Counted from the stretch's first letter, positions 1-64,000 are shown. The stretch: DNA of 64,000 nucleotides from an uncultured Chloroflexia bacterium (GCA_963698505.1 CAVORC010000052.1:4294-68293), one strand, 5' to 3'. Notes: generated by a model from the sequence alone, not told the origin. Numbers and translations: made by a program.

Positions 1-173
1 GAAAGCTGACGGTAGGTCCAGCGCTCATCGGCCATGCCCCGCCGGATGATCATGGCCACCGACTCCGGGGTCCTTGACGTGGCCCGCTCCAGCAACTCCA
101 CGAGCGTCTCGCCGCTGAGGGCAGCGATGGCGGGGTCGAGGGCCGGTCCGATGACCGTTCGTACGGGAGTCAT
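1..173 (-). CDS. adenylate-forming enzyme (acyl-CoA synthetase-like), 5' end only; the gene runs off the window start
   Basis: Not in the ORF track (<60 aa). ATG at 173 has GGAGG 7 nt upstream (181-185, minus strand). The translation MTPVRTVIGPALDPAIAALSGETLVELLERATSRTPESVAMIIRRGMADERWTYRQL has G/C-rich third positions and the W-T-Y-x-x-L pattern common near N-termini of AMP-dependent ligases. Confidence 0.4.
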   Translation of the reverse strand, partial: MTPVRTVIGPALDPAIAALSGETLVELLERATSRTPESVAMIIRRGMADERWTYRQL

Positions 174-423
174 GGCTACACCTCCGTGGTCGAGAGGGTG
201 GACTTGCATGCCCGCAGGGTGCGCTTCGCCGCCACCTGCGTCATCGGGCAGGCCCTTAGGTTTCACCTCATTCGTGGCGGTCGGGCGGCCTCGCGCGAGG
301 TCAGGTCGACTGGGTCAGGAATGAGGCGACGGTTGAGGCGCTGCCCGGTGCGCCAACGCCTCCTTATCGCGAAACTGGGTCCCAACGCCGGACCTCTCGG
401 CACCTGCGGACGGAGGACCACCA

Positions 424-1344
424 ATGCGACTCGCTCAGGCCCTGGCGGGCAACGTGATGCGCAGACCCCTGGTTTCGAGGTTGGGCATGGCCATGGTCGT
501 GTCCGCGGGGTGCGGCGTTCTCGCCGGCGGCGCGTCGGGCGTGCACGCCGACACCACAGGCACCGTCGCACGATCGGGACCGGCCCCTGCGGTCTGCATC
601 GAGGCCGACGCTGCTGCTCTCGACCCGGGCGCCTGGGCAGAGGTGCTGGAAGCCATCGAGCTGGCCACCGAGCAGAAGCCCGACTTCTTCCCCGATGCCA
701 CGGTCGTGTCTGTCCCGGATCTGACCGAGCCATGGGACGCCGCAGACACCCCGACCGTCCGCATCGGCATCTGGGCCACCGCGTCCGACGCCCCCGACTC
801 CGCCGGGGATGGCCGACAGGGCCTCGCTGCCACCGACTGCCTGGCCGATGGCGCGAGCTGGACCACCACCATCTCCGGGGAGCTGCTTCAGGCGGGTGCG
901 GAGCGCATCCTGGCCGGCGCGCGACTGCCCGACGACAGCGGCAGCCCGCCCATCCGCGAGGATGCGGAGGCCGCCATCGCGGTCGAGCTCGACCCGGCCG
1001 ACGGGCGCGTGCGCACGACCCTGCAGTTCACCGTGCCCGTGGGGCCGCTGCGGCTCGGTGGCACATGCTGGATCGATGACGCCCTCGCCATCGACGGTGC
1101 CAGCGGCACCGCGGTCACGCGTGCCTCGAGCGGCATGGACGTGGACCCGTTCACGGAGTCCGCGTGCCAGAAGTTCGCGGCCTTCATGACCGAGGGCGGC
1201 GCGGGCGAGCAGGCTCTCGCGCTGCTCCCGGTGGCGATCGCGCTGAGCGATGGCGCGACTGCCCGATTCGTCACCACGTCGGCCACCGTCAGCGACCAGG
1301 GCGTCGTCATGTCCGGCGCGGTCCGCGGGCCAAGCGGTTCCTGA
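424..1344 (+). CDS. hypothetical secreted protein
   Basis: 306-aa ORF. GGAGGA lies 6 nt upstream of the ATG. The N-terminus MRLAQALAGNVMRRPLVSRLGMAMVVSAGCGVLAGGASG looks like a signal or lipoprotein-type peptide. G/C-rich third positions. No family recognised. Confidence 0.6.
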   Translation: MRLAQALAGNVMRRPLVSRLGMAMVVSAGCGVLAGGASGVHADTTGTVARSGPAPAVCIEADAAALDPGAWAEVLEAIELATEQKPDFFPDATVVSVPDLTEPWDAADTPTVRIGIWATASDAPDSAGDGRQGLAATDCLADGASWTTTISGELLQAGAERILAGARLPDDSGSPPIREDAEAAIAVELDPADGRVRTTLQFTVPVGPLRLGGTCWIDDALAIDGASGTAVTRASSGMDVDPFTESACQKFAAFMTEGGAGEQALALLPVAIALSDGATARFVTTSATVSDQGVVMSGAVRGPSGS

Positions 1345-1357
1345 CCTGGAGGATGAG

Positions 1358-3004
1358 ATGGACACGATACGGTCCAGGCGAACGACGAGGCAGACAGTGC
1401 GACCAGCGCCATGGAGCACGGCGGCGCTGACGCCGCCCGCGCTGGGTGGGTTCCTGCGGGCCGCCTGGCTGTTCCCGCTCGACGTCGCCTTCCGCCTCTT
1501 CGGCCTTCGATATGCCTGGCTCAAGGCGTTGTTCACCTATGGGCCGCCAGGTGGGCTCGAGTTCCTGGGCCGCCTGCGGGCCGAACGGGCCGCCTTCCGG
1601 ACGATCCGCCGCGTGCCGGCCTACCGTCGACTCCTGCGAGACCACGATATCCGCGCGGACAGGGCCTGGCCGCTGGGCATCCTGTGGCGCCTGCCCGAGA
1701 CGGACAAGCGCAACTACATCGACCGCTATTCGATGGAGGACCGCTGTGTCGACGGACAGTTCACCTTCGTCGGCACCACCCTCGACGAGTCCAGCGGCTC
1801 GACGGGTCGACCCTACGACTGGATCCGCGGTCAGCGGGAGCGCGACATCGCCCACCGAAACATCGGCTTCTTCGCGCGCTACATCTTCGGGGCGCAGCCG
1901 CTGGTGACCATCAACGCCTTCTCCATGGGCGCCTGGGCGGCCGGCGTCAATACCGCGGCCGGCATGAACCGCCACGGCATCGTCAAGTCGACCGGCCCGG
2001 ACCTGGACAAGATCTTCTCCACGCTGCGACTGCTGGGACCCGGCTACCGCTACGCCATCTGTGGCTATCCGCCGTTCCTCAAGCGCATGCTGGACGTTGG
2101 TGACGCCGACGGCTTCCCGTGGGCGGAGTACGAGCTCCATGGCCTGGTCGGCGGAGAGGGCATGGCCGAGGGCCTGCGTGACTACCTCCTGCAGCGCTTC
2201 ACGTCGGTCTACTCGGGCTACGGTGCGACGGACCTCGAGGTGGGCATGGCAGCCGAGACACCGGTGAGCGTCGCGCTCCGACGTATCGCCCGGGCCGATC
2301 CCGACGTGCGAGTCGCGCTGTTCGGCGATCGTTCGCGCTTGCCCATGGTCTTCCAGTACAACCCGCTCATCCACTACCTGGAGGTGAACGCCGAGTCGGA
2401 GGTGGTGGCCACCGTCAGTCGGCTGGACCTGCTGGCACCACGCATCCGCTACAACGTCCACGACGAGGGCGGGCTCGCGAGGTACCACCGCATCGGCCGG
2501 CTGCTGAAGGCGCACGGCTACGACCTGGGCCGGCTGGGCCAGGAACCTGCGGCCCACGGGCCACGTGGCCCGCTGCCGTGGACCGAGCCCGTACCCCTCC
2601 CCTTCGTCTGGATCTTCGGCCGGCGCGACGCGACCATCAGCGTCATGGGCGCCAACATCTACCCGGAGGACGTGGAGGCGACCATCTATCGCGACCCCGA
2701 CGTGGCGGGGATGGTCCACTCGTTCCAGCTGGCGGTCGTGCAGGACGAGTCGCAGACGCCACGGCCGGGGGTCTTCCTCGAGCTCACCGAGGGCGCGACG
2801 GTCGACGACGCCTGGCGTGCCGATCGTGCCGTGCGGATCCGTGACGGGGTGGCGGCGCTCAGCCGCGACTATCGAACGTCGCTCGACGAGTATCCCGAAG
2901 CGATGCTGCCGATCGTGGAGACCTACGCCCTGGGCAGCGGCCCGTTCGCGGCCGACGAAGGCCGCATCAAGCAGCGCCGCATCGCCTCGCTCAGTCGATC
3001 GTGA
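1358..3004 (+). CDS. PaaK / coenzyme F390 synthetase-like adenylate-forming enzyme
   Basis: ATG at 1358 is preceded by GGAGGA. It is in frame with the 1250..3004 ORF. The P-loop-like adenylation motif SSGSTGRPY and the overall length (548 aa) are typical of phenylacetate-CoA ligase/CapK-type enzymes. Confidence 0.7.
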   Translation: MDTIRSRRTTRQTVRPAPWSTAALTPPALGGFLRAAWLFPLDVAFRLFGLRYAWLKALFTYGPPGGLEFLGRLRAERAAFRTIRRVPAYRRLLRDHDIRADRAWPLGILWRLPETDKRNYIDRYSMEDRCVDGQFTFVGTTLDESSGSTGRPYDWIRGQRERDIAHRNIGFFARYIFGAQPLVTINAFSMGAWAAGVNTAAGMNRHGIVKSTGPDLDKIFSTLRLLGPGYRYAICGYPPFLKRMLDVGDADGFPWAEYELHGLVGGEGMAEGLRDYLLQRFTSVYSGYGATDLEVGMAAETPVSVALRRIARADPDVRVALFGDRSRLPMVFQYNPLIHYLEVNAESEVVATVSRLDLLAPRIRYNVHDEGGLARYHRIGRLLKAHGYDLGRLGQEPAAHGPRGPLPWTEPVPLPFVWIFGRRDATISVMGANIYPEDVEATIYRDPDVAGMVHSFQLAVVQDESQTPRPGVFLELTEGATVDDAWRADRAVRIRDGVAALSRDYRTSLDEYPEAMLPIVETYALGSGPFAADEGRIKQRRIASLSRS

Positions 3005-3893
3005 CCGGGCCCGGCATCGTCAGGCCCAGGTGCTCGACGAGCGCAGCCAGCTCGAGCAGCGTCGTCTCATCCAGCGCCGGGTACGGTCGGCGTGGCGTGG
3101 CGTGGGCGATGGCCCCACGCTGCTGATAGATGAGCTTGCGCAGCGGCAGGTTGAGCCCGGCCTGATTCTCGTAGCGGATGAGCGGCAGATAGCGATAGAA
3201 GGTGTCACGCGCCCGGTCGAGGGCTCCTGCACGGAAGTCGCGGTAGATCGAGACCAGGATCTCGGGGAAGCCGAAGCCGGTCATCATGCCCACCGCGCCA
3301 CGCTGCAGCTCCTCCAGCATGAAGTTGCCGCCGAGGCCGCCGAAGACCTGCACATCCGGGTTGGCCGCCAGGATGGCGCTGACCTTCTGCGCGGTGGGGT
3401 CGTCCTCCAGCTTGAGATAACGACACGAGGGGATGTCCGCGGCCAGCCGCCCGACGAAGTCGGGCGTCATGAAGACACCTGAGCCGGAGGGAAAGTCCTG
3501 TACCACGATGGGCACATCCACCGCGTCCGCCATGGCCTCGTAGTGGCGGCGAACAGCCGCCTCGTTGGGGCGGGCCAGGCGCGGCGGTGCCACCAGCAGT
3601 CCTGCTGCGCCGCGAGCGACGGCATCGCGCGCGAAGGCGATGCCGGGGTCCGTGGCCGGCGCCGTGGCGCCCACGATGACCGGGACGCGGCCACCGGCCG
3701 TGGCCACGCTGATCTCGATGACCAGCGCGCGCTCCGACTCGGTCAGCTTGCCGGCCTCGCCGAGGAAGCCCAGGATGGTGAGCCCGTCCACACCGGTGGC
3801 GATGACGAACTCGATGAGCCGGGCCAGGCTGGCCTCGTCGATGGCGCCGGTCTCGTCGAAGGGCGTGGGAACGATGTTGTAGATGCCCTGCAC
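2991..3893 (-). CDS. dihydrodipicolinate synthase / N-acetylneuraminate lyase family (DapA-like) aldolase
   Basis: 300-aa ORF with a GTG start. The N-terminus QGIYNIVPTPFDETGAIDEASLARLIEFVIATGVDGLTILGFLGEAGKLTESER matches the DHDPS-family TIM-barrel pattern. Its 3' end overlaps the convergent gene by 14 nt. Confidence 0.8.
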   Translation of the reverse strand: MQGIYNIVPTPFDETGAIDEASLARLIEFVIATGVDGLTILGFLGEAGKLTESERALVIEISVATAGGRVPVIVGATAPATDPGIAFARDAVARGAAGLLVAPPRLARPNEAAVRRHYEAMADAVDVPIVVQDFPSGSGVFMTPDFVGRLAADIPSCRYLKLEDDPTAQKVSAILAANPDVQVFGGLGGNFMLEELQRGAVGMMTGFGFPEILVSIYRDFRAGALDRARDTFYRYLPLIRYENQAGLNLPLRKLIYQQRGAIAHATPRRPYPALDETTLLELAALVEHLGLTMPGPVTID

Positions 3894-3929
3894 GCTGGTC
3901 CCCCTGTGGTGCTGTGTGGCTGCCTGTGG

Positions 3930-4697
3930 CTATGGAAGGGCGCGCACCATGCCGCCGTCGACGGGCACGATGGCGCCGCTGACGTATGACGCCGCGGGTG
4001 AGAGCAGGAACGCCGCCACGCGGCCCATCTCATCGGTGCGCCCGTAGCGTCCCAGCGGGATCCTCGCCTCTGTCTGGCGCTGCACCTCCTCCAGCGAGAG
4101 GCCATCGGCCTGGGCGCGGGTCGTATCAAGCTGCCGCACGCGATCGGTGGCGAAGCGGCCGGGTGCCACGCCGTTGATGCGGATGGGCGCGATCTCCGCG
4201 GTGAGGTTCTTGATGAGCCCGACCAGCCCCGGGCGCAGCACGTTGCTGGTGGTCAGGCCGGGGATGGGTTCACGCACGGACGAGGAGAGGTTGACGACGA
4301 TGGCCGGGTCGCTGCCCTCGCGCAGGTGCGGCAGGGCCGCGCGGATCAGGCGCAGGGTCGACTGCAGCGTGCCCTCGATGGCCCGCAGCCAGTCATCCTC
4401 GCCCAGCGACTCGAACGTGCCCGCCGGAGGCCCGCCGGAGTTCACCACCAGCAGGTCAAGCCCGCCGAGCTGCTCCACGCTTGCTGCCACCGCGGCCGCG
4501 GGGCCCTCCGCCGTCGCCAGGTCGGCGACCACCCAGGCAGCGCCGATGGCTTCAGCCCCGGCGCGCAGGCGCTCCGCGGTCCGCCCGACGAGCACGACGC
4601 GGGTGCCCTCTGCTGCCAGGACGCCGGCGATGCCGGCCCCGATGCCGGAACCGCCGCCACCGACCAGTGCACGCTTGCCGCTCAGCCCCAGGTCCAC
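3930..4697 (-). CDS. short-chain dehydrogenase/reductase (SDR)
   Basis: GTG at 4697 lies within the 704-aa shadow ORF. It carries the Rossmann motif GGGGSGIGAGIA, a NSGG motif, and the C-terminal YVSGAIVPVDGG typical of classical SDRs. Confidence 0.85.
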   Translation of the reverse strand: MDLGLSGKRALVGGGGSGIGAGIAGVLAAEGTRVVLVGRTAERLRAGAEAIGAAWVVADLATAEGPAAAVAASVEQLGGLDLLVVNSGGPPAGTFESLGEDDWLRAIEGTLQSTLRLIRAALPHLREGSDPAIVVNLSSSVREPIPGLTTSNVLRPGLVGLIKNLTAEIAPIRINGVAPGRFATDRVRQLDTTRAQADGLSLEEVQRQTEARIPLGRYGRTDEMGRVAAFLLSPAASYVSGAIVPVDGGMVRALP

Positions 4698-4868
4698 TCC
4701 TGCCTCCTCGTCCGGTGCGCGTCTGTCGCGTGCGACCCAGCATAGCGAAGCGCGCGGCCGGTCCCGACGCCGGGCAGGACCAACGGGTGGTGCGTCCCGG
4801 CGCTGCGGCACCCTTAGCATGCGGAGCGTCCGGCCTGCCCCCGGGTCGTCCGAGCACGGGAGAGACAG

Positions 4869-5595
4869 ATGAAGGGAGTGGTCCTCGCCGGAGGCACCGG
4901 CTCGCGGCTGCATCCGCTGACGCTGGTCACCAACAAGCACCTGCTGCCGGTCTACGACCGGCCCATGATCTACTACCCCCTGCAGACGCTCGCCGGCATG
5001 GGCATCAGCGAGGTCATGGTCATCCTCGGTGGGCGCAGCATCGGCGACATCGTGGAGCTGCTGTCCGACGGCCAGGAGCACGGCCTCGACCTGACCTACC
5101 GCTACCAGCGCGGCTCCCTCGGCATCGCCCACGCCATCGGCCTGTGCCGCCAGTTCGTGGGCCAGGAGCCCTTCTGCGTCGTCCTCGGCGACAACATCCT
5201 GCGTGGCGACCCGCTCTCGAAGGCGGCGGCGGAGTTCGAGGCCGGACCGTACGGCGCGGGCGCACTGCTCTACCGGGTGCCCGACCCGCAACGCTTCGGC
5301 GTGGCCGAGTTCGACGAGGAGGGCAATGTCATCGGGTTCGAGGAGAAGCCGAAGGAGCCCAAGAGCGATTCCATCCCCATCGGCGTCTACTTCCTGCGCC
5401 CGGGCGCCTTCGACGTCATCGAGCAGCTGACCCCGTCCGGCCGTGGCGAGTTCGAGATCACCGACGTGCTCAACCACTACATCGGCGAGGGCGGGCTCTA
5501 CAGCGCCCACTACGAGGGTCGAGTGGCACGACGCCGGCACCATCGAGTCGCTGCTGGATGCCGGCGCCATGGCGGCCGGCGAGCGTGACGCCTGA
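4869..5595 (+). pseudogene. rmlA: glucose-1-phosphate thymidylyltransferase RmlA, read through one frame change near 5525-5533
   Basis: The N-terminus is MKGVVLAGGTGSRLHPLT..NKHLLPVYDRPMIYYPL. After ...SAHYEG the listed frame turns Arg-rich (RVARRRHHRV). The +1 frame instead gives the canonical end EWHDAGTIESLLDAGAMAAGERDA with a stop at 5593-5595. Confidence 0.8.
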
Positions 5596-5609
5596 GCACA
5601 GCGACCAGC

Positions 5610-6489
5610 GTGACCGAAGCCACGGGACGATGCCCTCATCATCACCGGCTCGCGTGGCCGGCTGGGACGAGCCCTGATGGCGACCGCACCGGGACCGGTC
5701 AGCGGCTGGGATCGGCCGCTGCTCGACCTCGACGATCCGGCCGGCTGCGCCGCGCTGGTCGAGCGCGATCGCCCCGGTCTCGTCATCCACACCGCGGCCA
5801 TGACCGCGGTCGACGCTGCCGCCCTGGACCCCGAACGCGCGATGCGCCGGAACGGCGAGGCGACAGGAGCGCTGGCCCGTGCCTGCCGGAACGCCGGCGC
5901 GCGGCTGTTGCTCGATCTCCACCAACGAGGTCTTCGGCGGCGACCGCGCCGACGGACAGGGCTACGCGGAGGACGATCCCGTCGACCCGCCCAACGCGTA
6001 CGGCGCCAGCAAGCTGGCCGGCGAACAGGCTGCCAGCGAGGCATTCGCCGGCCACGACGGGCTCTGGATCGTGCGCACGTCCTGGCTCTTCGGCCCGCCT
6101 GGCGGAGACTTCCCCGCCAAGATCACCGCCGCGGCTGACGGCCTGGCCGAGGCGCCACTCGCTGTCGTGGCCGACGAGTACGGCTCGCCGACATACACGC
6201 TCGACCTCGCGCGTGCCATCCACTCGCTCGTGGCGCGGACCTCCGGGGGACGTACCACCTGGCCAACCGCGGGATCGCGTCGCGCTACGACTGGGCGCGC
6301 GCCGTCCTGGCCGTGCGACGGCCCGGCCGCGAGCTCAGGCCCATCGCGCAGGCAGCCTTCGAGCGACCATCTCAGCCACCGCGCTGGGGCGTGCTCGACA
6401 CCTCCAGGGCCGCCGCGACGGGAGTCACGCTGCGAGGATGGCCAGAGGCACTCGCCGAGTACCTGGCACACGATGGAGAGAGCGCATGA
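5610..6489 (+). pseudogene. rmlD: dTDP-4-dehydrorhamnose reductase RmlD, needs about 3 frame changes (about 5630, 5908 and 6247)
   Basis: Conserved segments sit in three frames. They are ALIITGSRGRLGRAL...VIHTAAMTAVDAAA...ARLLL, then ISTNEVFGGD...PPNAYGASKLAGEQ...GSPTYTLDLARAI, then TYHLANRGIASRYDWARAVL...AEYLAHDGESA*. The stop TGA at 6487-6489 overlaps the rmlC ATG (ATGA). Confidence 0.75.
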
Positions 6490-7067
6490 AGGTCACGCTG
6501 CAGCGCACATCCATCCCCGAGGTCCTCGTCGTCGAGCACGAGGTCTTCACCGATGAGCGCGGCTTCTTCATGGAGGCCTTCCACGCCGGTCACTTCGCGG
6601 AGTTCGCCGAGCTCGGGCTGCCGAGCTCGTTCGTGCAGCTCAACCACAGCCGCAGCACCCGCGGCGTCACGCGGGGCCTGCACTTCCAGTGGGAGCCGCC
6701 CATGGGCAAGCTCATGCGCGTGGTCCGAGGCGAGGCCTTCATCGTCGCCGTCGACATCCGGCCCGGATCCCCCACGCTGGGCCGATACGAGGCCATCACC
6801 GCCAGCGACGAGAACCACCTGCAGCTGTGGGCGCCGGCGTCGTTCGCGCGCGGCGTGTGCGCGCTCTCGGACGTGGCCGATATCGAGTACTTCACCACCG
6901 GCACCTACAACGGCGAGGCGGAATCGGGCATCGCCTGGGACGACCCTGACATCGGCATCGACTGGCCCATCCAGGATCCGACGCTGTCGGCGCGTGACAA
7001 GGCTGCCCAGTCCCTGGCCGAGTGGCTCAAGCGGCCGGAAGCTCAGCACTTCCGCTACGAGCGATAG
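6486..7067 (+). CDS. rmlC: dTDP-4-dehydrorhamnose 3,5-epimerase RmlC
   Basis: ATG at 6486 is in frame with the end of the 5610..7067 ORF. The sequence IPEVLVVEHEVFTDERGFFMEAF...RGLHFQ...KLMRVVRGEAFIVAVDIR...LWAPASFARG is the cupin RmlC pattern. Confidence 0.9.
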   Translation: MKVTLQRTSIPEVLVVEHEVFTDERGFFMEAFHAGHFAEFAELGLPSSFVQLNHSRSTRGVTRGLHFQWEPPMGKLMRVVRGEAFIVAVDIRPGSPTLGRYEAITASDENHLQLWAPASFARGVCALSDVADIEYFTTGTYNGEAESGIAWDDPDIGIDWPIQDPTLSARDKAAQSLAEWLKRPEAQHFRYER

Positions 7068-7080
7068 CGGCGAGACGTCG

Positions 7081-7998
7081 CTATGGCAGGCCCAGCTCGC
7101 GGAGGGGGACCGGGTCGCTGATCTCGCCCACGAAGGCGCCGCGCTCACTGCCATCGTAGAAACCCAGGACCTGCCACTCCCCGGCCCTGTCGCGGACCAG
7201 GCGAGCCGAGTAGAGGTCGGGCACAGGGATCTGCCGGGCGCCAGCGATGTCCCACGGGCCGAGCAGAGACTCGCCCAGCGCCAGGAAGGTACCGGACCGT
7301 TCCTCGGGATGCCGAGCGCGCCGGGCCTGGCTGATGCGCATGGTCCCGGCGGAGAACAGGAGGACCGGAACACCGTTGACGAGCTCCACCTGTGGCACCT
7401 CCAGATGCCCGAACTCGCCGGGCTCGGATAAGGGCGGGCGCACTTCCCAGTCGACCAGATCGGCGGACCAGGCATGGCCGATGACGCCGCGGGCGTCTTC
7501 CTCGCCCGACTTGGCGCGGGCCGTGATAAGGGCATGGAAGCCGTCACCGTCCGGATCGCGAAGGACCCACGGGTCGCGCCAGGCATCGTGTTCCACGCGC
7601 TCGTACCAGCGAGGGTCCAACTCGATGACCGGGTTGGCGGGATGCCTGGTCCAGGTCAGCAGGTCCCTCGAGGTCGCCAGGGCGATGCGCTGCTCGACCC
7701 CCGAGGCGGTCCGTTTCGTGCCCGTGTAGAACAGGTGCCAGGTACCACGCTCGTCGATCATCGAGCCGGTCCAGGTGGCCATGTCCTCCCACGACCCCGC
7801 CGGGCCGGGCTCGAGTGCCGTTCCCAGCACCTGCCAGTCCCGCAGGTCGGTCGAGACCGCGTGGCCCACGCTGGCGTTCCAGTGACGGGCGAGCTGGTCA
7901 CCCAGCGCCCGTGGCGCCTGCAGGAAGAAGATGTGGAACTCAGAGCCCGTATCGGCCAGCCAGAAGTCCCACACCCACTTGTCGGCGAGTCGCAGCAC
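7081..7998 (-). CDS. clan GH-J (GH32/GH68-like) beta-fructosidase/fructan hydrolase-like protein
   Basis: 305-aa ORF with WDFW (nucleophile-Asp region), WRDPWV (RDP motif) and GHLEVP (EC/EVP acid-base region) in the expected order. It sits next to a sugar ABC transporter. Confidence 0.7.
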   Translation of the reverse strand: MLRLADKWVWDFWLADTGSEFHIFFLQAPRALGDQLARHWNASVGHAVSTDLRDWQVLGTALEPGPAGSWEDMATWTGSMIDERGTWHLFYTGTKRTASGVEQRIALATSRDLLTWTRHPANPVIELDPRWYERVEHDAWRDPWVLRDPDGDGFHALITARAKSGEEDARGVIGHAWSADLVDWEVRPPLSEPGEFGHLEVPQVELVNGVPVLLFSAGTMRISQARRARHPEERSGTFLALGESLLGPWDIAGARQIPVPDLYSARLVRDRAGEWQVLGFYDGSERGAFVGEISDPVPLRELGLP

Positions 7999-8001
7999 GG
8001 C

Positions 8002-8907
8002 TCAGCCCTTGAGGCCGCTGGTCGCCACGCCCCGGACGAACTGGCGCTGGAAGATGATGAAGACGATGAGCAGCGGGACCACCATCATGGCGGCGTAGGC
8101 CATGATGTCGCCCCAGTCACGGGGCGGCAGTCCCTGGAACTCGGCGATGCCCATGGGCAGGGGTCGCGCCTCGATGCTGCGCGTGACCATGACGGGCCAC
8201 AGGTACTGACCCCACGAGGCCAGGAACATGAGGATGCCGGCTGCCGCATAGGCGGGCTTGGCCAACGGCGCTGCGATGCGGAAGAACGTCGTGACCGCCC
8301 CGGCACCGTCGATCTTGGCCGCTTCCTCGAGCTCCCTGGGGATGCCCAGGAAGAACGAGTAGAACAGGAAGATGTACAACGGCTGCGCGAGGAAGGGGAT
8401 GATCTGGGCGTGCAGCGTGTCGGTCCAGCCGAGCTCGGCCATGATCAGCAGCAGCGGCACCGCCAGCGTCTCGAAGGGCACGATGATCAGCGCCACCACG
8501 AGCAGCAGGATCACCCGCTTGCCCCAGAAGGGCACGCGAGCGAGCGCGTAGCCGAAGAGACTGTTGACCAGCAGCCCGCCGAAGACGATGCCCGCCGAGA
8601 TGATGGCGGAGTTGCGGAACGAGATCCAGAAGTTGCCCCGATCGGCCGCCTGCTGGTAGTTCTCGAAACCCACGAAGGGTTGCGGGACGAAGGCCTTGAG
8701 ACTGCCGCTGTCGGCGATGACAGACGTGTCGGCCTTGAACGAGCCCACGATCATGAAGGCGATGGGAAAGATGAAGAACAGCGCCAGCAGGGTGAGGACC
8801 CCGTACGCCAGGATGTAGTGGCGAACATGCTGACGCCGGATGGAGGCGTTGGCATCCTTGAGCGTGGCCCCCTGTCCGGCCGGGGCGCGTTTCGTGGCGG
8901 CGCTCAC
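8002..8907 (-). CDS. carbohydrate ABC transporter permease (MalG-like)
   Basis: 301-aa multi-TM ORF with the EAA-type loop EEAAKIDGAGAVTTFFRIAAPLAKP. Confidence 0.9.
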   Translation of the reverse strand: MSAATKRAPAGQGATLKDANASIRRQHVRHYILAYGVLTLLALFFIFPIAFMIVGSFKADTSVIADSGSLKAFVPQPFVGFENYQQAADRGNFWISFRNSAIISAGIVFGGLLVNSLFGYALARVPFWGKRVILLLVVALIIVPFETLAVPLLLIMAELGWTDTLHAQIIPFLAQPLYIFLFYSFFLGIPRELEEAAKIDGAGAVTTFFRIAAPLAKPAYAAAGILMFLASWGQYLWPVMVTRSIEARPLPMGIAEFQGLPPRDWGDIMAYAAMMVVPLLIVFIIFQRQFVRGVATSGLKG

Positions 8908-9860
8908 CGGACCTCTCCTTCCTGCTTGACCAGTCGCCGCTGGACGATGGTCACCGCAAGCACGATGAACAGGAAGATGACCGAGAGCGCGGAGCCTCGG
9001 CCGACGGCCTGTTGATTGAGACCGGTGTCGACGATGTCCACCATCAGGGTGCGCGTGGCATCAAGCGGCCCGCCCGGTCTGTCGGGCATGATCCAGACCT
9101 GGTCGAACAGGCGGAAGGCCAGGATCGTGGTGATGGTCAGCACGAAGAGCAGCGGGTTGCGGATGCCGGGCAAGGTCACGTGGAGGAACTGCTGCCAAGT
9201 GTTGGCGCCGTCCAGGCGAGCTGCCTCGTAGAGCGACTCGGGCACGTCCTGCAGTGCCGCGAGGAGGATGACCATCTGGAAGCCCACGCTTGCCCAGATG
9301 GACACCATGATGATGCCGGCCAGTGCGTATGCCGGGTCACCCAGCCAGTCCGGCGAGAAGTTGCCGAAGGTGATGATCTCGAAGAATGCGTTGATGAGCC
9401 CCTGGGGGTTCAGCAGCACGATCCAGATGACCGCAGTCGCTGCCATGACCACCGTGATGGGGATGAAGAAGATCGTGCGGAAGACGACCACGCCCCGTAG
9501 CTTCTGGTTCACCAGGATGGCCAGGAAGAGGGCGAAGAAGGTCTGCAGCGGGACGACGACGAGGCTGAAGGCGACGTTGTTGGTCAGGGCCGTCCAGAAC
9601 CGCGGGTTGTTGAAGACGCGCGCGTAGTTGTCGAAGCCGATCCACTGCGTCTCCCGGCCCGGCGGCGACAGCAGTCGCTCGTTGGTGAACGAGAAGTAGA
9701 ACGCCAGCACGAACGGCAGGATGATGAAGCAGGTGATGAGGATGAGTGCCGGTGCTGAGAACAGCCAGCCGGCGACCGAGTCCCCTCCGAACCTGGGCCG
9801 TCCCGGCCCGGGGGAACCTGTGCCCCCTGCGCGGGCAGCGCCACTTGGTACCACGCTCAT
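8904..9860 (-). CDS. carbohydrate ABC transporter permease (MalF-like)
   Basis: Multi-TM ORF with the EAA loop YEAARLDGANTWQQFLHVTLPGIRNP. It overlaps the downstream permease by 4 nt. ATG at 9860 has a purine-rich SD; an alternative ATG lies at 9890. Confidence 0.9.
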   Translation of the reverse strand: MSVVPSGAARAGGTGSPGPGRPRFGGDSVAGWLFSAPALILITCFIILPFVLAFYFSFTNERLLSPPGRETQWIGFDNYARVFNNPRFWTALTNNVAFSLVVVPLQTFFALFLAILVNQKLRGVVVFRTIFFIPITVVMAATAVIWIVLLNPQGLINAFFEIITFGNFSPDWLGDPAYALAGIIMVSIWASVGFQMVILLAALQDVPESLYEAARLDGANTWQQFLHVTLPGIRNPLLFVLTITTILAFRLFDQVWIMPDRPGGPLDATRTLMVDIVDTGLNQQAVGRGSALSVIFLFIVLAVTIVQRRLVKQEGEVR

Positions 9861-9935
9861 CTTCGCCTCACCCTTCCCTCGGTGGAGCATCGGGTGCGGG
9901 GCATGGGATCGCCCCGCACCCGATAGCGCTAGCGG

Positions 9936-11339
9936 CTAGTAGCCGACGTCCTCGATCTCCTGATCGATCTGCATGGCGATGTTGTCCAGCGTGGACTGGA
10001 CATCAGCGCCTGCCACGATGTCCGCGAGCGCCTCCGAGAAGCGGTCACGGATGAACAGGTAGGCGGCCGTCGCCGGTCGCGCCACAGACCCGTTGGGCAT
10101 CGCCTGCGGGTCGGACATCGCGTTGGCCAGGTAATCGATATACAGGGCTCGCCCTGCGCCCGGCTCGAAGCCGGGGAAGTCGGTCAGGTCGGGCGTCGGC
10201 GGAACCGCGCCATAGCCGTTCACGAAGCGCAGCACCGACTCGGGGCTGGTGGCGTAGTCGATGAACGCCCAGGCCGCGTCGAGGTCGACCTCGTCGCCGC
10301 TGTTGGGGATGCCGTCAGCACCGCTCGAGACAGCCCAGTTCCATGAACCCATGGCCCCCTTGCTACCCGTGCCGAAGTCCGGCAGCGGCAGGAGGATGAG
10401 GTCGTCTCCGAGGTTCTCGTCGTAGAGCGTGAACATCCAGTGACCCACCCACGAGAGCGGCGTCTCGTCGCCGGTGTTGGGCACGCCGTCTGGACCGACG
10501 GTGAAGTTGTTGTCGTCCTCGGCGATGAGGTCGATCAGGCCATCGTTGACCCACGTCTGGAACTGGGTCATGGCGCCCACGGACTCGGGGCCGTTGAGCA
10601 CGCCGCTGGAGGTCTTCATGGTGGAGCGGTCGATGAGGTCACCACCGGCCGACTGGATGATCGGCGCGAAGCCGTAGGCACGCCATTCGCCGGCACCGTA
10701 GTGCCACTTGATGTCAAGCGGACCGTTGGCGCCGTAGCCGGCCGCCTGGAGGTCGCGCAGGACCTGGTCGAACTCCTCGACCGTCCAGGCATCGTCGATG
10801 CCGGTGGGGATGCGCGCGCCGACGTCTTCGAGCATGGACTTGTGGGCCCAGATGCCCATGCCGGACTCGAAGCTGCCCAGCGAGTAGAGCTCGTCGTTGT
10901 AGGTCCCCTGCTCGATGATCGAGTTCAGGAAGTAGCCCAGCTTCTCCTCATCGGCACAGCTGGTGATGGGGCGCAGCAGGCCATTGAAGGCGAAGGGGTA
11001 GAGCGTCGGGCCGTCCATGTCCACGAGGTCCGGCATCTCGCCGGCCGCCGCAGCGCTGGTGATGGCCGTCTCATACGCCGTCTCACCGATGGGGATGACG
11101 TCGACGGTCACACCCAGCTCGGCGCCCGGCCCTGCATTGAAGGCCTCGACGGTCGCCATCTCTGCACCCGGGTTGGAGCCCGTGTGCATCGTCATCTGCA
11201 AGGTCAACGGGCCGTCGATGACGCCGTCGCAGACGTTGGGGTCGCCCTGAGCCGCCACCGGGGTGACGGTGAAGGCGGCGCCGACCAGTGCGCCCGTGGC
11301 GAGCAGTGCCACTCGGCGGCTGGTTCTGGAGTGGGTCAT
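9936..11339 (-). CDS. extracellular sugar-binding protein of the ABC transporter
   Basis: ATG at 11339 lies inside the 917-aa composite ORF. The signal peptide is MTHSRTSRRVALLATGALVGAAFTVTPVAAQG. Length (467 aa) and composition fit a family-1 solute-binding protein. Confidence 0.85.
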   Translation of the reverse strand: MTHSRTSRRVALLATGALVGAAFTVTPVAAQGDPNVCDGVIDGPLTLQMTMHTGSNPGAEMATVEAFNAGPGAELGVTVDVIPIGETAYETAITSAAAAGEMPDLVDMDGPTLYPFAFNGLLRPITSCADEEKLGYFLNSIIEQGTYNDELYSLGSFESGMGIWAHKSMLEDVGARIPTGIDDAWTVEEFDQVLRDLQAAGYGANGPLDIKWHYGAGEWRAYGFAPIIQSAGGDLIDRSTMKTSSGVLNGPESVGAMTQFQTWVNDGLIDLIAEDDNNFTVGPDGVPNTGDETPLSWVGHWMFTLYDENLGDDLILLPLPDFGTGSKGAMGSWNWAVSSGADGIPNSGDEVDLDAAWAFIDYATSPESVLRFVNGYGAVPPTPDLTDFPGFEPGAGRALYIDYLANAMSDPQAMPNGSVARPATAAYLFIRDRFSEALADIVAGADVQSTLDNIAMQIDQEIEDVGY

Positions 11340-11394
11340 ATCCTTCCTCCTTGCCCCGTGCAAACCATCCGTGATCGCCGCGGGGCGCTCGCGA

Positions 11395-12439
11395 TCACGA
11401 CGTCCCCCGCTTGGGACGGGGCGGCACTCCCGCCCCGTTGCGGGGCGGTGCGACCGAGTCGCGGACCACCAGCGGACACTCCATCCGCTGTTGGCGTGAT
11501 CCCTCGACCGCACCGCTGAGGACACGAAGTAGGTGCTCGACCGCCCAGCGGCCCATGGCTTCATGGGGCAGCTGCATGGTGGTGAGCGGCGGATCGAGCC
11601 AGGGAGCGATCTGGTCCTGGTTATCGAATCCGATGACGGAGACATCGTCGGGAACCGAGAGACCGGCACGGCGGATGGCGCGATAGGCGCCCATGGCCAT
11701 GCGGTCGGTGAAACACTGGATGGCGGTGGGCGGTGCCTGCAGCCGAAACAGGCGCTCAGCGGCGGTGGCTCCGCCGAAGGGATCGTTCCTGTCCACCACG
11801 ACGAGCTCGTCGTCGAAGGGGATGCCGTGTTCGCTCGAGTGCCCGCTGGTAGCCGGCGAAGCGCTCGGAGTCGGCGGGGTAGGTGTTGGCCTCGCGCAGG
11901 TAGCCGATGCGCCGGTGGCCGTGCTCGATGAGATAGCTGGTGGCGGTGTAGCCGCCCAGCTCGTCGTCGGGCACGACCCACGAGTCGGTGGGGTCCTCGG
12001 ATCGCGCGTCGAGCAGGACGCAGTTGACTTCCTTGAGCGCCTTGGGTGGCTCCACGACCTGGTGCCACATCGTGGCGTAGATGATCGCGTCCACCTGGCG
12101 ATCGAACATCGAGTCGATGGCCCGCGCCTCGACCTCGGGGTCCCGCTCCGTGTTCACGATCATGAGCGTCTTGCCGGCCGCCGCAGCCACCTGGTCGGCG
12201 CCGTAGATCATGTCGCCGGCGAAGGCGGTGGAGGCGATGACGTCGGAGATGAAGCCGATGGTGTCGCTGGTCTGGGCCCGCAGGTTGCGGGCGATGGTGT
12301 TGGCGCGGTAGCCCAGGGCACGGCTGGCCTCGAAGACGCGCTCCTTGGTGACGTCGGGGATGGAGCTGCCGGCCTTGCCGCTGAGGACCAGGGATACGGT
12401 CGTGGTCGAGACGCCGGCCGACGCCGCCACATCGGACAT
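11395..12439 (-). pseudogene. LacI-family transcriptional regulator, one frame change near 11832-11836
   Basis: The HTH MSDVAASAGVSTTTVSLVLSG...RVFEASRALGYRANTIARNLR and a periplasmic-binding-fold core run up to ...FAGYQRALE. The C-terminal half (HGIPFDDELVVVDRNDPFGG...VIGFDNQD...) lies in the frame of ORF 11395..11799. Confidence 0.8.
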
Positions 12440-12644
12440 GCGCGCCCGCCGGCGCCGGCGATGGCTCCCCGCCGGTCGAGTGGCGGCGTCCGCAGCGTCG
12501 TTCCCCACCGAGACCGATCGGTCCTGGGTCAACGTCCTCTCCTCCCGACGATCGAGCGTCGCGGCGCCGTCCCCGGCTGCGCGACTGCCTTGGTGCCGCC
12601 CTCCCTGGCGACCCCAAGTCCGACTCAATCGTTTCAGTAAATCG

Positions 12645-12674
12645 ATACTGCGCTGCTCTGCCGGGGTTTGTCAA
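12645..12674 (-). promoter_or_regulatory. candidate sigma70-type promoter for the LacI gene
   Basis: On the minus strand, TTGACA (12674-12669) is followed by an 18-nt spacer and CAGTAT (12650-12645), about 200 nt upstream of the lacI ATG. It sits in the only locally AT-richer patch. A direct repeat CGATT-N8-CGATT follows immediately downstream. Confidence 0.3.
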
Positions 12675-12778
12675 GCGGTTCGCCTCCATCGCAGGGCCGC
12701 GCGTGGAGGGCGGGGGACCGGTGCCCGGATGGCTACGAGCGCGGACGCGCGCGGCGTGACGGCGCTGTCACGCGATGC

Positions 12779-14134
12779 TCAGCTGAGCGTGACGCGGTCG
12801 CGGCCCATCTGCTTCGAGGCGTACAGCGCGTTGTCCGCCGCCTCGACCAGTTCGGTGGCGGAGGCTGCGTCGCGCGACGGATAGGTGACAGCACCGATGC
12901 TGGCGGTCACCGTCACACGGCGGTCGCCGTCCATCACCTCGGTCGCGGCGATGGCACGACGGATCCGCTCCGCCACGTCAAGGACGTCGGCATCAGACGC
13001 GCCTGGCACGACGACCAGGAACTCCTCTCCCCCGTAGCGCATGAGGACGTCACCCTCTCGGCAGACGCGACGGATGGAGGCCGCCGTGGCACGCAGGATG
13101 CGGTCGCCGACGAGGTGCCCGTAGGTGTCGTTGACGCTCTTGAAATGGTCGAGGTCGATCATCAGGACGCCCAGAGGACTCGACACGCGCAGGGCACGCC
13201 CGAACTCCTCCTGCAGCCTGACCAGTCCGAAGCGCCGGTTGTAGGCGTCGGTGAGCGGATCGAGGGCAGCCAGCCGTTCCAGGCGGTGGTGTGAGAGGGC
13301 GTTGCTGAGCGCCAGCCCCAGGTCCGTGGCGAAGTGCCCGATCAGCAGCTCCGTGGAGGGCGAGAACTGGTCGACCGAGGCGAGCACCAGCGCGCCGAGC
13401 GGGACGTCCTTGAAGCTCAGCGGCACGATGACGACCTCGCGTGCGGTCTGCTCCAGGAGCACGCTGTCCACGACCACCTGCTCGATCGCGACATCGAGCC
13501 GACGCATCTGTCGCGACCGCAGCGCTGCCGTTACCTGGGCGTTGGCGGCGACCCGTTCCGGGTCACTGATGCCGACCGAGGCCAGGGGCTTCAGGCCCTG
13601 CTCGTGCTCCACCAGCAGCAGCCCCGCCGTGGCACTGGTGTCCTTGAGGATGGTGGCCAGCGATTCGCGCGCCAGCGAGTCCAGGTCGAGATGGCTGGCG
13701 ACGACCTGGGTGAAGCCGCGGGTGGCACCCTCGATGGCGTGTGAGCGGGCGAGTGTCCCGATGAGTGCGTTGAAGGCCACGGCGCTCTTGCCGATCTCGT
13801 CCTCTGAATCGACCGGCAGCGCGCAGTCGAGCGGGTTGCAACCGCTCCAGTCACCGGACCTGGTGGCGGCGACCAGCTGCCGCTGGACGCGCGCCATGTG
13901 CGTGGTCAGCTGCTTGAGACGCGTCCCCACCACGCCGTGTGCGAGCGCGAAATTCGCAGCACCGACCAGCAGGCCGGCCAGCAGTGTGGTGGCGAAGAAG
14001 GACGGGCTGATGACCGCTTCCTGGGGCAGGCCCAGGACGACACAGAACGGGGGAAAGAGCAGACCGACGAACAAGCCGAAGCCGGCCATCCAGATGGCCA
14101 GGTCGGTGAAGACCCGGTTCGTGAGGCGAGGCAT
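12779..14134 (-). CDS. membrane-anchored HAMP/GAF-GGDEF diguanylate cyclase
   Basis: ATG at 14134. There are two N-terminal TM helices. The C-terminal GGDEF domain has an intact A-site (RYGGEEF) and an I-site REGD five residues upstream. Confidence 0.85.
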   Translation of the reverse strand: MPRLTNRVFTDLAIWMAGFGLFVGLLFPPFCVVLGLPQEAVISPSFFATTLLAGLLVGAANFALAHGVVGTRLKQLTTHMARVQRQLVAATRSGDWSGCNPLDCALPVDSEDEIGKSAVAFNALIGTLARSHAIEGATRGFTQVVASHLDLDSLARESLATILKDTSATAGLLLVEHEQGLKPLASVGISDPERVAANAQVTAALRSRQMRRLDVAIEQVVVDSVLLEQTAREVVIVPLSFKDVPLGALVLASVDQFSPSTELLIGHFATDLGLALSNALSHHRLERLAALDPLTDAYNRRFGLVRLQEEFGRALRVSSPLGVLMIDLDHFKSVNDTYGHLVGDRILRATAASIRRVCREGDVLMRYGGEEFLVVVPGASDADVLDVAERIRRAIAATEVMDGDRRVTVTASIGAVTYPSRDAASATELVEAADNALYASKQMGRDRVTLS

Positions 14135-14272
14135 AGAGCAGGCTCCAGGGCAAGTCACACGACCGCCGTGGTCCGGCGATCGTGGACGACACTGCACTGC
14201 ACCGGGCCCGGGCAGACATCACCTGATAGTCGCTGCCCCCGAAACCCGATGGGTTACCCCCCGGCCGGCGGG

Positions 14273-15205
14273 CTACTCCAGGCCCATCTCCTCGCGGGTG
14301 GGCGGCTCGGCCCCTGGACGAGTGCAGTTGATGGCAGCCGCACGGGCGGCGAAGCCGACGCTGTCCTCCAGCAGGTGCGGATCGGCCAGCTCGCGTCGGC
14401 CGAAGCCGTGTTCGAGCCAATGTGCCAGGAAGGCACCCCCGAAGGTGTCACCCGCGCCAACGGTATCGACCACCCTGACCGTCGGGACCGGCACGCTGAA
14501 CTCGCCGCCGGCGCAGAAACCGCGCGCCGCGTCGCGCCCCTGCGTCACGAGCACGGCACCCACACCCTGCTCCAGCAGCAGGCGAGCCGTCGCCTCCGGC
14601 GTCGCGGCGAGCGCCAGGTAGGCGAAGTCCTCGTCGCTGCCCTTGACCACGTCTGCCCGCGCCAGCACCCGCCGCATGCGCGACTGATAGCGCTCGAAGT
14701 CGGGCGTCGCGGTGGGCCGGCAGTTGGGGTCCACCATCACGAACGTCTCTGCCGGCACCTCCTCGACCAGCGAGGCGAGCGAATCGGCGATCGGCTCGAG
14801 CGCCAGGCCAAGGGTGCCCACGTGCAGCGCGTCGGGCGCCGGCTCCAGGCCACGGCGGGCGTCGGCCAGCTCCAGGCCGGGCACGGTGGTGCGTTCGACG
14901 TACCAGTGGTAGTGGGCCACACCGGCAGCATCGATCTCCGCCGACACCAGCGTGGTGGGATCGGTCGTATCGACGACCAGCTCCATCCCCACGCCGTCGT
15001 CCGCCAGGCGGGTACGGAGCAGCGTGCCGAACCAGTCGTCGCTCATGCGGCCGAGGAACTGCACGTCGCCGCCGAGGCGAGCGACGGCACGTGCGGCGTT
15101 GTACTGACCGCCACCGGCGGCCGGTGTCAGGCTGCCGTCCAGCCCGATGATCAGGTCGATGAGCGCCTCACCGGCGATGACGACCCTGGGCCGACCGTCA
15201 GACAT
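14273..15205 (-). CDS. PfkB-family carbohydrate kinase (fructokinase-like)
   Basis: Starts MSDGRPRVVIAGEALIDL. The C-terminal ATP/anion-hole motif is DTVGAGDTFGGAF. Length 310 aa. Confidence 0.85.
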   Translation of the reverse strand: MSDGRPRVVIAGEALIDLIIGLDGSLTPAAGGGQYNAARAVARLGGDVQFLGRMSDDWFGTLLRTRLADDGVGMELVVDTTDPTTLVSAEIDAAGVAHYHWYVERTTVPGLELADARRGLEPAPDALHVGTLGLALEPIADSLASLVEEVPAETFVMVDPNCRPTATPDFERYQSRMRRVLARADVVKGSDEDFAYLALAATPEATARLLLEQGVGAVLVTQGRDAARGFCAGGEFSVPVPTVRVVDTVGAGDTFGGAFLAHWLEHGFGRRELADPHLLEDSVGFAARAAAINCTRPGAEPPTREEMGLE

Positions 15206-15398
15206 ATCCCCGTCTCCCGCTTTCCCGCTGCGCTGCCATGGCGCACATCGAGGCAAGTGTACGGGTCAGGCGAGGGCGCAGCCGGCCCTGGTCCGTCCAT
15301 TGACACGCGTCCGTGAGGCCCAGTGTCCCCCTGGCGGACCATCTGTGAGCGCCTTCATGTTGCCGTGGTAGGCAACCATCTCGCAGCCGAAGGAGACC

Positions 15399-15818
15399 GT
15401 GGTGACCGAGATCCCCAAGCTGAAGATGCTGAGCGACTCGGACTTCGTCATCGCCGATCCGGCGGAGGATGTACGCGGCCGCAAGGTCCTCGACGACGCC
15501 GGCGAGGAGGTGGGCCATGTGCGCGACCTGGTGGTCGACACCGAGTCAGCCAAGGTCCGGTTCCTGCAGATCGCCGCTGGCGGCTTCCTTGGTCTCGGCG
15601 AAGAGACCTTCCTTGTCCCGGTCGACGCCGTGACCGGCGTCGAGACGGATGAGATCTGGATCGACCGAAGCCGCGAGCGCATGCGCGACGTGCCGCGCTA
15701 TCAGCCGGAGCTGGCGGACGCACCGTCCTACTACCAGGACGTCTACGGCTGGTGGGACTACTCCCCCTACTGGATGGGCGGCTATGTCCCGAGCGGGTTC
15801 CCCTTCGGGCCCCCCTGA
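15399..15818 (+). CDS. PRC-barrel domain protein
   Basis: GTG start(s) at 15399/15402 follow AGGAG. The sequence VRGRKVLDDAGEEVGHVRDLVVDTESAKVRFLQIA...FLVPVDAV is the PRC-barrel pattern. The tail is aromatic/Gly-rich (YYQDVYGWWDYSPYWMGGYVPSGFPFGPP). Confidence 0.75.
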   Translation: MVTEIPKLKMLSDSDFVIADPAEDVRGRKVLDDAGEEVGHVRDLVVDTESAKVRFLQIAAGGFLGLGEETFLVPVDAVTGVETDEIWIDRSRERMRDVPRYQPELADAPSYYQDVYGWWDYSPYWMGGYVPSGFPFGPP

Positions 15819-15842
15819 CGCCCGACGTGCTCCGCTGGCGTC

Positions 15843-16456
15843 CTACCAGCCCTCCCCTTTGAGATACTCGGCCATCGCCCGCGCTGCCTGCCCGCGATGC
15901 GACAGCGCATGCTTCTCCTGCGCACTCATCTGGCCGACGGTACGCGCTCCGGGCGCCTCCGACGCGGGCTCGAAGATGGGGTCGTAGCCGAAGCCTCCGC
16001 TGCCTCGTGGCCCGTCCGCGATGCGGCCCTCGAAGGCGCCGGAGCGCAGGACCGGCGCACCATCGGAGGTCGGGTCGATGAACGCCAGCACGCACTGGTA
16101 GCGGGCGCCCCGCCGCTCCGGTGGCAGCCCCTCGAGCTCGCCCAGCAGCTTGGCGTTGTTCTCCTCGTCGGTCGGGTCGTCACCGGCGTAGCGCCGGGTG
16201 AAGACGCCGGGTCGGCCGTCGAGCGCGTCCACCTCCAGGCCCGAGTCGTCGGCCAGCGTGGGCAGCCCGGAGCGCTCTGCGTAGTAGCGCGCCTTGAGCT
16301 CGGCGTTGCCCGCGAACGTGGCGGCGTCCTCCACCGGCTCACCCTCGATGCCGACCTCGTCGGGCGTGACCAGCACGACGTCGTCGAGATCGAGCAGCTC
16401 CGCAGCTCGGCGACCTTGTGGCGGGCACGCGTGGCCAGCAGCAGTCGCCGGGTCAT
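15843..16456 (-). pseudogene. rdgB: non-canonical purine NTP pyrophosphatase RdgB/HAM1, one frame change near 16395-16400
   Basis: [19 protein letters not shown] lies in one frame. [16 protein letters not shown]...[18 protein letters not shown]...[11 protein letters not shown]...[15 protein letters not shown] lies in another. The span (614 nt) is not a multiple of 3. Its ATG overlaps the rph stop (ATGA). Confidence 0.8.
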
Positions 16457-17201
16457 CCGGCCGCCTTCGCCGCTTCGCCCGTGAGCACGGCCTCCTGGAT
16501 GCTCGAAGAGCGTCTTGAGCCCACCGTCGGCGAGCGTCGAGCAGCTGCGTCCATCTGGGCGCGGTCGAAGGGCTTGCCCTCCGCGGTGCCCTGCAGCTCG
16601 ACGTAGGTGCCGGCGTCGGTGCCGATGACGTTGAAGTCCACCTCGGCGGTCGAGTCCTCGCGGTACTCCAGGTCCAGCAGCGCCGCGTCCTCGACGATGC
16701 CCACGCTGATGGCCGCGATCTTGCCGGTGATGGCACGCTCCAGGTTGACCTTGCGCAGCGCCAGCACGAGCGCGATGTAGCCACCGGTGATCGACGCACA
16801 GCGGGTGCCGCCGTCGGCCTGCAGCACGTCGCAGTCGATGACCACGGTCTTCTCGCCCATGACCGAGGTGTCCACGACGCCGCGCAGCGAACGACCGACC
16901 AGGCGCTGGATCTCGTAGGTGCGCCCGCCCAGCTTGCCGCGTACCGATTCGCGCTGCATGCGCTCCGAGGTGGCGCGCCGGAAGCATGGCGTACTCGGCG
17001 GTGACCCAGCCGGTGCCCTTGCCGCGCAGGTGCGGCGGGACGCGATCCTCGACCGTGGCCGAGCAGATGACGTGGGTGTCGCCCTGCTTGTAGATGAGCG
17101 AGGCCGCCGCCCACTTCTGCACGTTCATCTCGATGGACACCGGCCGCATCTGGCCCGGTGTTCGTCCATCGGCGCGGAAGCGCGCCTCCAGCGATGCTCA
17201 T
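16453..17201 (-). pseudogene. rph: ribonuclease PH, several frame changes (about 17175, 16980, 16545 and 16501)
   Basis: The pieces are MSIAGGA.., [44 protein letters not shown]...[40 protein letters not shown]...[20 protein letters not shown], and the C-terminal helix [11 protein letters not shown]. They lie in different frames. The ATG overlaps the mazG stop (ATGA). Confidence 0.8.
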
Positions 17202-18381
17202 CGACTCTCCTTCTCGATCGTCTCTTCTCGTTTGGCCAGCTGCCACAGGTCGTCGAGCGCGTCGAGTCCGAGTGCCTTCAGCTGCATCCCCTGCTCGTCC
17301 GCCAGCCGCTCCACGCGCGCGAAGCGCGAGGCGAACTTGCGACTGGCTGACCGTAGCGCGGCTTCAGGATCGATGCCGAGCTTGCGGCCCATGTTGACCA
17401 GGACGAACAGCAGGTCGCCGTACTCCTCGCGCCGATCCTCGTCGTTGGTGGCGGCGAGGAGCTCCGAGGCTTCCTCGGCGATCTTGTCGATGACGCCCTC
17501 CAGGTCCGGCCAGTCGTAGCCCAGGCTGGCGGCGCGGCCCTGCATCTCGTCGGCATAGGCGAGCGCCGGCAGCGACCTGGACAGGCCCTTGAAGGCGGCC
17601 GGCATCTCCGGGTCACGCACCTTGGCGGCGCCGTTGGCGGCCCGCTCGTCGGCCTTGATCTGCTCCCAGTTGCGCATGACCTCGGCGGGCGTGTCCGCCT
17701 GCACGTCGCCGAAGACATGGGGGTGGCGGCTGATGATCTTGGCGGTGATGCCGCGCTGCACGTCGGAGAGGTCGAAGATGCCGGCCTCGGCCGCGTACTG
17801 CGCGTGGAGCACGATCTGCAGCAGCAGGTCGCCCAGCTCCTCGGCCAGGTCGGGCGTGGCGCCGGCATCCAGCGCGTCGTAGACCTCGTAGGTCTCCTCC
17901 AGCAGGAACGGCTTCAGGCTGCGGTGGTCCTGCTCGCGGTCCCAGGGACAGCCGTCGGGCTGCCGCAGCCGGTGGGCCAGCCAGGCCAGGCCGAAGGCAC
18001 CGGCAGGGTTGGCCGCGGGCTCGAGCGCCGGCAGCAGGTGCGCCTCGGCGGCAAGCGCGTCGTCACGCACCTCCCCCACGGTCGAATCGGCGGCCGCGCC
18101 CAGCACGGGGTGGGACGCGGGGTAGAAGCGACGCAGCAGCGCCAGCGGGTCGGCCCCGTGACCGTGACGTCCGGGCAGCAGCGCGAAGGCGTCCTCCGCG
18201 CCGGGCGGTCGGCGCCGTCCGGCTCCGCGCCGAGCGGCGGCAGCAGGAGCAGAGCCATGCCGGGGTCGAACGGGCGTGCCACCAGGCGGTCCAGCGCGAT
18301 GACCTGCAGTCCCTCGGCCGGCTCGACGCCGGCACGCTCGAGGAGCGCTGCCACGGTGGGGTCGAACAGGCGGAGAGACAT
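17198..18381 (-). pseudogene. mazG: MazG nucleoside triphosphate pyrophosphohydrolase with an N-terminal extension, one frame change near 18195-18215
   Basis: The tandem MazG core shows CPWDREQDHRSLKPFLLEETYEVYDAL and a second EEASELL...EYGDLLFVLVNMGRKLGIDPE. The N-terminal about 110 aa (MSLRLFDPTVAALLERAGVEP...) are in the frame of ORF 17914..18381. Confidence 0.8.
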
Positions 18382-18399
18382 CGGTCGTCGGGCGTCCGC

Positions 18400-18960
18400 C
18401 TAGGCCGGCGCCAGGATGCCTCGCGACTCGAGGTACTCGAGCACCAGCTGGGCGTTCGCCTGCGGCGTGGTGTCGGTCGTCTGCAGCGTCAGCTCGGGGT
18501 CCAGCGGTGGCTCGTAGGGATCGGACACGCCGGTGAACTCCTTGACCTCGCCGGTGCGCGCCCGGGCGTACCAGCCCTTGACGTCACGCGCCTCCACGAC
18601 CTCGAGCGGCGTGTCCACGAAGACCTCGACGAAGTCGTCGCCGACCATGGCGCGCACCTCGGCGCGGGTGTCACGGTAGGGACTCACCAGCGCCGCCACC
18701 ACCAGGCCGCCGTGGCGCACGACCTCGCTGGCCACGTAGCCCACGCGGCGGACGTTGGTGTCACGGTCCTCGCGCGAGAAGCCCAGCTCCCGGGTGAGAT
18801 GGGTGCGCACGACATCGCCGTCGAGCACCGTCACGGTCCGCCCGCGCGCCTCGAGGAGCGGCACCAGCGCCTCCGCCGTGGTGGACTTGCCCGAACCCGA
18901 GAGGCCGGTGAACCAGACGCAGGCGCCGCGCGGCGTGACCACGGGCTCCCGACTACTCAT
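18400..18960 (-). CDS. cysC: adenylylsulfate (APS) kinase
   Basis: 186-aa ORF with the P-loop FTGLSGSGKST and the motifs LDGDVVR and GFSREDRDTNVRRVGYVA characteristic of CysC. Confidence 0.9.
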   Translation of the reverse strand: MSSREPVVTPRGACVWFTGLSGSGKSTTAEALVPLLEARGRTVTVLDGDVVRTHLTRELGFSREDRDTNVRRVGYVASEVVRHGGLVVAALVSPYRDTRAEVRAMVGDDFVEVFVDTPLEVVEARDVKGWYARARTGEVKEFTGVSDPYEPPLDPELTLQTTDTTPQANAQLVLEYLESRGILAPA

Positions 18961-20748
18961 ACACCGAGTCGTCGATGCTGATGCGGCCCTCTTGCTCGGC
19001 TGCCGACCGGCGCTCGTCGTACCACTCGGCGAAGGCCGTCTGCCTGACGATGGCGGCAGCGTCGGCGTCGAGCGGCCGGGTGGCTTCGTCCTGCAGCTGA
19101 TAGATGCGGTATCCGTCGCCGGTATCGACCGGCTGACTGATCTCGCCGGGCTCGATGATGGTGATCGCCATGCAGCGTGAGGTCGTCCAGCTGGTCGGTG
19201 CGCTGCCAGCCGATCTCGCCGCCCTCGTCGGCCTCGGCCCCGTCGGAGTACTCGGCGGCCACGGTGGCGAAGTCGGCGCCGTCCTCTGCCAGCGCCGCCT
19301 GCACGGCGGCGACGCGCTCGGCCACTGGGGCTCGCGTCTCCTCGAACATGATCACGTGCCAGCCGAAGTCGGTGCGCACCGGGCCGATGATGTCGCCACG
19401 CTGCGGGTCCTCGGCATCGAAGATGGCCGCGGCGAACTCGGGCACCATCGCGTCGCGGGTGAAGTAGCCCAGGTCGCCACCACGGGCGCCGCTGGTGGTG
19501 TCGTCGCTGTCGAGCCGGGCCCGGGCAGCGAAGGCCTCCATGCGGGCGTCGACGTCCTCCACGCTGCGCGCCAGGGTCGCCACGGCCTCGGCCTCCTGGC
19601 GCGCCGCCTCCCAGGCCGGATCGTCCGCCGGCAGGTCGGCCAGGTCGGTGGGGTTGCCCTCCTCGTCGAGCGGGGTCTCCGGCTGGTACAGGATGTGGCT
19701 GGCGCGGACGTCACCCTCGTCCGACTCGGGGTCGGCGAAGGGATTGCCCTCGATGTAGATCTCGGCCAGCTTGACCTGCTCGTACTCGGCCGCGAGGGCC
19801 TCCTGCGTGACCTCGTCCTGGAGCTTGGCCGACGGTCGCCTCCAGCTCGACGTTGCGACGATGGACGGACTCGCCGACCTCGTCGTTGACGGCCTCGACG
19901 AAGCCCTCGTCCGCCTCTGCCGGCACGATGGCGGTCACCTTGCCGATGAGCTGCTCGCCGGAGGCAGCCTCGAAGACATCGGTCACCTCGCCTTCCTCCA
20001 GCTCGAAGATGGCGTCCTCCCAGGCCGCGTCGGTGATGTCACCGCGGCTGATGTAGCCGCTGTCGTAGTTGCCCGGTCCATAGGTCTCGGCGAGGGCCTC
20101 CGGGTCACCGCCGGCGCGCCACTCGGCGAGGGCGGCCTCGGCGCGCTCGCGGGCGTCGGCGATGCCGGCGTCGGTGGCGGCCATGCCGGCGGCCTGCTCG
20201 TCGGTGATGACGATGATGGCCTCGACGCGGCGGGCCTCTGGAAGGCCGCCATCGGCCGACACGGCCGCGTCCAGCTCGTCCGCGCTGAGCAGGACGCCGC
20301 GCTCGTCGGCCAGCTGTCCCTGGAAGATGAGATCGACGAGGTCGGCCATGACCTCGGCGGCATCCTGCGGGCTCTCGCTCGCGATGGTGGTCAGGCGGCG
20401 GTTGGCGAGGTCGGAGTCGATGGTGCCGGCGGCGAGAGCGGCACGCACCTGCGTCTCGGCGCGATCCGCGCGGAACGCCTCCAGCTTCTGGCGATCCTCC
20501 CACTCGCCGCGGCCGACCTGCGTGCCGTTGACGTTGGCGAGCGGCTTGAGGTTGCTCTCCCAGAAGCCGTAGGCAAGCCCGGCGATGGCGATGGTGACGA
20601 CGACCACGATGAGCCCGTAGAAGGCCCAGGTGATGTTGCGCGTGCGGCGTGCGTCGTCATCGATGAGACGCCCTCTCGAGTCCGTCGACAGGCGGGTCGA
20701 GATGCGGTCGCGGAGGGACGTGCTTCGGGGGCTGCGTCGGCGAGGTCA
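18953..20748 (-). pseudogene. membrane-anchored SurA/PrsA-like parvulin peptidyl-prolyl isomerase, at least 3 frame changes (about 20665, 19832 and 19170)
   Basis: The TM anchor is ITWAFYGLIVVVVTIAIAGLAYGF. The parvulin core is VRASHILY...GGDLGYFTRDAMVPEFAAAIFDAE..GDIIGPVRTDFGWHVIMFEE. The C-terminal piece AITIIEPGEISQPVDTGDGYRIYQL... is in another frame. The stop overlaps the cysC start by 8 nt. Confidence 0.7.
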
Positions 20749-20882
20749 TGCGGGGACGGTTCTCCGGCTGTTGCAGATGTCGCAGGGCGCGTCACGAGGC
20801 GACGCCGGTGGGGGGACCCGCCGCTGCTGCGCGCTGCCGAAGTCTAGCGCGTCATGACCCTGCCACGCGTGCACGAGCAGGC

Positions 20883-21930
20883 TCAGGCCTCGCCGGACTG
20901 CTCCAGGCGCCAGGCGTACTGCTGCTGGTAGTAGTCGTGCCAGGCTCCGCTCTTGATGGGCTCCCACCAGTCGCGGTGCGCGGCATACCAGTCGATGGTC
21001 TGCGCGATGCCCTCCTCGAAGGCCACGCGCGGCCGCCAGCCGAGCTGCCTGCAGGCGCGACCCATCGAGCGCGTAGCGCCGATCGTGGCCGGGCCGGTCG
21101 GGCACCGTCCGCACCAGCGACCAGGGCTTGCCCAGGTGCTGCAGGATCGCCTCGGTGACGGCGCGGTTGGGCCGCTCCACGCCGTCACCGGGGATGTTGT
21201 AGGTCTCGCCGGCCACGCCCCGATCGAGCACCACCCCCACGCCGTCGGCATGGTCGCTCACGAAGAGCCAGTCACGTCGCTGCATGCCATCGCCGTACAT
21301 CGGCAGCAGCTCATCGTCGAGGGCATTGGTGACGAACAGCGGGATGAGCTTCTCGGGGAACTGGTGGGGCCCGTAGGTGTTGGCTCCCCGCGTGATGACG
21401 GTGTCGAGGCCGTGCGTCTCGTGATACGCCGCGACGAGGTGCTCACCGGCCGCCTTGGCCGCGCTGTAGGGGCTGGTCGGCCGCAGCGGGTCGGACTCCA
21501 CCGAGCGGCCCTGCGGCACGGGCCCGTAGACCTCGTCGGTCGAGACCTGCAGCAGGCGGAAGGCACCACCCCGCTGATCGTGCTCGGCACGGGCGGCTTC
21601 CAGCAGGGCGTAGACGCCCATGACGCCGGTGCGCAGGAAGGCGCTGGGCTCCAGGATGGAGCGGTCGACGTGCGACTCGGCAGCGAAGTTGACGATGGCA
21701 TCGCAGTCGGCCGCCAGCTGGCGCATCAGGGGTTCGTCGGCGATGTCGCCCTCGACGAAGCGGTAGCGCTCACGCGTGGCCGGGTCCTCGGCCAGGCCGG
21801 CCAGGTTGGCGGGGTTGCCGGCGTAGGTGAGCTTGTCCACGACGGTGATCCGGTCGGCCGTGGTCGCCAGGCGTCGGCGCACGAACGTCGAGCCGATGAA
21901 GCCGGCGCCGCCGGTGACCAGGATCCTCAT
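20883..21930 (-). pseudogene. rmlB: dTDP-glucose 4,6-dehydratase RmlB, one frame change near 21045-21052
   Basis: Shows MRILVTGGAGFIGS, STDEVYG and PYSAAKAAGE (YxxxK). After ...RYALDGSRLQ the frame turns Ala/Arg-rich. The frame of ORF 20883..21251 gives QLGWRPRVAFEEGIAQTIDWYAAHRDWW. Confidence 0.85.
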
Positions 21931-22893
21931 GCCGAACCTCCGTCGCGGTACGCGGGAAACGTCGGGCTGCCGGTCGAGCCCGCCTGCGTGGAGAGCTCAT
22001 CGTAGGCGACGCGGTCGATGACGCGGCCGCAGCGCCAGGACGGCAGCGTCCGCTCCGTCCAGCCGCTCATGAAGCGAGCGGCGTCCTCGGCGCCGGCCGC
22101 GTCCGAGGCGTCGGCGACGCCCAGGTCGAGCCGATGCAGGCCGCGACCGGCCATGTCCTCCGCGACGGCCGCGTAGAGCGCGTAGGACGCGCCCAGCTCG
22201 TCGCCGCGCGCGCTGCCGGCGACCTGGTGGAGGTGCGCGTCCTCGCCGGCCAGGTAGACGACGGCCATGGCGACCGGTCCGTCTTCGGCAAGCGCGGTGA
22301 TGCCGACGCAGCCGGGCACGGCCAGCCGACGCTCCAGCGCCGTCCGCGAGAGCACACGGTCACCGGCGTCGGCAGGTCCGCCGGGACTGTCTGGGCCACC
22401 GGGGCGAGGACGCAGCGCGGCCCAGTCGTCGAGACGCCTCGCGGGTGCTTCCTCGATGTCGATCTCCAGCCGCTGCAGCGCCCGCCGGGCCGCACGGCGG
22501 TGGTCCCGTGCCGGCCAGAACGAGGGCAGGTCGACGACGAAGTGCTGGGCCTCCACGCGCACGACGTCGGGGAAGGCCTCGCGCAGCGTGGTCTCGCCGA
22601 CCTGCGCAAGGGGGTCGCTGCGGGCCGTCACGCTGACCACGTCGGCCAGGGCCGCGGTCTCGGCGAGGTCGTCGGCCAGCCCGCTGGGGTCGCGGCAGAC
22701 GAGCAGGGGCATGCCGACCTGGGCGTCGACGACGGGCGCTGCCGGGGATGGGCCGCGTGAGCAGCCAGGCACCGCTGCGGCGCAGATGGCGCACCTCGCC
22801 CAGCTCCACGTGCGCCTCGGCATACCCGGGATGGAGGTAGCCGTAGCGTCCCGCCGCCTCGAACAGGTCGTCGATCCCGAGGAGCTCGTCCAT
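21927..22893 (-). pseudogene. FemAB/CelD-like GNAT-fold acyltransferase (tentative), one frame change near 22735-22750
   Basis: The N-terminus MDELLGIDDLFEAAGRYGYLHPGYAE... lies in ORF 22360..22893. The rest (..VVYLAGEDAHLHQVAGSARGDELGASYALYAAVAEDMAGRGLHRLDLG..ARFMSGW) lies in ORF 21927..23099. The stop overlaps the rmlB ATG (ATGA). Confidence 0.45.
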
Positions 22894-24283
22894 CTAGCCG
22901 CCGTCGGGCCGACCGTGAAGAGCCCGGTCGTCGGCGCCGGCACCCTGCGTGTCCGTGTCGGCGACCAGCGCCGGCACCTCGGCGAGCGCCACGTCCCGGG
23001 CGAAGAGGCGCAGCAGCAGCACCAGCAGGCGCTCAGCGGGATCGTGACTGCGTCGCTCGAGCAGGGTCGCCTGGCGGACCCAGAGGATGGGCCGGCCACG
23101 CAGTCGGCGGGCCAGCAGGCCGCCGGTCAGCATGGCGATGCTGCCGACCCGACGAGCCGCTGGCGAGCCGCGCGCAGGGTCGAGCTGACCCTTCACGCCA
23201 AGGAACACCAGATGGCGCTGGCGCTGCTGTGCGCGAGCGGTGCAGGGCACGGGACGCACCACGACCAGATCGCGCCGGGCGAGCTCCAGCAGCAGGTCCT
23301 CGTTGCTGGGACCGACGGCGGCGCCGCCGGGCAGGATGGCCACCTCGCCCGCGGCGGTGGCGGCACCCTCGTAGCCGTGTCGGCGCAGGTATGCGGCCAG
23401 GTGCAGCCCGGCGAACCGTTGCGTATCTGCCGACATCTCCCGCTGCCAGCGACCGACGCTGCTGCTGTTGAGCGGCCCGGACACGCCCTCCTTCCACCAT
23501 TCGTGCGCGGCGGCCACGTTGGCGGCCGTGCCGCGAGCGTCGAGCATGCCCGGCTCGTAGTCCTCGCCGAGGAACTGGCAGATGCGACGCAGCTCGCGCT
23601 CGGGCTCGGTCACGAGGTCTTCGTAGCGCAGCGTCATGGCGCGCGGGTCAGCGCTCGAGGCGCTGGCGCGCGATGCGGTCATCGTGGTCGACACGGACGA
23701 GGTTCCCGACCACCGAATCCTTGGCGAAGGGCATGCGCGCCAGCGACAGGGCCACGTCGCGCGGATCGCGCACGATGCGGATGACCCGCGCAGCCGGCCA
23801 GTGGCGCCACAGCGCGTCGGTCATCAGCAGGTGCCGGGGCGTCTTCTCCATCCAGCGGGCCTTGCCTGCTGCGCGCGCGTGCGACACGGTCAACGACTCC
23901 AGCATCGCGGCCAGGGAGGGTGGGCGATCGGCGAGGTGATCGCGGACCTGGGCCAGCGTCAGGCCGAAGAGCTCGTTGACGGGGTGTCCCTGGTTGCGCA
24001 GCGAGCGCGACGAACTCGACGGCCGGGTCAGGCCACAGCGCAGGATCGAGGAGGCGTGCGCGAGCAGCGCTGTCGAGGTGTCGGTAGCGAGCGAAGAAGC
24101 GCGACTCGGGGCCGCAGTCCAGCCGCGAGTGGGCCGAGAGCATGGCCGCCAGCAGCGTCGTGCCCGAGCGGGCGATGCCGACGATGAAGACCGGGGCATC
24201 GGCCTGCGGGGCACGGGCGACCCCGGCGACGGGGTGGCGACAGGGGCGGCGGGGACCGCGGGGCCGGGGGGTGCTTCAGTCAT
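22894..24283 (-). pseudogene. sulfotransferase-family protein, paralog 1, with a conserved C-terminal extension; about 3 frame changes (about 24195, 24000 and 23648)
   Basis: The PAPS-binding 5'-PSB-like motif is PVFIVGIARSGTTLL and the 3'-PB-like motif is RIVRDPRDVALS. RYEDLV...ICQFLG follows. It is collinear with paralog 2 when read across three frames. Confidence 0.7.
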
Positions 24284-25661
24284 GGCGATGGTGCGTCGGA
24301 GCAGGCGGACATCGGCACCGACGAGCGCGGGCAGGTCCTGCGCCTCCATCGAGGTCGCCAGCAGCTGCAGCAGGCGCGCCACGAAGCGCTCGCCGCCATC
24401 GCGGGGATGGCGACGGATGAGGCTGAGGCGGCGGACCCAGACCACCGGGCGACCCTGCAGGCGTCGTGTCAGCAGCAGCAGCGCGAGCCGGCCGATGTCG
24501 ACGACGCGCCGACCGGCTCGGACGACCACGACCGGGGTCGAGCTGCCCGACGACGCCGAAGAACACCAGCGGATGCTGCAGGTGCAGCTCTTCGATGGTG
24601 GCCGGGATGGGGCGGCGGACCGCGACGTCGGCCGCGGCCAGTCGGAGCAGCACGTCGTCGTACTTCGCGTTGAGGGCGTCGCCGGCGGGCACGATGGCCA
24701 GCCTGCGCGCCGCCGGTGCCGGCTCCCCGTAGCCGTGCTCCTGCAGCATCGGACCCAGGTTCAGCGCGGCGTAGTGCTGCACCTCGGGGGGCATCTCCTG
24801 CTGCCAGCGACCGGAGCGCGATCGGTCCAGCGGCCCCGTGGCATCGCCCTTCCACCACTCGTGCGCCGCCGCCACTCCGCTCGCGCCACCCCGATCGGAG
24901 ACCATGCCCGGCTCGAACGCGACGCCCACGAAGTCGCAGATGCGCTGCAGCTCCTGCTCGGGCGCAGCCACCAGGTCCTCGTAGCGCACCGTCAGCGCCT
25001 GGTCCGACTCGCGGTAGAAGTCGGCCGCTGCCTCGTTCATGCGCGCCAGCACGGACAGGTTGGTCAGCAGCGACGGCGTGCCGAAGGGCACCTTGGTGAG
25101 CGACACGGCCGCGTCGCGAGGATCGCGCACGATGCGCACGATGCGGGCATGCGGCCAGGTCTCGACGATGAGCTCGGGAACCTCCAGGTGGCGCGGCGTC
25201 TTCTCCACCCAGCGGGGCACGCCGGCACGCTGGGCACGTTGCGCGGTGAGCGCCTCGAGCATCGAGGCCAGCGATGGGGGGCGCGCGGCCAGCCAGCTGC
25301 GCACGTCCTCTCGGGTGAGGCCGTACATGGGGTAGACCGGCTGCTTGCCCAGCGCCAGCGCGGTCACGTAGGCCGTCGCCCGCGCAGGCCAGTCGGCCGG
25401 GTCGAGGATGCGCGCACGCTCACGCTGGCCCAGGCGCGCCCAGCGCGAAAGGACGTGTGTCTCCGGCCCGCAGTCGAATGCCGAGTGCGCCGCCAGCATG
25501 GCCGACAGCAGCGTGGTGCCGGAGCGCGGGCCACCCACGACGAAGACGGGCTGAGAGGTCGGGTCGGTCACCGAGGCGACTCTATCAGGGCCGGACCGGC
25601 TGCGAGGCCACGCGCGGCGTGGGGAGATGCCGCCGCTTCTGCTACCGTCTAGGCCGTCCAT
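24276..25661 (-). pseudogene. sulfotransferase-family protein, paralog 2; frame change near 24535-24545, and the 3' end is uncertain
   Basis: Shows PVFVVGGPRSGTTLL, RIVRDPRDAAVS, RYEDLVAAPEQELQRICDFVG and HEWWKGDATGPLDRSRSGRWQQEM. The C-terminal domain continues in the frame of ORF 23648..24529 (VVDIGRLALLLLTRRLQGRPVVWVRR...). Confidence 0.7.
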
Positions 25662-26616
25662 GGGAGTCGTCAACGAGGCACCTGCTGCGTTCCGCAGCAG
25701 CAACGATCGGCCCGGTCCGGTCGCCCTCATCCGAAACGCTGTCACCGACGTCTGGTCACGCCGTCGGCTGATTCGCTATATGGTCCGCGCCGACGTCAAG
25801 AAGCGCGGCGTCAACACCGTGCTGGGCAACGTCTGGTGGGTGCTCGATCCGCTCATCACGATGCTCATCTACGTGCTCGTGATGACGGTCATCTTCCAGC
25901 GCTCGACACCTGACTTCCCACTCTTCCTGCTGAGCGCGATGGTGCCCTTCAAGTGGTTCACCGCCACCGTCGGCAGCTCGACCAAGGCGGTCATCGGCAA
26001 CGAGGGGCTCATCAAGCAGGTCAACTTCCCCAAGATCATCCTGCCGGTCACCATGACGCTGAGCCAGATCGTGAGCTTCCTGTTCGGCATGGGCGTGCTG
26101 CTGTTCGTCTGGCTCTTCGTCTACACCGACCACGTCACCTGGCAGGTGGTCTGGATCCCCCTGATCGCGGTGGTGCAGTACGTCTTCGTGCTGGGCCTCA
26201 CCTTCATGGTCTCGGCGGTCACCGTGTTCTACCGCGACGTCGGCATCATCATCGGCCACTTCATGCGCCTGCTCTTCTGGATCTCGCCCATCCTGTGGTC
26301 GTTCATGGAGGTCGCGGGTCGCGGCCGGCGCCTGCAGCAGGGCCTCGAGGGAGTGGAGAACGCGCTGGGCCTGCCGGCGGGTGTCCTCTTCGGCCTGATC
26401 TCGCTCAACCCCATGTCCATCCTGATGGAGTCGTACCGCAAGGTGGTCTACGGCCACCTCACCATCGACCCGCTGACCGACGAGCTCATCTGGACGCCTG
26501 CCACGCTGCCTGACTTCCAGGTCCTGTCGATCATCTTCGTCGCCGGCGTGGTCATCACCATCATCGGCACGGTCATCTTCCAGCGGCTCGCGCCCGCCTT
26601 CGCCAAGGTCCTGTGA
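25660..26616 (+). CDS. ABC-2 type polysaccharide/teichoic-acid export permease (Wzm/TagG-like)
   Basis: Shows RRLIRYMVRADVKKRGVNTVLGNVWWVLDPLITML followed by six TM segments. The stop overlaps the ATPase start by 4 nt. The start is uncertain (ATG 25660 within a CCATGG). Confidence 0.85.
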   Translation: MGVVNEAPAAFRSSNDRPGPVALIRNAVTDVWSRRRLIRYMVRADVKKRGVNTVLGNVWWVLDPLITMLIYVLVMTVIFQRSTPDFPLFLLSAMVPFKWFTATVGSSTKAVIGNEGLIKQVNFPKIILPVTMTLSQIVSFLFGMGVLLFVWLFVYTDHVTWQVVWIPLIAVVQYVFVLGLTFMVSAVTVFYRDVGIIIGHFMRLLFWISPILWSFMEVAGRGRRLQQGLEGVENALGLPAGVLFGLISLNPMSILMESYRKVVYGHLTIDPLTDELIWTPATLPDFQVLSIIFVAGVVITIIGTVIFQRLAPAFAKVL

Positions 26617-27860
26617 TGACCCAGCAGAAGAGCAGAGCGGGCCGCAAGGCTAACGCCAGGTCACTCGACCCCCGGTTCGACGGGCTGCTCGACGCGGAGA
26701 TCCTCGACGCGCTCGGAGAGGACGAGTCCGCTGCGCCCGACCCAAGGGAGTTCGGCCTGCACGTGCCGGCGCCCACCGGTGAGGTCGCCCTGCGTGCCAC
26801 GAACCTGGGCATCCGCTACAACCTCAACTTCAGCAAGAAGACGAAGCTGCATACGACGTTCGCCAACATGCTCGACCCGCGTCGTCGTCGCCGGGGCCAC
26901 TTCTGGGCCCTCCGAGGCGTGGACCTGGAGGTCAGGCGCGGCGAGGCCGTCGGCATCATCGGCCCCAACGGCTCGGGCAAGTCGACCATCCTGATGGCCC
27001 TGGCCGGCATCCTCCAGCCCTCCGAGGGCGTGGTCGAGATCGATGGTCATGTGTCGACGCTGCTGAGCCTCCAGGCGGGCTTCGATGCCGAGCTGACCGG
27101 CCGCGAGAACATCACCCTGGCTGGTGCGCTCATGGGCATCGACCACGAGACGATGCGGCAGATCACGCCCGATATCGTCCGCTTCGCCAACATCGGCGCC
27201 TTCATCAACGCGCCCATGAAGACCTACTCCTCGGGCATGCGTGCCCGCGTCGGGTTCGCCATCGCCACCGCGGTCGATCCCGACATCCTGCTGCTCGACG
27301 AGGTGCTGGGCACCGGTGACAACAAGTTCAAGAAGAAGTCGAAGAAGCGTATCGCCGAGGTGCTCCGCTCAGCCAAGGCCGTCGTCATGGTGACCCACGA
27401 CATGAGCTGGATCAAGACGTTCTGCACCCGGGCCGTGCTGATGGACCGGGGCCAGATCGTGGCCGATGGTGACCCGCTGGAGATCGTCGAGCTGCATGAG
27501 CACGGTGCCGAGAAGCGCAAGGTCGCGAAGCGCCACGCCAAGCAGCTGGTGAAGCACGGCGTCCTGGAGACGGACGCCGTCAAGCAGGCCATCCGCGAGG
27601 GCACCATCGAGGACCTGGTCGACGCGAACGAGGAGGCGCTCGCCTCCATCAAGGCCGAGAAAGCCAGGCGACGCGAGGCCAGGCAGGCCGCCAAGGCCGC
27701 GGCGGCAGCTGCTGTCGCCGAGCCGAGGCGCCGAGGCTGGGGCCACCGAGCCGGGGTCGCTGAGCCGGGGTCAGTGAGCCCGCGGCCGCCGTGCCGGAAC
27801 AGGCGCAGACCGTCCCACCCGCGCCTCGCTGACCGCCGACGCTGCTACCGGCCGCGGTAG
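26613..27860 (+). CDS. ABC-2 exporter ATP-binding protein (Wzt/TagH-like)
   Basis: Walker A is GPNGSGKST, the signature is YSSGMRARV and Walker B is ILLLDEVL. A charged helical C-terminal tail follows. The last about 45 codons are Arg/Pro-rich and may be out of frame. Confidence 0.85.
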   Translation: MMTQQKSRAGRKANARSLDPRFDGLLDAEILDALGEDESAAPDPREFGLHVPAPTGEVALRATNLGIRYNLNFSKKTKLHTTFANMLDPRRRRRGHFWALRGVDLEVRRGEAVGIIGPNGSGKSTILMALAGILQPSEGVVEIDGHVSTLLSLQAGFDAELTGRENITLAGALMGIDHETMRQITPDIVRFANIGAFINAPMKTYSSGMRARVGFAIATAVDPDILLLDEVLGTGDNKFKKKSKKRIAEVLRSAKAVVMVTHDMSWIKTFCTRAVLMDRGQIVADGDPLEIVELHEHGAEKRKVAKRHAKQLVKHGVLETDAVKQAIREGTIEDLVDANEEALASIKAEKARRREARQAAKAAAAAAVAEPRRRGWGHRAGVAEPGSVSPRPPCRNRRRPSHPRLADRRRCYRPR

Positions 27861-28900
27861 AGCTTCGCCGTCTCGGCCGCGATCGGTCCCCAGTCCATGC
27901 TGTCGGCCCAGGCGCGCCCGCGCTCGCCCATCGCCCGCAGGTCGGCACGTGAGGCGGTCCGCAGCGCATCGCGCAGCCCATCGCGCGCGTCGGGGTCGTA
28001 GAGGATGGTGGCGTCGCCCGGGAGCGTCCCGGGCAGGCAGCCCATCGCCGGCGCGATGACGGGCCTGCCGTGACTCAGGGCCAGGATGGCGCTGCCGGAG
28101 GTGAGGATGTCGCGGAACGGCAGCACCACCGCATCGGCCGCACGCAGGATGGCCGACAGGTCCTCTTCCGGGATGCGCTCCAGCCGCAGCACGATGCGCG
28201 GGTCCGACACCGCTCGCGACTCCAGCTCCCGCCCGAGCTTCCGCGGCAGCGGCTTGCCGCAGATGAGCAGTCGATCCTGTGGGCCCAGCGTGGCCACGCG
28301 GCCGAAGGCATCGAGCAGCTCGCCCACGTTCTTGTAGCCGCGGATCGAGCCGACGAAGGCGAAGACGCGACTCTCCGCGGGCAGCCCCAGGGACGCTCGC
28401 GCCGCGACCGGGTCGGCGTCCACGTCGTACTGGCGCACGTAGTTGCCGTGCGGCAGCACGTGCATCCGCTCACGCGCACCGGCGCTGGGCGCGTAGCGCG
28501 CGATGAGCGCCTCGCGGGCCATCTCGCAGTGCAGGATGATGGCGTCCGCCCGTTCGATGAGCACGCGGTGGGCCCGGGCGTCGCGGGGGTCCTCGCCGGC
28601 TTCGTGCCCCTTGATGTTGTGGACCGTCCAGATGATGCGGACGCCGCGCGCCCGCAGGAGGCGCAACTGCCACTCGAACCAGCGCAGGTTGCGAGCGCTG
28701 GGCGTGCCGCGGCTGCCGCCGAGGAACTCGTGGACCCAGTGGAGGTGCACGACGTCCGGCCGGCCCTGTGCCCACCACGCACCCAGGATGGCGCGCCGTT
28801 CGGGCCACTCGTGGACAGCCACGGCATCCACGCCGGCCTCTGTCAGGGCCGCCGCCAGCAGCCGCTGATAGGGGTTCCACTCGTACGAGGGCAGCAGCAT
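27845..28900 (-). CDS. GT4-family (GT-B) glycosyltransferase
   Basis: The C-terminal half has the GT-B retaining pattern ...FVGSIRGYKNVGELLDAF...LLICG...AADAVVLPF...TSGSAILALSHGRPVIA. ATG at 28900 lies downstream of the wecB stop. Confidence 0.75.
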   Translation of the reverse strand: MLLPSYEWNPYQRLLAAALTEAGVDAVAVHEWPERRAILGAWWAQGRPDVVHLHWVHEFLGGSRGTPSARNLRWFEWQLRLLRARGVRIIWTVHNIKGHEAGEDPRDARAHRVLIERADAIILHCEMAREALIARYAPSAGARERMHVLPHGNYVRQYDVDADPVAARASLGLPAESRVFAFVGSIRGYKNVGELLDAFGRVATLGPQDRLLICGKPLPRKLGRELESRAVSDPRIVLRLERIPEEDLSAILRAADAVVLPFRDILTSGSAILALSHGRPVIAPAMGCLPGTLPGDATILYDPDARDGLRDALRTASRADLRAMGERGRAWADSMDWGPIAAETAKLYRGR

Positions 28901-28931
28901 CGCGCGCAGCGGCTTGCCCGCGCGCTGCTGC

Positions 28932-30002
28932 TCACAGCTGTGCCAGCACCGCGGCGATGCGCTCGCCCGCATGGCCGTCCCAGCCGGGCGGTCCAGCGCC
29001 CGGCCGCGCCTGTGCTCCCGCCAGGGCGTCGTCGAGCGCGGGTGCCAGCGTGTCCGGCGAGACGAGCCGGTTGGTCCCGGCCGTCAGCGTGATGGGCCGC
29101 TCGGTATTGGGTCGCAGCGTCAGGCAGGGAACGTCCAGCACGGTCGTCTCCTCCTGGATGCCGCCCGAGTCGGTGATCACCACCGCCGCGCCACGCACCA
29201 GCGAGATGAAGTCGATGTAGCCCAGCGGCTCTACCACCGTCAGGCCCGCCACCTCGTCGAGACCGGCAGCCGCCAGGGTGGCCCGCCCGCGCGGGTGCAG
29301 CGGCAGGACCAGCGGCAGTCGCGCCGTCGCCTCCTGCAGGGCGCCGACCAGCGCGGCGGCCGCCGCGGCCGAATCGACGTTGGCCGGCCGATGCAGCGTG
29401 GCCACGCCGTAGGGTGCCGCCAGCCCCAGTCGCGCCATCACCGGCCCCGGCTGGAACCGATCGAGGTGCGCCAGCAGCGTGTCGATCATGGGGTTGCCCA
29501 CGAAGACGACGCGATCGCCGCTGATGCCCTCGGCGGCGAGGTTCTGCTCACCCTCCGGCGCGGTCACGAAGAGCGGGTCGCTGAGCAGGTCGGTGACGCG
29601 ACGGTTGACCTCCTCCGGCATGGTGTCGTCGAACGAGCGCAGGCCCGCTTCCACGTGTGCCACCGGGATGAGCAGCTTGGCGCACACGAGCGCCGCCGCC
29701 AGCGTGGAGTTGACGTCGCCATAGACCACCACGCGCTCGGGCTGCTGCGCCAGGAACGCCTCCTCGAGCGCCAGCAGCAGCGCCGCCGTCTGCGCCGCGT
29801 GCGATCCGGAGCCGACGCCGAGGTTGATGTCCGGCTGGGGCAGGCCCAGCTCCTCGAAGAAGACATCGGACATGGCCCGGTCGTAGTGCTGGCCGGTGTG
29901 GACGAGCTGCTGCTCCACGCCCCGCGCGGCAAGGGCGGCGACGACGGGGGCGGCCTTGATGAAGTTGGGTCGCGCACCGACGATGTGGATGAGTCCGGGC
30001 AT
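28932..30002 (-). CDS. wecB: UDP-N-acetylglucosamine 2-epimerase (non-hydrolysing)
   Basis: 356-aa ORF showing HIVGARPNFIKAAPV, HTGQHYD, GSGSHAAQTA, VYGDVNSTLA, HVEAGLRSFD and TDSGGIQEE. Confidence 0.9.
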   Translation of the reverse strand: MPGLIHIVGARPNFIKAAPVVAALAARGVEQQLVHTGQHYDRAMSDVFFEELGLPQPDINLGVGSGSHAAQTAALLLALEEAFLAQQPERVVVYGDVNSTLAAALVCAKLLIPVAHVEAGLRSFDDTMPEEVNRRVTDLLSDPLFVTAPEGEQNLAAEGISGDRVVFVGNPMIDTLLAHLDRFQPGPVMARLGLAAPYGVATLHRPANVDSAAAAAALVGALQEATARLPLVLPLHPRGRATLAAAGLDEVAGLTVVEPLGYIDFISLVRGAAVVITDSGGIQEETTVLDVPCLTLRPNTERPITLTAGTNRLVSPDTLAPALDDALAGAQARPGAGPPGWDGHAGERIAAVLAQL

Positions 30003-30041
30003 GGAGGCAAGGATGACATCCCCGCGTTGAGAGCGCGCCCG

Positions 30042-31364
30042 ATGCTAGAGTCACTAGCCGTGACCGCATCACGCTCGTTCAGCGACACCGTCGGCATCAT
30101 CGGGCTGGGATACGTCGGCCTGCCTCTGGCCGTCGCGTTCGCCGATTCCGGGATGCGGGTGATCGGCTATGACGTATCCGAGACGAAGGTCTCGTCGATC
30201 GGCGCCGGTGCCTCGTACATCGAGGACATCTCCTCGGCGGAGCTTGCGCCGCTGGTCCGCTCAGGGGCGCTGGAGGCAACGACGGACCCCTCCAGGCTGG
30301 CTGACTGCGCCGCGCTGCTGATCTGCGTCCCCACGCCTCTCGGCGGGCACCGCGAACCGGACCTGTCATACGTCGTCAGCGCTGCCGAGACAGCTATCGC
30401 CAGCATGGCAGCCGGTTCCCTGCTCGTGCTCGAGTCGACGACCTGGCCGGGCACCACCCGCGAGGTGATCGCGCCCATGCTGGAGGCTGCCGGCCGCACC
30501 ATCGGCGATGACGCGTTCCTCGCGTTCAGCCCGGAGCGGGTGGATCCCGGGAACACGGTCTGGGGCATCCGCAAGACCCCCAAGATCGTCGGCGGCTACA
30601 CGGCCGCCTGCACCGAGCGGGCGAGGAGCCTCTACGAGCGGATCTGCGAGAGCGTGCACACGGTCTCGACGCCGGAGTCGGCGGAGATGGCCAAGATCAT
30701 CGAGAACACCTTCCGCGCGGTGAACATCGCGCTGGTCAATGAGCTGGCCATCCTGGCCGACCGCATGGACATCGATATCTGGGAGGCGATCGAGGCTGCC
30801 TCGACCAAGCCCTTCGGCTTCATGCCGTTCTGGCCGGGACCGGGCCTCGGCGGCCATTGCATCCCCATCGATCCGTTCTACCTGGCATGGCGGGCCCGAG
30901 CCTTCGACCTCGAGAGCGGGTTCGTGGAGCTGGCCGGACGCGTGAACGTGAACATGCCGCACTATGCGATGTCGCGCATCACGCGATCGCTCAACGGCCG
31001 TGGCAAGGCGGTGCGAGACGCGCGAGTGCTGCTGCTGGGCGTGGCCTACAAGGCCGACGTCGGCGACCTGCGTGAGAGCCCGGCCCTGAAGCTGCTGCAG
31101 CTCCTGCGCGACGCGGGCGCAGACGTGACGTACCACGACCCGCACGTGCCGACGCTTGCTGACCAGGGGCTCTCCTCGGTCGAGCTCGACGCGGGGACCC
31201 TGGAGGGGGCCGACTGTGTCGTGATCGCCACCGACCATCGCGCACTGGACCTGGCCCTGGTGGTCGAGCATGCCGACCTGGTGATGGATCTGCGCAACGC
31301 CGTGCGGCAGCGACTGACGGGCAGTCCCTCGGGTAGCGTGCCGTCCAACGTCGACGTCCTCTAG
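30042..31364 (+). CDS. wecC: UDP-N-acetyl-D-mannosamine / nucleotide-sugar dehydrogenase
   Basis: ATG at 30042 is in frame with the last 440 codons of ORF 28914..31364. Shows VGIIGLGYVGLPLAVAF, the catalytic GLGGHCIPIDP, and LGVAYKADVGDLRESPA. Confidence 0.85.
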   Translation: MLESLAVTASRSFSDTVGIIGLGYVGLPLAVAFADSGMRVIGYDVSETKVSSIGAGASYIEDISSAELAPLVRSGALEATTDPSRLADCAALLICVPTPLGGHREPDLSYVVSAAETAIASMAAGSLLVLESTTWPGTTREVIAPMLEAAGRTIGDDAFLAFSPERVDPGNTVWGIRKTPKIVGGYTAACTERARSLYERICESVHTVSTPESAEMAKIIENTFRAVNIALVNELAILADRMDIDIWEAIEAASTKPFGFMPFWPGPGLGGHCIPIDPFYLAWRARAFDLESGFVELAGRVNVNMPHYAMSRITRSLNGRGKAVRDARVLLLGVAYKADVGDLRESPALKLLQLLRDAGADVTYHDPHVPTLADQGLSSVELDAGTLEGADCVVIATDHRALDLALVVEHADLVMDLRNAVRQRLTGSPSGSVPSNVDVL

Positions 31365-31397
31365 GCGGATCGGTGCCCGTAGGCGGATCGGTGCCCG
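31362..31397. repeat. perfect 18-bp tandem duplication (TAGGCGGATCGGTGCCCG x2)
   Basis: Read directly: 31362-31379 equals 31380-31397. Copy 1 starts with the wecC TAG stop, and each copy carries a candidate GTG start for the DUF354 gene. Confidence 0.95.
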
Positions 31398-32407
31398 CGC
31401 GTCGACGGAAGGTCTGGATCGACCTCACCAACTCCCCCCACGTCCTCTTCTTCCGGCCCATCCTGCGCCGGCTCGACGACGCCGGCGTGGAGTCGGTGGT
31501 GACGGCTCGCGATTTCGCCCAGACGCTGGGACTGCTGCAGCGCTACGGCATCGCCCACACCGTCATCGGCCGTCACGGCGGCGCGTCCGTGGCAGGCAAG
31601 GGGCTGGGCCTCGCCCGGCGCTCCACGGCGCTGATCCGGTTCGGCCGCGGGCGCGGCATCACCCAGGCCGTCAGCCACGGATCGAACGACCTCGCCATCG
31701 CCGCCCGCGTGCTGCGTCTTCACAGCACCGTGCTGCACGACTACGAGGGCGCGGCGGGCATGCACCGCATCAACTTCCGGCTGGCCAGCAAGGTCATGCT
31801 GCCCGATGCCATCCCCTACGCCGCCGTCGCCGGCTTCGGGCTGTCCGAGTCACGCTACCGGCCCTACCACGGGCTCAAGGAACAGGTGGCGCTCGCCGAT
31901 TTCGCGCCTGACGAGCAGGTCTACGAGGAGCTTGGCCTCGATCGTGAGCGGCCCATCGTGGTGCTCCGGCCACCCGCCACGATGAGCCTGTACCACCGCG
32001 GCATCGAGAACACCGTCTTCGACGACGTCCTGGCGCGGCTGCTCGAGAGCGATGCGCAGGTGGTGCTGCTGCCGCGGACCCCCGAGCAGGCCGCCTCCTT
32101 CGCCGGCACGCCCCGCGTCATCATCCCCGAGCGCCCGGTCGACGGACCGTCGCTGGTGTGGGTCGCGGACGCCGTCGTCAGCGCCGGCGGCACCATGAAC
32201 CGCGAGGCGGCCGTGCTGGGCGTTCCCACCTGGACCACCTTCGCCGGGACCCTGGGCGCGGTCGACCGGGAGCTGCTGCGGCAGGGCCGGATGCAGCTGC
32301 TGGAGCGTGCGGACGACCTGGTCATCGCCAGGCGCCAGCGCAGCGTGCCGACATTCGAGGCCACCGCCGACGCGGTCACCGAGGAGATCCTGCGCACCGG
32401 GAGGTAG
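31373..32407 (+). CDS. DUF354-family protein (predicted GT-B-like glycosyltransferase)
   Basis: KVWIDLTNSPHVLFFRPILRRLDDAGVESVVTARDFAQTLGLLQRYGI matches my recollection of DUF354 N-termini. The start GTG is duplicated (31373 or 31391) by an 18-bp tandem repeat. Confidence 0.55.
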   Translation: MPVGGSVPARRRKVWIDLTNSPHVLFFRPILRRLDDAGVESVVTARDFAQTLGLLQRYGIAHTVIGRHGGASVAGKGLGLARRSTALIRFGRGRGITQAVSHGSNDLAIAARVLRLHSTVLHDYEGAAGMHRINFRLASKVMLPDAIPYAAVAGFGLSESRYRPYHGLKEQVALADFAPDEQVYEELGLDRERPIVVLRPPATMSLYHRGIENTVFDDVLARLLESDAQVVLLPRTPEQAASFAGTPRVIIPERPVDGPSLVWVADAVVSAGGTMNREAAVLGVPTWTTFAGTLGAVDRELLRQGRMQLLERADDLVIARRQRSVPTFEATADAVTEEILRTGR

Positions 32408-32437
32408 CGCGCGACGAGCCGTGCCGATCCGGTCGGG

Positions 32438-33308
32438 TCAGCGCTTCCTGATCGACTGCTTGACCTGTGGCGTGATGCGCACCGCCAGCCGGGCGCTCTC
32501 GCCGGTGCGACAGAGCCCCCGGCCGTTGACCTCGCATTCCACGACGATGCCCACCACGCACTGGCTGCGGCCGCAGGGCGACCCGTCGCCGAAGGAGCGC
32601 CAGACCGGTCCGCCGCTCATGCCCTGGGCGACGAAGGCGTTGACGTTCAGCAGGCGCGGCTCAGCCGCGACGACCGGCCACACCTCGCCGTTCATGCGCC
32701 AGAGGTTGAAGGCGTTCATGCCGTCGAAGCGTGGGTCTGCGGGGTAGCCAGCCACCTTGACCTTGCGGCCAGCCTCGAGCTGGCCGTCTCCGGCGCTGGT
32801 GGCCCACAGCCGCATGATGGCGTTGCGTGGGTACGAGCAGCCCTTCTTGGTGGTGAGCACCGCGTAGTCGTGGACCCGGCTGCCGAACTGGCGATCGGTG
32901 GCGCTGCGCTTGATGAACTTGGAGTGCGCCCACACCTTGGCCACTTCGCAGGCAGCGTAGGTCGAGCCGCCCGCCGCACTGCTGTAGGCGCGGTACACGC
33001 GGACGTTGCCGGGCAGGCCCTTGCGGAACTGGTAGCGTCCGGCAGAAGCATCGCGCACCAGGCAGTGCGCCGCGGTCACCACCTTGCGCGGAGCCACGAT
33101 GAAGCCGGTGCAGGCGACACGATCGGCGATGGTCACCAGCGCCAGGCCCCGGTGCGGTCGCTCGGCGAGGCGGGCGGGGCTGACGATGCCCCCGTCGATA
33201 CCGGCAGCGGCGCGTGCCCGGCAGTGCCGCTCCGAGCACCAGCAGCAGCGACGTCAGCAGCAGCGGCAGGCGCAGCGGCCAGCGCGCGTCATGTCCCGCC
33301 TCCGTCAC
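32438..33308 (-). pseudogene. secreted trypsin-like (S1 family) serine protease, at least one frame change near 33210
   Basis: The His motif is VVTAAHC and the Ser motif is GMSGGPV, in ORF 32438..33136. The signal peptide RWPLRLPLLLTSLLLVLGAALPG is in another frame. Candidate starts are GTG 33308 or ATG 33292; the latter forms an ATGA overlap with the GT4 stop. Confidence 0.65.
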
Positions 33309-34689
33309 GAGGTGAGCCGCCGTCGCGGATGGAGTGTCCGCTCGTCTCAGGCCCACCGTCGCGCGCCAGCTTGCGGTACAGCTCCACGAGGCCGGTGGCA
33401 GTCTGGTCCCAGGTGTAGCGGGCGAGCGCGACCTCACGGCAGTGGGCGCGCAGCGCCCGGCGCTCGTCGGCCGGCGCGCTGAGCAGATCGGCACAGGCGG
33501 CGGCGATGGCGGCCGGATCATCGATGTCGACGCAGACACCGACGCCCTCCTCCGCGGTGAGGCGACACTGCTCGTTGCCCTCGCTCACGACCACCGGCAC
33601 GCCGGCCATCATGGACTCGAACAGCTTGTTGGGCAGGTTCATCTTCTGGTTCAGGGTACGCGGCGGCTGACCCACGAAGGAGACGTCGGCACTGGCCGTC
33701 CAGGGCATGAGGTCATCCGGGCGCACGGCCGGCAGCAGGTAGATGCGGCCCGGGTGCTCCGCCACGGCAGCGGCGATCAGCGCCTCCAGTCGCCCGTAGC
33801 CCATGAACACGACGGCTGCGCCGAGCTCCATCAGTCGCGGCTGGGTCGCCGCGGCCACCAGCTCCTCCACGCCCCGGTCGACGGAGAAGCCACCCTGGTA
33901 GAGCACGATGGGGCGCTCCGGCTCGATGCCGGTCGCCTGGCGGATACGGTCGGACTCCACGACGCCCGGCTGCTCCGGTCGCCACGCCGGCGGGCAGTTC
34001 CACAGCACGGTCGGACGCGGCACGCCCCAGCGGCGCACCACCAGCTCCGCCACCGGGTCGCTCACCGCCAGGAAGGCCGACCCGTCACGGGCCCAGTCGC
34101 GCTCCCGCCGGCGCACCACCTCGCGCACGACCCAGGGCATGCGCGCGAGGCGGGCAGCCTCGGTGTGATAGTCGGCCACGTCGTACACGAAACGACCTCC
34201 CAGTCGGCGGGCGGCGTCGCGGACGACCGGCAGCACCACCAGGGACTGGGCGTGGAAGACGTCGGTCTCCGGCGCGGCCGCGACGACGGCATCGGCCCAG
34301 GGTCGCGCTCGACGGGCGTTGGCGACCATCTCCAGCGTCCGGCGCAGCGGGTGCAGCAGACGGTCGAGACCGGTCGGCGCATCCGGCGGCAGCACCTGCG
34401 CCTCGGGATCGAGCCGGATCACGCGACAGAGGGCACGTCTCACCCGGTCGGGCAGCGGCCGCAGGGCGTTGCTGATGCGGCGGTCGATGTCGAGACGCGT
34501 GAGCGCGACACCGGGTGCCAGCTCTTCCGCGGTCGGCAGGCCGGGTGCTGACCAGCCCAGGATGCGCAGCCGGTGACCATCGGCCGCCAGCGAGGTCGCC
34601 GAACGCAGGAAGCGCGAATCGAACTCGAAGGGATTGGCGGCCACGATGGTGATGTTCAGCCGGCCCGCCTGGGGCGCTGCGACGCTCAA
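33289..34689 (-). CDS. GT4-family (GT-B) glycosyltransferase
   Basis: 466-aa ORF. The C-terminal half reads IVLYQGGFSVDRGVEELV..VFMGYG...SADVSFVGQ...NLPNKLFESMMAGVPVVVSE (E-x7-E-like region). Confidence 0.8.
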   Translation of the reverse strand: MSVAAPQAGRLNITIVAANPFEFDSRFLRSATSLAADGHRLRILGWSAPGLPTAEELAPGVALTRLDIDRRISNALRPLPDRVRRALCRVIRLDPEAQVLPPDAPTGLDRLLHPLRRTLEMVANARRARPWADAVVAAAPETDVFHAQSLVVLPVVRDAARRLGGRFVYDVADYHTEAARLARMPWVVREVVRRRERDWARDGSAFLAVSDPVAELVVRRWGVPRPTVLWNCPPAWRPEQPGVVESDRIRQATGIEPERPIVLYQGGFSVDRGVEELVAAATQPRLMELGAAVVFMGYGRLEALIAAAVAEHPGRIYLLPAVRPDDLMPWTASADVSFVGQPPRTLNQKMNLPNKLFESMMAGVPVVVSEGNEQCRLTAEEGVGVCVDIDDPAAIAAACADLLSAPADERRALRAHCREVALARYTWDQTATGLVELYRKLARDGGPETSGHSIRDGGSPRDGGGT

Positions 34690-34779
34690 CGCTGGGGGTA
34701 CTCCTGGATCGGCCCCGTGCCTGGCGCGGGGCTACGCGGACCAGCCTAACGCGGACCGCGCAGATGAGCAGGTGGTCGT

Positions 34780-35562
34780 TCAGCCCTCGTCGCCATCGCG
34801 AGCCATGCGGGCGGTCGGACCGCGACCGCGCAGCTCCTCCCAGCGCAGCTGCAGCACGACCAGCAGGGCCTCGACGATGATGGACTTGGACATCTTGCTG
34901 GTGCCGACCTCTCGGTCCTTGAACACGATGGGCACCTCCGCCACGCGGGCTCCGGCGCGCGTGGCCAGGTACGTCGTCTCGATCTGGAAGACGTAGCCGC
35001 CCGAGTGCACGCGGTCCCAGTCCACCGCCTGCAGCGCCGACCGGCGCCAGGCCTTGAAGCCGCCGGTGAGGTCGTTGGGTGACAGGCGCAGGACGATCCT
35101 GGCGAAGAGCGAGCCGCCGCGCGAGACGACGCGCCGCAGGATGCCCCAGTCACGAACGCCGCCGCCGCGCGTGTAGCGCGAGCCGATGACGACGTCGGCG
35201 CGGTCGGCGAGCGGCGCCAGCAGCGCTGGCAGGTAGTCGGGCGAGTGCGACCAGTCGGCGTCCATCTGCACGACCTGGCTGGCGCCTCCGTCGAGCGCCA
35301 CCCCGAAGCCCTCGATGTAGGCCTTGCCCAGGCCCTCCTTGCCGGCCCGGTGCCGGACGCGGATGCGAGGCTCGTCCGCAGCCAGCTGGTCGGCGAGCTC
35401 GCCGGTCCCGTCGGGCGAGGCGTCGTCGACCACGAGCAGCGTCGCGCCGGGCAGGGCATCGAGGATGGCGCGGGAGATCCCGGCCAGGTTCTCAGCCTCG
35501 TCGTACGTGGGCAGGACCACCCAGGTGCCGGCGTAGCGGTCGGTGTCGGTGTGCTCGGTCAT
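34780..35562 (-). CDS. polyprenol-phosphate mannosyl/glycosyl transferase (GT2, Ppm1/DPM1-like)
   Basis: Shows WVVLPTYDEAENL, LVVDDASPDGT, KEGLGKAYIEGF, QMDADWSH, GSRY, GFKAWRR and FQIE, the typical GT2 Dpm1-like order. Confidence 0.85.
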   Translation of the reverse strand: MTEHTDTDRYAGTWVVLPTYDEAENLAGISRAILDALPGATLLVVDDASPDGTGELADQLAADEPRIRVRHRAGKEGLGKAYIEGFGVALDGGASQVVQMDADWSHSPDYLPALLAPLADRADVVIGSRYTRGGGVRDWGILRRVVSRGGSLFARIVLRLSPNDLTGGFKAWRRSALQAVDWDRVHSGGYVFQIETTYLATRAGARVAEVPIVFKDREVGTSKMSKSIIVEALLVVLQLRWEELRGRGPTARMARDGDEG

Positions 35563-35625
35563 GGGCGTTCCAGTCTAGGCGCCTGCCGCGCCCGCGGCGC
35601 GAGCAGCGAGGGACGGCGCGGCCGG

Positions 35626-37516
35626 CTAGCGCAGCGTGAGCGTGAACGCCCGCGATTGCTGTCCGCCGGCGATGTCGGTGCCCGTGACCCGCACCTTCAT
35701 GCTGCCCGCCTTGCCGGCCGGACCTGGTCTTGAGCACGATCTTGAAGGTGGTCTCGTCGAGGCGCGTGACCTTCCAGCCGGGGACCTTGTACTTGGCGAT
35801 GCCGGGCTGGTTGGCCGTGACGATGGGCTTGCCCTCGAGCGGCTCGGCGGAGAAGAGCTTGAGCGTGATCCTGTCGCCGCGCTGCAGCGACCACTTCTTG
35901 GTCCAGAGCTTGAAGGGCATCACCTGCACGCTGACGTCGTGTGCGTACGTGCCCTGCGGGCGGGTCACGCGGATGCGGGCGGTGTAGCGTCCCTCCGGCA
36001 CCTCGGCGCCGGCATCGTCGGTGCCGTCCCACACGAAGCGCGCGTCGGCCGGTGCCTCCACGGAGGCTTCGTCGAGTCCGCGCCGCACGACGTTGCCGTC
36101 GCCATCGCGGATGATCCAGCTGACGCGTGGCGTCGCGCGTGATGCGGGCCTTGAGCGCGGTCGACGGGCGCCAGCTCATCGCCGTCACCCGGGTAGAACA
36201 TGGAGGGGTTCGCGGCCGGAGCCTTCATCGAGCTCAGCACGCGGACCTTGACCTCGGCCGGGTCACCCACGTTGCCGGCGCGATCGGAGGGCGTGAGGAT
36301 GATCTTGAAGGCACCTTCGCCGACCAGCTTGCCGTCGTCCCGACGACCATCCCAGGCGAGGCTGCCGGCTCCCTTCAGCGACCACGTCGAGGTGCGCCGC
36401 ACGAGCGTGCCGTCCTTCTTGACGGCCATCTCGATGAAGGCGTTCTCCGACAGGCGGTGCGAGAGCGAGATGGTGTCGCTGATGCCGTCGCCGTTGGGCG
36501 TGAAGACAGGCTCGCTCGAGTCGGCCGTGGCCAGCGTGGCGGCCGCCTGGCTGGCGCTGACCTCGCTGATGACGGGTGGGTCGAGGTCGGGCGGCACGGC
36601 CGTGGCATCACGCCACTCGGTGGTGGTGAAGTCGAGGTCGCCGGTGAGGCCGCGCAGGTAGCCGTAGGTCGGGTGGGGATCGATGTGCACGGTGGCGCCG
36701 GGGATGCGCACCGACGGGTAGTAGCCCGGCTCGTCGCCGATCCAGCCGTTGAGCGGGTTCACGCCGCTGCGGTAGCGCGTCATGAAGACCGCGTCCATGG
36801 TGGCGTCCTCCTCGAACAGGGCGTCGACGATGTCGGCGCCGGGCTGCCAGCCCAGTGCCCACACCACGCGTGCCCCGATCGACAGGAAGCCGTTGGCGAA
36901 GTTGTCGATGCGCTCGATGGCGACGTCCCGGGTGGGGATGGCCATCCCCGAGGAGGCGTTGCCGGAGGCGTAGGAGAGGTGCGACAGGATGACGACCGCG
37001 TTGGGCGCCAGCTCGATGTTCGCGCGCAGCCAGTCGGCACCCTTGTAGACCACGTTGTAGGTCGTGCGCTTGGCGGGGTCGTCGGGGTTGAGCCCGAGGC
37101 CGTTCTTGGTCCTCTCCTGGAACGGCCCGAACGGGCTGGGCCAGCCGTTGCCGTGCCCGACGTAGACGAAGAGGTCGGCGCCGTTGGCGTGCTTCTTGAC
37201 GCGAGCCTTGGTGGCGTTGGGGTAGAGGATGCGCTTGACGTCCATGCCCTGCGCCTCGGCAGCGTCGGCGATGGCCTGCGCGTACGCCTTGTAGCGCTCG
37301 GTCACGCTGTGCACCGGACCCGAGACGATGACGGCCTTCTTGGGCCCCGGATCCTCGTCGGCGGCGGCGGCCCTCGGTCACCCAGTTCAGCGCCGAGCTG
37401 GTCAGGACGAGAGCCAGCACCGCCAGCAGGGCGACTGCCAGGCGCAGGACATCGCGACGGCGGCCGGCCAGGCGGACGCGGTGCGGCTCGGCAGCGGTGC
37501 GGTGGTGTGCGGGCAT
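35626..37516 (-). pseudogene. large secreted protein: N-terminal alpha/beta domain plus FlgD-Ig-like repeats; at least 4 frame changes (about 37375, 36170, 36124 and 35725)
   Basis: ATG at 37516 with a TM/signal LRLAVALLAVLALVLTSSAL. The core lies in ORF 35965..37314. The FlgD-Ig-like units are FTPNGDGISDT...LAWDGRRDDGKLVGEGAFKI and FYPGDGDE...FVWDGTDDAGAEVPEGRYTARIRV. The end ..RVTGTDIAGGQQSRAFTLTLR* has its stop at 35626-35628. Confidence 0.6.
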
Positions 37517-37658
37517 GTGCGTCCAAGGGTGTGCGCGCGCGCCCGCGCCGGCCATGCCGTAAAGGTCATGACCCATGCGTCCGGAAGGTCCCAGCGACCA
37601 CGCCTCGCGCCGGCCGACGGCTCGTGATCCCCTGGGCCACTCGGGCCGTTCGTGCCGC

Positions 37659-38550
37659 TCATTCCGCGGCCGCCGCCTCGTCCTCGACCTCGTCCTCGAC
37701 GCGCTTGGGCGGGGTGAACTCGCCACGCTGCAGCACCAGCACGTACTCGATGTGGTCCAGGTCTGCCTCGGGCTGGATGAGCGCGGTCTTGACCACGTCG
37801 CCGGGCTCCTCGAGCACGTCGACGACCCGGCCGATGGGGATGCCCTGCGGGTACACCGAGCGGAAGCGTTTGCCGATCTTCGCTCCCAGGGTGACGATGC
37901 GGTCGTTGATGGAGACCTTGTCGGTGCGCGGGATCTCCTCCATGGCCAGCGGCGCGGCCAGGCGACCGACGACGTTGCCGGTGGCCTCGGTGCGGTCGTC
38001 GCGTCCGGCCACGAGCGAGCTGGTGTCGTTGATGAGCGTGACGTCGGCCCAGCCCTCGCCGACGTCGGTGACGCGTCCCACCAGCGCGCCGCCCTCGGAG
38101 ACCACCGGGGCACCGTCGATGATGTCCGCCTCGGATCCACGGTCGAGCGTCACCACGCGTTCGAACTGCGAGGCCTGGCGTGTGCTGATGCGCGCCGCGA
38201 TGGTCTCGAAGCGCAGGTTGTTCTTGGTCTTGAGCAGCTTGTTGAGCCGGTCGTTCTCCGACTTCAGCGCCTCGAGCGTGGCGACCTGGTCCTCCAGCAC
38301 GTCCACGGCCAGGCGCAGGTCCTGGTTCTCGCGCCGCAGCGTGTCCACCTCGCTGAACGCGTCCAGCACCGATGTCACCGAGCGCGTGCCGTCGGAGAGC
38401 GTGTCCTGCACCGGCGCGATGGCGAACTTCACGCCGCGCCGCAGCTCCTGCACCGGCGCGCTGCCGCTGACGACCAGCATCACCACGCACGATGCCACCA
38501 GGACTGACGAAGGCGATGAGGCGGCGGCGAGCGTGACGGTCGCGCAGCAT
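37659..38550 (-). CDS. mreC: rod shape-determining protein MreC (N-terminus needs either a frame change near 38505 or a later GTG start)
   Basis: Shows the coiled coil LRRENQDLRLAVDVLEDQVATLEALKSENDRLNKLL and the beta-barrel part VVSEGGALVGRVTDVGEGWADVTLI...YPQGIPIGRVV. ATG at 38550 gives MLRDRHARRRLIAFV, then a shift into SVLVASCVVMLVV. Confidence 0.8.
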
Positions 38551-38556
38551 GGGCGC

Positions 38557-39615
38557 CTAGCGCAGCGGCCTCGAGTACGTCTCGGCCACCAGGGCACGCT
38601 CCATGGCCGGGTCGTCGATGGCTTCGAGCACGATGCCCGTGCCGCGGACGACGCAGGTCAGTGGATCGTCGGCGATGTGCACCGGCATCTGCGTCGCCTC
38701 GGCGATGCGGCGGTCGAGGCCCTGCAGCAGCGCGCCGCCACCGGCCAGCACGATGCCCTGGTCGACGATGTCGGCCACGAGCTCCGGCGGCGTCTCCTCG
38801 ATGGTGTCCTTGATGGTGCTCACGATCTGGGCCAGCGAGGCGTCGATGGCCTCGCGCACCTGTTCGGCGGTGATCTCGACGAAGCGCGGCAGGCCGGTGA
38901 GGAGGTCGCGACCACGCATGCTCACGTGCTGCTGGTCGTGGGCACCGGGATAGGCCGAGCCGATGGCGATCTTGATGTCCTCCGCGGTCCGCTCCCCCAC
39001 CAGCAGGTTGTACTCGCGTCGAGCGTAGGCGATGACGTCCTCGTCCAGCTCGTCGCCCCCGACGCGGACGCTGCGGCTGACGACGATGCCGCCGAGCGAG
39101 ATGACCGCCACCTCCGTGGTGCCGCCACCGATGTCGACGATGAGGTTGCCGCTGGGCTCGCTGATGGGCAGCCCGGCACCGATGGCCGCGGCCATGGGCT
39201 CCTCGATGAGTCGCGCCCAGCGGGCTCCGGCATTGAGCGCCGCGTCGCGCACGGCGCGCCGCTCCACTTCCGTCACCCCGCTGGGGATGCCCAGCAGCAT
39301 GCGCGGACGCGGCACCAGGCCGACGCGATCGTGCACCTTCTGCACGAAGTACTTGATCATCTGCTCGGTGACGTCGAAGTCGCTGATGACGCCGTCGCGC
39401 AGCGGCCGGATGGGGGTGATGGACGCCGGCGTGCGTCCGACCATGCGCTTGGCCTCGGCACCGATCTCGAGCACCTTGCGCGTCTTGGTGTCGACCGCCA
39501 CGATGCTGGGCTCGCTGATCACGATGCCCCGGCCACGAACGTGGACGAGCGTGTTGGCCGTGCCGAGGTCCATCCCGATATCACGGGAGAACGCACCGAA
39601 GAACGCGTCGATCAT
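38557..39615 (-). CDS. mreB: rod shape-determining actin homologue MreB
   Basis: ATG at 39615. Shows DIGMDLGTANTLV, PLRDGVISDF, IEEPMAAAIGAG, VDIGGGTTEVAVIS, GGDELD and VLAGGGALLQGLD. Confidence 0.92.
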   Translation of the reverse strand: MIDAFFGAFSRDIGMDLGTANTLVHVRGRGIVISEPSIVAVDTKTRKVLEIGAEAKRMVGRTPASITPIRPLRDGVISDFDVTEQMIKYFVQKVHDRVGLVPRPRMLLGIPSGVTEVERRAVRDAALNAGARWARLIEEPMAAAIGAGLPISEPSGNLIVDIGGGTTEVAVISLGGIVVSRSVRVGGDELDEDVIAYARREYNLLVGERTAEDIKIAIGSAYPGAHDQQHVSMRGRDLLTGLPRFVEITAEQVREAIDASLAQIVSTIKDTIEETPPELVADIVDQGIVLAGGGALLQGLDRRIAEATQMPVHIADDPLTCVVRGTGIVLEAIDDPAMERALVAETYSRPLR

Positions 39616-39863
39616 CTCAGGCGAGCGGCAGCCTCCATCGGTGGTCGGCAGCGACCACGAGCATGCTGGCACCGAGGGTCCGCTCACGCCCGCACGGCAG
39701 GGAGTGGCGAGCCAGTCCGGAGCGGGCCACGGCGACCCGGGCAGGAGCCCTCCTCGACTCCCACTCCAGTGCCGGAGAGTATACGCGGGCCTCCGCGATT
39801 CCCGACTGCCGGATGGCTCCCAGCGCTCTGGGCCTCACGGCCCAGCGGGGCCGTGCCACGGCC

Positions 39864-40580
39864 TCAGCTCCGCTCGAAGGCCACGCCGCGGTCACGCAGG
39901 CTGACCCAGGCGCCGTGACCCACGACGAGGTGGTCGAGCACGGCGATGTCCAGCAGCCGACCGGCAGCCACGGCCTCCGCGGTCATGTGCAGGTCGTCGG
40001 GGCTGGGCGTGGGGTCGCCGGAGGGATGGTTGTGGACCAGGATGAGGCGAGCCGCGTGCAGGCGGACGGCATCGCGAAAGAGCTCGCCGATGCGCACGAG
40101 CGCGGCCGAGACGTTGCCGCGATAGACGGTGGGCATGCCCAGCACGCCGTTGCGCGTGTCCAGCAGCACCACGCGCAGCTCCTCTCGCGGGAGATGGCCC
40201 AGCTCGGCGGTGAGGCGCGCGGCCAGGTCGCGAGGCCCGCGGATGGTCCAGCGGCCCGTGGGCCAGTCGACGACGGCGCGCCGACCCAGCTCGAAGGCCG
40301 CCGTCAGCTGCGCCGCGCGTGCAGGACCCACGCCGGGCACGCGCTCCAGCTCGCGGGGTGACGCCGCGGCCAGGCCGGAGAGACCGTCGCAGCGCACGAG
40401 GGCGTCCTCGGCCATCGTCGTGACCGATGCCTGCCGCGAGCCGGAGGTCCACAGCAGGCCGATGAGCTCCGCCGACGACAGTCCGGCCGCGCCACGGGCC
40501 GCCAGCCGCTCGCGTGGTCGCTCGCTCACCGGCAGCTCGCGCACCGAGCGGCGCGCTGGTCGCTGGGTCGCATCGGTCAT
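39864..40580 (-). CDS. radC: RadC-family JAMM/MPN domain protein
   Basis: ATG at 40580. The HhH region is ELIGLLW..GS...SPRELERVPGVGPARAAQL. The JAMM motif is LILVHNHPSGDPTPSPDD. Confidence 0.85.
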   Translation of the reverse strand: MTDATQRPARRSVRELPVSERPRERLAARGAAGLSSAELIGLLWTSGSRQASVTTMAEDALVRCDGLSGLAAASPRELERVPGVGPARAAQLTAAFELGRRAVVDWPTGRWTIRGPRDLAARLTAELGHLPREELRVVLLDTRNGVLGMPTVYRGNVSAALVRIGELFRDAVRLHAARLILVHNHPSGDPTPSPDDLHMTAEAVAAGRLLDIAVLDHLVVGHGAWVSLRDRGVAFERS

Positions 40581-40781
40581 GCCGCTCCTCCGTCGGTCGG
40601 GCGGTGGACGGTGCAGCGATCGACCCACCGCGGCAGGGCTGGTGGCGCCCCCGGGTCCGGACGACGGAGCCCGCCGATTCCCCCGCCGTCCGGCCCCGAA
40701 GGCACTGCGCAGCCTAGGGAGCACCCCTTCGCAGCCGCTTGGTCGACACATGGCGACCGCTTGCGAGTGTCGTGGACGAGG

Positions 40782-41823
40782 CTACGCCGGCTGGGGCAGG
40801 GCGTTGGCGAGGTAGGCCAGGAACAGCAGCAGCGAGTTGTAGGTGATGTGCGCGGCGATGGCCGCGGCCATGCCGTAGCGCAGGAAGAGCCAGCCGAAGA
40901 CGAAGCCGACCGGCAGGATGACGGCGGTCTGCAACAGCGCCTGCGAGAGACCCTCGGCGAAGGTGTCGGTGCTGATGTTGACGACGTGGATGAGCGCGAA
41001 GAACAGGGCGCTGCGGACCAGGGCCGTGCGTTCGCCGAGGTCACGCAGCCAGGCGGTCAGGACGAAGCCGCGGAAGAACAGCTCCTCGCCGATGGGGATG
41101 ATGAGCGCGGCGGTCAGGGCCACCATCAGCGCATCGGCAGACGACTGCGCCGCGGGCAGCACATCCGGCGCCTCCACTCCCAGCAAGCGCGCCGATGATC
41201 CCGCCGAGGATGAGCAGCCCGAAGGTGACCGGGAGCATCACCGCGATGGCGATGCCTGCCGCGCGCAGCACACCCTGGCCGGGACCGCGCCAGGTGGGCC
41301 AGCCCATCTGGCGCCACGTCAGGGAGCCGGTGCGGATGACCAGGAACCAGACCACCACGGCGTAGCCCACGGCCTGCAGCGAGCCGATGACGAGGAAGCC
41401 GAAGGCACTCTCCGCGTCCAGCCCGTCGGCCTGGGTGATGAGGAAGCCGAGCAGGGCCATGGCGAAGAAGTAGGCCCCGAAGACCAGCAGTGGCGCCGGA
41501 CCGCGGTAGGCGGCCGCATCCCGCTCGCGCCGCTCCAGGACCTGGTAGCCGCAGGCGGTCGCGAATCCGAGCGTCAGGAGCACGGTGCCGACCGAGAGCA
41601 GCACCGTGGCGGCCTCGCGCGAGCTGGCCAGGGCGCCGATGAAGAAGAGCCCCAGGCCGGTGGCGGTGATGATCCAGGCGGCCAGGTAGAGTCCCGGCGC
41701 GCGCCGCCCCTCGAGCGTGAAGATGCCGGCGCCGGGTGCTCCCGCGGGCGAGTCCGACTCGTGCGGAGCGTCGGGCTCGTGGTCGGGACCGGGCGCTGTC
41801 CCGTCGGGTCCGGGGCCGGTCAC
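40782..41823 (-). pseudogene. CPBP-family (CAAX) intramembrane glutamic protease, one frame change near 41183-41190
   Basis: The N-terminal TM region lies in ORF 41041..41823. The catalytic half in ORF 40782..41186 carries GEELFFRGF (EExxxR), FFALIH (FxxxH) and AAHITYN. Confidence 0.75.
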
Positions 41824-41838
41824 AGGTTCGCTGCCGCG

Positions 41839-42648
41839 CTAGATCCCGGTGGGGGGCGGGGTGCCGGTCGAGGCCGAGCCAGAGCTCGCCGCCGAGGCGC
41901 CGGAGCTGCGCGGGGCGGGGGACGGCGCACCCTGCGGCTGTGTCGGGGGCTGCGGATTGCTGCGCGGCTGGTTCGAGCCCTGGGCATCGGCCGACTGCGG
42001 CGGCGGGCTGGAAGGGCCCGAGCGTCCGGCCGCAGGGGCCGGCGGCGGGCTGGGCATGCGCGGCGAGGGCTGTTGCTGGCGCGGTTGCTGCGCGGGCGGC
42101 TGCGGCAGCTGGCGCGGGGCCGGACGGGCCGACGGCATGTAGGCCGCGGTGCCGGGAGCCTCGGCGCGCTCGAAGTCCTTGCCGCACCAGGCGCACAGCG
42201 TCCAGTCCAGCTCGATGAGGTGCTCGCAGTTGGGGCACACGCGCCGCAGGCGGTTGCGGCAGTTGGGGCAGATGATCCACTCCTCGTGGACCGGCCGCGA
42301 GCAGTTGGCACACTGGGCGTGTGATGCCACCTCGGCCAGCATCGCCTCCTCGGCGAGCGCGCGCTCGTTGACCTCGGCGATGGTCTCCTTGGGACGCACG
42401 ATGCGGTAGACCAGCAGGCCGAACAGGAAGAACACCGGCGTGAAGATGATGATCGAGAGCGCAGCCACGTACGGTGTGATGGCGCTCGACGAGCGCAGCC
42501 GCATGTCGCGATAGGCCCAGTAGGCACTGGCCAGCCAGATGAGCACGATGTAGGCGACGACCACGTAGATGATGGCCTGGAAGACGTCGCTCGCGAGGAT
42601 GTCCGCGATCTGCTGGTCGAGATCCTCAAGGCCAAGAGTTTCGAGCAT
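41839..42648 (-). CDS. membrane protein with a double zinc-ribbon domain and a Pro/Gln-rich tail
   Basis: 269-aa ORF with two TM helices, then CANCSRPV..WIICPNCRNRL..CPNCEHLI..CAWCG (four CxxC pairs), then a low-complexity P/Q/S tail. Confidence 0.7.
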   Translation of the reverse strand: MLETLGLEDLDQQIADILASDVFQAIIYVVVAYIVLIWLASAYWAYRDMRLRSSSAITPYVAALSIIIFTPVFFLFGLLVYRIVRPKETIAEVNERALAEEAMLAEVASHAQCANCSRPVHEEWIICPNCRNRLRRVCPNCEHLIELDWTLCAWCGKDFERAEAPGTAAYMPSARPAPRQLPQPPAQQPRQQQPSPRMPSPPPAPAAGRSGPSSPPPQSADAQGSNQPRSNPQPPTQPQGAPSPAPRSSGASAASSGSASTGTPPPTGI

Positions 42649-42768
42649 GCGTGGAAGGCCTCAGCGCTTCGGGAAGACGGACGGCACCCCTCGCCGTCCA
42701 CGGCGGGCCGAGTGTAGCAGCGGACCGGGTTGTCGGCCGCGTGACGCCATCGCGAGGGGCCCGACTCG

Positions 42769-43257
42769 CTAGCCGTGCAGCCCGGGAGCGCCGGCCACGT
42801 CGATGGCGCGACGGAAGGCCCGCATCACCTCAGCGACCAGCTCGTTGTCGCGCATCGTGGCCTTGCGCACGGGGTCCCAGCGAACGGCCGTGAGGATCAT
42901 CAGCGGACGCCGCCAGGGCTCGGACTCGTCCTCGGCCTCGCCCATGCGCATGCGGATGAGCTGGCGCCCGTCCTCCTGGTCGAGCAGGCCCATCAGCGCG
43001 TTGGCCAGCGTGGGCCCGATGACCTGCAGCGGCGGGGCCGGCGGCGGTCCAGCGGCCGGCGCCACGGTGCGCGCCTCGATGACGCCGTCCTCGTCCTCGA
43101 CCCAGAGGGTGAAGACCCACCAGTCGTCGGCCATGACGTTGGGCTTGGTCATGCCCAGCCGGACGCGCGGCCCCAGGGCGCCTGCCGGCCCGCGCAGTCG
43201 CAGGGGCTCGGCGCGGGCGAAGGAGGGACCGGGCGACGGGGTCCGGCCCGTGCTCAT
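42769..43257 (-). CDS. hypothetical protein
   Basis: 162-aa ORF with G/C-rich third positions, directly downstream of guaA on the same strand. No recognisable motif. The start is uncertain (an internal ATG at MTKPNVM is possible). Confidence 0.5.
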   Translation of the reverse strand: MSTGRTPSPGPSFARAEPLRLRGPAGALGPRVRLGMTKPNVMADDWWVFTLWVEDEDGVIEARTVAPAAGPPPAPPLQVIGPTLANALMGLLDQEDGRQLIRMRMGEAEDESEPWRRPLMILTAVRWDPVRKATMRDNELVAEVMRAFRRAIDVAGAPGLHG

Positions 43258-43279
43258 CGGCGGCCCGCCCGGATGGGGC

Positions 43280-45083
43280 TCACTCCCATTCGATGGTGGC
43301 CGGCGGCTTGCTGCTGATGTCGTAGACCACGCGGTTCACGCCGGGCACCTCGTTGACGATGCGCGCGCTGATCTTGCCCAGCACGTCGTACGGCAGCTTG
43401 GCCCAGTCGGCCGTCATGCCGTCCTCGCTGGTGACCGCGCGGATGGCGACCACGTTGGCGTAGGTGCGGCCGTCGCCCATGACGCCCACGCTGCGGACCG
43501 GCGTGAGGATGGCGAACGACTGCCACACGTTGCGGTAGAGCCCCGCCGCCTTGATCTCGTCGATGACGATCCAGTCGGCCTCGCGCAGCGTGTCGAGCCG
43601 CTCGCGCGTGACCTCGCCGATGATGCGGATGGCCAGGCCGGGCCCGGGGAACGGCTGCCGCATCACCATCTGCTCCGGCAGCTCGAGGGCCAGGCCGACC
43701 TTGCGCACCTCGTCCTTGAAGAGGTAGCGCAGCGGTTCGATGAGCTGGAAGCGCAGGTCGCTGGGCAGGCCGCCCACGTTGTGGTGCGTCTTGATCTTCT
43801 GGGCCGCCTTGGTCTCCGGCGCCGTCGACTCGATGACGTCGGGGTAGAGCGTGCCCTGCGTGAGGAAGTCGATGCGGCCGAGCCTGGCCGCCTCCTCCTC
43901 GAAGACGCGGATGAACTCGTCGCCGATGATGCGGCGCTTCTGCTCGGGGTCCTCCACGCCGGCGAGCCGCGCCAGGAAGCGCTCGCGCGCATCGACCATC
44001 ACCAGCTTCATGCCCAGGTTGGCTTCGAAGGTGTCGCGCAGCAGCTCCGACTCACGCTTGCGCATGAGCCCGTGGTCCACGTAGATGCAGGTCAGGCGCT
44101 CGCCCACGGCACGGTGGACCAGGGCTGCCGCGACCGAGGAGTCGACACCGCCGGAGAGCGCGCAGATGACCTTGCCCTCGGAGCCGGTGGCGGCCGCGTG
44201 CGCGTCGACGCGTTCGCGGATGCGTTCCACGGTGGACTCGATGAAGTTGGCGCTGGTCCAGTTGGACTCGGCACCGGCGATGCCGTGGACGAAGTTGGCC
44301 AGCACGTCCCGACCGCGTGGCGTGTGCACGACCTCGGGGTGGAACTGGATGCCGTAGAGCCCGCGAGCGGGGTCGGCGAGCCCGGCGTACGGGAGTGGAA
44401 TCGGTCTGCGCCGTGGCACGAAAGCCGCTGGGCAGTCGGGTGATGGAATCGCCATGGCTCATCCACACCGGCTGCTCCGAGCCGAGGTCGCGCAGCAGGG
44501 CGTCGGACCCGTCGGTGATGGCGATGCTGGCCGGCCCGTACTCGCGATGATCCGATGGCAGCACGTCGCCGCCGAGCTCGAGGGCCATCAGCTGGGCGCC
44601 GTAGCAGATGCCCAGCACCGGGATGCGGCCCGACCAGAGCGCCGGATCGGGTCGCGGGGCGCCCTCGTCGTAGACCGACATGGGGCCGCCGGAGAGGATC
44701 ACGCCCTTGACCTCACGGCGCTCCAGCTCCGCGAGCGGCGTGTCGTATGGCAGCAGCTCGGCGTAGACATCCAGCTCGCGCACACGGCGGGCGATCAGCT
44801 GCGAGAACTGGCTGCCGAAGTCCAGCACCACGACGCTGTCCGGCGGCTCCGGCGGGCGGCTGATGGTGGGACGATCGTCCTCCGGCGGCCGCTCCGGGGC
44901 GGGTGCGTCGAGCGCGACCTCCAGGTAGGCCTCGACCTCGGCGTCATCGGAGGTGAGCACGCGGTGACCGGCGTTGGCCTGCTCGCCGTGGACGGTCTTG
45001 CCGCGCTCCTTTGGCGGGGCCGCCGGCTGGTTCCCGTCGGACGCCACGCGCCCGGTCACGTTCTCGTCAGCCGCCTCTGTCAA
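43280..45083 (-). pseudogene. guaA: GMP synthase (glutamine-hydrolysing) GuaA, one frame change near 44387-44395, with an unusual N-terminal extension
   Basis: The GATase part (VVVLDFGSQFSQLIARRVRE..., GICYGAQLMA) lies in ORF 44052..45083. FHPEVVHT and the ATP-PPase part (SGGVDSSV..., [10 protein letters not shown], ..PPATIEWE*) lie in ORF 43280..44455. Confidence 0.85.
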
Positions 45084-45184
45084 TGCCGTCTCCCTCGCTG
45101 GTGCCTACCCGTTGCACCGAGTCTATCCGAGGCACGACCGCATGCCGCGTCGCCCGTCAGCCCGACCGCCCGGACGGCACGGGG

Positions 45185-45868
45185 TCAGGCGCCAGGACCC
45201 GCCGCGAAGGCACGCGCCAGGAGCCGCACGCTGGCGCCTCCCGAGAGCGCGAGGCCGCCGATCACGGCCGCCGCGAGGGCCAGCAGCCAGAAGACCTGCG
45301 GGCTCGCGCCGACCACGAGCTGGAGTCCGGCCAGCGTGACAAGGAAGCCACCGATGCCCCCGAGCAGGAGCGCGATGCTGCCGCCCCGCATGACCCGGGC
45401 GAGGGCGGCGACGACGATGCCGATGAGGACCACGGCTGCGACCCAGATGAACCACAGGTCGAGCACGGCAGCGAGGCCACGCTCGACGCTGCCATCGGCG
45501 AAGTAGCTGATGTACCACGCGAGTAACAGGGCCAGTGCCGTAGTTACGGCATCGAGGATGGCGAACGCCAGCGGCCAGAACGGGTGCGGGCCCGCGCGGC
45601 CAACGACCTGAAGCCCGGCCAGCGCGACCAGGAAGCCACCGATGGCACCGAGCAGGAGCGCGATGCTGCCGCCCCGCATGACCTGTACGAGGACGGCGAC
45701 CACGGTGACGATGAGGACCACGGCGACGACCCAGACGAACCACACGTCGACGATGGCCCCGAGGCCGCGCTCCACGCTGCCATCGGAGAAGTAGCTGATG
45801 TACCAGGCGAGCACCAGCGCCAGTGCCGTGGTCACGGCATCGAGGATGAACGCCCCGATGACCACCAT
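45185..45868 (-). CDS. polytopic membrane protein built from two tandem repeats of about 96 aa
   Basis: 227-aa ORF. Residues 8-103 and 104-190 are near-identical in pattern: ILDAVTTALALVLAWYISYFSDGSVERGLGAIVDVWF...MRGGSIALLLGAIGGFLVALAGLQ versus ILDAVTTALALLLAWYISYFADGSVERGLAAVLDLWF...MRGGSIALLLGGIGGFLVTLAGLQ. Confidence 0.7.
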   Translation of the reverse strand: MVVIGAFILDAVTTALALVLAWYISYFSDGSVERGLGAIVDVWFVWVVAVVLIVTVVAVLVQVMRGGSIALLLGAIGGFLVALAGLQVVGRAGPHPFWPLAFAILDAVTTALALLLAWYISYFADGSVERGLAAVLDLWFIWVAAVVLIGIVVAALARVMRGGSIALLLGGIGGFLVTLAGLQLVVGASPQVFWLLALAAAVIGGLALSGGASVRLLARAFAAGPGA

Positions 45869-46374
45869 GGCACGGCCTACCCGATCGAGCTGCGAGGCAG
45901 TCGCCGTCGTCCATCTGCTGCGCCACCTGGTCGGCCTCCGCTGCTGTCGTCGATGACGCCAGCGTGTGCCCCAGCAGCCTGTCCCGCATCAGGCCGCGCC
46001 TTAGCCGCCACCTCATTCCGGCGGCGTGACCGCGTGTCAGGCAGCTGTCGAACGATCGCGCCAGGCCGTCGAGTGCGGCGACCGCATCGGCAGCCCGATG
46101 TGTGCGCTGCTCACCTGCCGGACCGAGGGCCACGGCGACCCACGCGTCAGACGCCGCCTCCTTCGATGGCCCTGCCGAGACACAGCGAAGCGCGTCGATG
46201 CTCCAGCCGTGCGGGAGCTGACCCTGTGCCGCGAGAGGCACTCGAGGACACGCTCCAGCGCCGGGAAGCCGCTCCTGCGCCCGAGATCCAGGCGCCGGTC
46301 AACCGATCGGGAAGCGAACCATCGCGCCGCACCGTCGTCTGGCCGAAGGCGGTCGCGACGGTCGCCAGTTTCGA

Positions 46375-46512
46375 CCACATCGAATGCCTCCCACGGCGGG
46401 GCTCTGCACGGTCCAGGCGGCCATCGTCATCGGCGTACCGCCGCCACATCGAATGCCTCCCACTGCGGTGGCTCCGCACGATCCAGGCAACCTTCGCCAT
46501 CGGCCTGAACCT
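46375..46512. repeat. imperfect tandem repeat, 2 x 69 bp
   Basis: CCACATCGAATGCCTCCCAC occurs at 46375 and 46444. About 61 nt per copy align with about 9 differences including one 1-nt indel. On the minus strand each copy ends in GGGAGG-N6-ATG. Confidence 0.9.
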
Positions 46513-46592
46513 CAACGCCTCCCGCTGGACCGACTGTCGATCCGCCCTGGTCTGCAGGTCAAGAGCCGGAGGACCCCATGGGGCACGGGGTG

Positions 46593-48032
46593 TCAGTCCG
46601 GCCTCGTCGCGAAACGCGGCTCGTGGGTCATGACGACGGTGGTGGGACGAGTCCGGCTGTCGCGGTCGCCGGTGCCCAGCTGGCCGTCGCCGTTGGCGCC
46701 CCAGCAGCGCAGCATGCGATCGGAGCCGATCCCGCCCATGGTGGGGTCGGGGTGTGACACGAACACAGGCTCGCCGGTGATCGTGCAGCTGTGGGCCGCG
46801 CCGAGCGCGAGATCGAAGACACCCTGCGCGGGGTCCAGGTCGACGACGCGGACGGGCACCGTTCGACGCTCCCGACTACCGTCGCCAAGCTGGCCGTCGC
46901 CGTTGGCCCCCCAGCAGAAGACGGCGTCGGAGCGCTCGAAGGCATGCTCGTGCTGCGCGCCGGGCTCGTCGCGCAGGACGCAGGTGTGGGCTCGTCCGGC
47001 AGCCAGGACACGACGCCCTCGCCACCAGGGGAAGGCACCGGGCTCACTGGGCTCGGCCGCCGAGGTCTCGTCCAGGCCGGTGACGCGGACCGCGACGTCA
47101 GATGCGTTCGGTCGTGCCGTCGCCAAGCTGTCCGTGGTCGTTGGCGCCCCAGCACCAGATGCCGCCGTCTCGCACCTGCGCACAGGCGTGCTCCTCCCCG
47201 ACCGCCACCGCGACGGCGTCGGTCAGTCCGGCGACCTGGCTGGGCGGCTCGGAGCGCCGGTCGTCCCAGCACCACACGGCGCCGTCGGTGGTGACCCCGC
47301 AGAAGCGATCGAAGGCGCCATCGAGCAGGGCGATGGCCGAGCATGGGCTCGGCCATCGGGGCCGGGCAAGCGGGTGGGCCAGCAGCGTGGTGTCCGATCG
47401 GCCGGTGTCATCCCAGCACCAGACCTCACCGCCGGCCCCGTCGTACGGCGACCCGACAAGCGCGCAGGTCCGATGCTCCGCCACCGCGACCGAGAACACG
47501 GGCGCGAGCGGTGCAGCCCCGCAGCACTGGGGCCTCGTCGTCACTCGGCGGCCACGCATCACGACGCCCGGGTCGGTCCATGTCACCAGCGCCCCACACA
47601 CTCGACCCAGCCGACGTCCTCGCCCCAGCACCAGACCTCGCCGGCGGTCGTGCCGGCCTGACCGGTGGCGAGGCCACAGGTCCTGCTGGGACCGGCGTCC
47701 AGCCCGGCGAAGGGCGTGCCGGCGGTCTGCGAGCGGGGGCCGAACACCGCCTCCGGCACGATCGGCGGTGGCGCGATGGGCGCCAACAGGAGGCCGCTCT
47801 GCGTGCCGTTGCCCAGCTTGCCCTCGTCGTTGTCGCCCCAGCACGACGCACCGTGCCACCACTCGGCGCAGGTATGCGTGTCACCGGCGGTCACGCGTGA
47901 GACACCGGGCAGCGGCTCGGGATCACGGGCAACCGCAGCCCCGGCCATCGCGATCACGAGCGCGAGACACACCGGGACCGGGAGGATGGAGAGTCCGGCG
48001 CATGGAGCACCTCCACTACGGATGACTCCCAT
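46593..48032 (-). pseudogene. secreted RCC1-repeat (7-bladed beta-propeller) protein, at least 2 frame changes (about 47590 and 47100)
   Basis: The signal peptide is MGVIRSGGAPCAGLSILPVPVCLALVIAMAGAAVA. Seven units of the type xxHxC....(V/I)WCWG(A/D)N..GQLG(D/N)G are spread over ORFs 47583..48662, 47098..47862 and 46593..47183. Confidence 0.7.
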
Positions 48033-48184
48033 CCTGCGCCGGCCGTCGGAGCGGTCAAGTGTCGAACGGCCCAGCGGCGTTCGAGCGGTCACCGTGGGAC
48101 AGACAGCGAGAGGGGCCGCAGCTCGTCGTCTGCGGCCCCTGTCGCGCAACGGCCGGTCGGATGGCCGTCGTGTCGCGCATCTGC

Positions 48185-48897
48185 CTAGCGAAGGTCGAAG
48201 CCTCCGAAGAGGTCCAGGATGTCGAGGAAGATCCAGGTCGTCGGTCCTGCGGTCGAGGCGACGGACGTCCTTGGGGGTGACGCACTCGCGACGATCGTCG
48301 TAGCGGAGGATGGTTCGGATATCCCAGATGTCGAGATCGCCGGTGCGACGGTCGATACGTCGGAGGTCGGGATCCGAGATGCAACCGTAGTCCTCACGCT
48401 CCCACCATCGCAGGATGTCGAGCCAGCCGAAGCGCCCCATGCGGCGGTCCAGGACACGCTGGCATGGGCCGCCCTGCTGGACCATCGCCTTGAGGTCGTC
48501 ACGGTCGAGGGACGCGGCTGCCCGACGGAGCCGCTGGAGATCGGAGTCCGAGAAGCAGTCTCGAGCCGCCATGAAGCGGAGTACGCGCCGGGCCAGCAGT
48601 CGGCCGGAATCCTCCAGGACCCGGTCCAGGTACTGCTGCTCTCCGAGTGGACAGGCAGCCACACTCGACCATCGACCGCATCTCGCGATCAGTCAGGTCG
48701 CCACGCCGATCCAGGAGTCGTTGATCGAAGAGTCGTTGATCGAAGAGTCGCAGATCTCGATCCGAGAGGCACTTGCGACCCTCGGAGGTCATGACGACCG
48801 TGCAGTCGTCGTCGCGAGAAGATGCCGCCACGGGGGCCGCTGCCATGGCAGTCAGCCCCAGCACGATGGCCAGGGACAGTCCCAGTAGTCTGCGCAT
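48185..48897 (-). pseudogene. secreted Cys-framed Asp/Arg-rich repeat protein (no family recognised), about 2 frame changes (about 48660 and 48235)
   Basis: The signal peptide is MRRLLGLSLAIVLGLTAMAAAPVAA. Four units resemble C(L/F/I/V)(S/T)(D/P)xD(L/V)(R/Q)R(L/I)(D/R)RR..DLD. The pieces lie in ORFs 48499..48897, 47583..48662 and 48185..48664. Confidence 0.55.
48716..48745. repeat. 15-bp perfect tandem repeat (GAGTCGTTGATCGAA x2, plus a degenerate third copy to about 48760)
   Basis: Read directly: 48716-48730 equals 48731-48745. It encodes LFDQR-LFDQR on the minus strand inside the repeat protein. Confidence 0.95.
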
Positions 48898-49132
48898 TGC
48901 GCCCTCCTTGCCTGTGGAGCCCGCGGGTCGCGCCGGGCGACTCCGGGCCCCGAGCGGTCAGGCAGCGGGCCACACACACCTCCTTCCGCCTGCTGCTCCG
49001 CTCTACAAGAGATGGGCGGCCTGATCGAAGGAGGGTTCCGTGGCCCGATCCGTCGCCCGGTGCCCTGGCCCCACCTCGGTCGAGGCGAGGGAAGCCCAGG
49101 CGGGTATCGTGGTTCGGACAGCAGCTCTCCTG

Positions 49133-49170
49133 GTGGCGAGCAGGGGGGAACGTGGCGAGCAGGGGGAAAT
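49133..49170. repeat. 19-bp near-perfect tandem duplication directly upstream of a start codon
   Basis: GTGGCGAGCAGGGGGGAAC (49133-49151) and GTGGCGAGCAGGGGGAAAT (49152-49170) are followed by GGTCG-ATG (49176). Each copy carries an AGGGGG Shine-Dalgarno-like run. Confidence 0.9.
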
Positions 49171-49175
49171 GGTCG

Positions 49176-50003
49176 ATGACAGATGCAGGCGGGCCGACTG
49201 AGGCGTATCTCGATGGTTCGGAGGGTCGCGTCTTCTACCGTCGCTGGGACCCCGTGACCACTCCCGATCGCATCGTCCTGATCGTGCATGGCTACGCCGA
49301 GCACGGGGGCCGCTACGCTCATGTCGCGGCAGCACTCGTCCGGCGGGGGGCCGTGGTGTACGCCGACGACCACCTGGGCCACGGCCGCTCCGACGGCGAG
49401 CGAGCGCTGATCACCGACTTCGAGCACGTGGTCGACGACCTTCACACGCTCGCCGGCATCGCTCGCGTCGACCATCCCGGGTTGCCCCTGTTCCTGGTCG
49501 GGCACTCGATGGGCGGCCTGCTCTCCGCGCGCTTCGCGCAGCGCTGGCCGGACGAGGTGGCCGGCATCGCCTTCTGCGGCTCGGTCATCGGTGACTGGCG
49601 ATGGGCCCGCGACGTGCTGGCTCAGCCCGCCTTGCCGCACATCCCATTCGACCCCGAGGCGTTGTCCCGCGATCCAGGGGCTGGCGCCGCCTACGCCGCC
49701 GACCCGCTCGTCTACCACGGGCAGTACAAGCGCGGGCTCCTCGAGGCCGAGGTTGAAGCCCTCGACCGCTTCGCACAGGACATCGATCGTCTCACCATGC
49801 CGGTGGCATACCTCCACGGAACCGACGACCCGTTCGTGCCCTACGAGCGCTCCCTCCAGGCGGTCCGGGACATGCCCACCAGCGACCTCACGGTTCACGT
49901 CTACGAGGGCGCGCGACACGAGCTGCTCAACGAGACCAACCGCGACGAGGTGATCCGACATCTCTGTGACTGGAGCGATCGGATCTGCTCCGCCTGGACC
50001 TGA
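49176..50003 (+). CDS. alpha/beta hydrolase (lysophospholipase / monoacylglycerol lipase-like)
   Basis: ATG at 49176 is in frame with ORF 48822..50003. Shows the HG oxyanion IVLIVHGYAEHGGRY, the nucleophile elbow GHSMGG, and a late DD...H (GARHELLNE). Confidence 0.8.
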   Translation: MTDAGGPTEAYLDGSEGRVFYRRWDPVTTPDRIVLIVHGYAEHGGRYAHVAAALVRRGAVVYADDHLGHGRSDGERALITDFEHVVDDLHTLAGIARVDHPGLPLFLVGHSMGGLLSARFAQRWPDEVAGIAFCGSVIGDWRWARDVLAQPALPHIPFDPEALSRDPGAGAAYAADPLVYHGQYKRGLLEAEVEALDRFAQDIDRLTMPVAYLHGTDDPFVPYERSLQAVRDMPTSDLTVHVYEGARHELLNETNRDEVIRHLCDWSDRICSAWT

Positions 50004-50017
50004 CATAGGAGCAACGA

Positions 50018-50476
50018 ATGGCAGGACCGTTCGTGCCCGCAGACTTCGCCGTTCCGCTCGAGCTCGAGGGCGATGGCTTCCGCCTGGAGCCGCTCGGCCC
50101 TGAGCACAACGAGCGCGACCACGAGGCCTGGATGTCGAGCATCGACCACATCCTCGCGACGCCGGGGTTCGCGGACCGTGACTGGCCCAGGCCGATGAGC
50201 CTGGCGGACAACCTGGCGGACCTCGAGGGGCACGCTCGCGACTTCCAGGAGCGCTCGGGGTTCACCTACTCCGTCCTGGACGGCGACGAGGTGATCGGCT
50301 GCGTCTACATCTACCCGTCCAGGAGCGACGATCACGACGCTGCGGTCAGTTCGTGGGTGCGGCAAAGCCGGCGCGAGATGGACGTGATCGTGTGGCGCGG
50401 GGTGTCCGCGTGGCTGAGCACGGACTGGCCGTTCTCCAACCCCGAGTACGCTGCCCGCGACGATCGGGGCGCCTGA
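50018..50476 (+). CDS. GNAT-family N-acetyltransferase-like protein
   Basis: 152-aa ORF. The pattern F(R)LEPLGPEH...D...W...DL..H...F..R.GFTYSVL..DEVIGCVYIYP recalls a small actinobacterial GNAT-like family. Assignment is from memory only. Confidence 0.45.
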   Translation: MAGPFVPADFAVPLELEGDGFRLEPLGPEHNERDHEAWMSSIDHILATPGFADRDWPRPMSLADNLADLEGHARDFQERSGFTYSVLDGDEVIGCVYIYPSRSDDHDAAVSSWVRQSRREMDVIVWRGVSAWLSTDWPFSNPEYAARDDRGA

Positions 50477-50478
50477 GG

Positions 50479-50742
50479 TCAGCGCACCAGCAGCCGGATG
50501 ACCGCCCGGCCGGCCCGGCGCAGGACGTTCACGCTGGCGGCCAGCACGAGCAGCCCGACACCAGCATCGCCGAACGGCGCGCCGTACCAGGCGACCTTCT
50601 GGTAGCCGATGTTCTCCTCCGCCGTGGTGGCTGGATAGCGCTCCCACTCTTCGAACGGGTCATCGGCCTCGTCGGGGGGCTGGGCCGCAGCGGCCGGCGC
50701 GTGGCCGGTCCGCCACTCGGCTCCGCGCCTGCGCTTGGTCAT
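50479..50742 (-). CDS. hypothetical small tail-anchored protein
   Basis: ATG at 50742 (MTKRRRGAEW...). The middle is acidic, with a C-terminal hydrophobic segment GVGLLVLAASVNVL. Weak coding evidence only. Confidence 0.35.
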   Translation of the reverse strand: MTKRRRGAEWRTGHAPAAAAQPPDEADDPFEEWERYPATTAEENIGYQKVAWYGAPFGDAGVGLLVLAASVNVLRRAGRAVIRLLVR

Positions 50743-50854
50743 GGTCCGCCTCGTCTGTCGCCGGACGGCCCGGCATGCATCCATCCTCCGCGCCCGCGGC
50801 GGCAGGTCAAGTGCCGGACGGCCCGCCGGGTTGGCGGCACGCGAGCCGAGACGC

Positions 50855-51508
50855 TCAGCCCAGGCGGTCGAGCGCTCCCATCAGCTCTCGAAGTGAGGCG
50901 ATGCGGGTGTCAGCAAGGCTCAGCACGTCGGGGCCGGGATCGGTGCTCGGGTTGGGAACAGCGACGACCCAGGCACCGGCTGCCTTGCCCGACCTGATGC
51001 CGGCCCCGGAGTCCTCGATGACCGCGGTGGCCGCCGGGTCGAGACCCATGCGCCGCATCAGCTCGACGTAGACGTCCGGCGCCGGCTTGCCGTGGTCGAC
51101 CTCATCGCTGGAGATGAGTCCTTCGAAGAAGCCGCCCCAGCCTGCGCCGTGCAGACAGGCCTCGATCAACCGCGTCGGCGAGCCCGACGCGAGGCCGACG
51201 CGGTAGCGCGCTGCACATGCCGACAGTGCCTCGTCCGCCCCGGGCAGGATCGGCACCTCGCCTCCCTCGTAGTAGCCGGCCATGCGGCCGACGATCTCGT
51301 CGAAGACCTGCTCACGCGCCAGCTGGCCTCCAAGCTTGTCGTACAGGGCGCTGACCCAGACGTCGGTGTGCACGCCGGCCTGGGCCAGCTGATCGGCTTC
51401 GGTCCAGGTCTTCCCGTGCTGCGCAAGCAGCTCGACCCGGGCTCGGTTCCACGCCGGCTCGCTGTCCACCAGCAGCCCGTCCATGTCGAAGATGACGGCG
51501 TTGATCAT
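50855..51508 (-). CDS. HAD-superfamily hydrolase (beta-phosphoglucomutase/phosphatase-like, subfamily IA)
   Basis: Motif I is VIFDMDGLLVDSE, motif II is GLASGS, and motif III/IV is KPAPDVY...IEDSGAGIRSGKAAG. Confidence 0.85.
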   Translation of the reverse strand: MINAVIFDMDGLLVDSEPAWNRARVELLAQHGKTWTEADQLAQAGVHTDVWVSALYDKLGGQLAREQVFDEIVGRMAGYYEGGEVPILPGADEALSACAARYRVGLASGSPTRLIEACLHGAGWGGFFEGLISSDEVDHGKPAPDVYVELMRRMGLDPAATAVIEDSGAGIRSGKAAGAWVVAVPNPSTDPGPDVLSLADTRIASLRELMGALDRLG

Positions 51509-51788
51509 GGGCAGCTCCTGTCGTAGTCATCCAACGCGAGGCAGCCCGCCAGGACCACACGTGATGCTTCGGGGGCGGCTGCCGGGAGCACAGTAGCAGC
51601 CCGCTGCCGCGCGGACGCCGCCTGGGTCACATCCGTGACCCCGGCCCGGACGGACTCCGTGATACCCCGTCGTCAAGCCAGGCCTGGACGGCACTGGAAA
51701 TGAGTCGGCGGCCAAGCGTCGTCCCCTGGCTTCCGGCCGCCCTTACGACGAGCCTCATCGCCACGAGACAGCGGAGGCCAGTGACAAG

Positions 51789-52760
51789 TTGCCGTACTGC
51801 ACCGATTGCGGCTCCTGGTTCCCGAGCAGCGTCTGCCGATGCGAAGCCTGCGGGGGCGCGCTGACGGCGGAGCGACCTGCCTCGGTCATGCAGGCTGTTG
51901 CGACACGGGCTGCGTCGCACGACGAGCCGGATGGTCTCTGGTCGTGCCTGAAGATGCCCGATCCCGACAGCGAGATCCTCGCTCCAGCGGAGGCACGGCA
52001 GCTCGTGCGCGCGTTCGAGGCGGCGCGAGAGAGGGCCCGAGGTCGGCACGCAGCTCCCGCCTCGTGGTTGCCGGCGTCCGGGACCCGCGTCGCGACCGCA
52101 TCGTGGATGGCCCACTGCCAGGCGGAGGAGGATGGTGACTGGCCGACCGTGCGCCGGGCGCGCGAGGACCTCGTCGACCTGCAGGCGTTCGTCTCGGACG
52201 ACGAGGTGGTCGCAGCGGAGACACGGTCCAGGCAGGCGGGCCGGTCGGCACACGGATCTCCCTGGGACCTCGATCCGATCCGATGGGCGCAGGCCAGCGT
52301 CATCTGCATGCTCCGCGAAGAGGACCGGGTGCTCGGTGCCTACAACGCCCTTGCCGACATCGATGTCGTGATCGGCGAGGCGCGGCGTTCGCTGGAGGCG
52401 GTCGACCGCTACAAGGAGACGCAGGTGAGCGGGTTCGCGGCGATGGCCTACTGGCCGGTCGGCTTGCTCATCGGCCTCGTCGCTGGCTCGCTGGCAGGAG
52501 GGGTCTCGGTCGTCGCCATCGTCGTCGTCGCGGGGATCGGCATCGCCGGGTACACGCTGTACCTCGCGCCGGCCTTCGGCATGGCGGTCGGTACGCTGAG
52601 CTCACGCATCGACCGGCTGGCCATGCGGGCGAACCAGCGCATCCTGCTCGGGATCGGCCGCGCCCTCGCCACGCTGAGCTGGCTCGCCGCGTTCTTCGGC
52701 GTGCCGATCGCCATCGGACTCGCCGTCTCCATCGTCAGCCGGCGCCTGGGGCTCCCATGA
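51789..52760 (+). CDS. hypothetical protein with an N-terminal zinc ribbon and a C-terminal polytopic membrane domain
   Basis: TTG start 11 nt after GGAGG. Shows CTDCGSWF...CRCEACGG, then a soluble region, then about 4 TM helices (AYWPVGLLIGLVAGSLAGGVSVVAIVVVAGIGIAGYTLYLAPAFG...). Confidence 0.6.
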   Translation: MPYCTDCGSWFPSSVCRCEACGGALTAERPASVMQAVATRAASHDEPDGLWSCLKMPDPDSEILAPAEARQLVRAFEAARERARGRHAAPASWLPASGTRVATASWMAHCQAEEDGDWPTVRRAREDLVDLQAFVSDDEVVAAETRSRQAGRSAHGSPWDLDPIRWAQASVICMLREEDRVLGAYNALADIDVVIGEARRSLEAVDRYKETQVSGFAAMAYWPVGLLIGLVAGSLAGGVSVVAIVVVAGIGIAGYTLYLAPAFGMAVGTLSSRIDRLAMRANQRILLGIGRALATLSWLAAFFGVPIAIGLAVSIVSRRLGLP

Positions 52761-52775
52761 GGACGCGAGGCCGGC

Positions 52776-53906
52776 TCAGCTCCGGTGGCGCTGCCAGACC
52801 TCGACGAGCCGGTCGTGCGGCAGGCGATGGGCGACGTGCCCACCCTGGCCCGCCATCGTCTCGGCGGCCACCAGGGCATTGACGATGGCCTCCTCGGTCG
52901 GCTTCGATGGCGGCCCAGAAGAGCGCGCTGATCCAGGCGTCGTCGAGCGTCCGCACCTCCCGGGCGAACGGCCGCCGCCACGCCGGCGTCCTCGGCCACC
53001 AGCCCGCGGTTGCCGGTGGCGAAGGCGATGAAGAGATCGCCGCTCGAGTGCTCCCCCGCGCCGCCGGTGCGCGCCACGCCCAGCCCGGCCCGCTGCGCCA
53101 GGCGCTCGCACTGGTGCGGCAGCAGCGGCGCGTCGGTGGCAAGGACGACGATGATCGAACCCGCGTCGGCATCGCCCGACGACGACGCGAGCGTCCTCGC
53201 GGTCGGAGGGCACCACGTCGAGGCCGATCTCGCGACCGACCGGCACGCCGTCGATGGCGAGCCGCTCGCGCCGACCGTAGTTGGCCTGCACCAGCGCCCC
53301 GACGGTGAAGCCGCCTTCGGCAGCGGCCAGCCGACGCGAGGCCGTCCCGATGCCGCCCTTGAAGCGATGGCAGATCATGCCCGTGCCGCCGCCCACGTTG
53401 CCCTCGGCCACCGGCCCCGCCCCGGGCGCCGTCGAGCGCCGCGTCGAGGTGCTCCGCGCGCACGTGCTGGCCGTCGATGTCGTTGAGCCAGCCGTCCCAG
53501 GTCTCGCCCACCACCGGCAGCGCCCAGGCCGATCCGGGCGTCGCCGAGCTGCGCGACGGCCGCCGCCACGATGGCGTCACGCACCACGCCGACCGAGTGC
53601 GTGTTGGTGATGCCGATGGGCCCTGAGAGCAGTCCCGCCTCGCGGATCCACTCGAGGCCGGTGAGCTCGCCGTTGCCGTTGAGGCGGTGGGCGCCGGCGT
53701 AGACGGCTTCGGCGAACGGATCGCCGTCATGCGGCATGACGACGGTGACGCCGGTGCGCACGGGACCCTGCCCGACCCGCAGTGGCCCGGCCTCACCCGC
53801 GATGATCGTCGCGTGGCCCACGCGCACGCCGGCCACGTCGGTGATGGCGTTGAGCGGGCCCGGGCGCCAGGAGCCCGATGGAGATGCCGAGGTCGCGTGC
53901 ACGCAT
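52776..53906 (-). pseudogene. DmpA/peptidase S58-family aminopeptidase, at least 4 frame changes
   Basis: The conserved pieces sit in three frames. They are MRARDLGISIG, WRPGPLNAITDVAGVRVGHATI...PVRTGVTVV...NGNGELTG...GITNTHSVG, LPVVGETWDGWLNDIDGQHV, EGNVGGGTGMICHRFKGGIGTASR, SIIVVLATDAPLLPHQCERLAQRA...GDLFIAFATGN, and EEAIVNALVAAETM. Confidence 0.7.
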
Positions 53907-53930
53907 CGGCGCCGACCCCTCGTCGCGGCC

Positions 53931-55164
53931 CTAGCGCGGGCGCGTGACGAAGATGTTGCGCGGGGAGCCGTCCAGCTGTCCCGACTGCAGCACGATGGCC
54001 GGCTTGCTTGCCGCTGGCAGCGACGTTGGGGGCCATGCGCAGCAGCCGCGCGCGGGGCGCCACGGCCTCGGGGGCCTTCCACGTGCGGCCGTCATCGAGG
54101 CTGCGACGCGAGACCACCTTGGTGCTCGATCAGCCGCCGGTTCTTGACGCGTTCGTCGACGTAGGTGATGAGGGCCTTCTTGTTGGGCAGCAGCGAGACG
54201 TCGGCAGCACTCAGGCTCCGCCCCTTGGGTGGCTTGAGAGGCGGTCGCTCCACTGGCGCCCGTTCTTGCCGGAGCGCGCGACGATGAGCCCACCGGTAGG
54301 CGACTGCACCGTCGCCACGACGGTCTTGCCACGCGCGTCCAGCTCCGGCCAGCCGTAGCTGCGACGGCTGGTGATCGTGCGCCGGGGACTCCAGCGTTCG
54401 CCGCGGTCGAGCGAGGTGCGCACCTTGATGGCCTTGGCCAGGCACTGTCGCGAGGGCGAGTGCGACCACGCCACGTGGACGGAACGGTCGTTGATGGCCA
54501 GCCCCACGAGACCGTCGGTGAGGCGCTTCTTGCAGTCGATCGACAGGCTCGTCCGTCCCAGCGTCTTGGCCGGCTTGAAGGTGCGACCACCGTCGCGGCT
54601 GGTGCGGAGCTTGATCTTGCCGTTGGCCCGGTTGGTCCAGGCCACGGCGACGACATCGTTGCCCACGGCCACGGCCGGCACGCCCACGCCGTGCGCCTTC
54701 GAGGTCGAGAAGATCTCGTCCTTGGCGCCGAAGCTCTGGCCGCCATCACGGCTGACGCGCACGAAGAGGGTCTTCTCCGTGGGCCCGTCCACTCGCCAGG
54801 CGACGACGACCGTGTCGCCCTCGGCGGCGATGGCGAGGTTGGGGACGACGTGTCGACGACTCAGCGTGGCCGAGAACAGCGTGCGCTCCTTCGACCACGA
54901 GACCCCGCCGTTGCTGGAGCTCTGGTAGACGACGCGGTCGTCGGTCGTGTTGGGACCGATGCGCGGGTGGACCAGGTGCCAGGTGCCATCGTCGGCGGCG
55001 AGCTGGTGCATCGAATCGAGTCGTGAGCCGCCAGCGGCGCTGACACGGCTGAGCGAGGTCCAGTCGGCAGACAGGACGAGGGTGGGGAGCAGCAGCAAGG
55101 CAAACAGGGCAAGCGTGAGACCGGTGAGCGGCGCACGACTGCCGGCCCTGCGATGGACGGACAT
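53931..55164 (-). pseudogene. secreted BNR/Asp-box repeat (sialidase-fold) protein, at least 3 frame changes in the 3' third
   Basis: The signal peptide is MSVHRRAGSRAPLTGLTLALFALLLLPTLVLSA. Asp-box-like units are SSNGGVSW, SRDGGQSF, SRDGGRTF, SLDRGERW, SGKNGRQW and SLDDGRTW. The tail ..AIVLQSGQLDGSPRNIFVTRPR* ends at 53931. Confidence 0.7.
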
Positions 55165-55271
55165 CACGGCGCCATTGTCACCGGTGCACCGGCGCACCGG
55201 AAATAGCCGCCGAGTACGTGCGTACGCATATGACCTTCGGCCGCGGCACGAGCCCGCAGGGAGCCGCGCGA

Positions 55272-56447
55272 CTAACGCCGCTGCTGCCAGGACTTGCCCT
55301 CGACCGCCACGGCCGGGGCGTAGACCATCTCCACCTGCTGCATGGCGCGGATATCCGGCGCGCCGAGGGCCGCCATCGACTGGCGCAGCGCACCGACCAG
55401 GTTCTCGCTGCCGTCGGTCACGCGCGAGGGACCGAAGAGGATGCGTTCCATGGACCCCACCGTGCCGACGTCGATGCGGGTGCCTCGCGGCAGTGTCGGT
55501 GAGGGCGCCGCCATGCCCCAGTTGGTTCCAAGGCCGGGTGCCTCCTCCGCCCGCGCCAGCGGCGAGCCCAGCATCAGCGCATCCGCTCCCGCGGCGATGG
55601 CCTTGGCCATCTCGCCACCCCGGCGCATGCCGCCGTCACCGATGACCGGCACGTAGCGACCGGTTCGCGCGGCGTGGTCGTCGCGGGCAGCGGCCACGTC
55701 GGCGATGGCGCTGACCTGCGGCACGCCGATGCCCAGCACCTCACGCGTGGTGCAGGCAGCACCCGGCCCGACGCCCACGAAGATGGCGGCGATGCCCTGC
55801 TCCATCAGCGCGGCGGCTGCCTCGTAGGAGGTGGTGTTGCCCACCGCGACCGGGATGCCCATGAGCCGTGTGAACTCGTCCAGCTCCAGCGGCTGGTAGC
55901 CCGATGCGAGGTGCCGCGGCGAGGAGACCTGCGACTGCACCAGGAAGACATCGGCACCCAGCTCGGCGCAGATGGGCCCCCACTCGCGAGCAGCCGCGGG
56001 CGTGGCCGAGATGACTGCCGGGGATCCTGCCGCGTGCAGCTCGTTGATGCGTCTCGCCACCAGCTCCCGCGAGATCGGGGGCAGGTAGGCAGCCGAGAGG
56101 ACCGACTGGACCTCGGCGGCAGAGGCCGTGGCGATGCACTGCAGCACCGCCGACGGATCCTCGTAGCGCATCTGCACGCCCTCGAGGTTCATCACGGCCA
56201 GGCCACCCAGCCCGGCCAGGACGCCGGCCGAGCGGACATCGACCACCGCGTCCATCGACGCGGCCAGCACGGGGATGCGCAGCGAGAGACCGGCCAGCTC
56301 GACGGAGGTATCCACGTCGTCCGGCTCGACCGTGCGTGTGCCGGGAGCCAGGGAGACATCATCGAAGCCGTAGGCGTGGCGGAGGTTCGCGACCTTGGAG
56401 GCTCGGCGGCGCGGAGCGATGGCGATCTCGCTGTCCTGATGCGGCAT
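55272..56447 (-). CDS. GuaB3-type IMP dehydrogenase-related protein (no CBS pair)
   Basis: ATG at 56447 lies inside the 677-aa composite ORF. Shows YGFDDVSLAPG, IPVLAASMDAV, VGVGPGAACTTREVLGIGVPQ and VIGDGGMRRGGEMAKAIAAGADALMLGS. Confidence 0.85.
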   Translation of the reverse strand: MPHQDSEIAIAPRRRASKVANLRHAYGFDDVSLAPGTRTVEPDDVDTSVELAGLSLRIPVLAASMDAVVDVRSAGVLAGLGGLAVMNLEGVQMRYEDPSAVLQCIATASAAEVQSVLSAAYLPPISRELVARRINELHAAGSPAVISATPAAAREWGPICAELGADVFLVQSQVSSPRHLASGYQPLELDEFTRLMGIPVAVGNTTSYEAAAALMEQGIAAIFVGVGPGAACTTREVLGIGVPQVSAIADVAAARDDHAARTGRYVPVIGDGGMRRGGEMAKAIAAGADALMLGSPLARAEEAPGLGTNWGMAAPSPTLPRGTRIDVGTVGSMERILFGPSRVTDGSENLVGALRQSMAALGAPDIRAMQQVEMVYAPAVAVEGKSWQQRR

Positions 56448-56519
56448 GCTGCCGACCCTGATGGTCACGATCGATGGACCCCTCCTGCGCAGTACTGAGC
56501 GTGGCGGCAGTATACCGAG

Positions 56520-57554
56520 GTGACGACCCTCCAGAACGAGCCCGGCCAGGTCACGCTGGCCGACGTGCAGGCCGCGGCCGATTGCCTCACCGGCGTGGCC
56601 CTGCGCACGCCCCTGCTGGCCTTCGGGCCCATCGACGACGCCATCGGCGCCCCGCGCGCCTGGCTCAAGCCGGAGAACCTGCAGCCGATCGGCGCGTTCA
56701 AGATCCGCGGCGCCTACAACGCGCTCGCGACACTGTCGCCGGAGGAGCGCGCCCGGGGCGTCGTCACGCACTCCAGCGGCAACCACGCGCAGGGCATCGC
56801 TCGCGCCGCCCGCATGCTGGGACTCCACGCGGTCATCGTCATGCCCGACGACGCGCCGGCCATCAAGGTCGCGGGGGTGCGCGCGGACGGTGCCGAGATC
56901 GACGTCGTCGGGCCCGACAGCGAGGAGCGCATCCGCCGGGCAGACCAGCTGGCCGCCGAGCGCGGCCTCGTCCTCATCCCGTCGTACGACGATGCCCGCA
57001 TCGTGGCCGGCCAGGGCACCATCGGACTCGAGATCGTGGAGCAGGTCGCCGAGCTGGGCCGCGCCAACGAGCCGCTGACCGTGCTGGTGCCCATCGGTGG
57101 TGGCGGCCTCTCGGCCGGGGTCTGTGTGGCCGTCAAGGGGCTGCGGCCCGACGCCACGGTCATCGGGGTCGAGCCGGAGCTGGCCGCCGACGCCGCCGAT
57201 TCGATACGCCAGGACCGCATCGTGCGCTGGGCGCCCGCGCTGACCGGTCGCACCATCGCCGATGGCGTGCGCAGCAGCGCGCTCGGCCACATCCCCTTCG
57301 CGCACCTGCGCCGGCTCATCGACGACGTCGTGACGGTGACGGAGAACGACATCAAGCGCGCCATGCTGGAAGCCGGAACGCGCGCCCGCATCGTGGCCGA
57401 GCCCTCCGGCGCGGTGTCCATCGCGGCCTGGCTGCGCTACGGCTCCCAGCTACCGCATGCCGACGACGGCGACACGGTGATGGTGGTGAGCGGCGGCAAC
57501 ATCGACCCGGAGCGGTACCAGGCGCTGCTCGCCGAGGCCGTGGCACTCGGCTGA
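56520..57554 (+). CDS. PLP-dependent threonine/serine dehydratase (short form, no regulatory domain)
   Basis: GTG start. The Lys motif is PENLQPIGAFKIRGAYN. Also SSGNHAQGIA and the Gly loop PIGGGGLSAG. Length 344 aa. Confidence 0.85.
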   Translation: MTTLQNEPGQVTLADVQAAADCLTGVALRTPLLAFGPIDDAIGAPRAWLKPENLQPIGAFKIRGAYNALATLSPEERARGVVTHSSGNHAQGIARAARMLGLHAVIVMPDDAPAIKVAGVRADGAEIDVVGPDSEERIRRADQLAAERGLVLIPSYDDARIVAGQGTIGLEIVEQVAELGRANEPLTVLVPIGGGGLSAGVCVAVKGLRPDATVIGVEPELAADAADSIRQDRIVRWAPALTGRTIADGVRSSALGHIPFAHLRRLIDDVVTVTENDIKRAMLEAGTRARIVAEPSGAVSIAAWLRYGSQLPHADDGDTVMVVSGGNIDPERYQALLAEAVALG

Positions 57555-57676
57555 CCAGGGCGGACCGGTGCTCGGCCGGGCGGCCGGCCGGGCGGCCGGT
57601 CGGGACGCTGCCCAGCCTGTGGCAGGCTCAAAGTGGTGCGTCGACGCGCCGCCCGCGACATGCCCGACGGCTGCGC

Positions 57677-58708
57677 ATGACGGCAGTGCTGGACGCTGCG
57701 ACTATCATCGCCTCCATGCCCGAGCGACCCGTGCCCTTCAGTCTTCTCGACGCCGCCCGCGTGGTGGCGCGCGGCGGTACCTTCGATAGCAAGCTGGCCG
57801 CGCTGTCATCGCAGGCCCAGACCGTCACCGATGCGACCTCCGTCAGCATCCTGCTTCATGACGCTGACGCCGACATCCTGCTCTCCATCGATGGCGAGCT
57901 GGCCCTCCCGATCAGCGCTACCGACGACCAGACCCGGCAGGCGGTGTCCGACCGTCAGACAGTGCTGATCGCCGGCGTCCCCAAGGCCCTCGCCTCGGCG
58001 CTGCCGGGCGCGAAGTCGAGCCTGCTGACGCCGCTGGTCATCGAGGACGAGGACGGCTCGTTCCTCGAGGGTCTGCTGGCCGTGGGCTGGCCCTCGGCTG
58101 AGCCGCCGATCGACGAGGCTCCCGACGCCGTGCTGGCCATCGCCGACCTGGCCGCGGTGACCATCCGCCAGGCTCGGCTGCGCAACTCGGCCTGGGAGCA
58201 GTCAGACCACGCCGACCGCCTGTCCCACACCGATCGGCTCACCGGCCTGGCCAATCGCGTCACCTTCGAGCGCATGCTCGAGCTGGAGATCGCCCGCGCC
58301 ACGCGCCAGGGCACGCCGCTGGCCGTTGCCGTGCTCGACGTCGATGGCTTGACCGGCATCGCCGAGCGCAAGGGTGCACGCGTGGCCGACGAGGTCCTGC
58401 GCCACGTGGCGAGCGCCATCGCCGATCGCGTCCGCCTGCTCGATACGGTGGCCCGCTTCGGCGAGGACGAGTTCGTGGTCATCGCCCCCGGCGATGCCGG
58501 CGGCATCGTGGCCCTGCGCCTGCGCGATGCCATCGCCGAGCTGCCGCCCATCGGTGATACCGAGATCAGCGTCAGCGCCGCGGTGGTGCACCATCCGGCC
58601 GACGGCGCCAGTGGCGCTGAGCTGGTGGCAGCCTCGGAGGCGGCCCTCGCAGAGGCCAAGTCCAAGGGCCCGGGCACCATCTTCGGGGTCCAGGGGGCGA
58701 CTGCCTGA
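57677..58708 (+). CDS. GAF-GGDEF protein with a degenerate active site (GEDEF)
   Basis: ATG at 57677 is in frame with the end of ORF 56474..58708. Has an N-terminal GAF-like domain, then DRLTGLANR, and RFGEDEF in place of GGDEF. RLLD lies at the I-site position. Confidence 0.8.
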   Translation: MTAVLDAATIIASMPERPVPFSLLDAARVVARGGTFDSKLAALSSQAQTVTDATSVSILLHDADADILLSIDGELALPISATDDQTRQAVSDRQTVLIAGVPKALASALPGAKSSLLTPLVIEDEDGSFLEGLLAVGWPSAEPPIDEAPDAVLAIADLAAVTIRQARLRNSAWEQSDHADRLSHTDRLTGLANRVTFERMLELEIARATRQGTPLAVAVLDVDGLTGIAERKGARVADEVLRHVASAIADRVRLLDTVARFGEDEFVVIAPGDAGGIVALRLRDAIAELPPIGDTEISVSAAVVHHPADGASGAELVAASEAALAEAKSKGPGTIFGVQGATA

Positions 58709-58791
58709 GCGTCACGCGAAGGGCCGCCTATGCGTCGAGCAGGCCGACCGCCTGATCGGGCTGCGGTCCGCGGCCACGGAGCCAGCCATCG

Positions 58792-59478
58792 TCAGTCGCG
58801 CTCGAGGCGCTCCAGCAGCTGGTCCACCGCACGGCCCACGGCCGTCGCGACCACGTCCACGTCGGCACTGCCATCGAGCACCGCCCAGCGCTGTGGGTCG
58901 GCCGCGGCCATCTCGTGGTAGCCGTCGCGCACACGCTGGTGGAACGCCAGGTCGTGACGTGATTCGTCCTCGAAGCGGGTCAGCTCCTCGGCGTGCCCGG
59001 CGTCCCGGCGGGCCAGCCCGACCTCGACCGGAACATCCAGCACAACCACCAGGTCGGGCTGCAGGCCTCCCGTCGACAGCTGCGCGATGACCGCCAGCAT
59101 CTGGCGATCGACGCCACTGCCGTAGCCCTGGTAGGCCATCGAGGAGGTGGCGTAGCGGTCGAGCACCACCACCTCGCCGCGCGCGAGCGCCGGCCGGATG
59201 ACGTCGGCGACCAGCTGCGAGCGTGCGGCATTGAAGAGCAGCGCATCCGCCACCGGGCCGCGGGGGATGTCGGCCGGATCGAGCAGGATCCGGCGTACCT
59301 GCTCGCCCAGCGGCGTGCCACCGGGCTCCCGCGTCTCGGTCACGGCCAGACCGCGCGCTCTCAGGCGCTCCGCCAGCAGGCGCGCCTGCACCGACTTGCC
59401 CGCGCCGTCGGGTCCCTCGAGCACGATGAAGAGGCCGGGTCGCGCGGTCCTTCCGGTCCTCCCGGTCGTGCTGGCCAC
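58792..59478 (-). CDS. tmk: thymidylate (dTMP) kinase
   Basis: Shows FIVLEGPDGAGKS, REPGGT, the DRY motif (VLDRYATSSMAYQG) and a lid region. Confidence 0.9.
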   Translation of the reverse strand: MASTTGRTGRTARPGLFIVLEGPDGAGKSVQARLLAERLRARGLAVTETREPGGTPLGEQVRRILLDPADIPRGPVADALLFNAARSQLVADVIRPALARGEVVVLDRYATSSMAYQGYGSGVDRQMLAVIAQLSTGGLQPDLVVVLDVPVEVGLARRDAGHAEELTRFEDESRHDLAFHQRVRDGYHEMAAADPQRWAVLDGSADVDVVATAVGRAVDQLLERLERD

Positions 59479-59480
59479 GG

Positions 59481-61553
59481 TCAGCGGAACGCCCGCACCT
59501 TCTCCGGATAGACGCGCACCCGCCGGAACGGCTCGCGGCCACGGGAGCGCGAGACCAGGTTGGCGGCCTCGGCAGCACGGTGCTGCAGCTTGCGCAGGTA
59601 GGCGTTCTGGGGTGACAGTTCGACGGGCTTGGCCTCCGTGCGCACCAGGCTGACCGCTTCCTCCAGCTCGCGCATGGCCACGTCCTGGGGGTCGGTGTCC
59701 AGGACGTACAGGCTGGTCAGGATGGACTGCATCTGCACGACCGTGTTGGACTTGAGCACATAGATGGGGATCCCCCGCATCTCGGCCTCGCGGATGAGCG
59801 GCGACTTCTGCTTGTAGGCGCTGCGAAGGGTGATCACCACGTCGGCCTCGTCGGGCTCGCGCACGACCACCACGGGTAGCTGCAGGTCCTTGATGGCCTG
59901 CTCGAGTCGCTTGCGGCTGATGCCGAAGCCGAGCACGTTCATCGGCTGCAGCGGCATCGGCTCTCCGTTGCGCTCCGAGAGGCGGATGAGCAGCTCCTCC
60001 TCGCCACGCGCCTCCATGGGCACGTCCGCCCCCTCCTCGGCGGCGGTCGTCTCAGCGCGAGCGGTCCCGCCGTCGCCGACAGCAGGGGCTGGCGCCAAAC
60101 CTGGGATCTCGTCACCGAGGGCCTCGGCCTCCGCCTGGTCGGCCATCAGCTCGGTCATGGCGCGGTTCGCCGAGGCCCGCCATTCAGCCTGGCGCTCGAG
60201 CTCTCGGGCCTCGCGGGCGCGCTGCTCGGGTGCCGTCGTGCCCCGCTCGAGAGGACCGCGGTCGGCGATGGCGCCGGCACGGAACACCGCTGGGTCACCC
60301 GCGCGCCGGCGCGCCTCGTCGCCGGGCCAGCCCTCCGTGCCTCGCCGTCCACGGCTGCGCCCGCGTGGGCCGGCACCGGCGCGTCCGACGGTCTCCGCGC
60401 CGGCGCCACGGCGGTCCGGGCGGGCGGGATCGATGCCGAAGCTGCCGAGCCCACCGCCGACCAGTCCGCCGAATCGCTCGCCGGGCATGCGCTCGCGTGG
60501 TCCGGGTCGCGGGCGTGCCTGGGAGCGGTGCACGCCGCCTTCGTCGCGCCAACGCATCTCGGGGGCCAGGGCATCGCCCCGCAGCATGGCGTCGATGGTC
60601 TCGGCCACGTCGGCATGCACCGCCACGCGGTCACGATCCTGGATCTCCACCACCACGTCGAAGGTGGGCGGGGCCTTGCGCTCGAGGACCGACTTCTGCG
60701 TGCGCCGGCGGCGGGCCTCGTCGTCACCGAGCGTGACGGTCTGGATGCCGCCGATGAGGTCGGACAGCGTGGGGTTCAGCATGAGGTTGTCGAGGTTGTT
60801 GCCGTGGGCCGTACCGATGAGCTGGACACCACGCTCGGCGATGGTGCGAGCGGCCAGTGCCTCCAGCTCCGTGCCGATCTCGTCGATGACGATGACCTCG
60901 GGCATGTGGTTCTCGACGGCCTCGATCATGACCGCGTGCTGCAGGTCCGGGGTACGCACCTGCATACGACGTGCGCGCCCGATCCCCGGATGCGGGATAT
61001 CCCCGTCGCCGGCGATCTCGTTGCTGGTGTCGACGATGACGACGCGCTTGTCGAGATCGTCGGCCAGGACGCGTGCCGCCTCGCGCAGCATGGTCGTCTT
61101 GCCGATGCCTGGGCGACCCATGATGAGGATGGACTGGCCTGACTCGACCAGGTCATCGACGATCTCGATGGTGCCGAAGACGGCACGGCCCACGCGGCAG
61201 GTGAGCCCCACGATCTTGCCGTTGCGATTGCGGATGGCGCTGATGCGGTGAAGCGTGCGCTCGATGCCGGCACGGTTGTCCTCGCCGAAGGAGCCCACGT
61301 GCTCGACCACGTACTGGATGTCTTCGGGGCTGATCTCGCGGTCGAGCAGGACCTCCTCGCCGCCACCGCCGAAGCGCGCCTCCGGCTTGCGGCCGAGGTC
61401 CATCACCACCTCGATGACGGAGCCGACCTGCTCAAGGGAACGCATGCGCTCCCCGATCTCCGGCGGCAGCGCGTCAAGCAGTGCCTCGAGGCCGTCGCCG
61501 GCCTCGGGCAGCGGGGGTACGGGCATGGTCTCCTCCGATGGCGGGGAACTCAT
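59481..61553 (-). CDS. AAA+ ATPase with a C-terminal R3H nucleic-acid-binding domain (Ycf45/SpoIIIAA-like)
   Basis: 690-aa intact ORF. Walker A is GRPGIGKTT and Walker B is VIVIDEIG, plus GTAHGN. After a long Arg/Gly/Ala-rich linker comes the tail [37 protein letters not shown] (R3H-type). Confidence 0.8.
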
Positions 61554-62644
61554 CAGACGGCCGGCACGAGCGAGGGCTCAGCCACCCGCACCAGTGCCTC
61601 CTTGACCAGCAGCGAGACCGTGGCGATGGTCTCCATGCCGTGGTCCTCCAAGCGACGATCGATGGGTGCTTCGTAGGTGCGCACACAGGCCATGACCCCG
61701 TGCTGGTGGGCAGGGTTGGCGGAGCGCTTGTTGGCGCCGCTGCGCTTGCCGATGATGGCCAGGCCGTAGCGGATGAGCAGGCCCGTGTCGTGCTGCGGCA
61801 ACGCCATGACGCGCAGATAGTGGGGCTGCTGCTCCTTGGCCACCCCGACCTGCAGCATGGCCGCCAGTGACTCCCCGTCGTCCGACTCCTGGACGTAGGC
61901 CTCCACGTCGGCGAAGCGCAGCAGCGGCGTCAGCGAGGTACGCGGCACCGTCGAGCGGCCCGGCAGGTGCTCCCAGTCCGGGAGCCGATAGCCCTCCAGC
62001 CGTGCCACCGGCGCCGGCGTGACCAGCTTGTACAGCCGTGCCAGCTCCACCGAGTCGAGGTGGTGCGCCGGACGGATGCCGTGTGCCGCCGCGTCGATGA
62101 CGCGCAGGCTGGGGAAGCGCCGGCGGGGGTCGCGGAAGAGGATGGTCTCCTCACCGTAGCGCGTGAAGCCGGCCTGCATGAAGAGCTCCACGTTGCCGTC
62201 ACGATCGGCGCAGGCCACGTGGAAGCGCGAGGCGCCGCGCCGCGAGCCATCGCGCATGAGGTGCTGGACAAGCCGGTAGCGGATATCGCCGGCAGCATCC
62301 TGGTCGAAGGCGTCGAGCTCGACGACCGTCCACTCGTCGCGGGCGGCGTCGCGCTCCACGCGGGCCAGGCCGGCGAGGCGGCCACCCTCGTCGTAGACGT
62401 ACATCTGGTCGTTGGGCCGGAAGGCGCCGAGCGGCATGCGGAAGAGGCTGAACACCGAGACGTGGCTGGCAGTCACCGGCAGGCCCAGCGAGCGCATCTT
62501 GTGCGGCGGCTGCTCGGCCCGGGAAGCAGCACCGTCGGTCACGATCTCGATGCTGGGGTGCGCCAGACGCGAGAGCTCGCCGACGGCGGCCAGGTCGGTC
62601 AGGCGGGCAGCCCTGACGCGGCCGGAACGTGCAGCCGTCGGCAT
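61553..62644 (-). CDS. GNAT-family acetyltransferase-like protein (two-lobed)
   Basis: ATG at 62644 ([18 protein letters not shown]...). Shows [15 protein letters not shown]...WTVVELDAF...[36 protein letters not shown]. The stop overlaps the downstream ATG by 1 nt (TGATG). Confidence 0.55.
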
Positions 62645-62675
62645 CAGCGGCTCCCCGCGGGGTCGGAGATCGGGT

Positions 62676-63320
62676 TCATCGCGACACCTCCTGCTGCCCC
62701 CGGCGGGTGGGGTGAGGCCGCCGGCCACTCCCCTCGGCTGGTTCCAGGTAGGCGCCGGCCATCGTCGTCAGCAGGCGGTGGAAGCGTGTCTCTCCAGCCA
62801 GCTCGGGATGGAAGGCCGTGGCGATGACGTTGCGCTGTCGCACGGCCACCACGCTACCGTCATCCAGCCGCGCCAGCACGTCGACCTCGTCGCCGACGCG
62901 TTCCACGATGGGGGCGCGGATGAAGACGGCATGCACCGGGGTGTCCCCCAGCACCGGCACGGCCAGGTCGGTCTCGAACGACTCCAGCTGGCGTCCGAAG
63001 GCGTTGCGCTTCACAGCCACGTCCAGCAGGGGGAAGACAGGCTCGTCGCCGTCGACGATCTCGCGCGCCAGCAGGATCATGCCGGCACAGGTGCCCAGGA
63101 CCGGAGCACCCCGCGAGGCGAGCTCGAGGATGGGGGCGCGCAGCTGCCAGCGGTCGATGAGCTTGCGCATGGTGGTCGATTCGCCACCGGGCAACACGAG
63201 CCCGGCCAGCCCGGCGAGATGCTCGGGCAGGCGCACGGGAACCACCTCCACGCCGAGGCCACGGAGCAGCGCCTCGTGCTCGGCGAAGGCACCCTGGACC
63301 CGCAGGACTCCGATCCTCAC
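62676..63320 (-). CDS. pdxT: pyridoxal 5'-phosphate synthase glutaminase subunit PdxT
   Basis: Shows MRIGVLRVQGAF.EH, LVLPGGESTT, the catalytic GTCAGMILL, and FIRAP...ATAFHPEL. Confidence 0.9.
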   Translation of the reverse strand: MRIGVLRVQGAFAEHEALLRGLGVEVVPVRLPEHLAGLAGLVLPGGESTTMRKLIDRWQLRAPILELASRGAPVLGTCAGMILLAREIVDGDEPVFPLLDVAVKRNAFGRQLESFETDLAVPVLGDTPVHAVFIRAPIVERVGDEVDVLARLDDGSVVAVRQRNVIATAFHPELAGETRFHRLLTTMAGAYLEPAEGSGRRPHPTRRGQQEVSR

Positions 63321-63353
63321 GATCGCCTCCTCTGTGCGGGCGCGATCGCGGGA

Positions 63354-64000
63354 CTACCAGCCGCGGACCGCGAGACGCTCCTCCTCGGGGACGCTGGCGG
63401 CGTGGATCCCGCGCATCGGCTGACCCAGGCCCCGGGAGACCTCGGCGATGATCTTGGGATCGTCGAAGTGGGTGGTGGCCTGGACGATGGCGTTGGCGGT
63501 GGTGGCCGGGTCCTCGGACTTGAAGATGCCCGAGCCCACGAAGACGCCTTCAGCCCCCAGCTGCATGGCCAGCGCCGCGTCCGAGGGCGTGGCGATGCCG
63601 CCGGCCACGAAGTTGACCACCGGCAGCCGTCCGGCGGCGGCCACCTCCCTGACCAGGTCGAATGGGGCACCCAGCTCCTTGGCCGCCATGTAGAGCTCGT
63701 CCTCGCGCATGCCGGCCAGCTTGCGGATGCCGGCGTTGACGGAGCGGATGTGACGCACGGCTTCGACGATGTCGCCGGTGCCGGCCTCGCCCTTGGTGCG
63801 CATCATGGCCGCGCCCTCGCTGATGCGACGCAGCGCCTCGCCCAGGTCGCGCGCTCCACACACGAACGGCACCTTGAACTGGTGCTTGTCGATGTGGTTG
63901 TCCTCGTCGGCCGGCGTCAGCACCTCTGATTCGTCGATGTAGTCGACGCCGAGCGCCTCCAGCACCTGCGCCTCGACGAAGTGGCCGATGCGCGCCTTGG
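63354..64000 (-). CDS. pdxS: pyridoxal 5'-phosphate synthase lyase subunit PdxS (3' part; the 5' end lies beyond the window)
   Basis: Shows [15 protein letters not shown]...[37 protein letters not shown]...[36 protein letters not shown]. The reading frame stays open to position 64000. Confidence 0.9.

Follow-up and report, generated by a model that had tools for sequence, protein, structure and literature searches.

Gene content and coding integrity of the locus

The locus comprises a stand-alone APS kinase gene, two sulfotransferase genes, an ABC exporter, glycosyltransferase genes and nucleotide-sugar genes (Table 1). It lies at 18400–35562 of the 64,000-nt stretch analysed here (the window), which derives from an uncultured soil Chloroflexota MAG of Limnocylindrales type. 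All 11 gene types that a first-pass annotation had named were found in this interval, each passing profile tests. The genes are not, as had been described, nearly all on one strand; they form five transcription units of alternating orientation. Within each unit, neighbouring genes abut or overlap. Direct sequence reading confirmed the ATGA overlaps reported at FemAB-like/rmlB and GT4/protease. The PPIase stop overlaps the cysC start in ATGA, the overlap of wzm with wzt is GTGATGA, and that of ST1 with ST2 is ATGACTGA. In the ORF listing, wecC is nested inside a longer ORF.

Table 1. Position, strand and profile support of genes at the locus, with the separate rmlA-rmlD-rmlC group
Gene and predicted product	Coordinates	Strand	Evidence
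cysC, stand-alone APS kinase	18400..18960	(-)	PF01583 E 4e-60; TIGR00455 207.5 bits vs cutoff 138.7; intact
PPIC-type peptidyl-prolyl isomerase (PPIase), membrane-anchored, PrsA/SurA-like	18957..20749	(-)	Pfam Rotamase on fragments
rmlB, dTDP-glucose 4,6-dehydratase	20883..21930	(-)	PF16363/PF01370
Acetyltransf_6 (FemAB/CelD-like GNAT)	21927..22893	(-)	PF13480 E 1e-7
ST2, sulfotransferase paralogue of ST1	22894..24283	(-)	PF13469 fragments 36.8 + 31.3 bits
ST1, PAPS-type sulfotransferase (TPST/CurM-like)	24276..25571	(-)	PF13469 122.8 bits
wzm, ABC-2 permease, divergent from ST1	25627..26616	(+)	PF01061; six hydrophobic segments (TM scan)
wzt, ABC ATPase, TagH/Wzt type	26613..27860	(+)	PF00005
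GT4 (GT-B) glycosyltransferase, downstream of wecB	27845..28972	(-)	PF13692/PF00534/PF13439
wecB/mnaA, non-hydrolysing UDP-GlcNAc 2-epimerase	28932..30002	(-)	PF02350 E 7e-97; TIGR00236 282 bits vs 210
wecC-like NDP-sugar dehydrogenase, divergent from wecB	30042..31364	(+)	TIGR03026 413.7 bits vs cutoff 189.8
DUF354 protein, GT-B clan, predicted transferase	31373..32407	(+)	PF04007 E 2e-47
Trypsin-like serine protease, secreted	32438..33292	(-)	PF13365/PF00089
GT4 (GT-B) glycosyltransferase, 466 aa	33289..34689	(-)	PF13692/PF00534/PF13439; WcaI family match weak
GT2 resembling polyprenyl-phosphate sugar synthases (AglJ/PpgS/DPM-like)	34780..35562	(-)	PF00535 E 6e-26
rmlA, rmlD (three frame pieces), rmlC	4869..7067	(+)	PF00483; PF04321 in three pieces; PF00908; rmlA models

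The nucleotide-sugar enzymes lead to UDP-ManNAc (WecB), to a uronic-acid derivative (WecC-like) and to dTDP-6-deoxy-sugars (RmlB, with RmlA, RmlD and RmlC 13 kb away), and they are accompanied by three GT-B-type transferases, namely two GT4 enzymes and the DUF354 protein. WecC matches UDP-ManNAc dehydrogenase equivalogs with E values of 2e-85 and 1e-76, scores that lie below their cutoffs (NF040825, 287 vs 750; PRK11064, 258 vs 459), and it passes only the general model TIGR03026. Its adjacency to wecB suggests that it is probably a UDP-ManNAc dehydrogenase. The dTDP-L-rhamnose set RmlABCD is complete in the 64 kb, with rmlB and rmlD frameshifted here, and an intact rmlB orthologue from relative L001 scores 408 bits against TIGR01181 (cutoff 365). 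The case for rhamnose depends on rmlB in the locus and on the three rml genes outside it. The GT2 protein has only weak NCBIfam matches (~E 1e-13, far under the cutoffs). Neither the FemAB-like protein nor the DUF354 protein matched anything in NCBIfam or among PDB sequences. The PPIase has an N-terminal TM segment (residues 36–65) and weak NCBIfam matches to SurA and PrsA, and the L001 orthologue of the protease has a signal-peptide-like N-terminus.

Several genes are frameshifted. ST1 has two compensating frameshifts (~24517 and ~24305), which garble ~70 codons. ST2 has at least three, with indels at 24232, 24007 and 23653; its coding sequence is spread over three frames, gains a net +1 from its ATG (24283) to its stop (22894) and, as sequenced, is incapable of yielding a full-length protein. 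Insertions of +1 are found in rmlB (~21047, shifting the final ~59 codons out of frame), in the FemAB-like gene (22730) and in the protease gene (33213), and another at 25653 leaves the N-terminus of wzm uncertain. In tblastn with the intact L001 orthologue, the PPIase gene lies in three frames because of +1 insertions at ~19172 and ~19833, whereas in relatives it encodes one protein of 597–598 aa. Also broken in the window are rph, mazG, ham1, guaA, rmlD and a Peptidase_S58 gene.

Taken at face value, these lesions would mean that the locus is decaying in this organism, that ST2, the FemAB-like gene, rmlB and others are pseudogenes, and that no sulfated glycan is made. The number of insertions (~14 insertions of one base each in the coding sequence of the 16.4–25.7 kb interval, plus the one at 33213) fits such decay, as does the fact that none is in a homopolymer and that the window-specific insertions are absent from three relatives (L001, L002 and L003), in which both sulfotransferases are intact and ST2 is 438–457 aa long. 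Decay is nevertheless highly improbable. All of the insertions are +1 and there are no deletions, the GC3 coding signal is undiminished across the shifted segments, and the loss of rph, mazG, ham1, guaA, rmlD and the Peptidase_S58 gene together is implausible for a living cell. Moreover, L003 carries its own isolated frameshift, in wecB, of a kind that is typical of long-read MAGs. Because three relatives have the genes intact and the damage extends to housekeeping genes (rph, mazG, guaA), the frameshifts are most likely assembly or sequencing errors rather than gene decay.

The sulfotransferases and the exporter

Both paralogues, ~47% identical to each other, match profiles of PAPS-type sulfotransferases (PF13469, PF00685), in agreement with their initial assignment. 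ST1, which starts with GTG at 25571, and both fragments of ST2 score above the PF13469 gathering cutoff of 27 bits, with ST2 matching in fragments only. PF13469 is present in all 120 homologues among the matches listed, and an intact homologue (P0001) is 95% identical to ST1. The 5'-PSB (PRSGTT) and 3'-PB (RDPRD..S) motifs are kept. Specifically, R16, S17, G18, T19, T20, R149, D150 and S157 are invariant across 12 sequences that include both paralogues. E37 is likewise invariant in these 12 sequences. In the alignment with TPST2 it falls opposite the second E of CGEET, and we take this residue to be the catalytic base.

The AF2 model of ST1 has a pLDDT of 89, and its top Foldseek matches are TPST1/2 (E 1e-11); the PDB structures matched by the model are TPST1/2, CurM/OLS and the Stf sulfotransferases. 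The best PDB sequence match is also TPST1/2 (E 2e-14), followed by the acyl-ACP sulfotransferases CurM/OLS. The TPST and CurM/OLS domains are the closest solved structures and have the 5'-PSB and 3'-PB motifs in common with the window proteins. They differ in that identity is 21–24%, the peptide or PKS partners are absent here, and the window proteins carry an extra C-terminal α/β domain of ~140 aa. This domain is compact in the ST1 model and returned no significant match in a PDB search; no coiled-coil ruler is present in the modelled C-terminal region. The only NCBIfam match of the two proteins is a weak one to the carbohydrate sulfotransferase NoeE. Neither ST1 nor ST2 has a signal peptide.

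Because the nearest solved relatives are protein-tyrosine sulfotransferases, homology does not fix the class of acceptor. The acceptor of the two enzymes might be something other than a glycan, for example a lipid, a small molecule or the tyrosines of a protein or peptide that is secreted or lies at the surface, with the glycan genes as mere neighbours. Consistent with that, TPST1/2 and then CurM/OLS lead the PDB matches, and the cluster also encodes a protease that is secreted and a PPIase located outside the cytoplasm. However, identity to TPST is low, the PF13469 family is broad, the sole NCBIfam match is to a carbohydrate sulfotransferase, precursor-peptide and lipid-synthesis genes are absent next door, and the sulfotransferase stays linked to Wzm/Wzt in different phyla, in many cases with its gene apparently coupled to wzt in translation. 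We regard a non-glycan acceptor as quite unlikely and favour a glycan as the substrate.

The exporter is of the TagGH/Wzm-Wzt type. The sole NCBIfam match of Wzm is the galactan export permease Wzm/RfbD, and Wzt is matched best by TagH (E 1e-62) and by galactan Wzt (E 7e-52), with neither score reaching the equivalog cutoff. The tail of Wzt is charged and helical, and a profile search found no Wzt_C domain (PF14524) in Wzt of the window or of L001. As the first-pass annotation had stated, no Wzx or Wzy is present among the main ORFs scanned over the 64 kb.

Conservation in relatives and in distant genomes

Co-occurrence was counted in 20 relatives at species level whose loci have full flanks. 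All 20 have, together, ST1, a second sulfotransferase-like match, wzm, wzt, the GT4 gene downstream of wecB, wecB, rmlB, PPIase and cysC; a separate copy of ST2 is present in 19, DUF354 in 19, wecC in 13 (missing in 7) and the FemAB-like gene in 12. The grouping of these genes into one locus thus withstood comparison: the first nine are kept together in all 20 relatives, and the link between sulfotransferase and wzm/wzt reaches other phyla. Limnocylindrales loci with only ~44% sulfotransferase identity keep the series GT4-DUF354-wecC-wecB-wzt-wzm-ST-PPIase-cysC. Chance falls far short of explaining this clustering, which recurs in dozens of genomes.

The position of cysC deserves separate consideration, since its neighbours in the same run include housekeeping genes (mazG, rph, ham1), and its link to the sulfotransferases could be partly incidental. 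It might simply belong to general sulfur metabolism or to a housekeeping operon (PPIase-cysC-mazG-rph-ham1): it overlaps the PPIase gene, mazG, rph and ham1 follow closely, and ATP sulfurylase is not nearby. Against this, cysC lies within 10 kb of a sulfotransferase gene in 20 of 20 close relatives and is also near in distant Limnocylindrales loci, where the order ST-PPIase-cysC persists down to the identity given above. It lies less than 8 kb from a sulfotransferase gene in Bellilinea-type genomes (L038, L039, L047, L061). To our knowledge, a cell has no need of a stand-alone APS kinase unless it consumes PAPS. We consider it very unlikely that the proximity is wholly incidental.

Among 46 distant loci from other classes or phyla, 26 have a Wzt homologue within 10 kb of the sulfotransferase gene, and in 21 of these 26 the Wzt gene ends at the sulfotransferase start. 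Such loci are ordered wzm-wzt-ST on one strand. The wbdD gene of E. coli O9a has the same position relative to wzm-wzt. These features raise the question of whether the sulfotransferases are chain terminators rather than decorators of every repeat, especially as 25 of 29 Wzt proteins adjoining distant sulfotransferase homologues carry Wzt_C, a domain that recognises caps (PMC9445017). Capped O-antigen ABC systems (E. coli O9a WbdD/Wzt-CBM; Aquifex aeolicus WzmWzt, PMC9445017) resemble the locus in having Wzm/Wzt and a modifying gene that adjoins wzt, and the distant sulfotransferase homologues occupy the same spot, next to a Wzt with Wzt_C. The locus itself differs: its Wzt and that of close relatives lack this carbohydrate-binding module, and its sulfotransferase genes are divergent from wzm/wzt. 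In addition, there are two paralogous sulfotransferases, their C-terminal domain has a compact α/β fold with no coiled-coil ruler, and sulfate is not among the caps named in PMC9445017, which are methyl, (methyl)phosphate and Kdo. Chain termination is therefore unlikely, and sulfation as decoration remains the preferred reading.

A proposed pathway and its precedents

Two cytoplasmic PAPS-type sulfotransferases, an APS kinase and a TagGH/Wzm-Wzt-type exporter are present in one conserved cluster. Judged from sequence, the locus appears, with moderate probability, to encode the synthesis, sulfation and ABC-transporter-dependent export of a cell-surface glycan in a Limnocylindrales-type Chloroflexota bacterium. 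Support comes from the profiles (several above curated cutoffs), the sulfotransferase motifs, the match of the AF2 model, the synteny and the precedent of Cobetia described below.

In the proposed pathway, a glycan containing ManNAc(A) and Rha would be built up on a carrier, polyprenyl phosphate, on the cytoplasmic side of the membrane. There ST1 and ST2 would O-sulfate it with PAPS supplied by CysC, a location suggested by the lack of signal peptides on the sulfotransferases and by the cytoplasmic location of PAPS. Further decoration may come from the FemAB-like acyltransferase. Wzm/Wzt would then flip the sulfated glycan outward, probably without gating by a cap, given that a cap-binding module is missing from the window Wzt. 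Such a polymer of the wall or surface would be anionic and would serve much as teichuronic or teichoic acid does.

Several observations weigh against a sulfated glycan. ST2 as sequenced does not encode a full-length protein. The wecC and FemAB-like genes are dispensable in at least a third of relatives. A scan of the main ORFs over the 64 kb revealed no priming transferase (WecA/TagO or WbaP type; PF00953, Bac_transf), although its gene may lie elsewhere in the genome. The same scan revealed neither an LCP ligase nor an ATP sulfurylase.

Teichuronic acids and the linkage units of teichoic acids typically draw on ManNAc and ManNAcA precursors. The host is presumed to be monoderm, and TagGH and the mycobacterial galactan exporter (Wzm/Wzt, Rv3781/Rv3783) are the systems to which the window Wzt and Wzm are most alike, at scores below equivalog cutoffs. 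TagGH systems differ in that TagO, TagA, TagB, TagF and LCP genes were not found in the window, and in that the anionic charge here would come from sulfate and uronate instead of phosphate.

An ABC-exported, sulfated Rha polymer, which the first-pass annotation had called unusual, has a documented precedent. The capsular polysaccharide (CPS) of Cobetia marina KMM 1449 contains Rha2S and is a chemically documented, sulfated, ABC-exported rhamnose polymer (PMC11766843). Its cluster likewise combines dTDP-Rha synthesis, glycosyltransferases, an ABC exporter, PAPS genes and a sulfotransferase (PMC11766843). The two differ in several respects. Cobetia, a diderm gammaproteobacterium, uses the Kps-type (group 2/3 capsule) exporter KpsMTED, primes with Kdo through KpsSC and has cysNC/cysD/cysQ (PMC11766843), whereas the window has a TagGH/Wzm-Wzt-type exporter with no outer-membrane components, a stand-alone cysC as its sole PAPS gene, ManNAc(A) precursors and a Chloroflexota host. 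The synechan (xss) cluster of Synechocystis PCC 6803 is also a bacterial polysaccharide cluster with two sulfotransferases, but it is Wzx/Wzy-dependent and yields a free EPS (PMC8205485). ABC-type clusters with sulfotransferases were only predicted, and in cyanobacteria only (PMC8205485). A sulfated glycan is thus a plausible product of this locus, and the gene set is well conserved, but the idea has precedents.

Gene content and surroundings of the locus

The G+C content of the window is ~70%, and raw ORF lists are therefore full of spurious frames. Third-position GC, with a composition trace in all six frames, served to call genes, and the calls were then checked against Pfam and NCBIfam. 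Every gene type named in the first-pass annotation was found by these profile searches at 18400-35562, and the start/stop overlaps it had claimed are correct as taken straight from the sequence. ATGA overlaps join the FemAB-like gene and rmlB, GT4 and the protease gene, and the PPIase gene and cysC, while wzm and wzt overlap by GTGATGA and the tandem sulfotransferase genes ST1 and ST2 by ATGACTGA. Its description of the locus stands in gene content and overlaps; its statement that nearly all genes lie on one strand or in tight divergent units is loose, and it overlooked the frameshifts. Scans for sigma-70 promoters and intrinsic terminators gave counts at or below shuffle expectation, so operon structure is read from overlaps and spacing only.

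Features of the locus and its surroundings, with single-base insertions of the window
Feature	Position	Strand	Profile match or description	Insertions
rmlA, rmlD, rmlC	4869-7067	+	13 kb left of the cluster	
Sugar-uptake unit	7081-12628		GH32-like hydrolase, two ABC permeases, solute-binding protein, LacI-type regulator	
GGDEF diguanylate cyclase genes	12779-14197; 57557-58708		one with GAF domain	
PPIase gene		-	N-terminal anchor	19172, 19833
cysC		-	PF01583, E 4e-60; TIGR00455 above cutoff	
rmlB		-	intact orthologue 408 bits on TIGR01181 (cutoff 365)	21047
FemAB-like gene		-	Acetyltransf_6	22730
ST2	22894-24283	-	PF13469, tandem with ST1	~24232, 24007, 23653; net +1
ST1	24276-25571	-	PF13469, tandem with ST2	~24517; frame back ~210 nt on, at ~24305
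wzm		+	ABC-2 permease, six hydrophobic segments	
wzt		+	TagH/Wzt-like ATPase	
GT4		-	two genes	
wecB		-	TIGR00236, 282 vs 210	
wecC-like gene	30042-31364	+	NDP-sugar dehydrogenase; TIGR03026, 414 vs 190	
17-bp tandem duplication	31368-31384		between wecC stop and DUF354 start	
DUF354 gene		+	PF04007	
Protease gene		-	signal peptide	33213
GT2		-	weak likeness to polyprenyl-phosphate sugar synthases	
Region directly right of the cluster	35632-39687		conserved ~450-aa protein without Pfam match, then a FlgD_ig-like segment, separate or fused	
mreC	37659-38597		next after the FlgD_ig-like segment	
mreB	38557-39687		next to mreC	
Stretches with insertions	5517-7079; 16400-25700; 33213; 43280-45104; 46560-47840; 52735-54240			

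The scan of the main ORFs over 64 kb revealed neither Wzx nor Wzy, and a Wzx/Wzy pathway was rejected on this ground; nor did the scan reveal a priming transferase, an LCP ligase or an ATP sulfurylase. The rmlA, rmlD and rmlC genes lie outside the locus and, with the rmlB of the cluster, complete the dTDP-L-rhamnose pathway. On the right, mreC and mreB follow, and the locus thus adjoins cell-shape genes. The sugar-uptake unit appears unconnected with the cluster. The GGDEF proteins might be surface-polymer regulators; we found no link between them and the locus. The tandem duplication, GATCGGTGCCCGTAGGC, is absent from L003, a related contig 95% identical in DNA.

Single-base insertions in the window

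ST2 is matched by Pfam in two separate ORFs, and the final third of ST1 reads as typical out-of-frame sequence. Three related contigs with intact orthologues served as reference: L001, with an ST1 88% identical to that of the window; L002, a short-read MEGAHIT contig with an ST1 95% identical; and L003, whose DNA identity of 95% extends across 19.8 kb. The single-base insertions of the window are missing from all three. Insertions are also carried by mazG, rph and ham1, and guaA, rmlD, an RCC1-repeat gene and a Peptidase_S58 gene (the last in at least six frame pieces) are split likewise elsewhere in the window.

True pseudogenisation of the locus was considered as a rival explanation and rejected, because the same type of +1 insertion occurs in essential and housekeeping genes. 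The listed changes are all +1 and all outside homopolymers, and the coding composition of the shifted segments is undiminished; together with the essential genes affected, this indicates that the insertions are very probably assembly errors rather than pseudogenes. The insertions point to an unpolished assembly, whose gene-level reading calls for frameshift-aware analysis. Protein-level statements on ST1 and ST2 depend on the sequences of the intact relatives. The closest relative, the long-read MAG contig L003, has an isolated wecB frameshift of its own (6163-6182), which supports a technical origin of such indels.

Sulfotransferase motifs and fold

The PAPS 5'-PSB loop (PRSGTT) and the 3'-PB motif (RDPRD..S) are retained in both paralogues, together with a conserved EKTPRH segment and a Glu that lines up with CGEET in TPST2. 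The AlphaFold model of a 95%-identical ST1 homologue is confident (pLDDT 89, pTM 0.87). Its top PDB matches are TPST1/2 (E 1e-11, 21-24% identity), followed by the OLS and CurM sulfotransferase domains and then by mycobacterial Stf9 and Stf1. The sole NCBIfam match of the two proteins, far below cutoff, is NoeE, labelled there only as a nodulation protein; NoeE sulfates fucose in Nod factors. Homology fixes the predicted chemistry of ST1 and ST2, PAPS-dependent sulfation, and leaves the acceptor free. The resemblance to TPST suggests, as an alternative, that the enzymes act on a non-glycan acceptor; a glycan is the acceptor class that we infer from genomic context.

An extra alpha/beta domain occupies residues ~289 to 420. 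Modelled alone, it gave no significant PDB match in Foldseek (none better than E 0.05 or TM 0.5). The median length of distant homologues is ~405 aa, so most of them have a comparable extension. By sequence and predicted fold, ST1 and ST2 are assigned to an unnamed subfamily of ~400-aa sulfotransferases, with a TPST-like catalytic domain and a C-terminal alpha/beta domain, which comprises at least 245 clusters at 50% identity (E<=1e-30).

Conservation, predicted pathway and a possible sulfate cap

In metagenomes, 652 ST1 homologues were found among the candidates scored, the best 120 being at least 61% identical; where the source gives names, they are called sulfotransferases and come from MAGs of Chloroflexota or Candidatus Limnocylindrales. 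The genome scan for relatives returned chiefly MAGs from soil that carry the label uncultured Chloroflexia or Limnocylindrales. Cluster proteins were compared by tblastn with 79 loci, and counts were taken from the 20 relatives at species level whose 10-kb flanks were complete. All 20 have ST1, a second sulfotransferase-like match, wzm, wzt, the 351-aa GT4, wecB, rmlB, the PPIase gene and cysC. A separate ST2 copy is present in 19; in the remaining relative (L010), the ST2 query matches only the ST1 locus again. The DUF354 gene occurs in 19 of 20, wecC in 13 and the FemAB-like gene in 12; flank length restricts the counts of the outer GT4, the protease and GT2. In L011 and L012, a segment of ~1.2 kb between ST1 and ST2 (11260-12550) could represent another gene, or else a third sulfotransferase.

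Distant Limnocylindrales loci (~44% sulfotransferase identity) have a single sulfotransferase gene and the order GT4-DUF354-wecC-wecB-wzt-wzm-ST-PPIase-cysC, which defines a deep core of ManNAc(A) genes, exporter, sulfotransferase and cysC. Judged by this distribution, ST2, rmlB and the FemAB-like gene are later additions. The core genes thus occur together in close and distant Limnocylindrales, so the co-conservation check proposed in the first-pass annotation does not refute its reading. A rival reading is that cysC lies next to the sulfotransferases only incidentally; it is part of the deep core and present in all 20 relatives.

The proposal of a sulfated cell-envelope glycan made with ABC-2 export is supported as far as bioinformatics reaches. 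The analysis establishes the gene set and its conservation, the motifs and fold of the sulfotransferases and the type of exporter; the steps of the pathway are predictions built on these. Specifically, the GT4 and DUF354 proteins would assemble a glycan on a polyprenyl-phosphate carrier from UDP-ManNAc or UDP-ManNAcA and dTDP-Rha. For DUF354, the one relevant paper in the literature search goes no further than to predict a glycosyltransferase fold, in which conservation of the catalytic residues is poor; PDB sequence searches with the DUF354 and FemAB-like proteins gave no meaningful match. ST1 and ST2 would O-sulfate the glycan in the cytoplasm with PAPS from CysC, and the sulfotransferases, glycosyltransferases and CysC have neither signal peptide nor transmembrane segment. 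Acylation or aminoacylation of the glycan may be the task of the FemAB-like enzyme, and Wzm/Wzt would export the glycan without a cap-reading module; the product would probably serve as an anionic polymer of the wall or the surface. An LPS O-antigen was rejected by inference: the best matches of the exporter are TagH and galactan Wzt, and Chloroflexota are generally regarded as lacking LPS.

Clusters that combine polysaccharide biosynthesis with PAPS-dependent sulfation are already known, and the locus belongs to this type. Among documented cases, the Cobetia marina CPS comes nearest; it contains Rha2S, and its cluster has rml genes, glycosyltransferases, a Kps ABC exporter, cysNC/cysD/cysQ and a sulfotransferase (PMC11766843). 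In cyanobacteria, according to the paper on synechan, sulfotransferase genes occur in Wzx/Wzy- and ABC-type clusters alike (PMC8205485). The locus of the window differs from known cases in its phylum, its TagGH/galactan-like exporter without outer-membrane parts, its ManNAc(A) precursors, its stand-alone cysC and its own sulfotransferase architecture. Our literature search found no paper on sulfotransferases or sulfated polymers in Limnocylindria or Chloroflexota, and chemical documentation of sulfated glycans covers few bacteria. If true, the prediction would place a conserved sulfated surface-polymer pathway in abundant uncultured soil Limnocylindrales-type Chloroflexota, with relevance for Chloroflexota envelope architecture, for the sulfur and carbon of soil organic matter and for enzyme discovery toward sulfated polysaccharides.

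A distant set of 46 loci covers Anaerolineae, Caldilineales, Ardenticatenaceae, Planctomycetota, Acidobacteriota and others. A Wzt homologue lies within 10 kb of the sulfotransferase gene in 26 of the 46, and 21 of these 26 have wzm-wzt-ST on one strand, with the sulfotransferase start at the wzt stop (examples among L033-L069 are L043, 7850-11227, and L061, Bellilinea caldifistulae, 8778-11194). Some Bellilinea-type genomes have cysC within 8 kb of the sulfotransferase gene. The cap-binding module Wzt_C (PF14524) is present in 25 of 29 Wzt proteins tested near distant sulfotransferases and absent from the Wzt of the window and of L001. The distant wzm-wzt-ST loci back the alternative that ST1 and ST2 place a terminal sulfate cap, but the module that would read it is missing from the window's Wzt.

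A literature search on Wzt with sulfated products, whose coverage did not include the 2019 census by Mann et al., reportedly of terminator chemistries, returned nothing relevant. In characterised Wzt_C systems, the module binds the non-reducing-end cap, the named caps being methyl, (methyl)phosphate and Kdo (PMC9445017), and a sulfotransferase-domain ORF adjoining wzt in Aeromonas salmonicida was left unexplained by its authors (PMC4483657). The wzm-wzt-ST loci with Wzt_C may represent an undescribed sulfate cap system, and the ancestral role of the subfamily may have been chain termination in capped-glycan ABC systems. If so, the Wzt_C modules of Anaerolineae, Planctomycetota, Acidobacteriota and others would recognise sulfate as an additional type of cap; the Limnocylindrales would have given up Wzt_C, duplicated the sulfotransferase and recruited cysC. 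They would then have an anionic wall polymer that is heavily sulfated, contains no phosphate and takes the part of teichoic acids. We consider it unlikely that both parts hold, namely that a widespread wzm-wzt-ST module caps glycans with sulfate and that soil Chloroflexota make a sulfated counterpart of teichoic acid. Sulfotransferases coupled to wzm-wzt with a cap-binding Wzt are a testable lead to a new chain-termination chemistry, and B. caldifistulae GOMI-1 (L061) is a cultured carrier for the cap question.

In two Anaerolinea MAGs (L049 and L052, ~7860-14300), the sulfotransferase gene is flanked by two wzm/wzt pairs, followed by a FemAB-like gene 33-36% identical to the family of the window, and the association therefore extends beyond Limnocylindrales.
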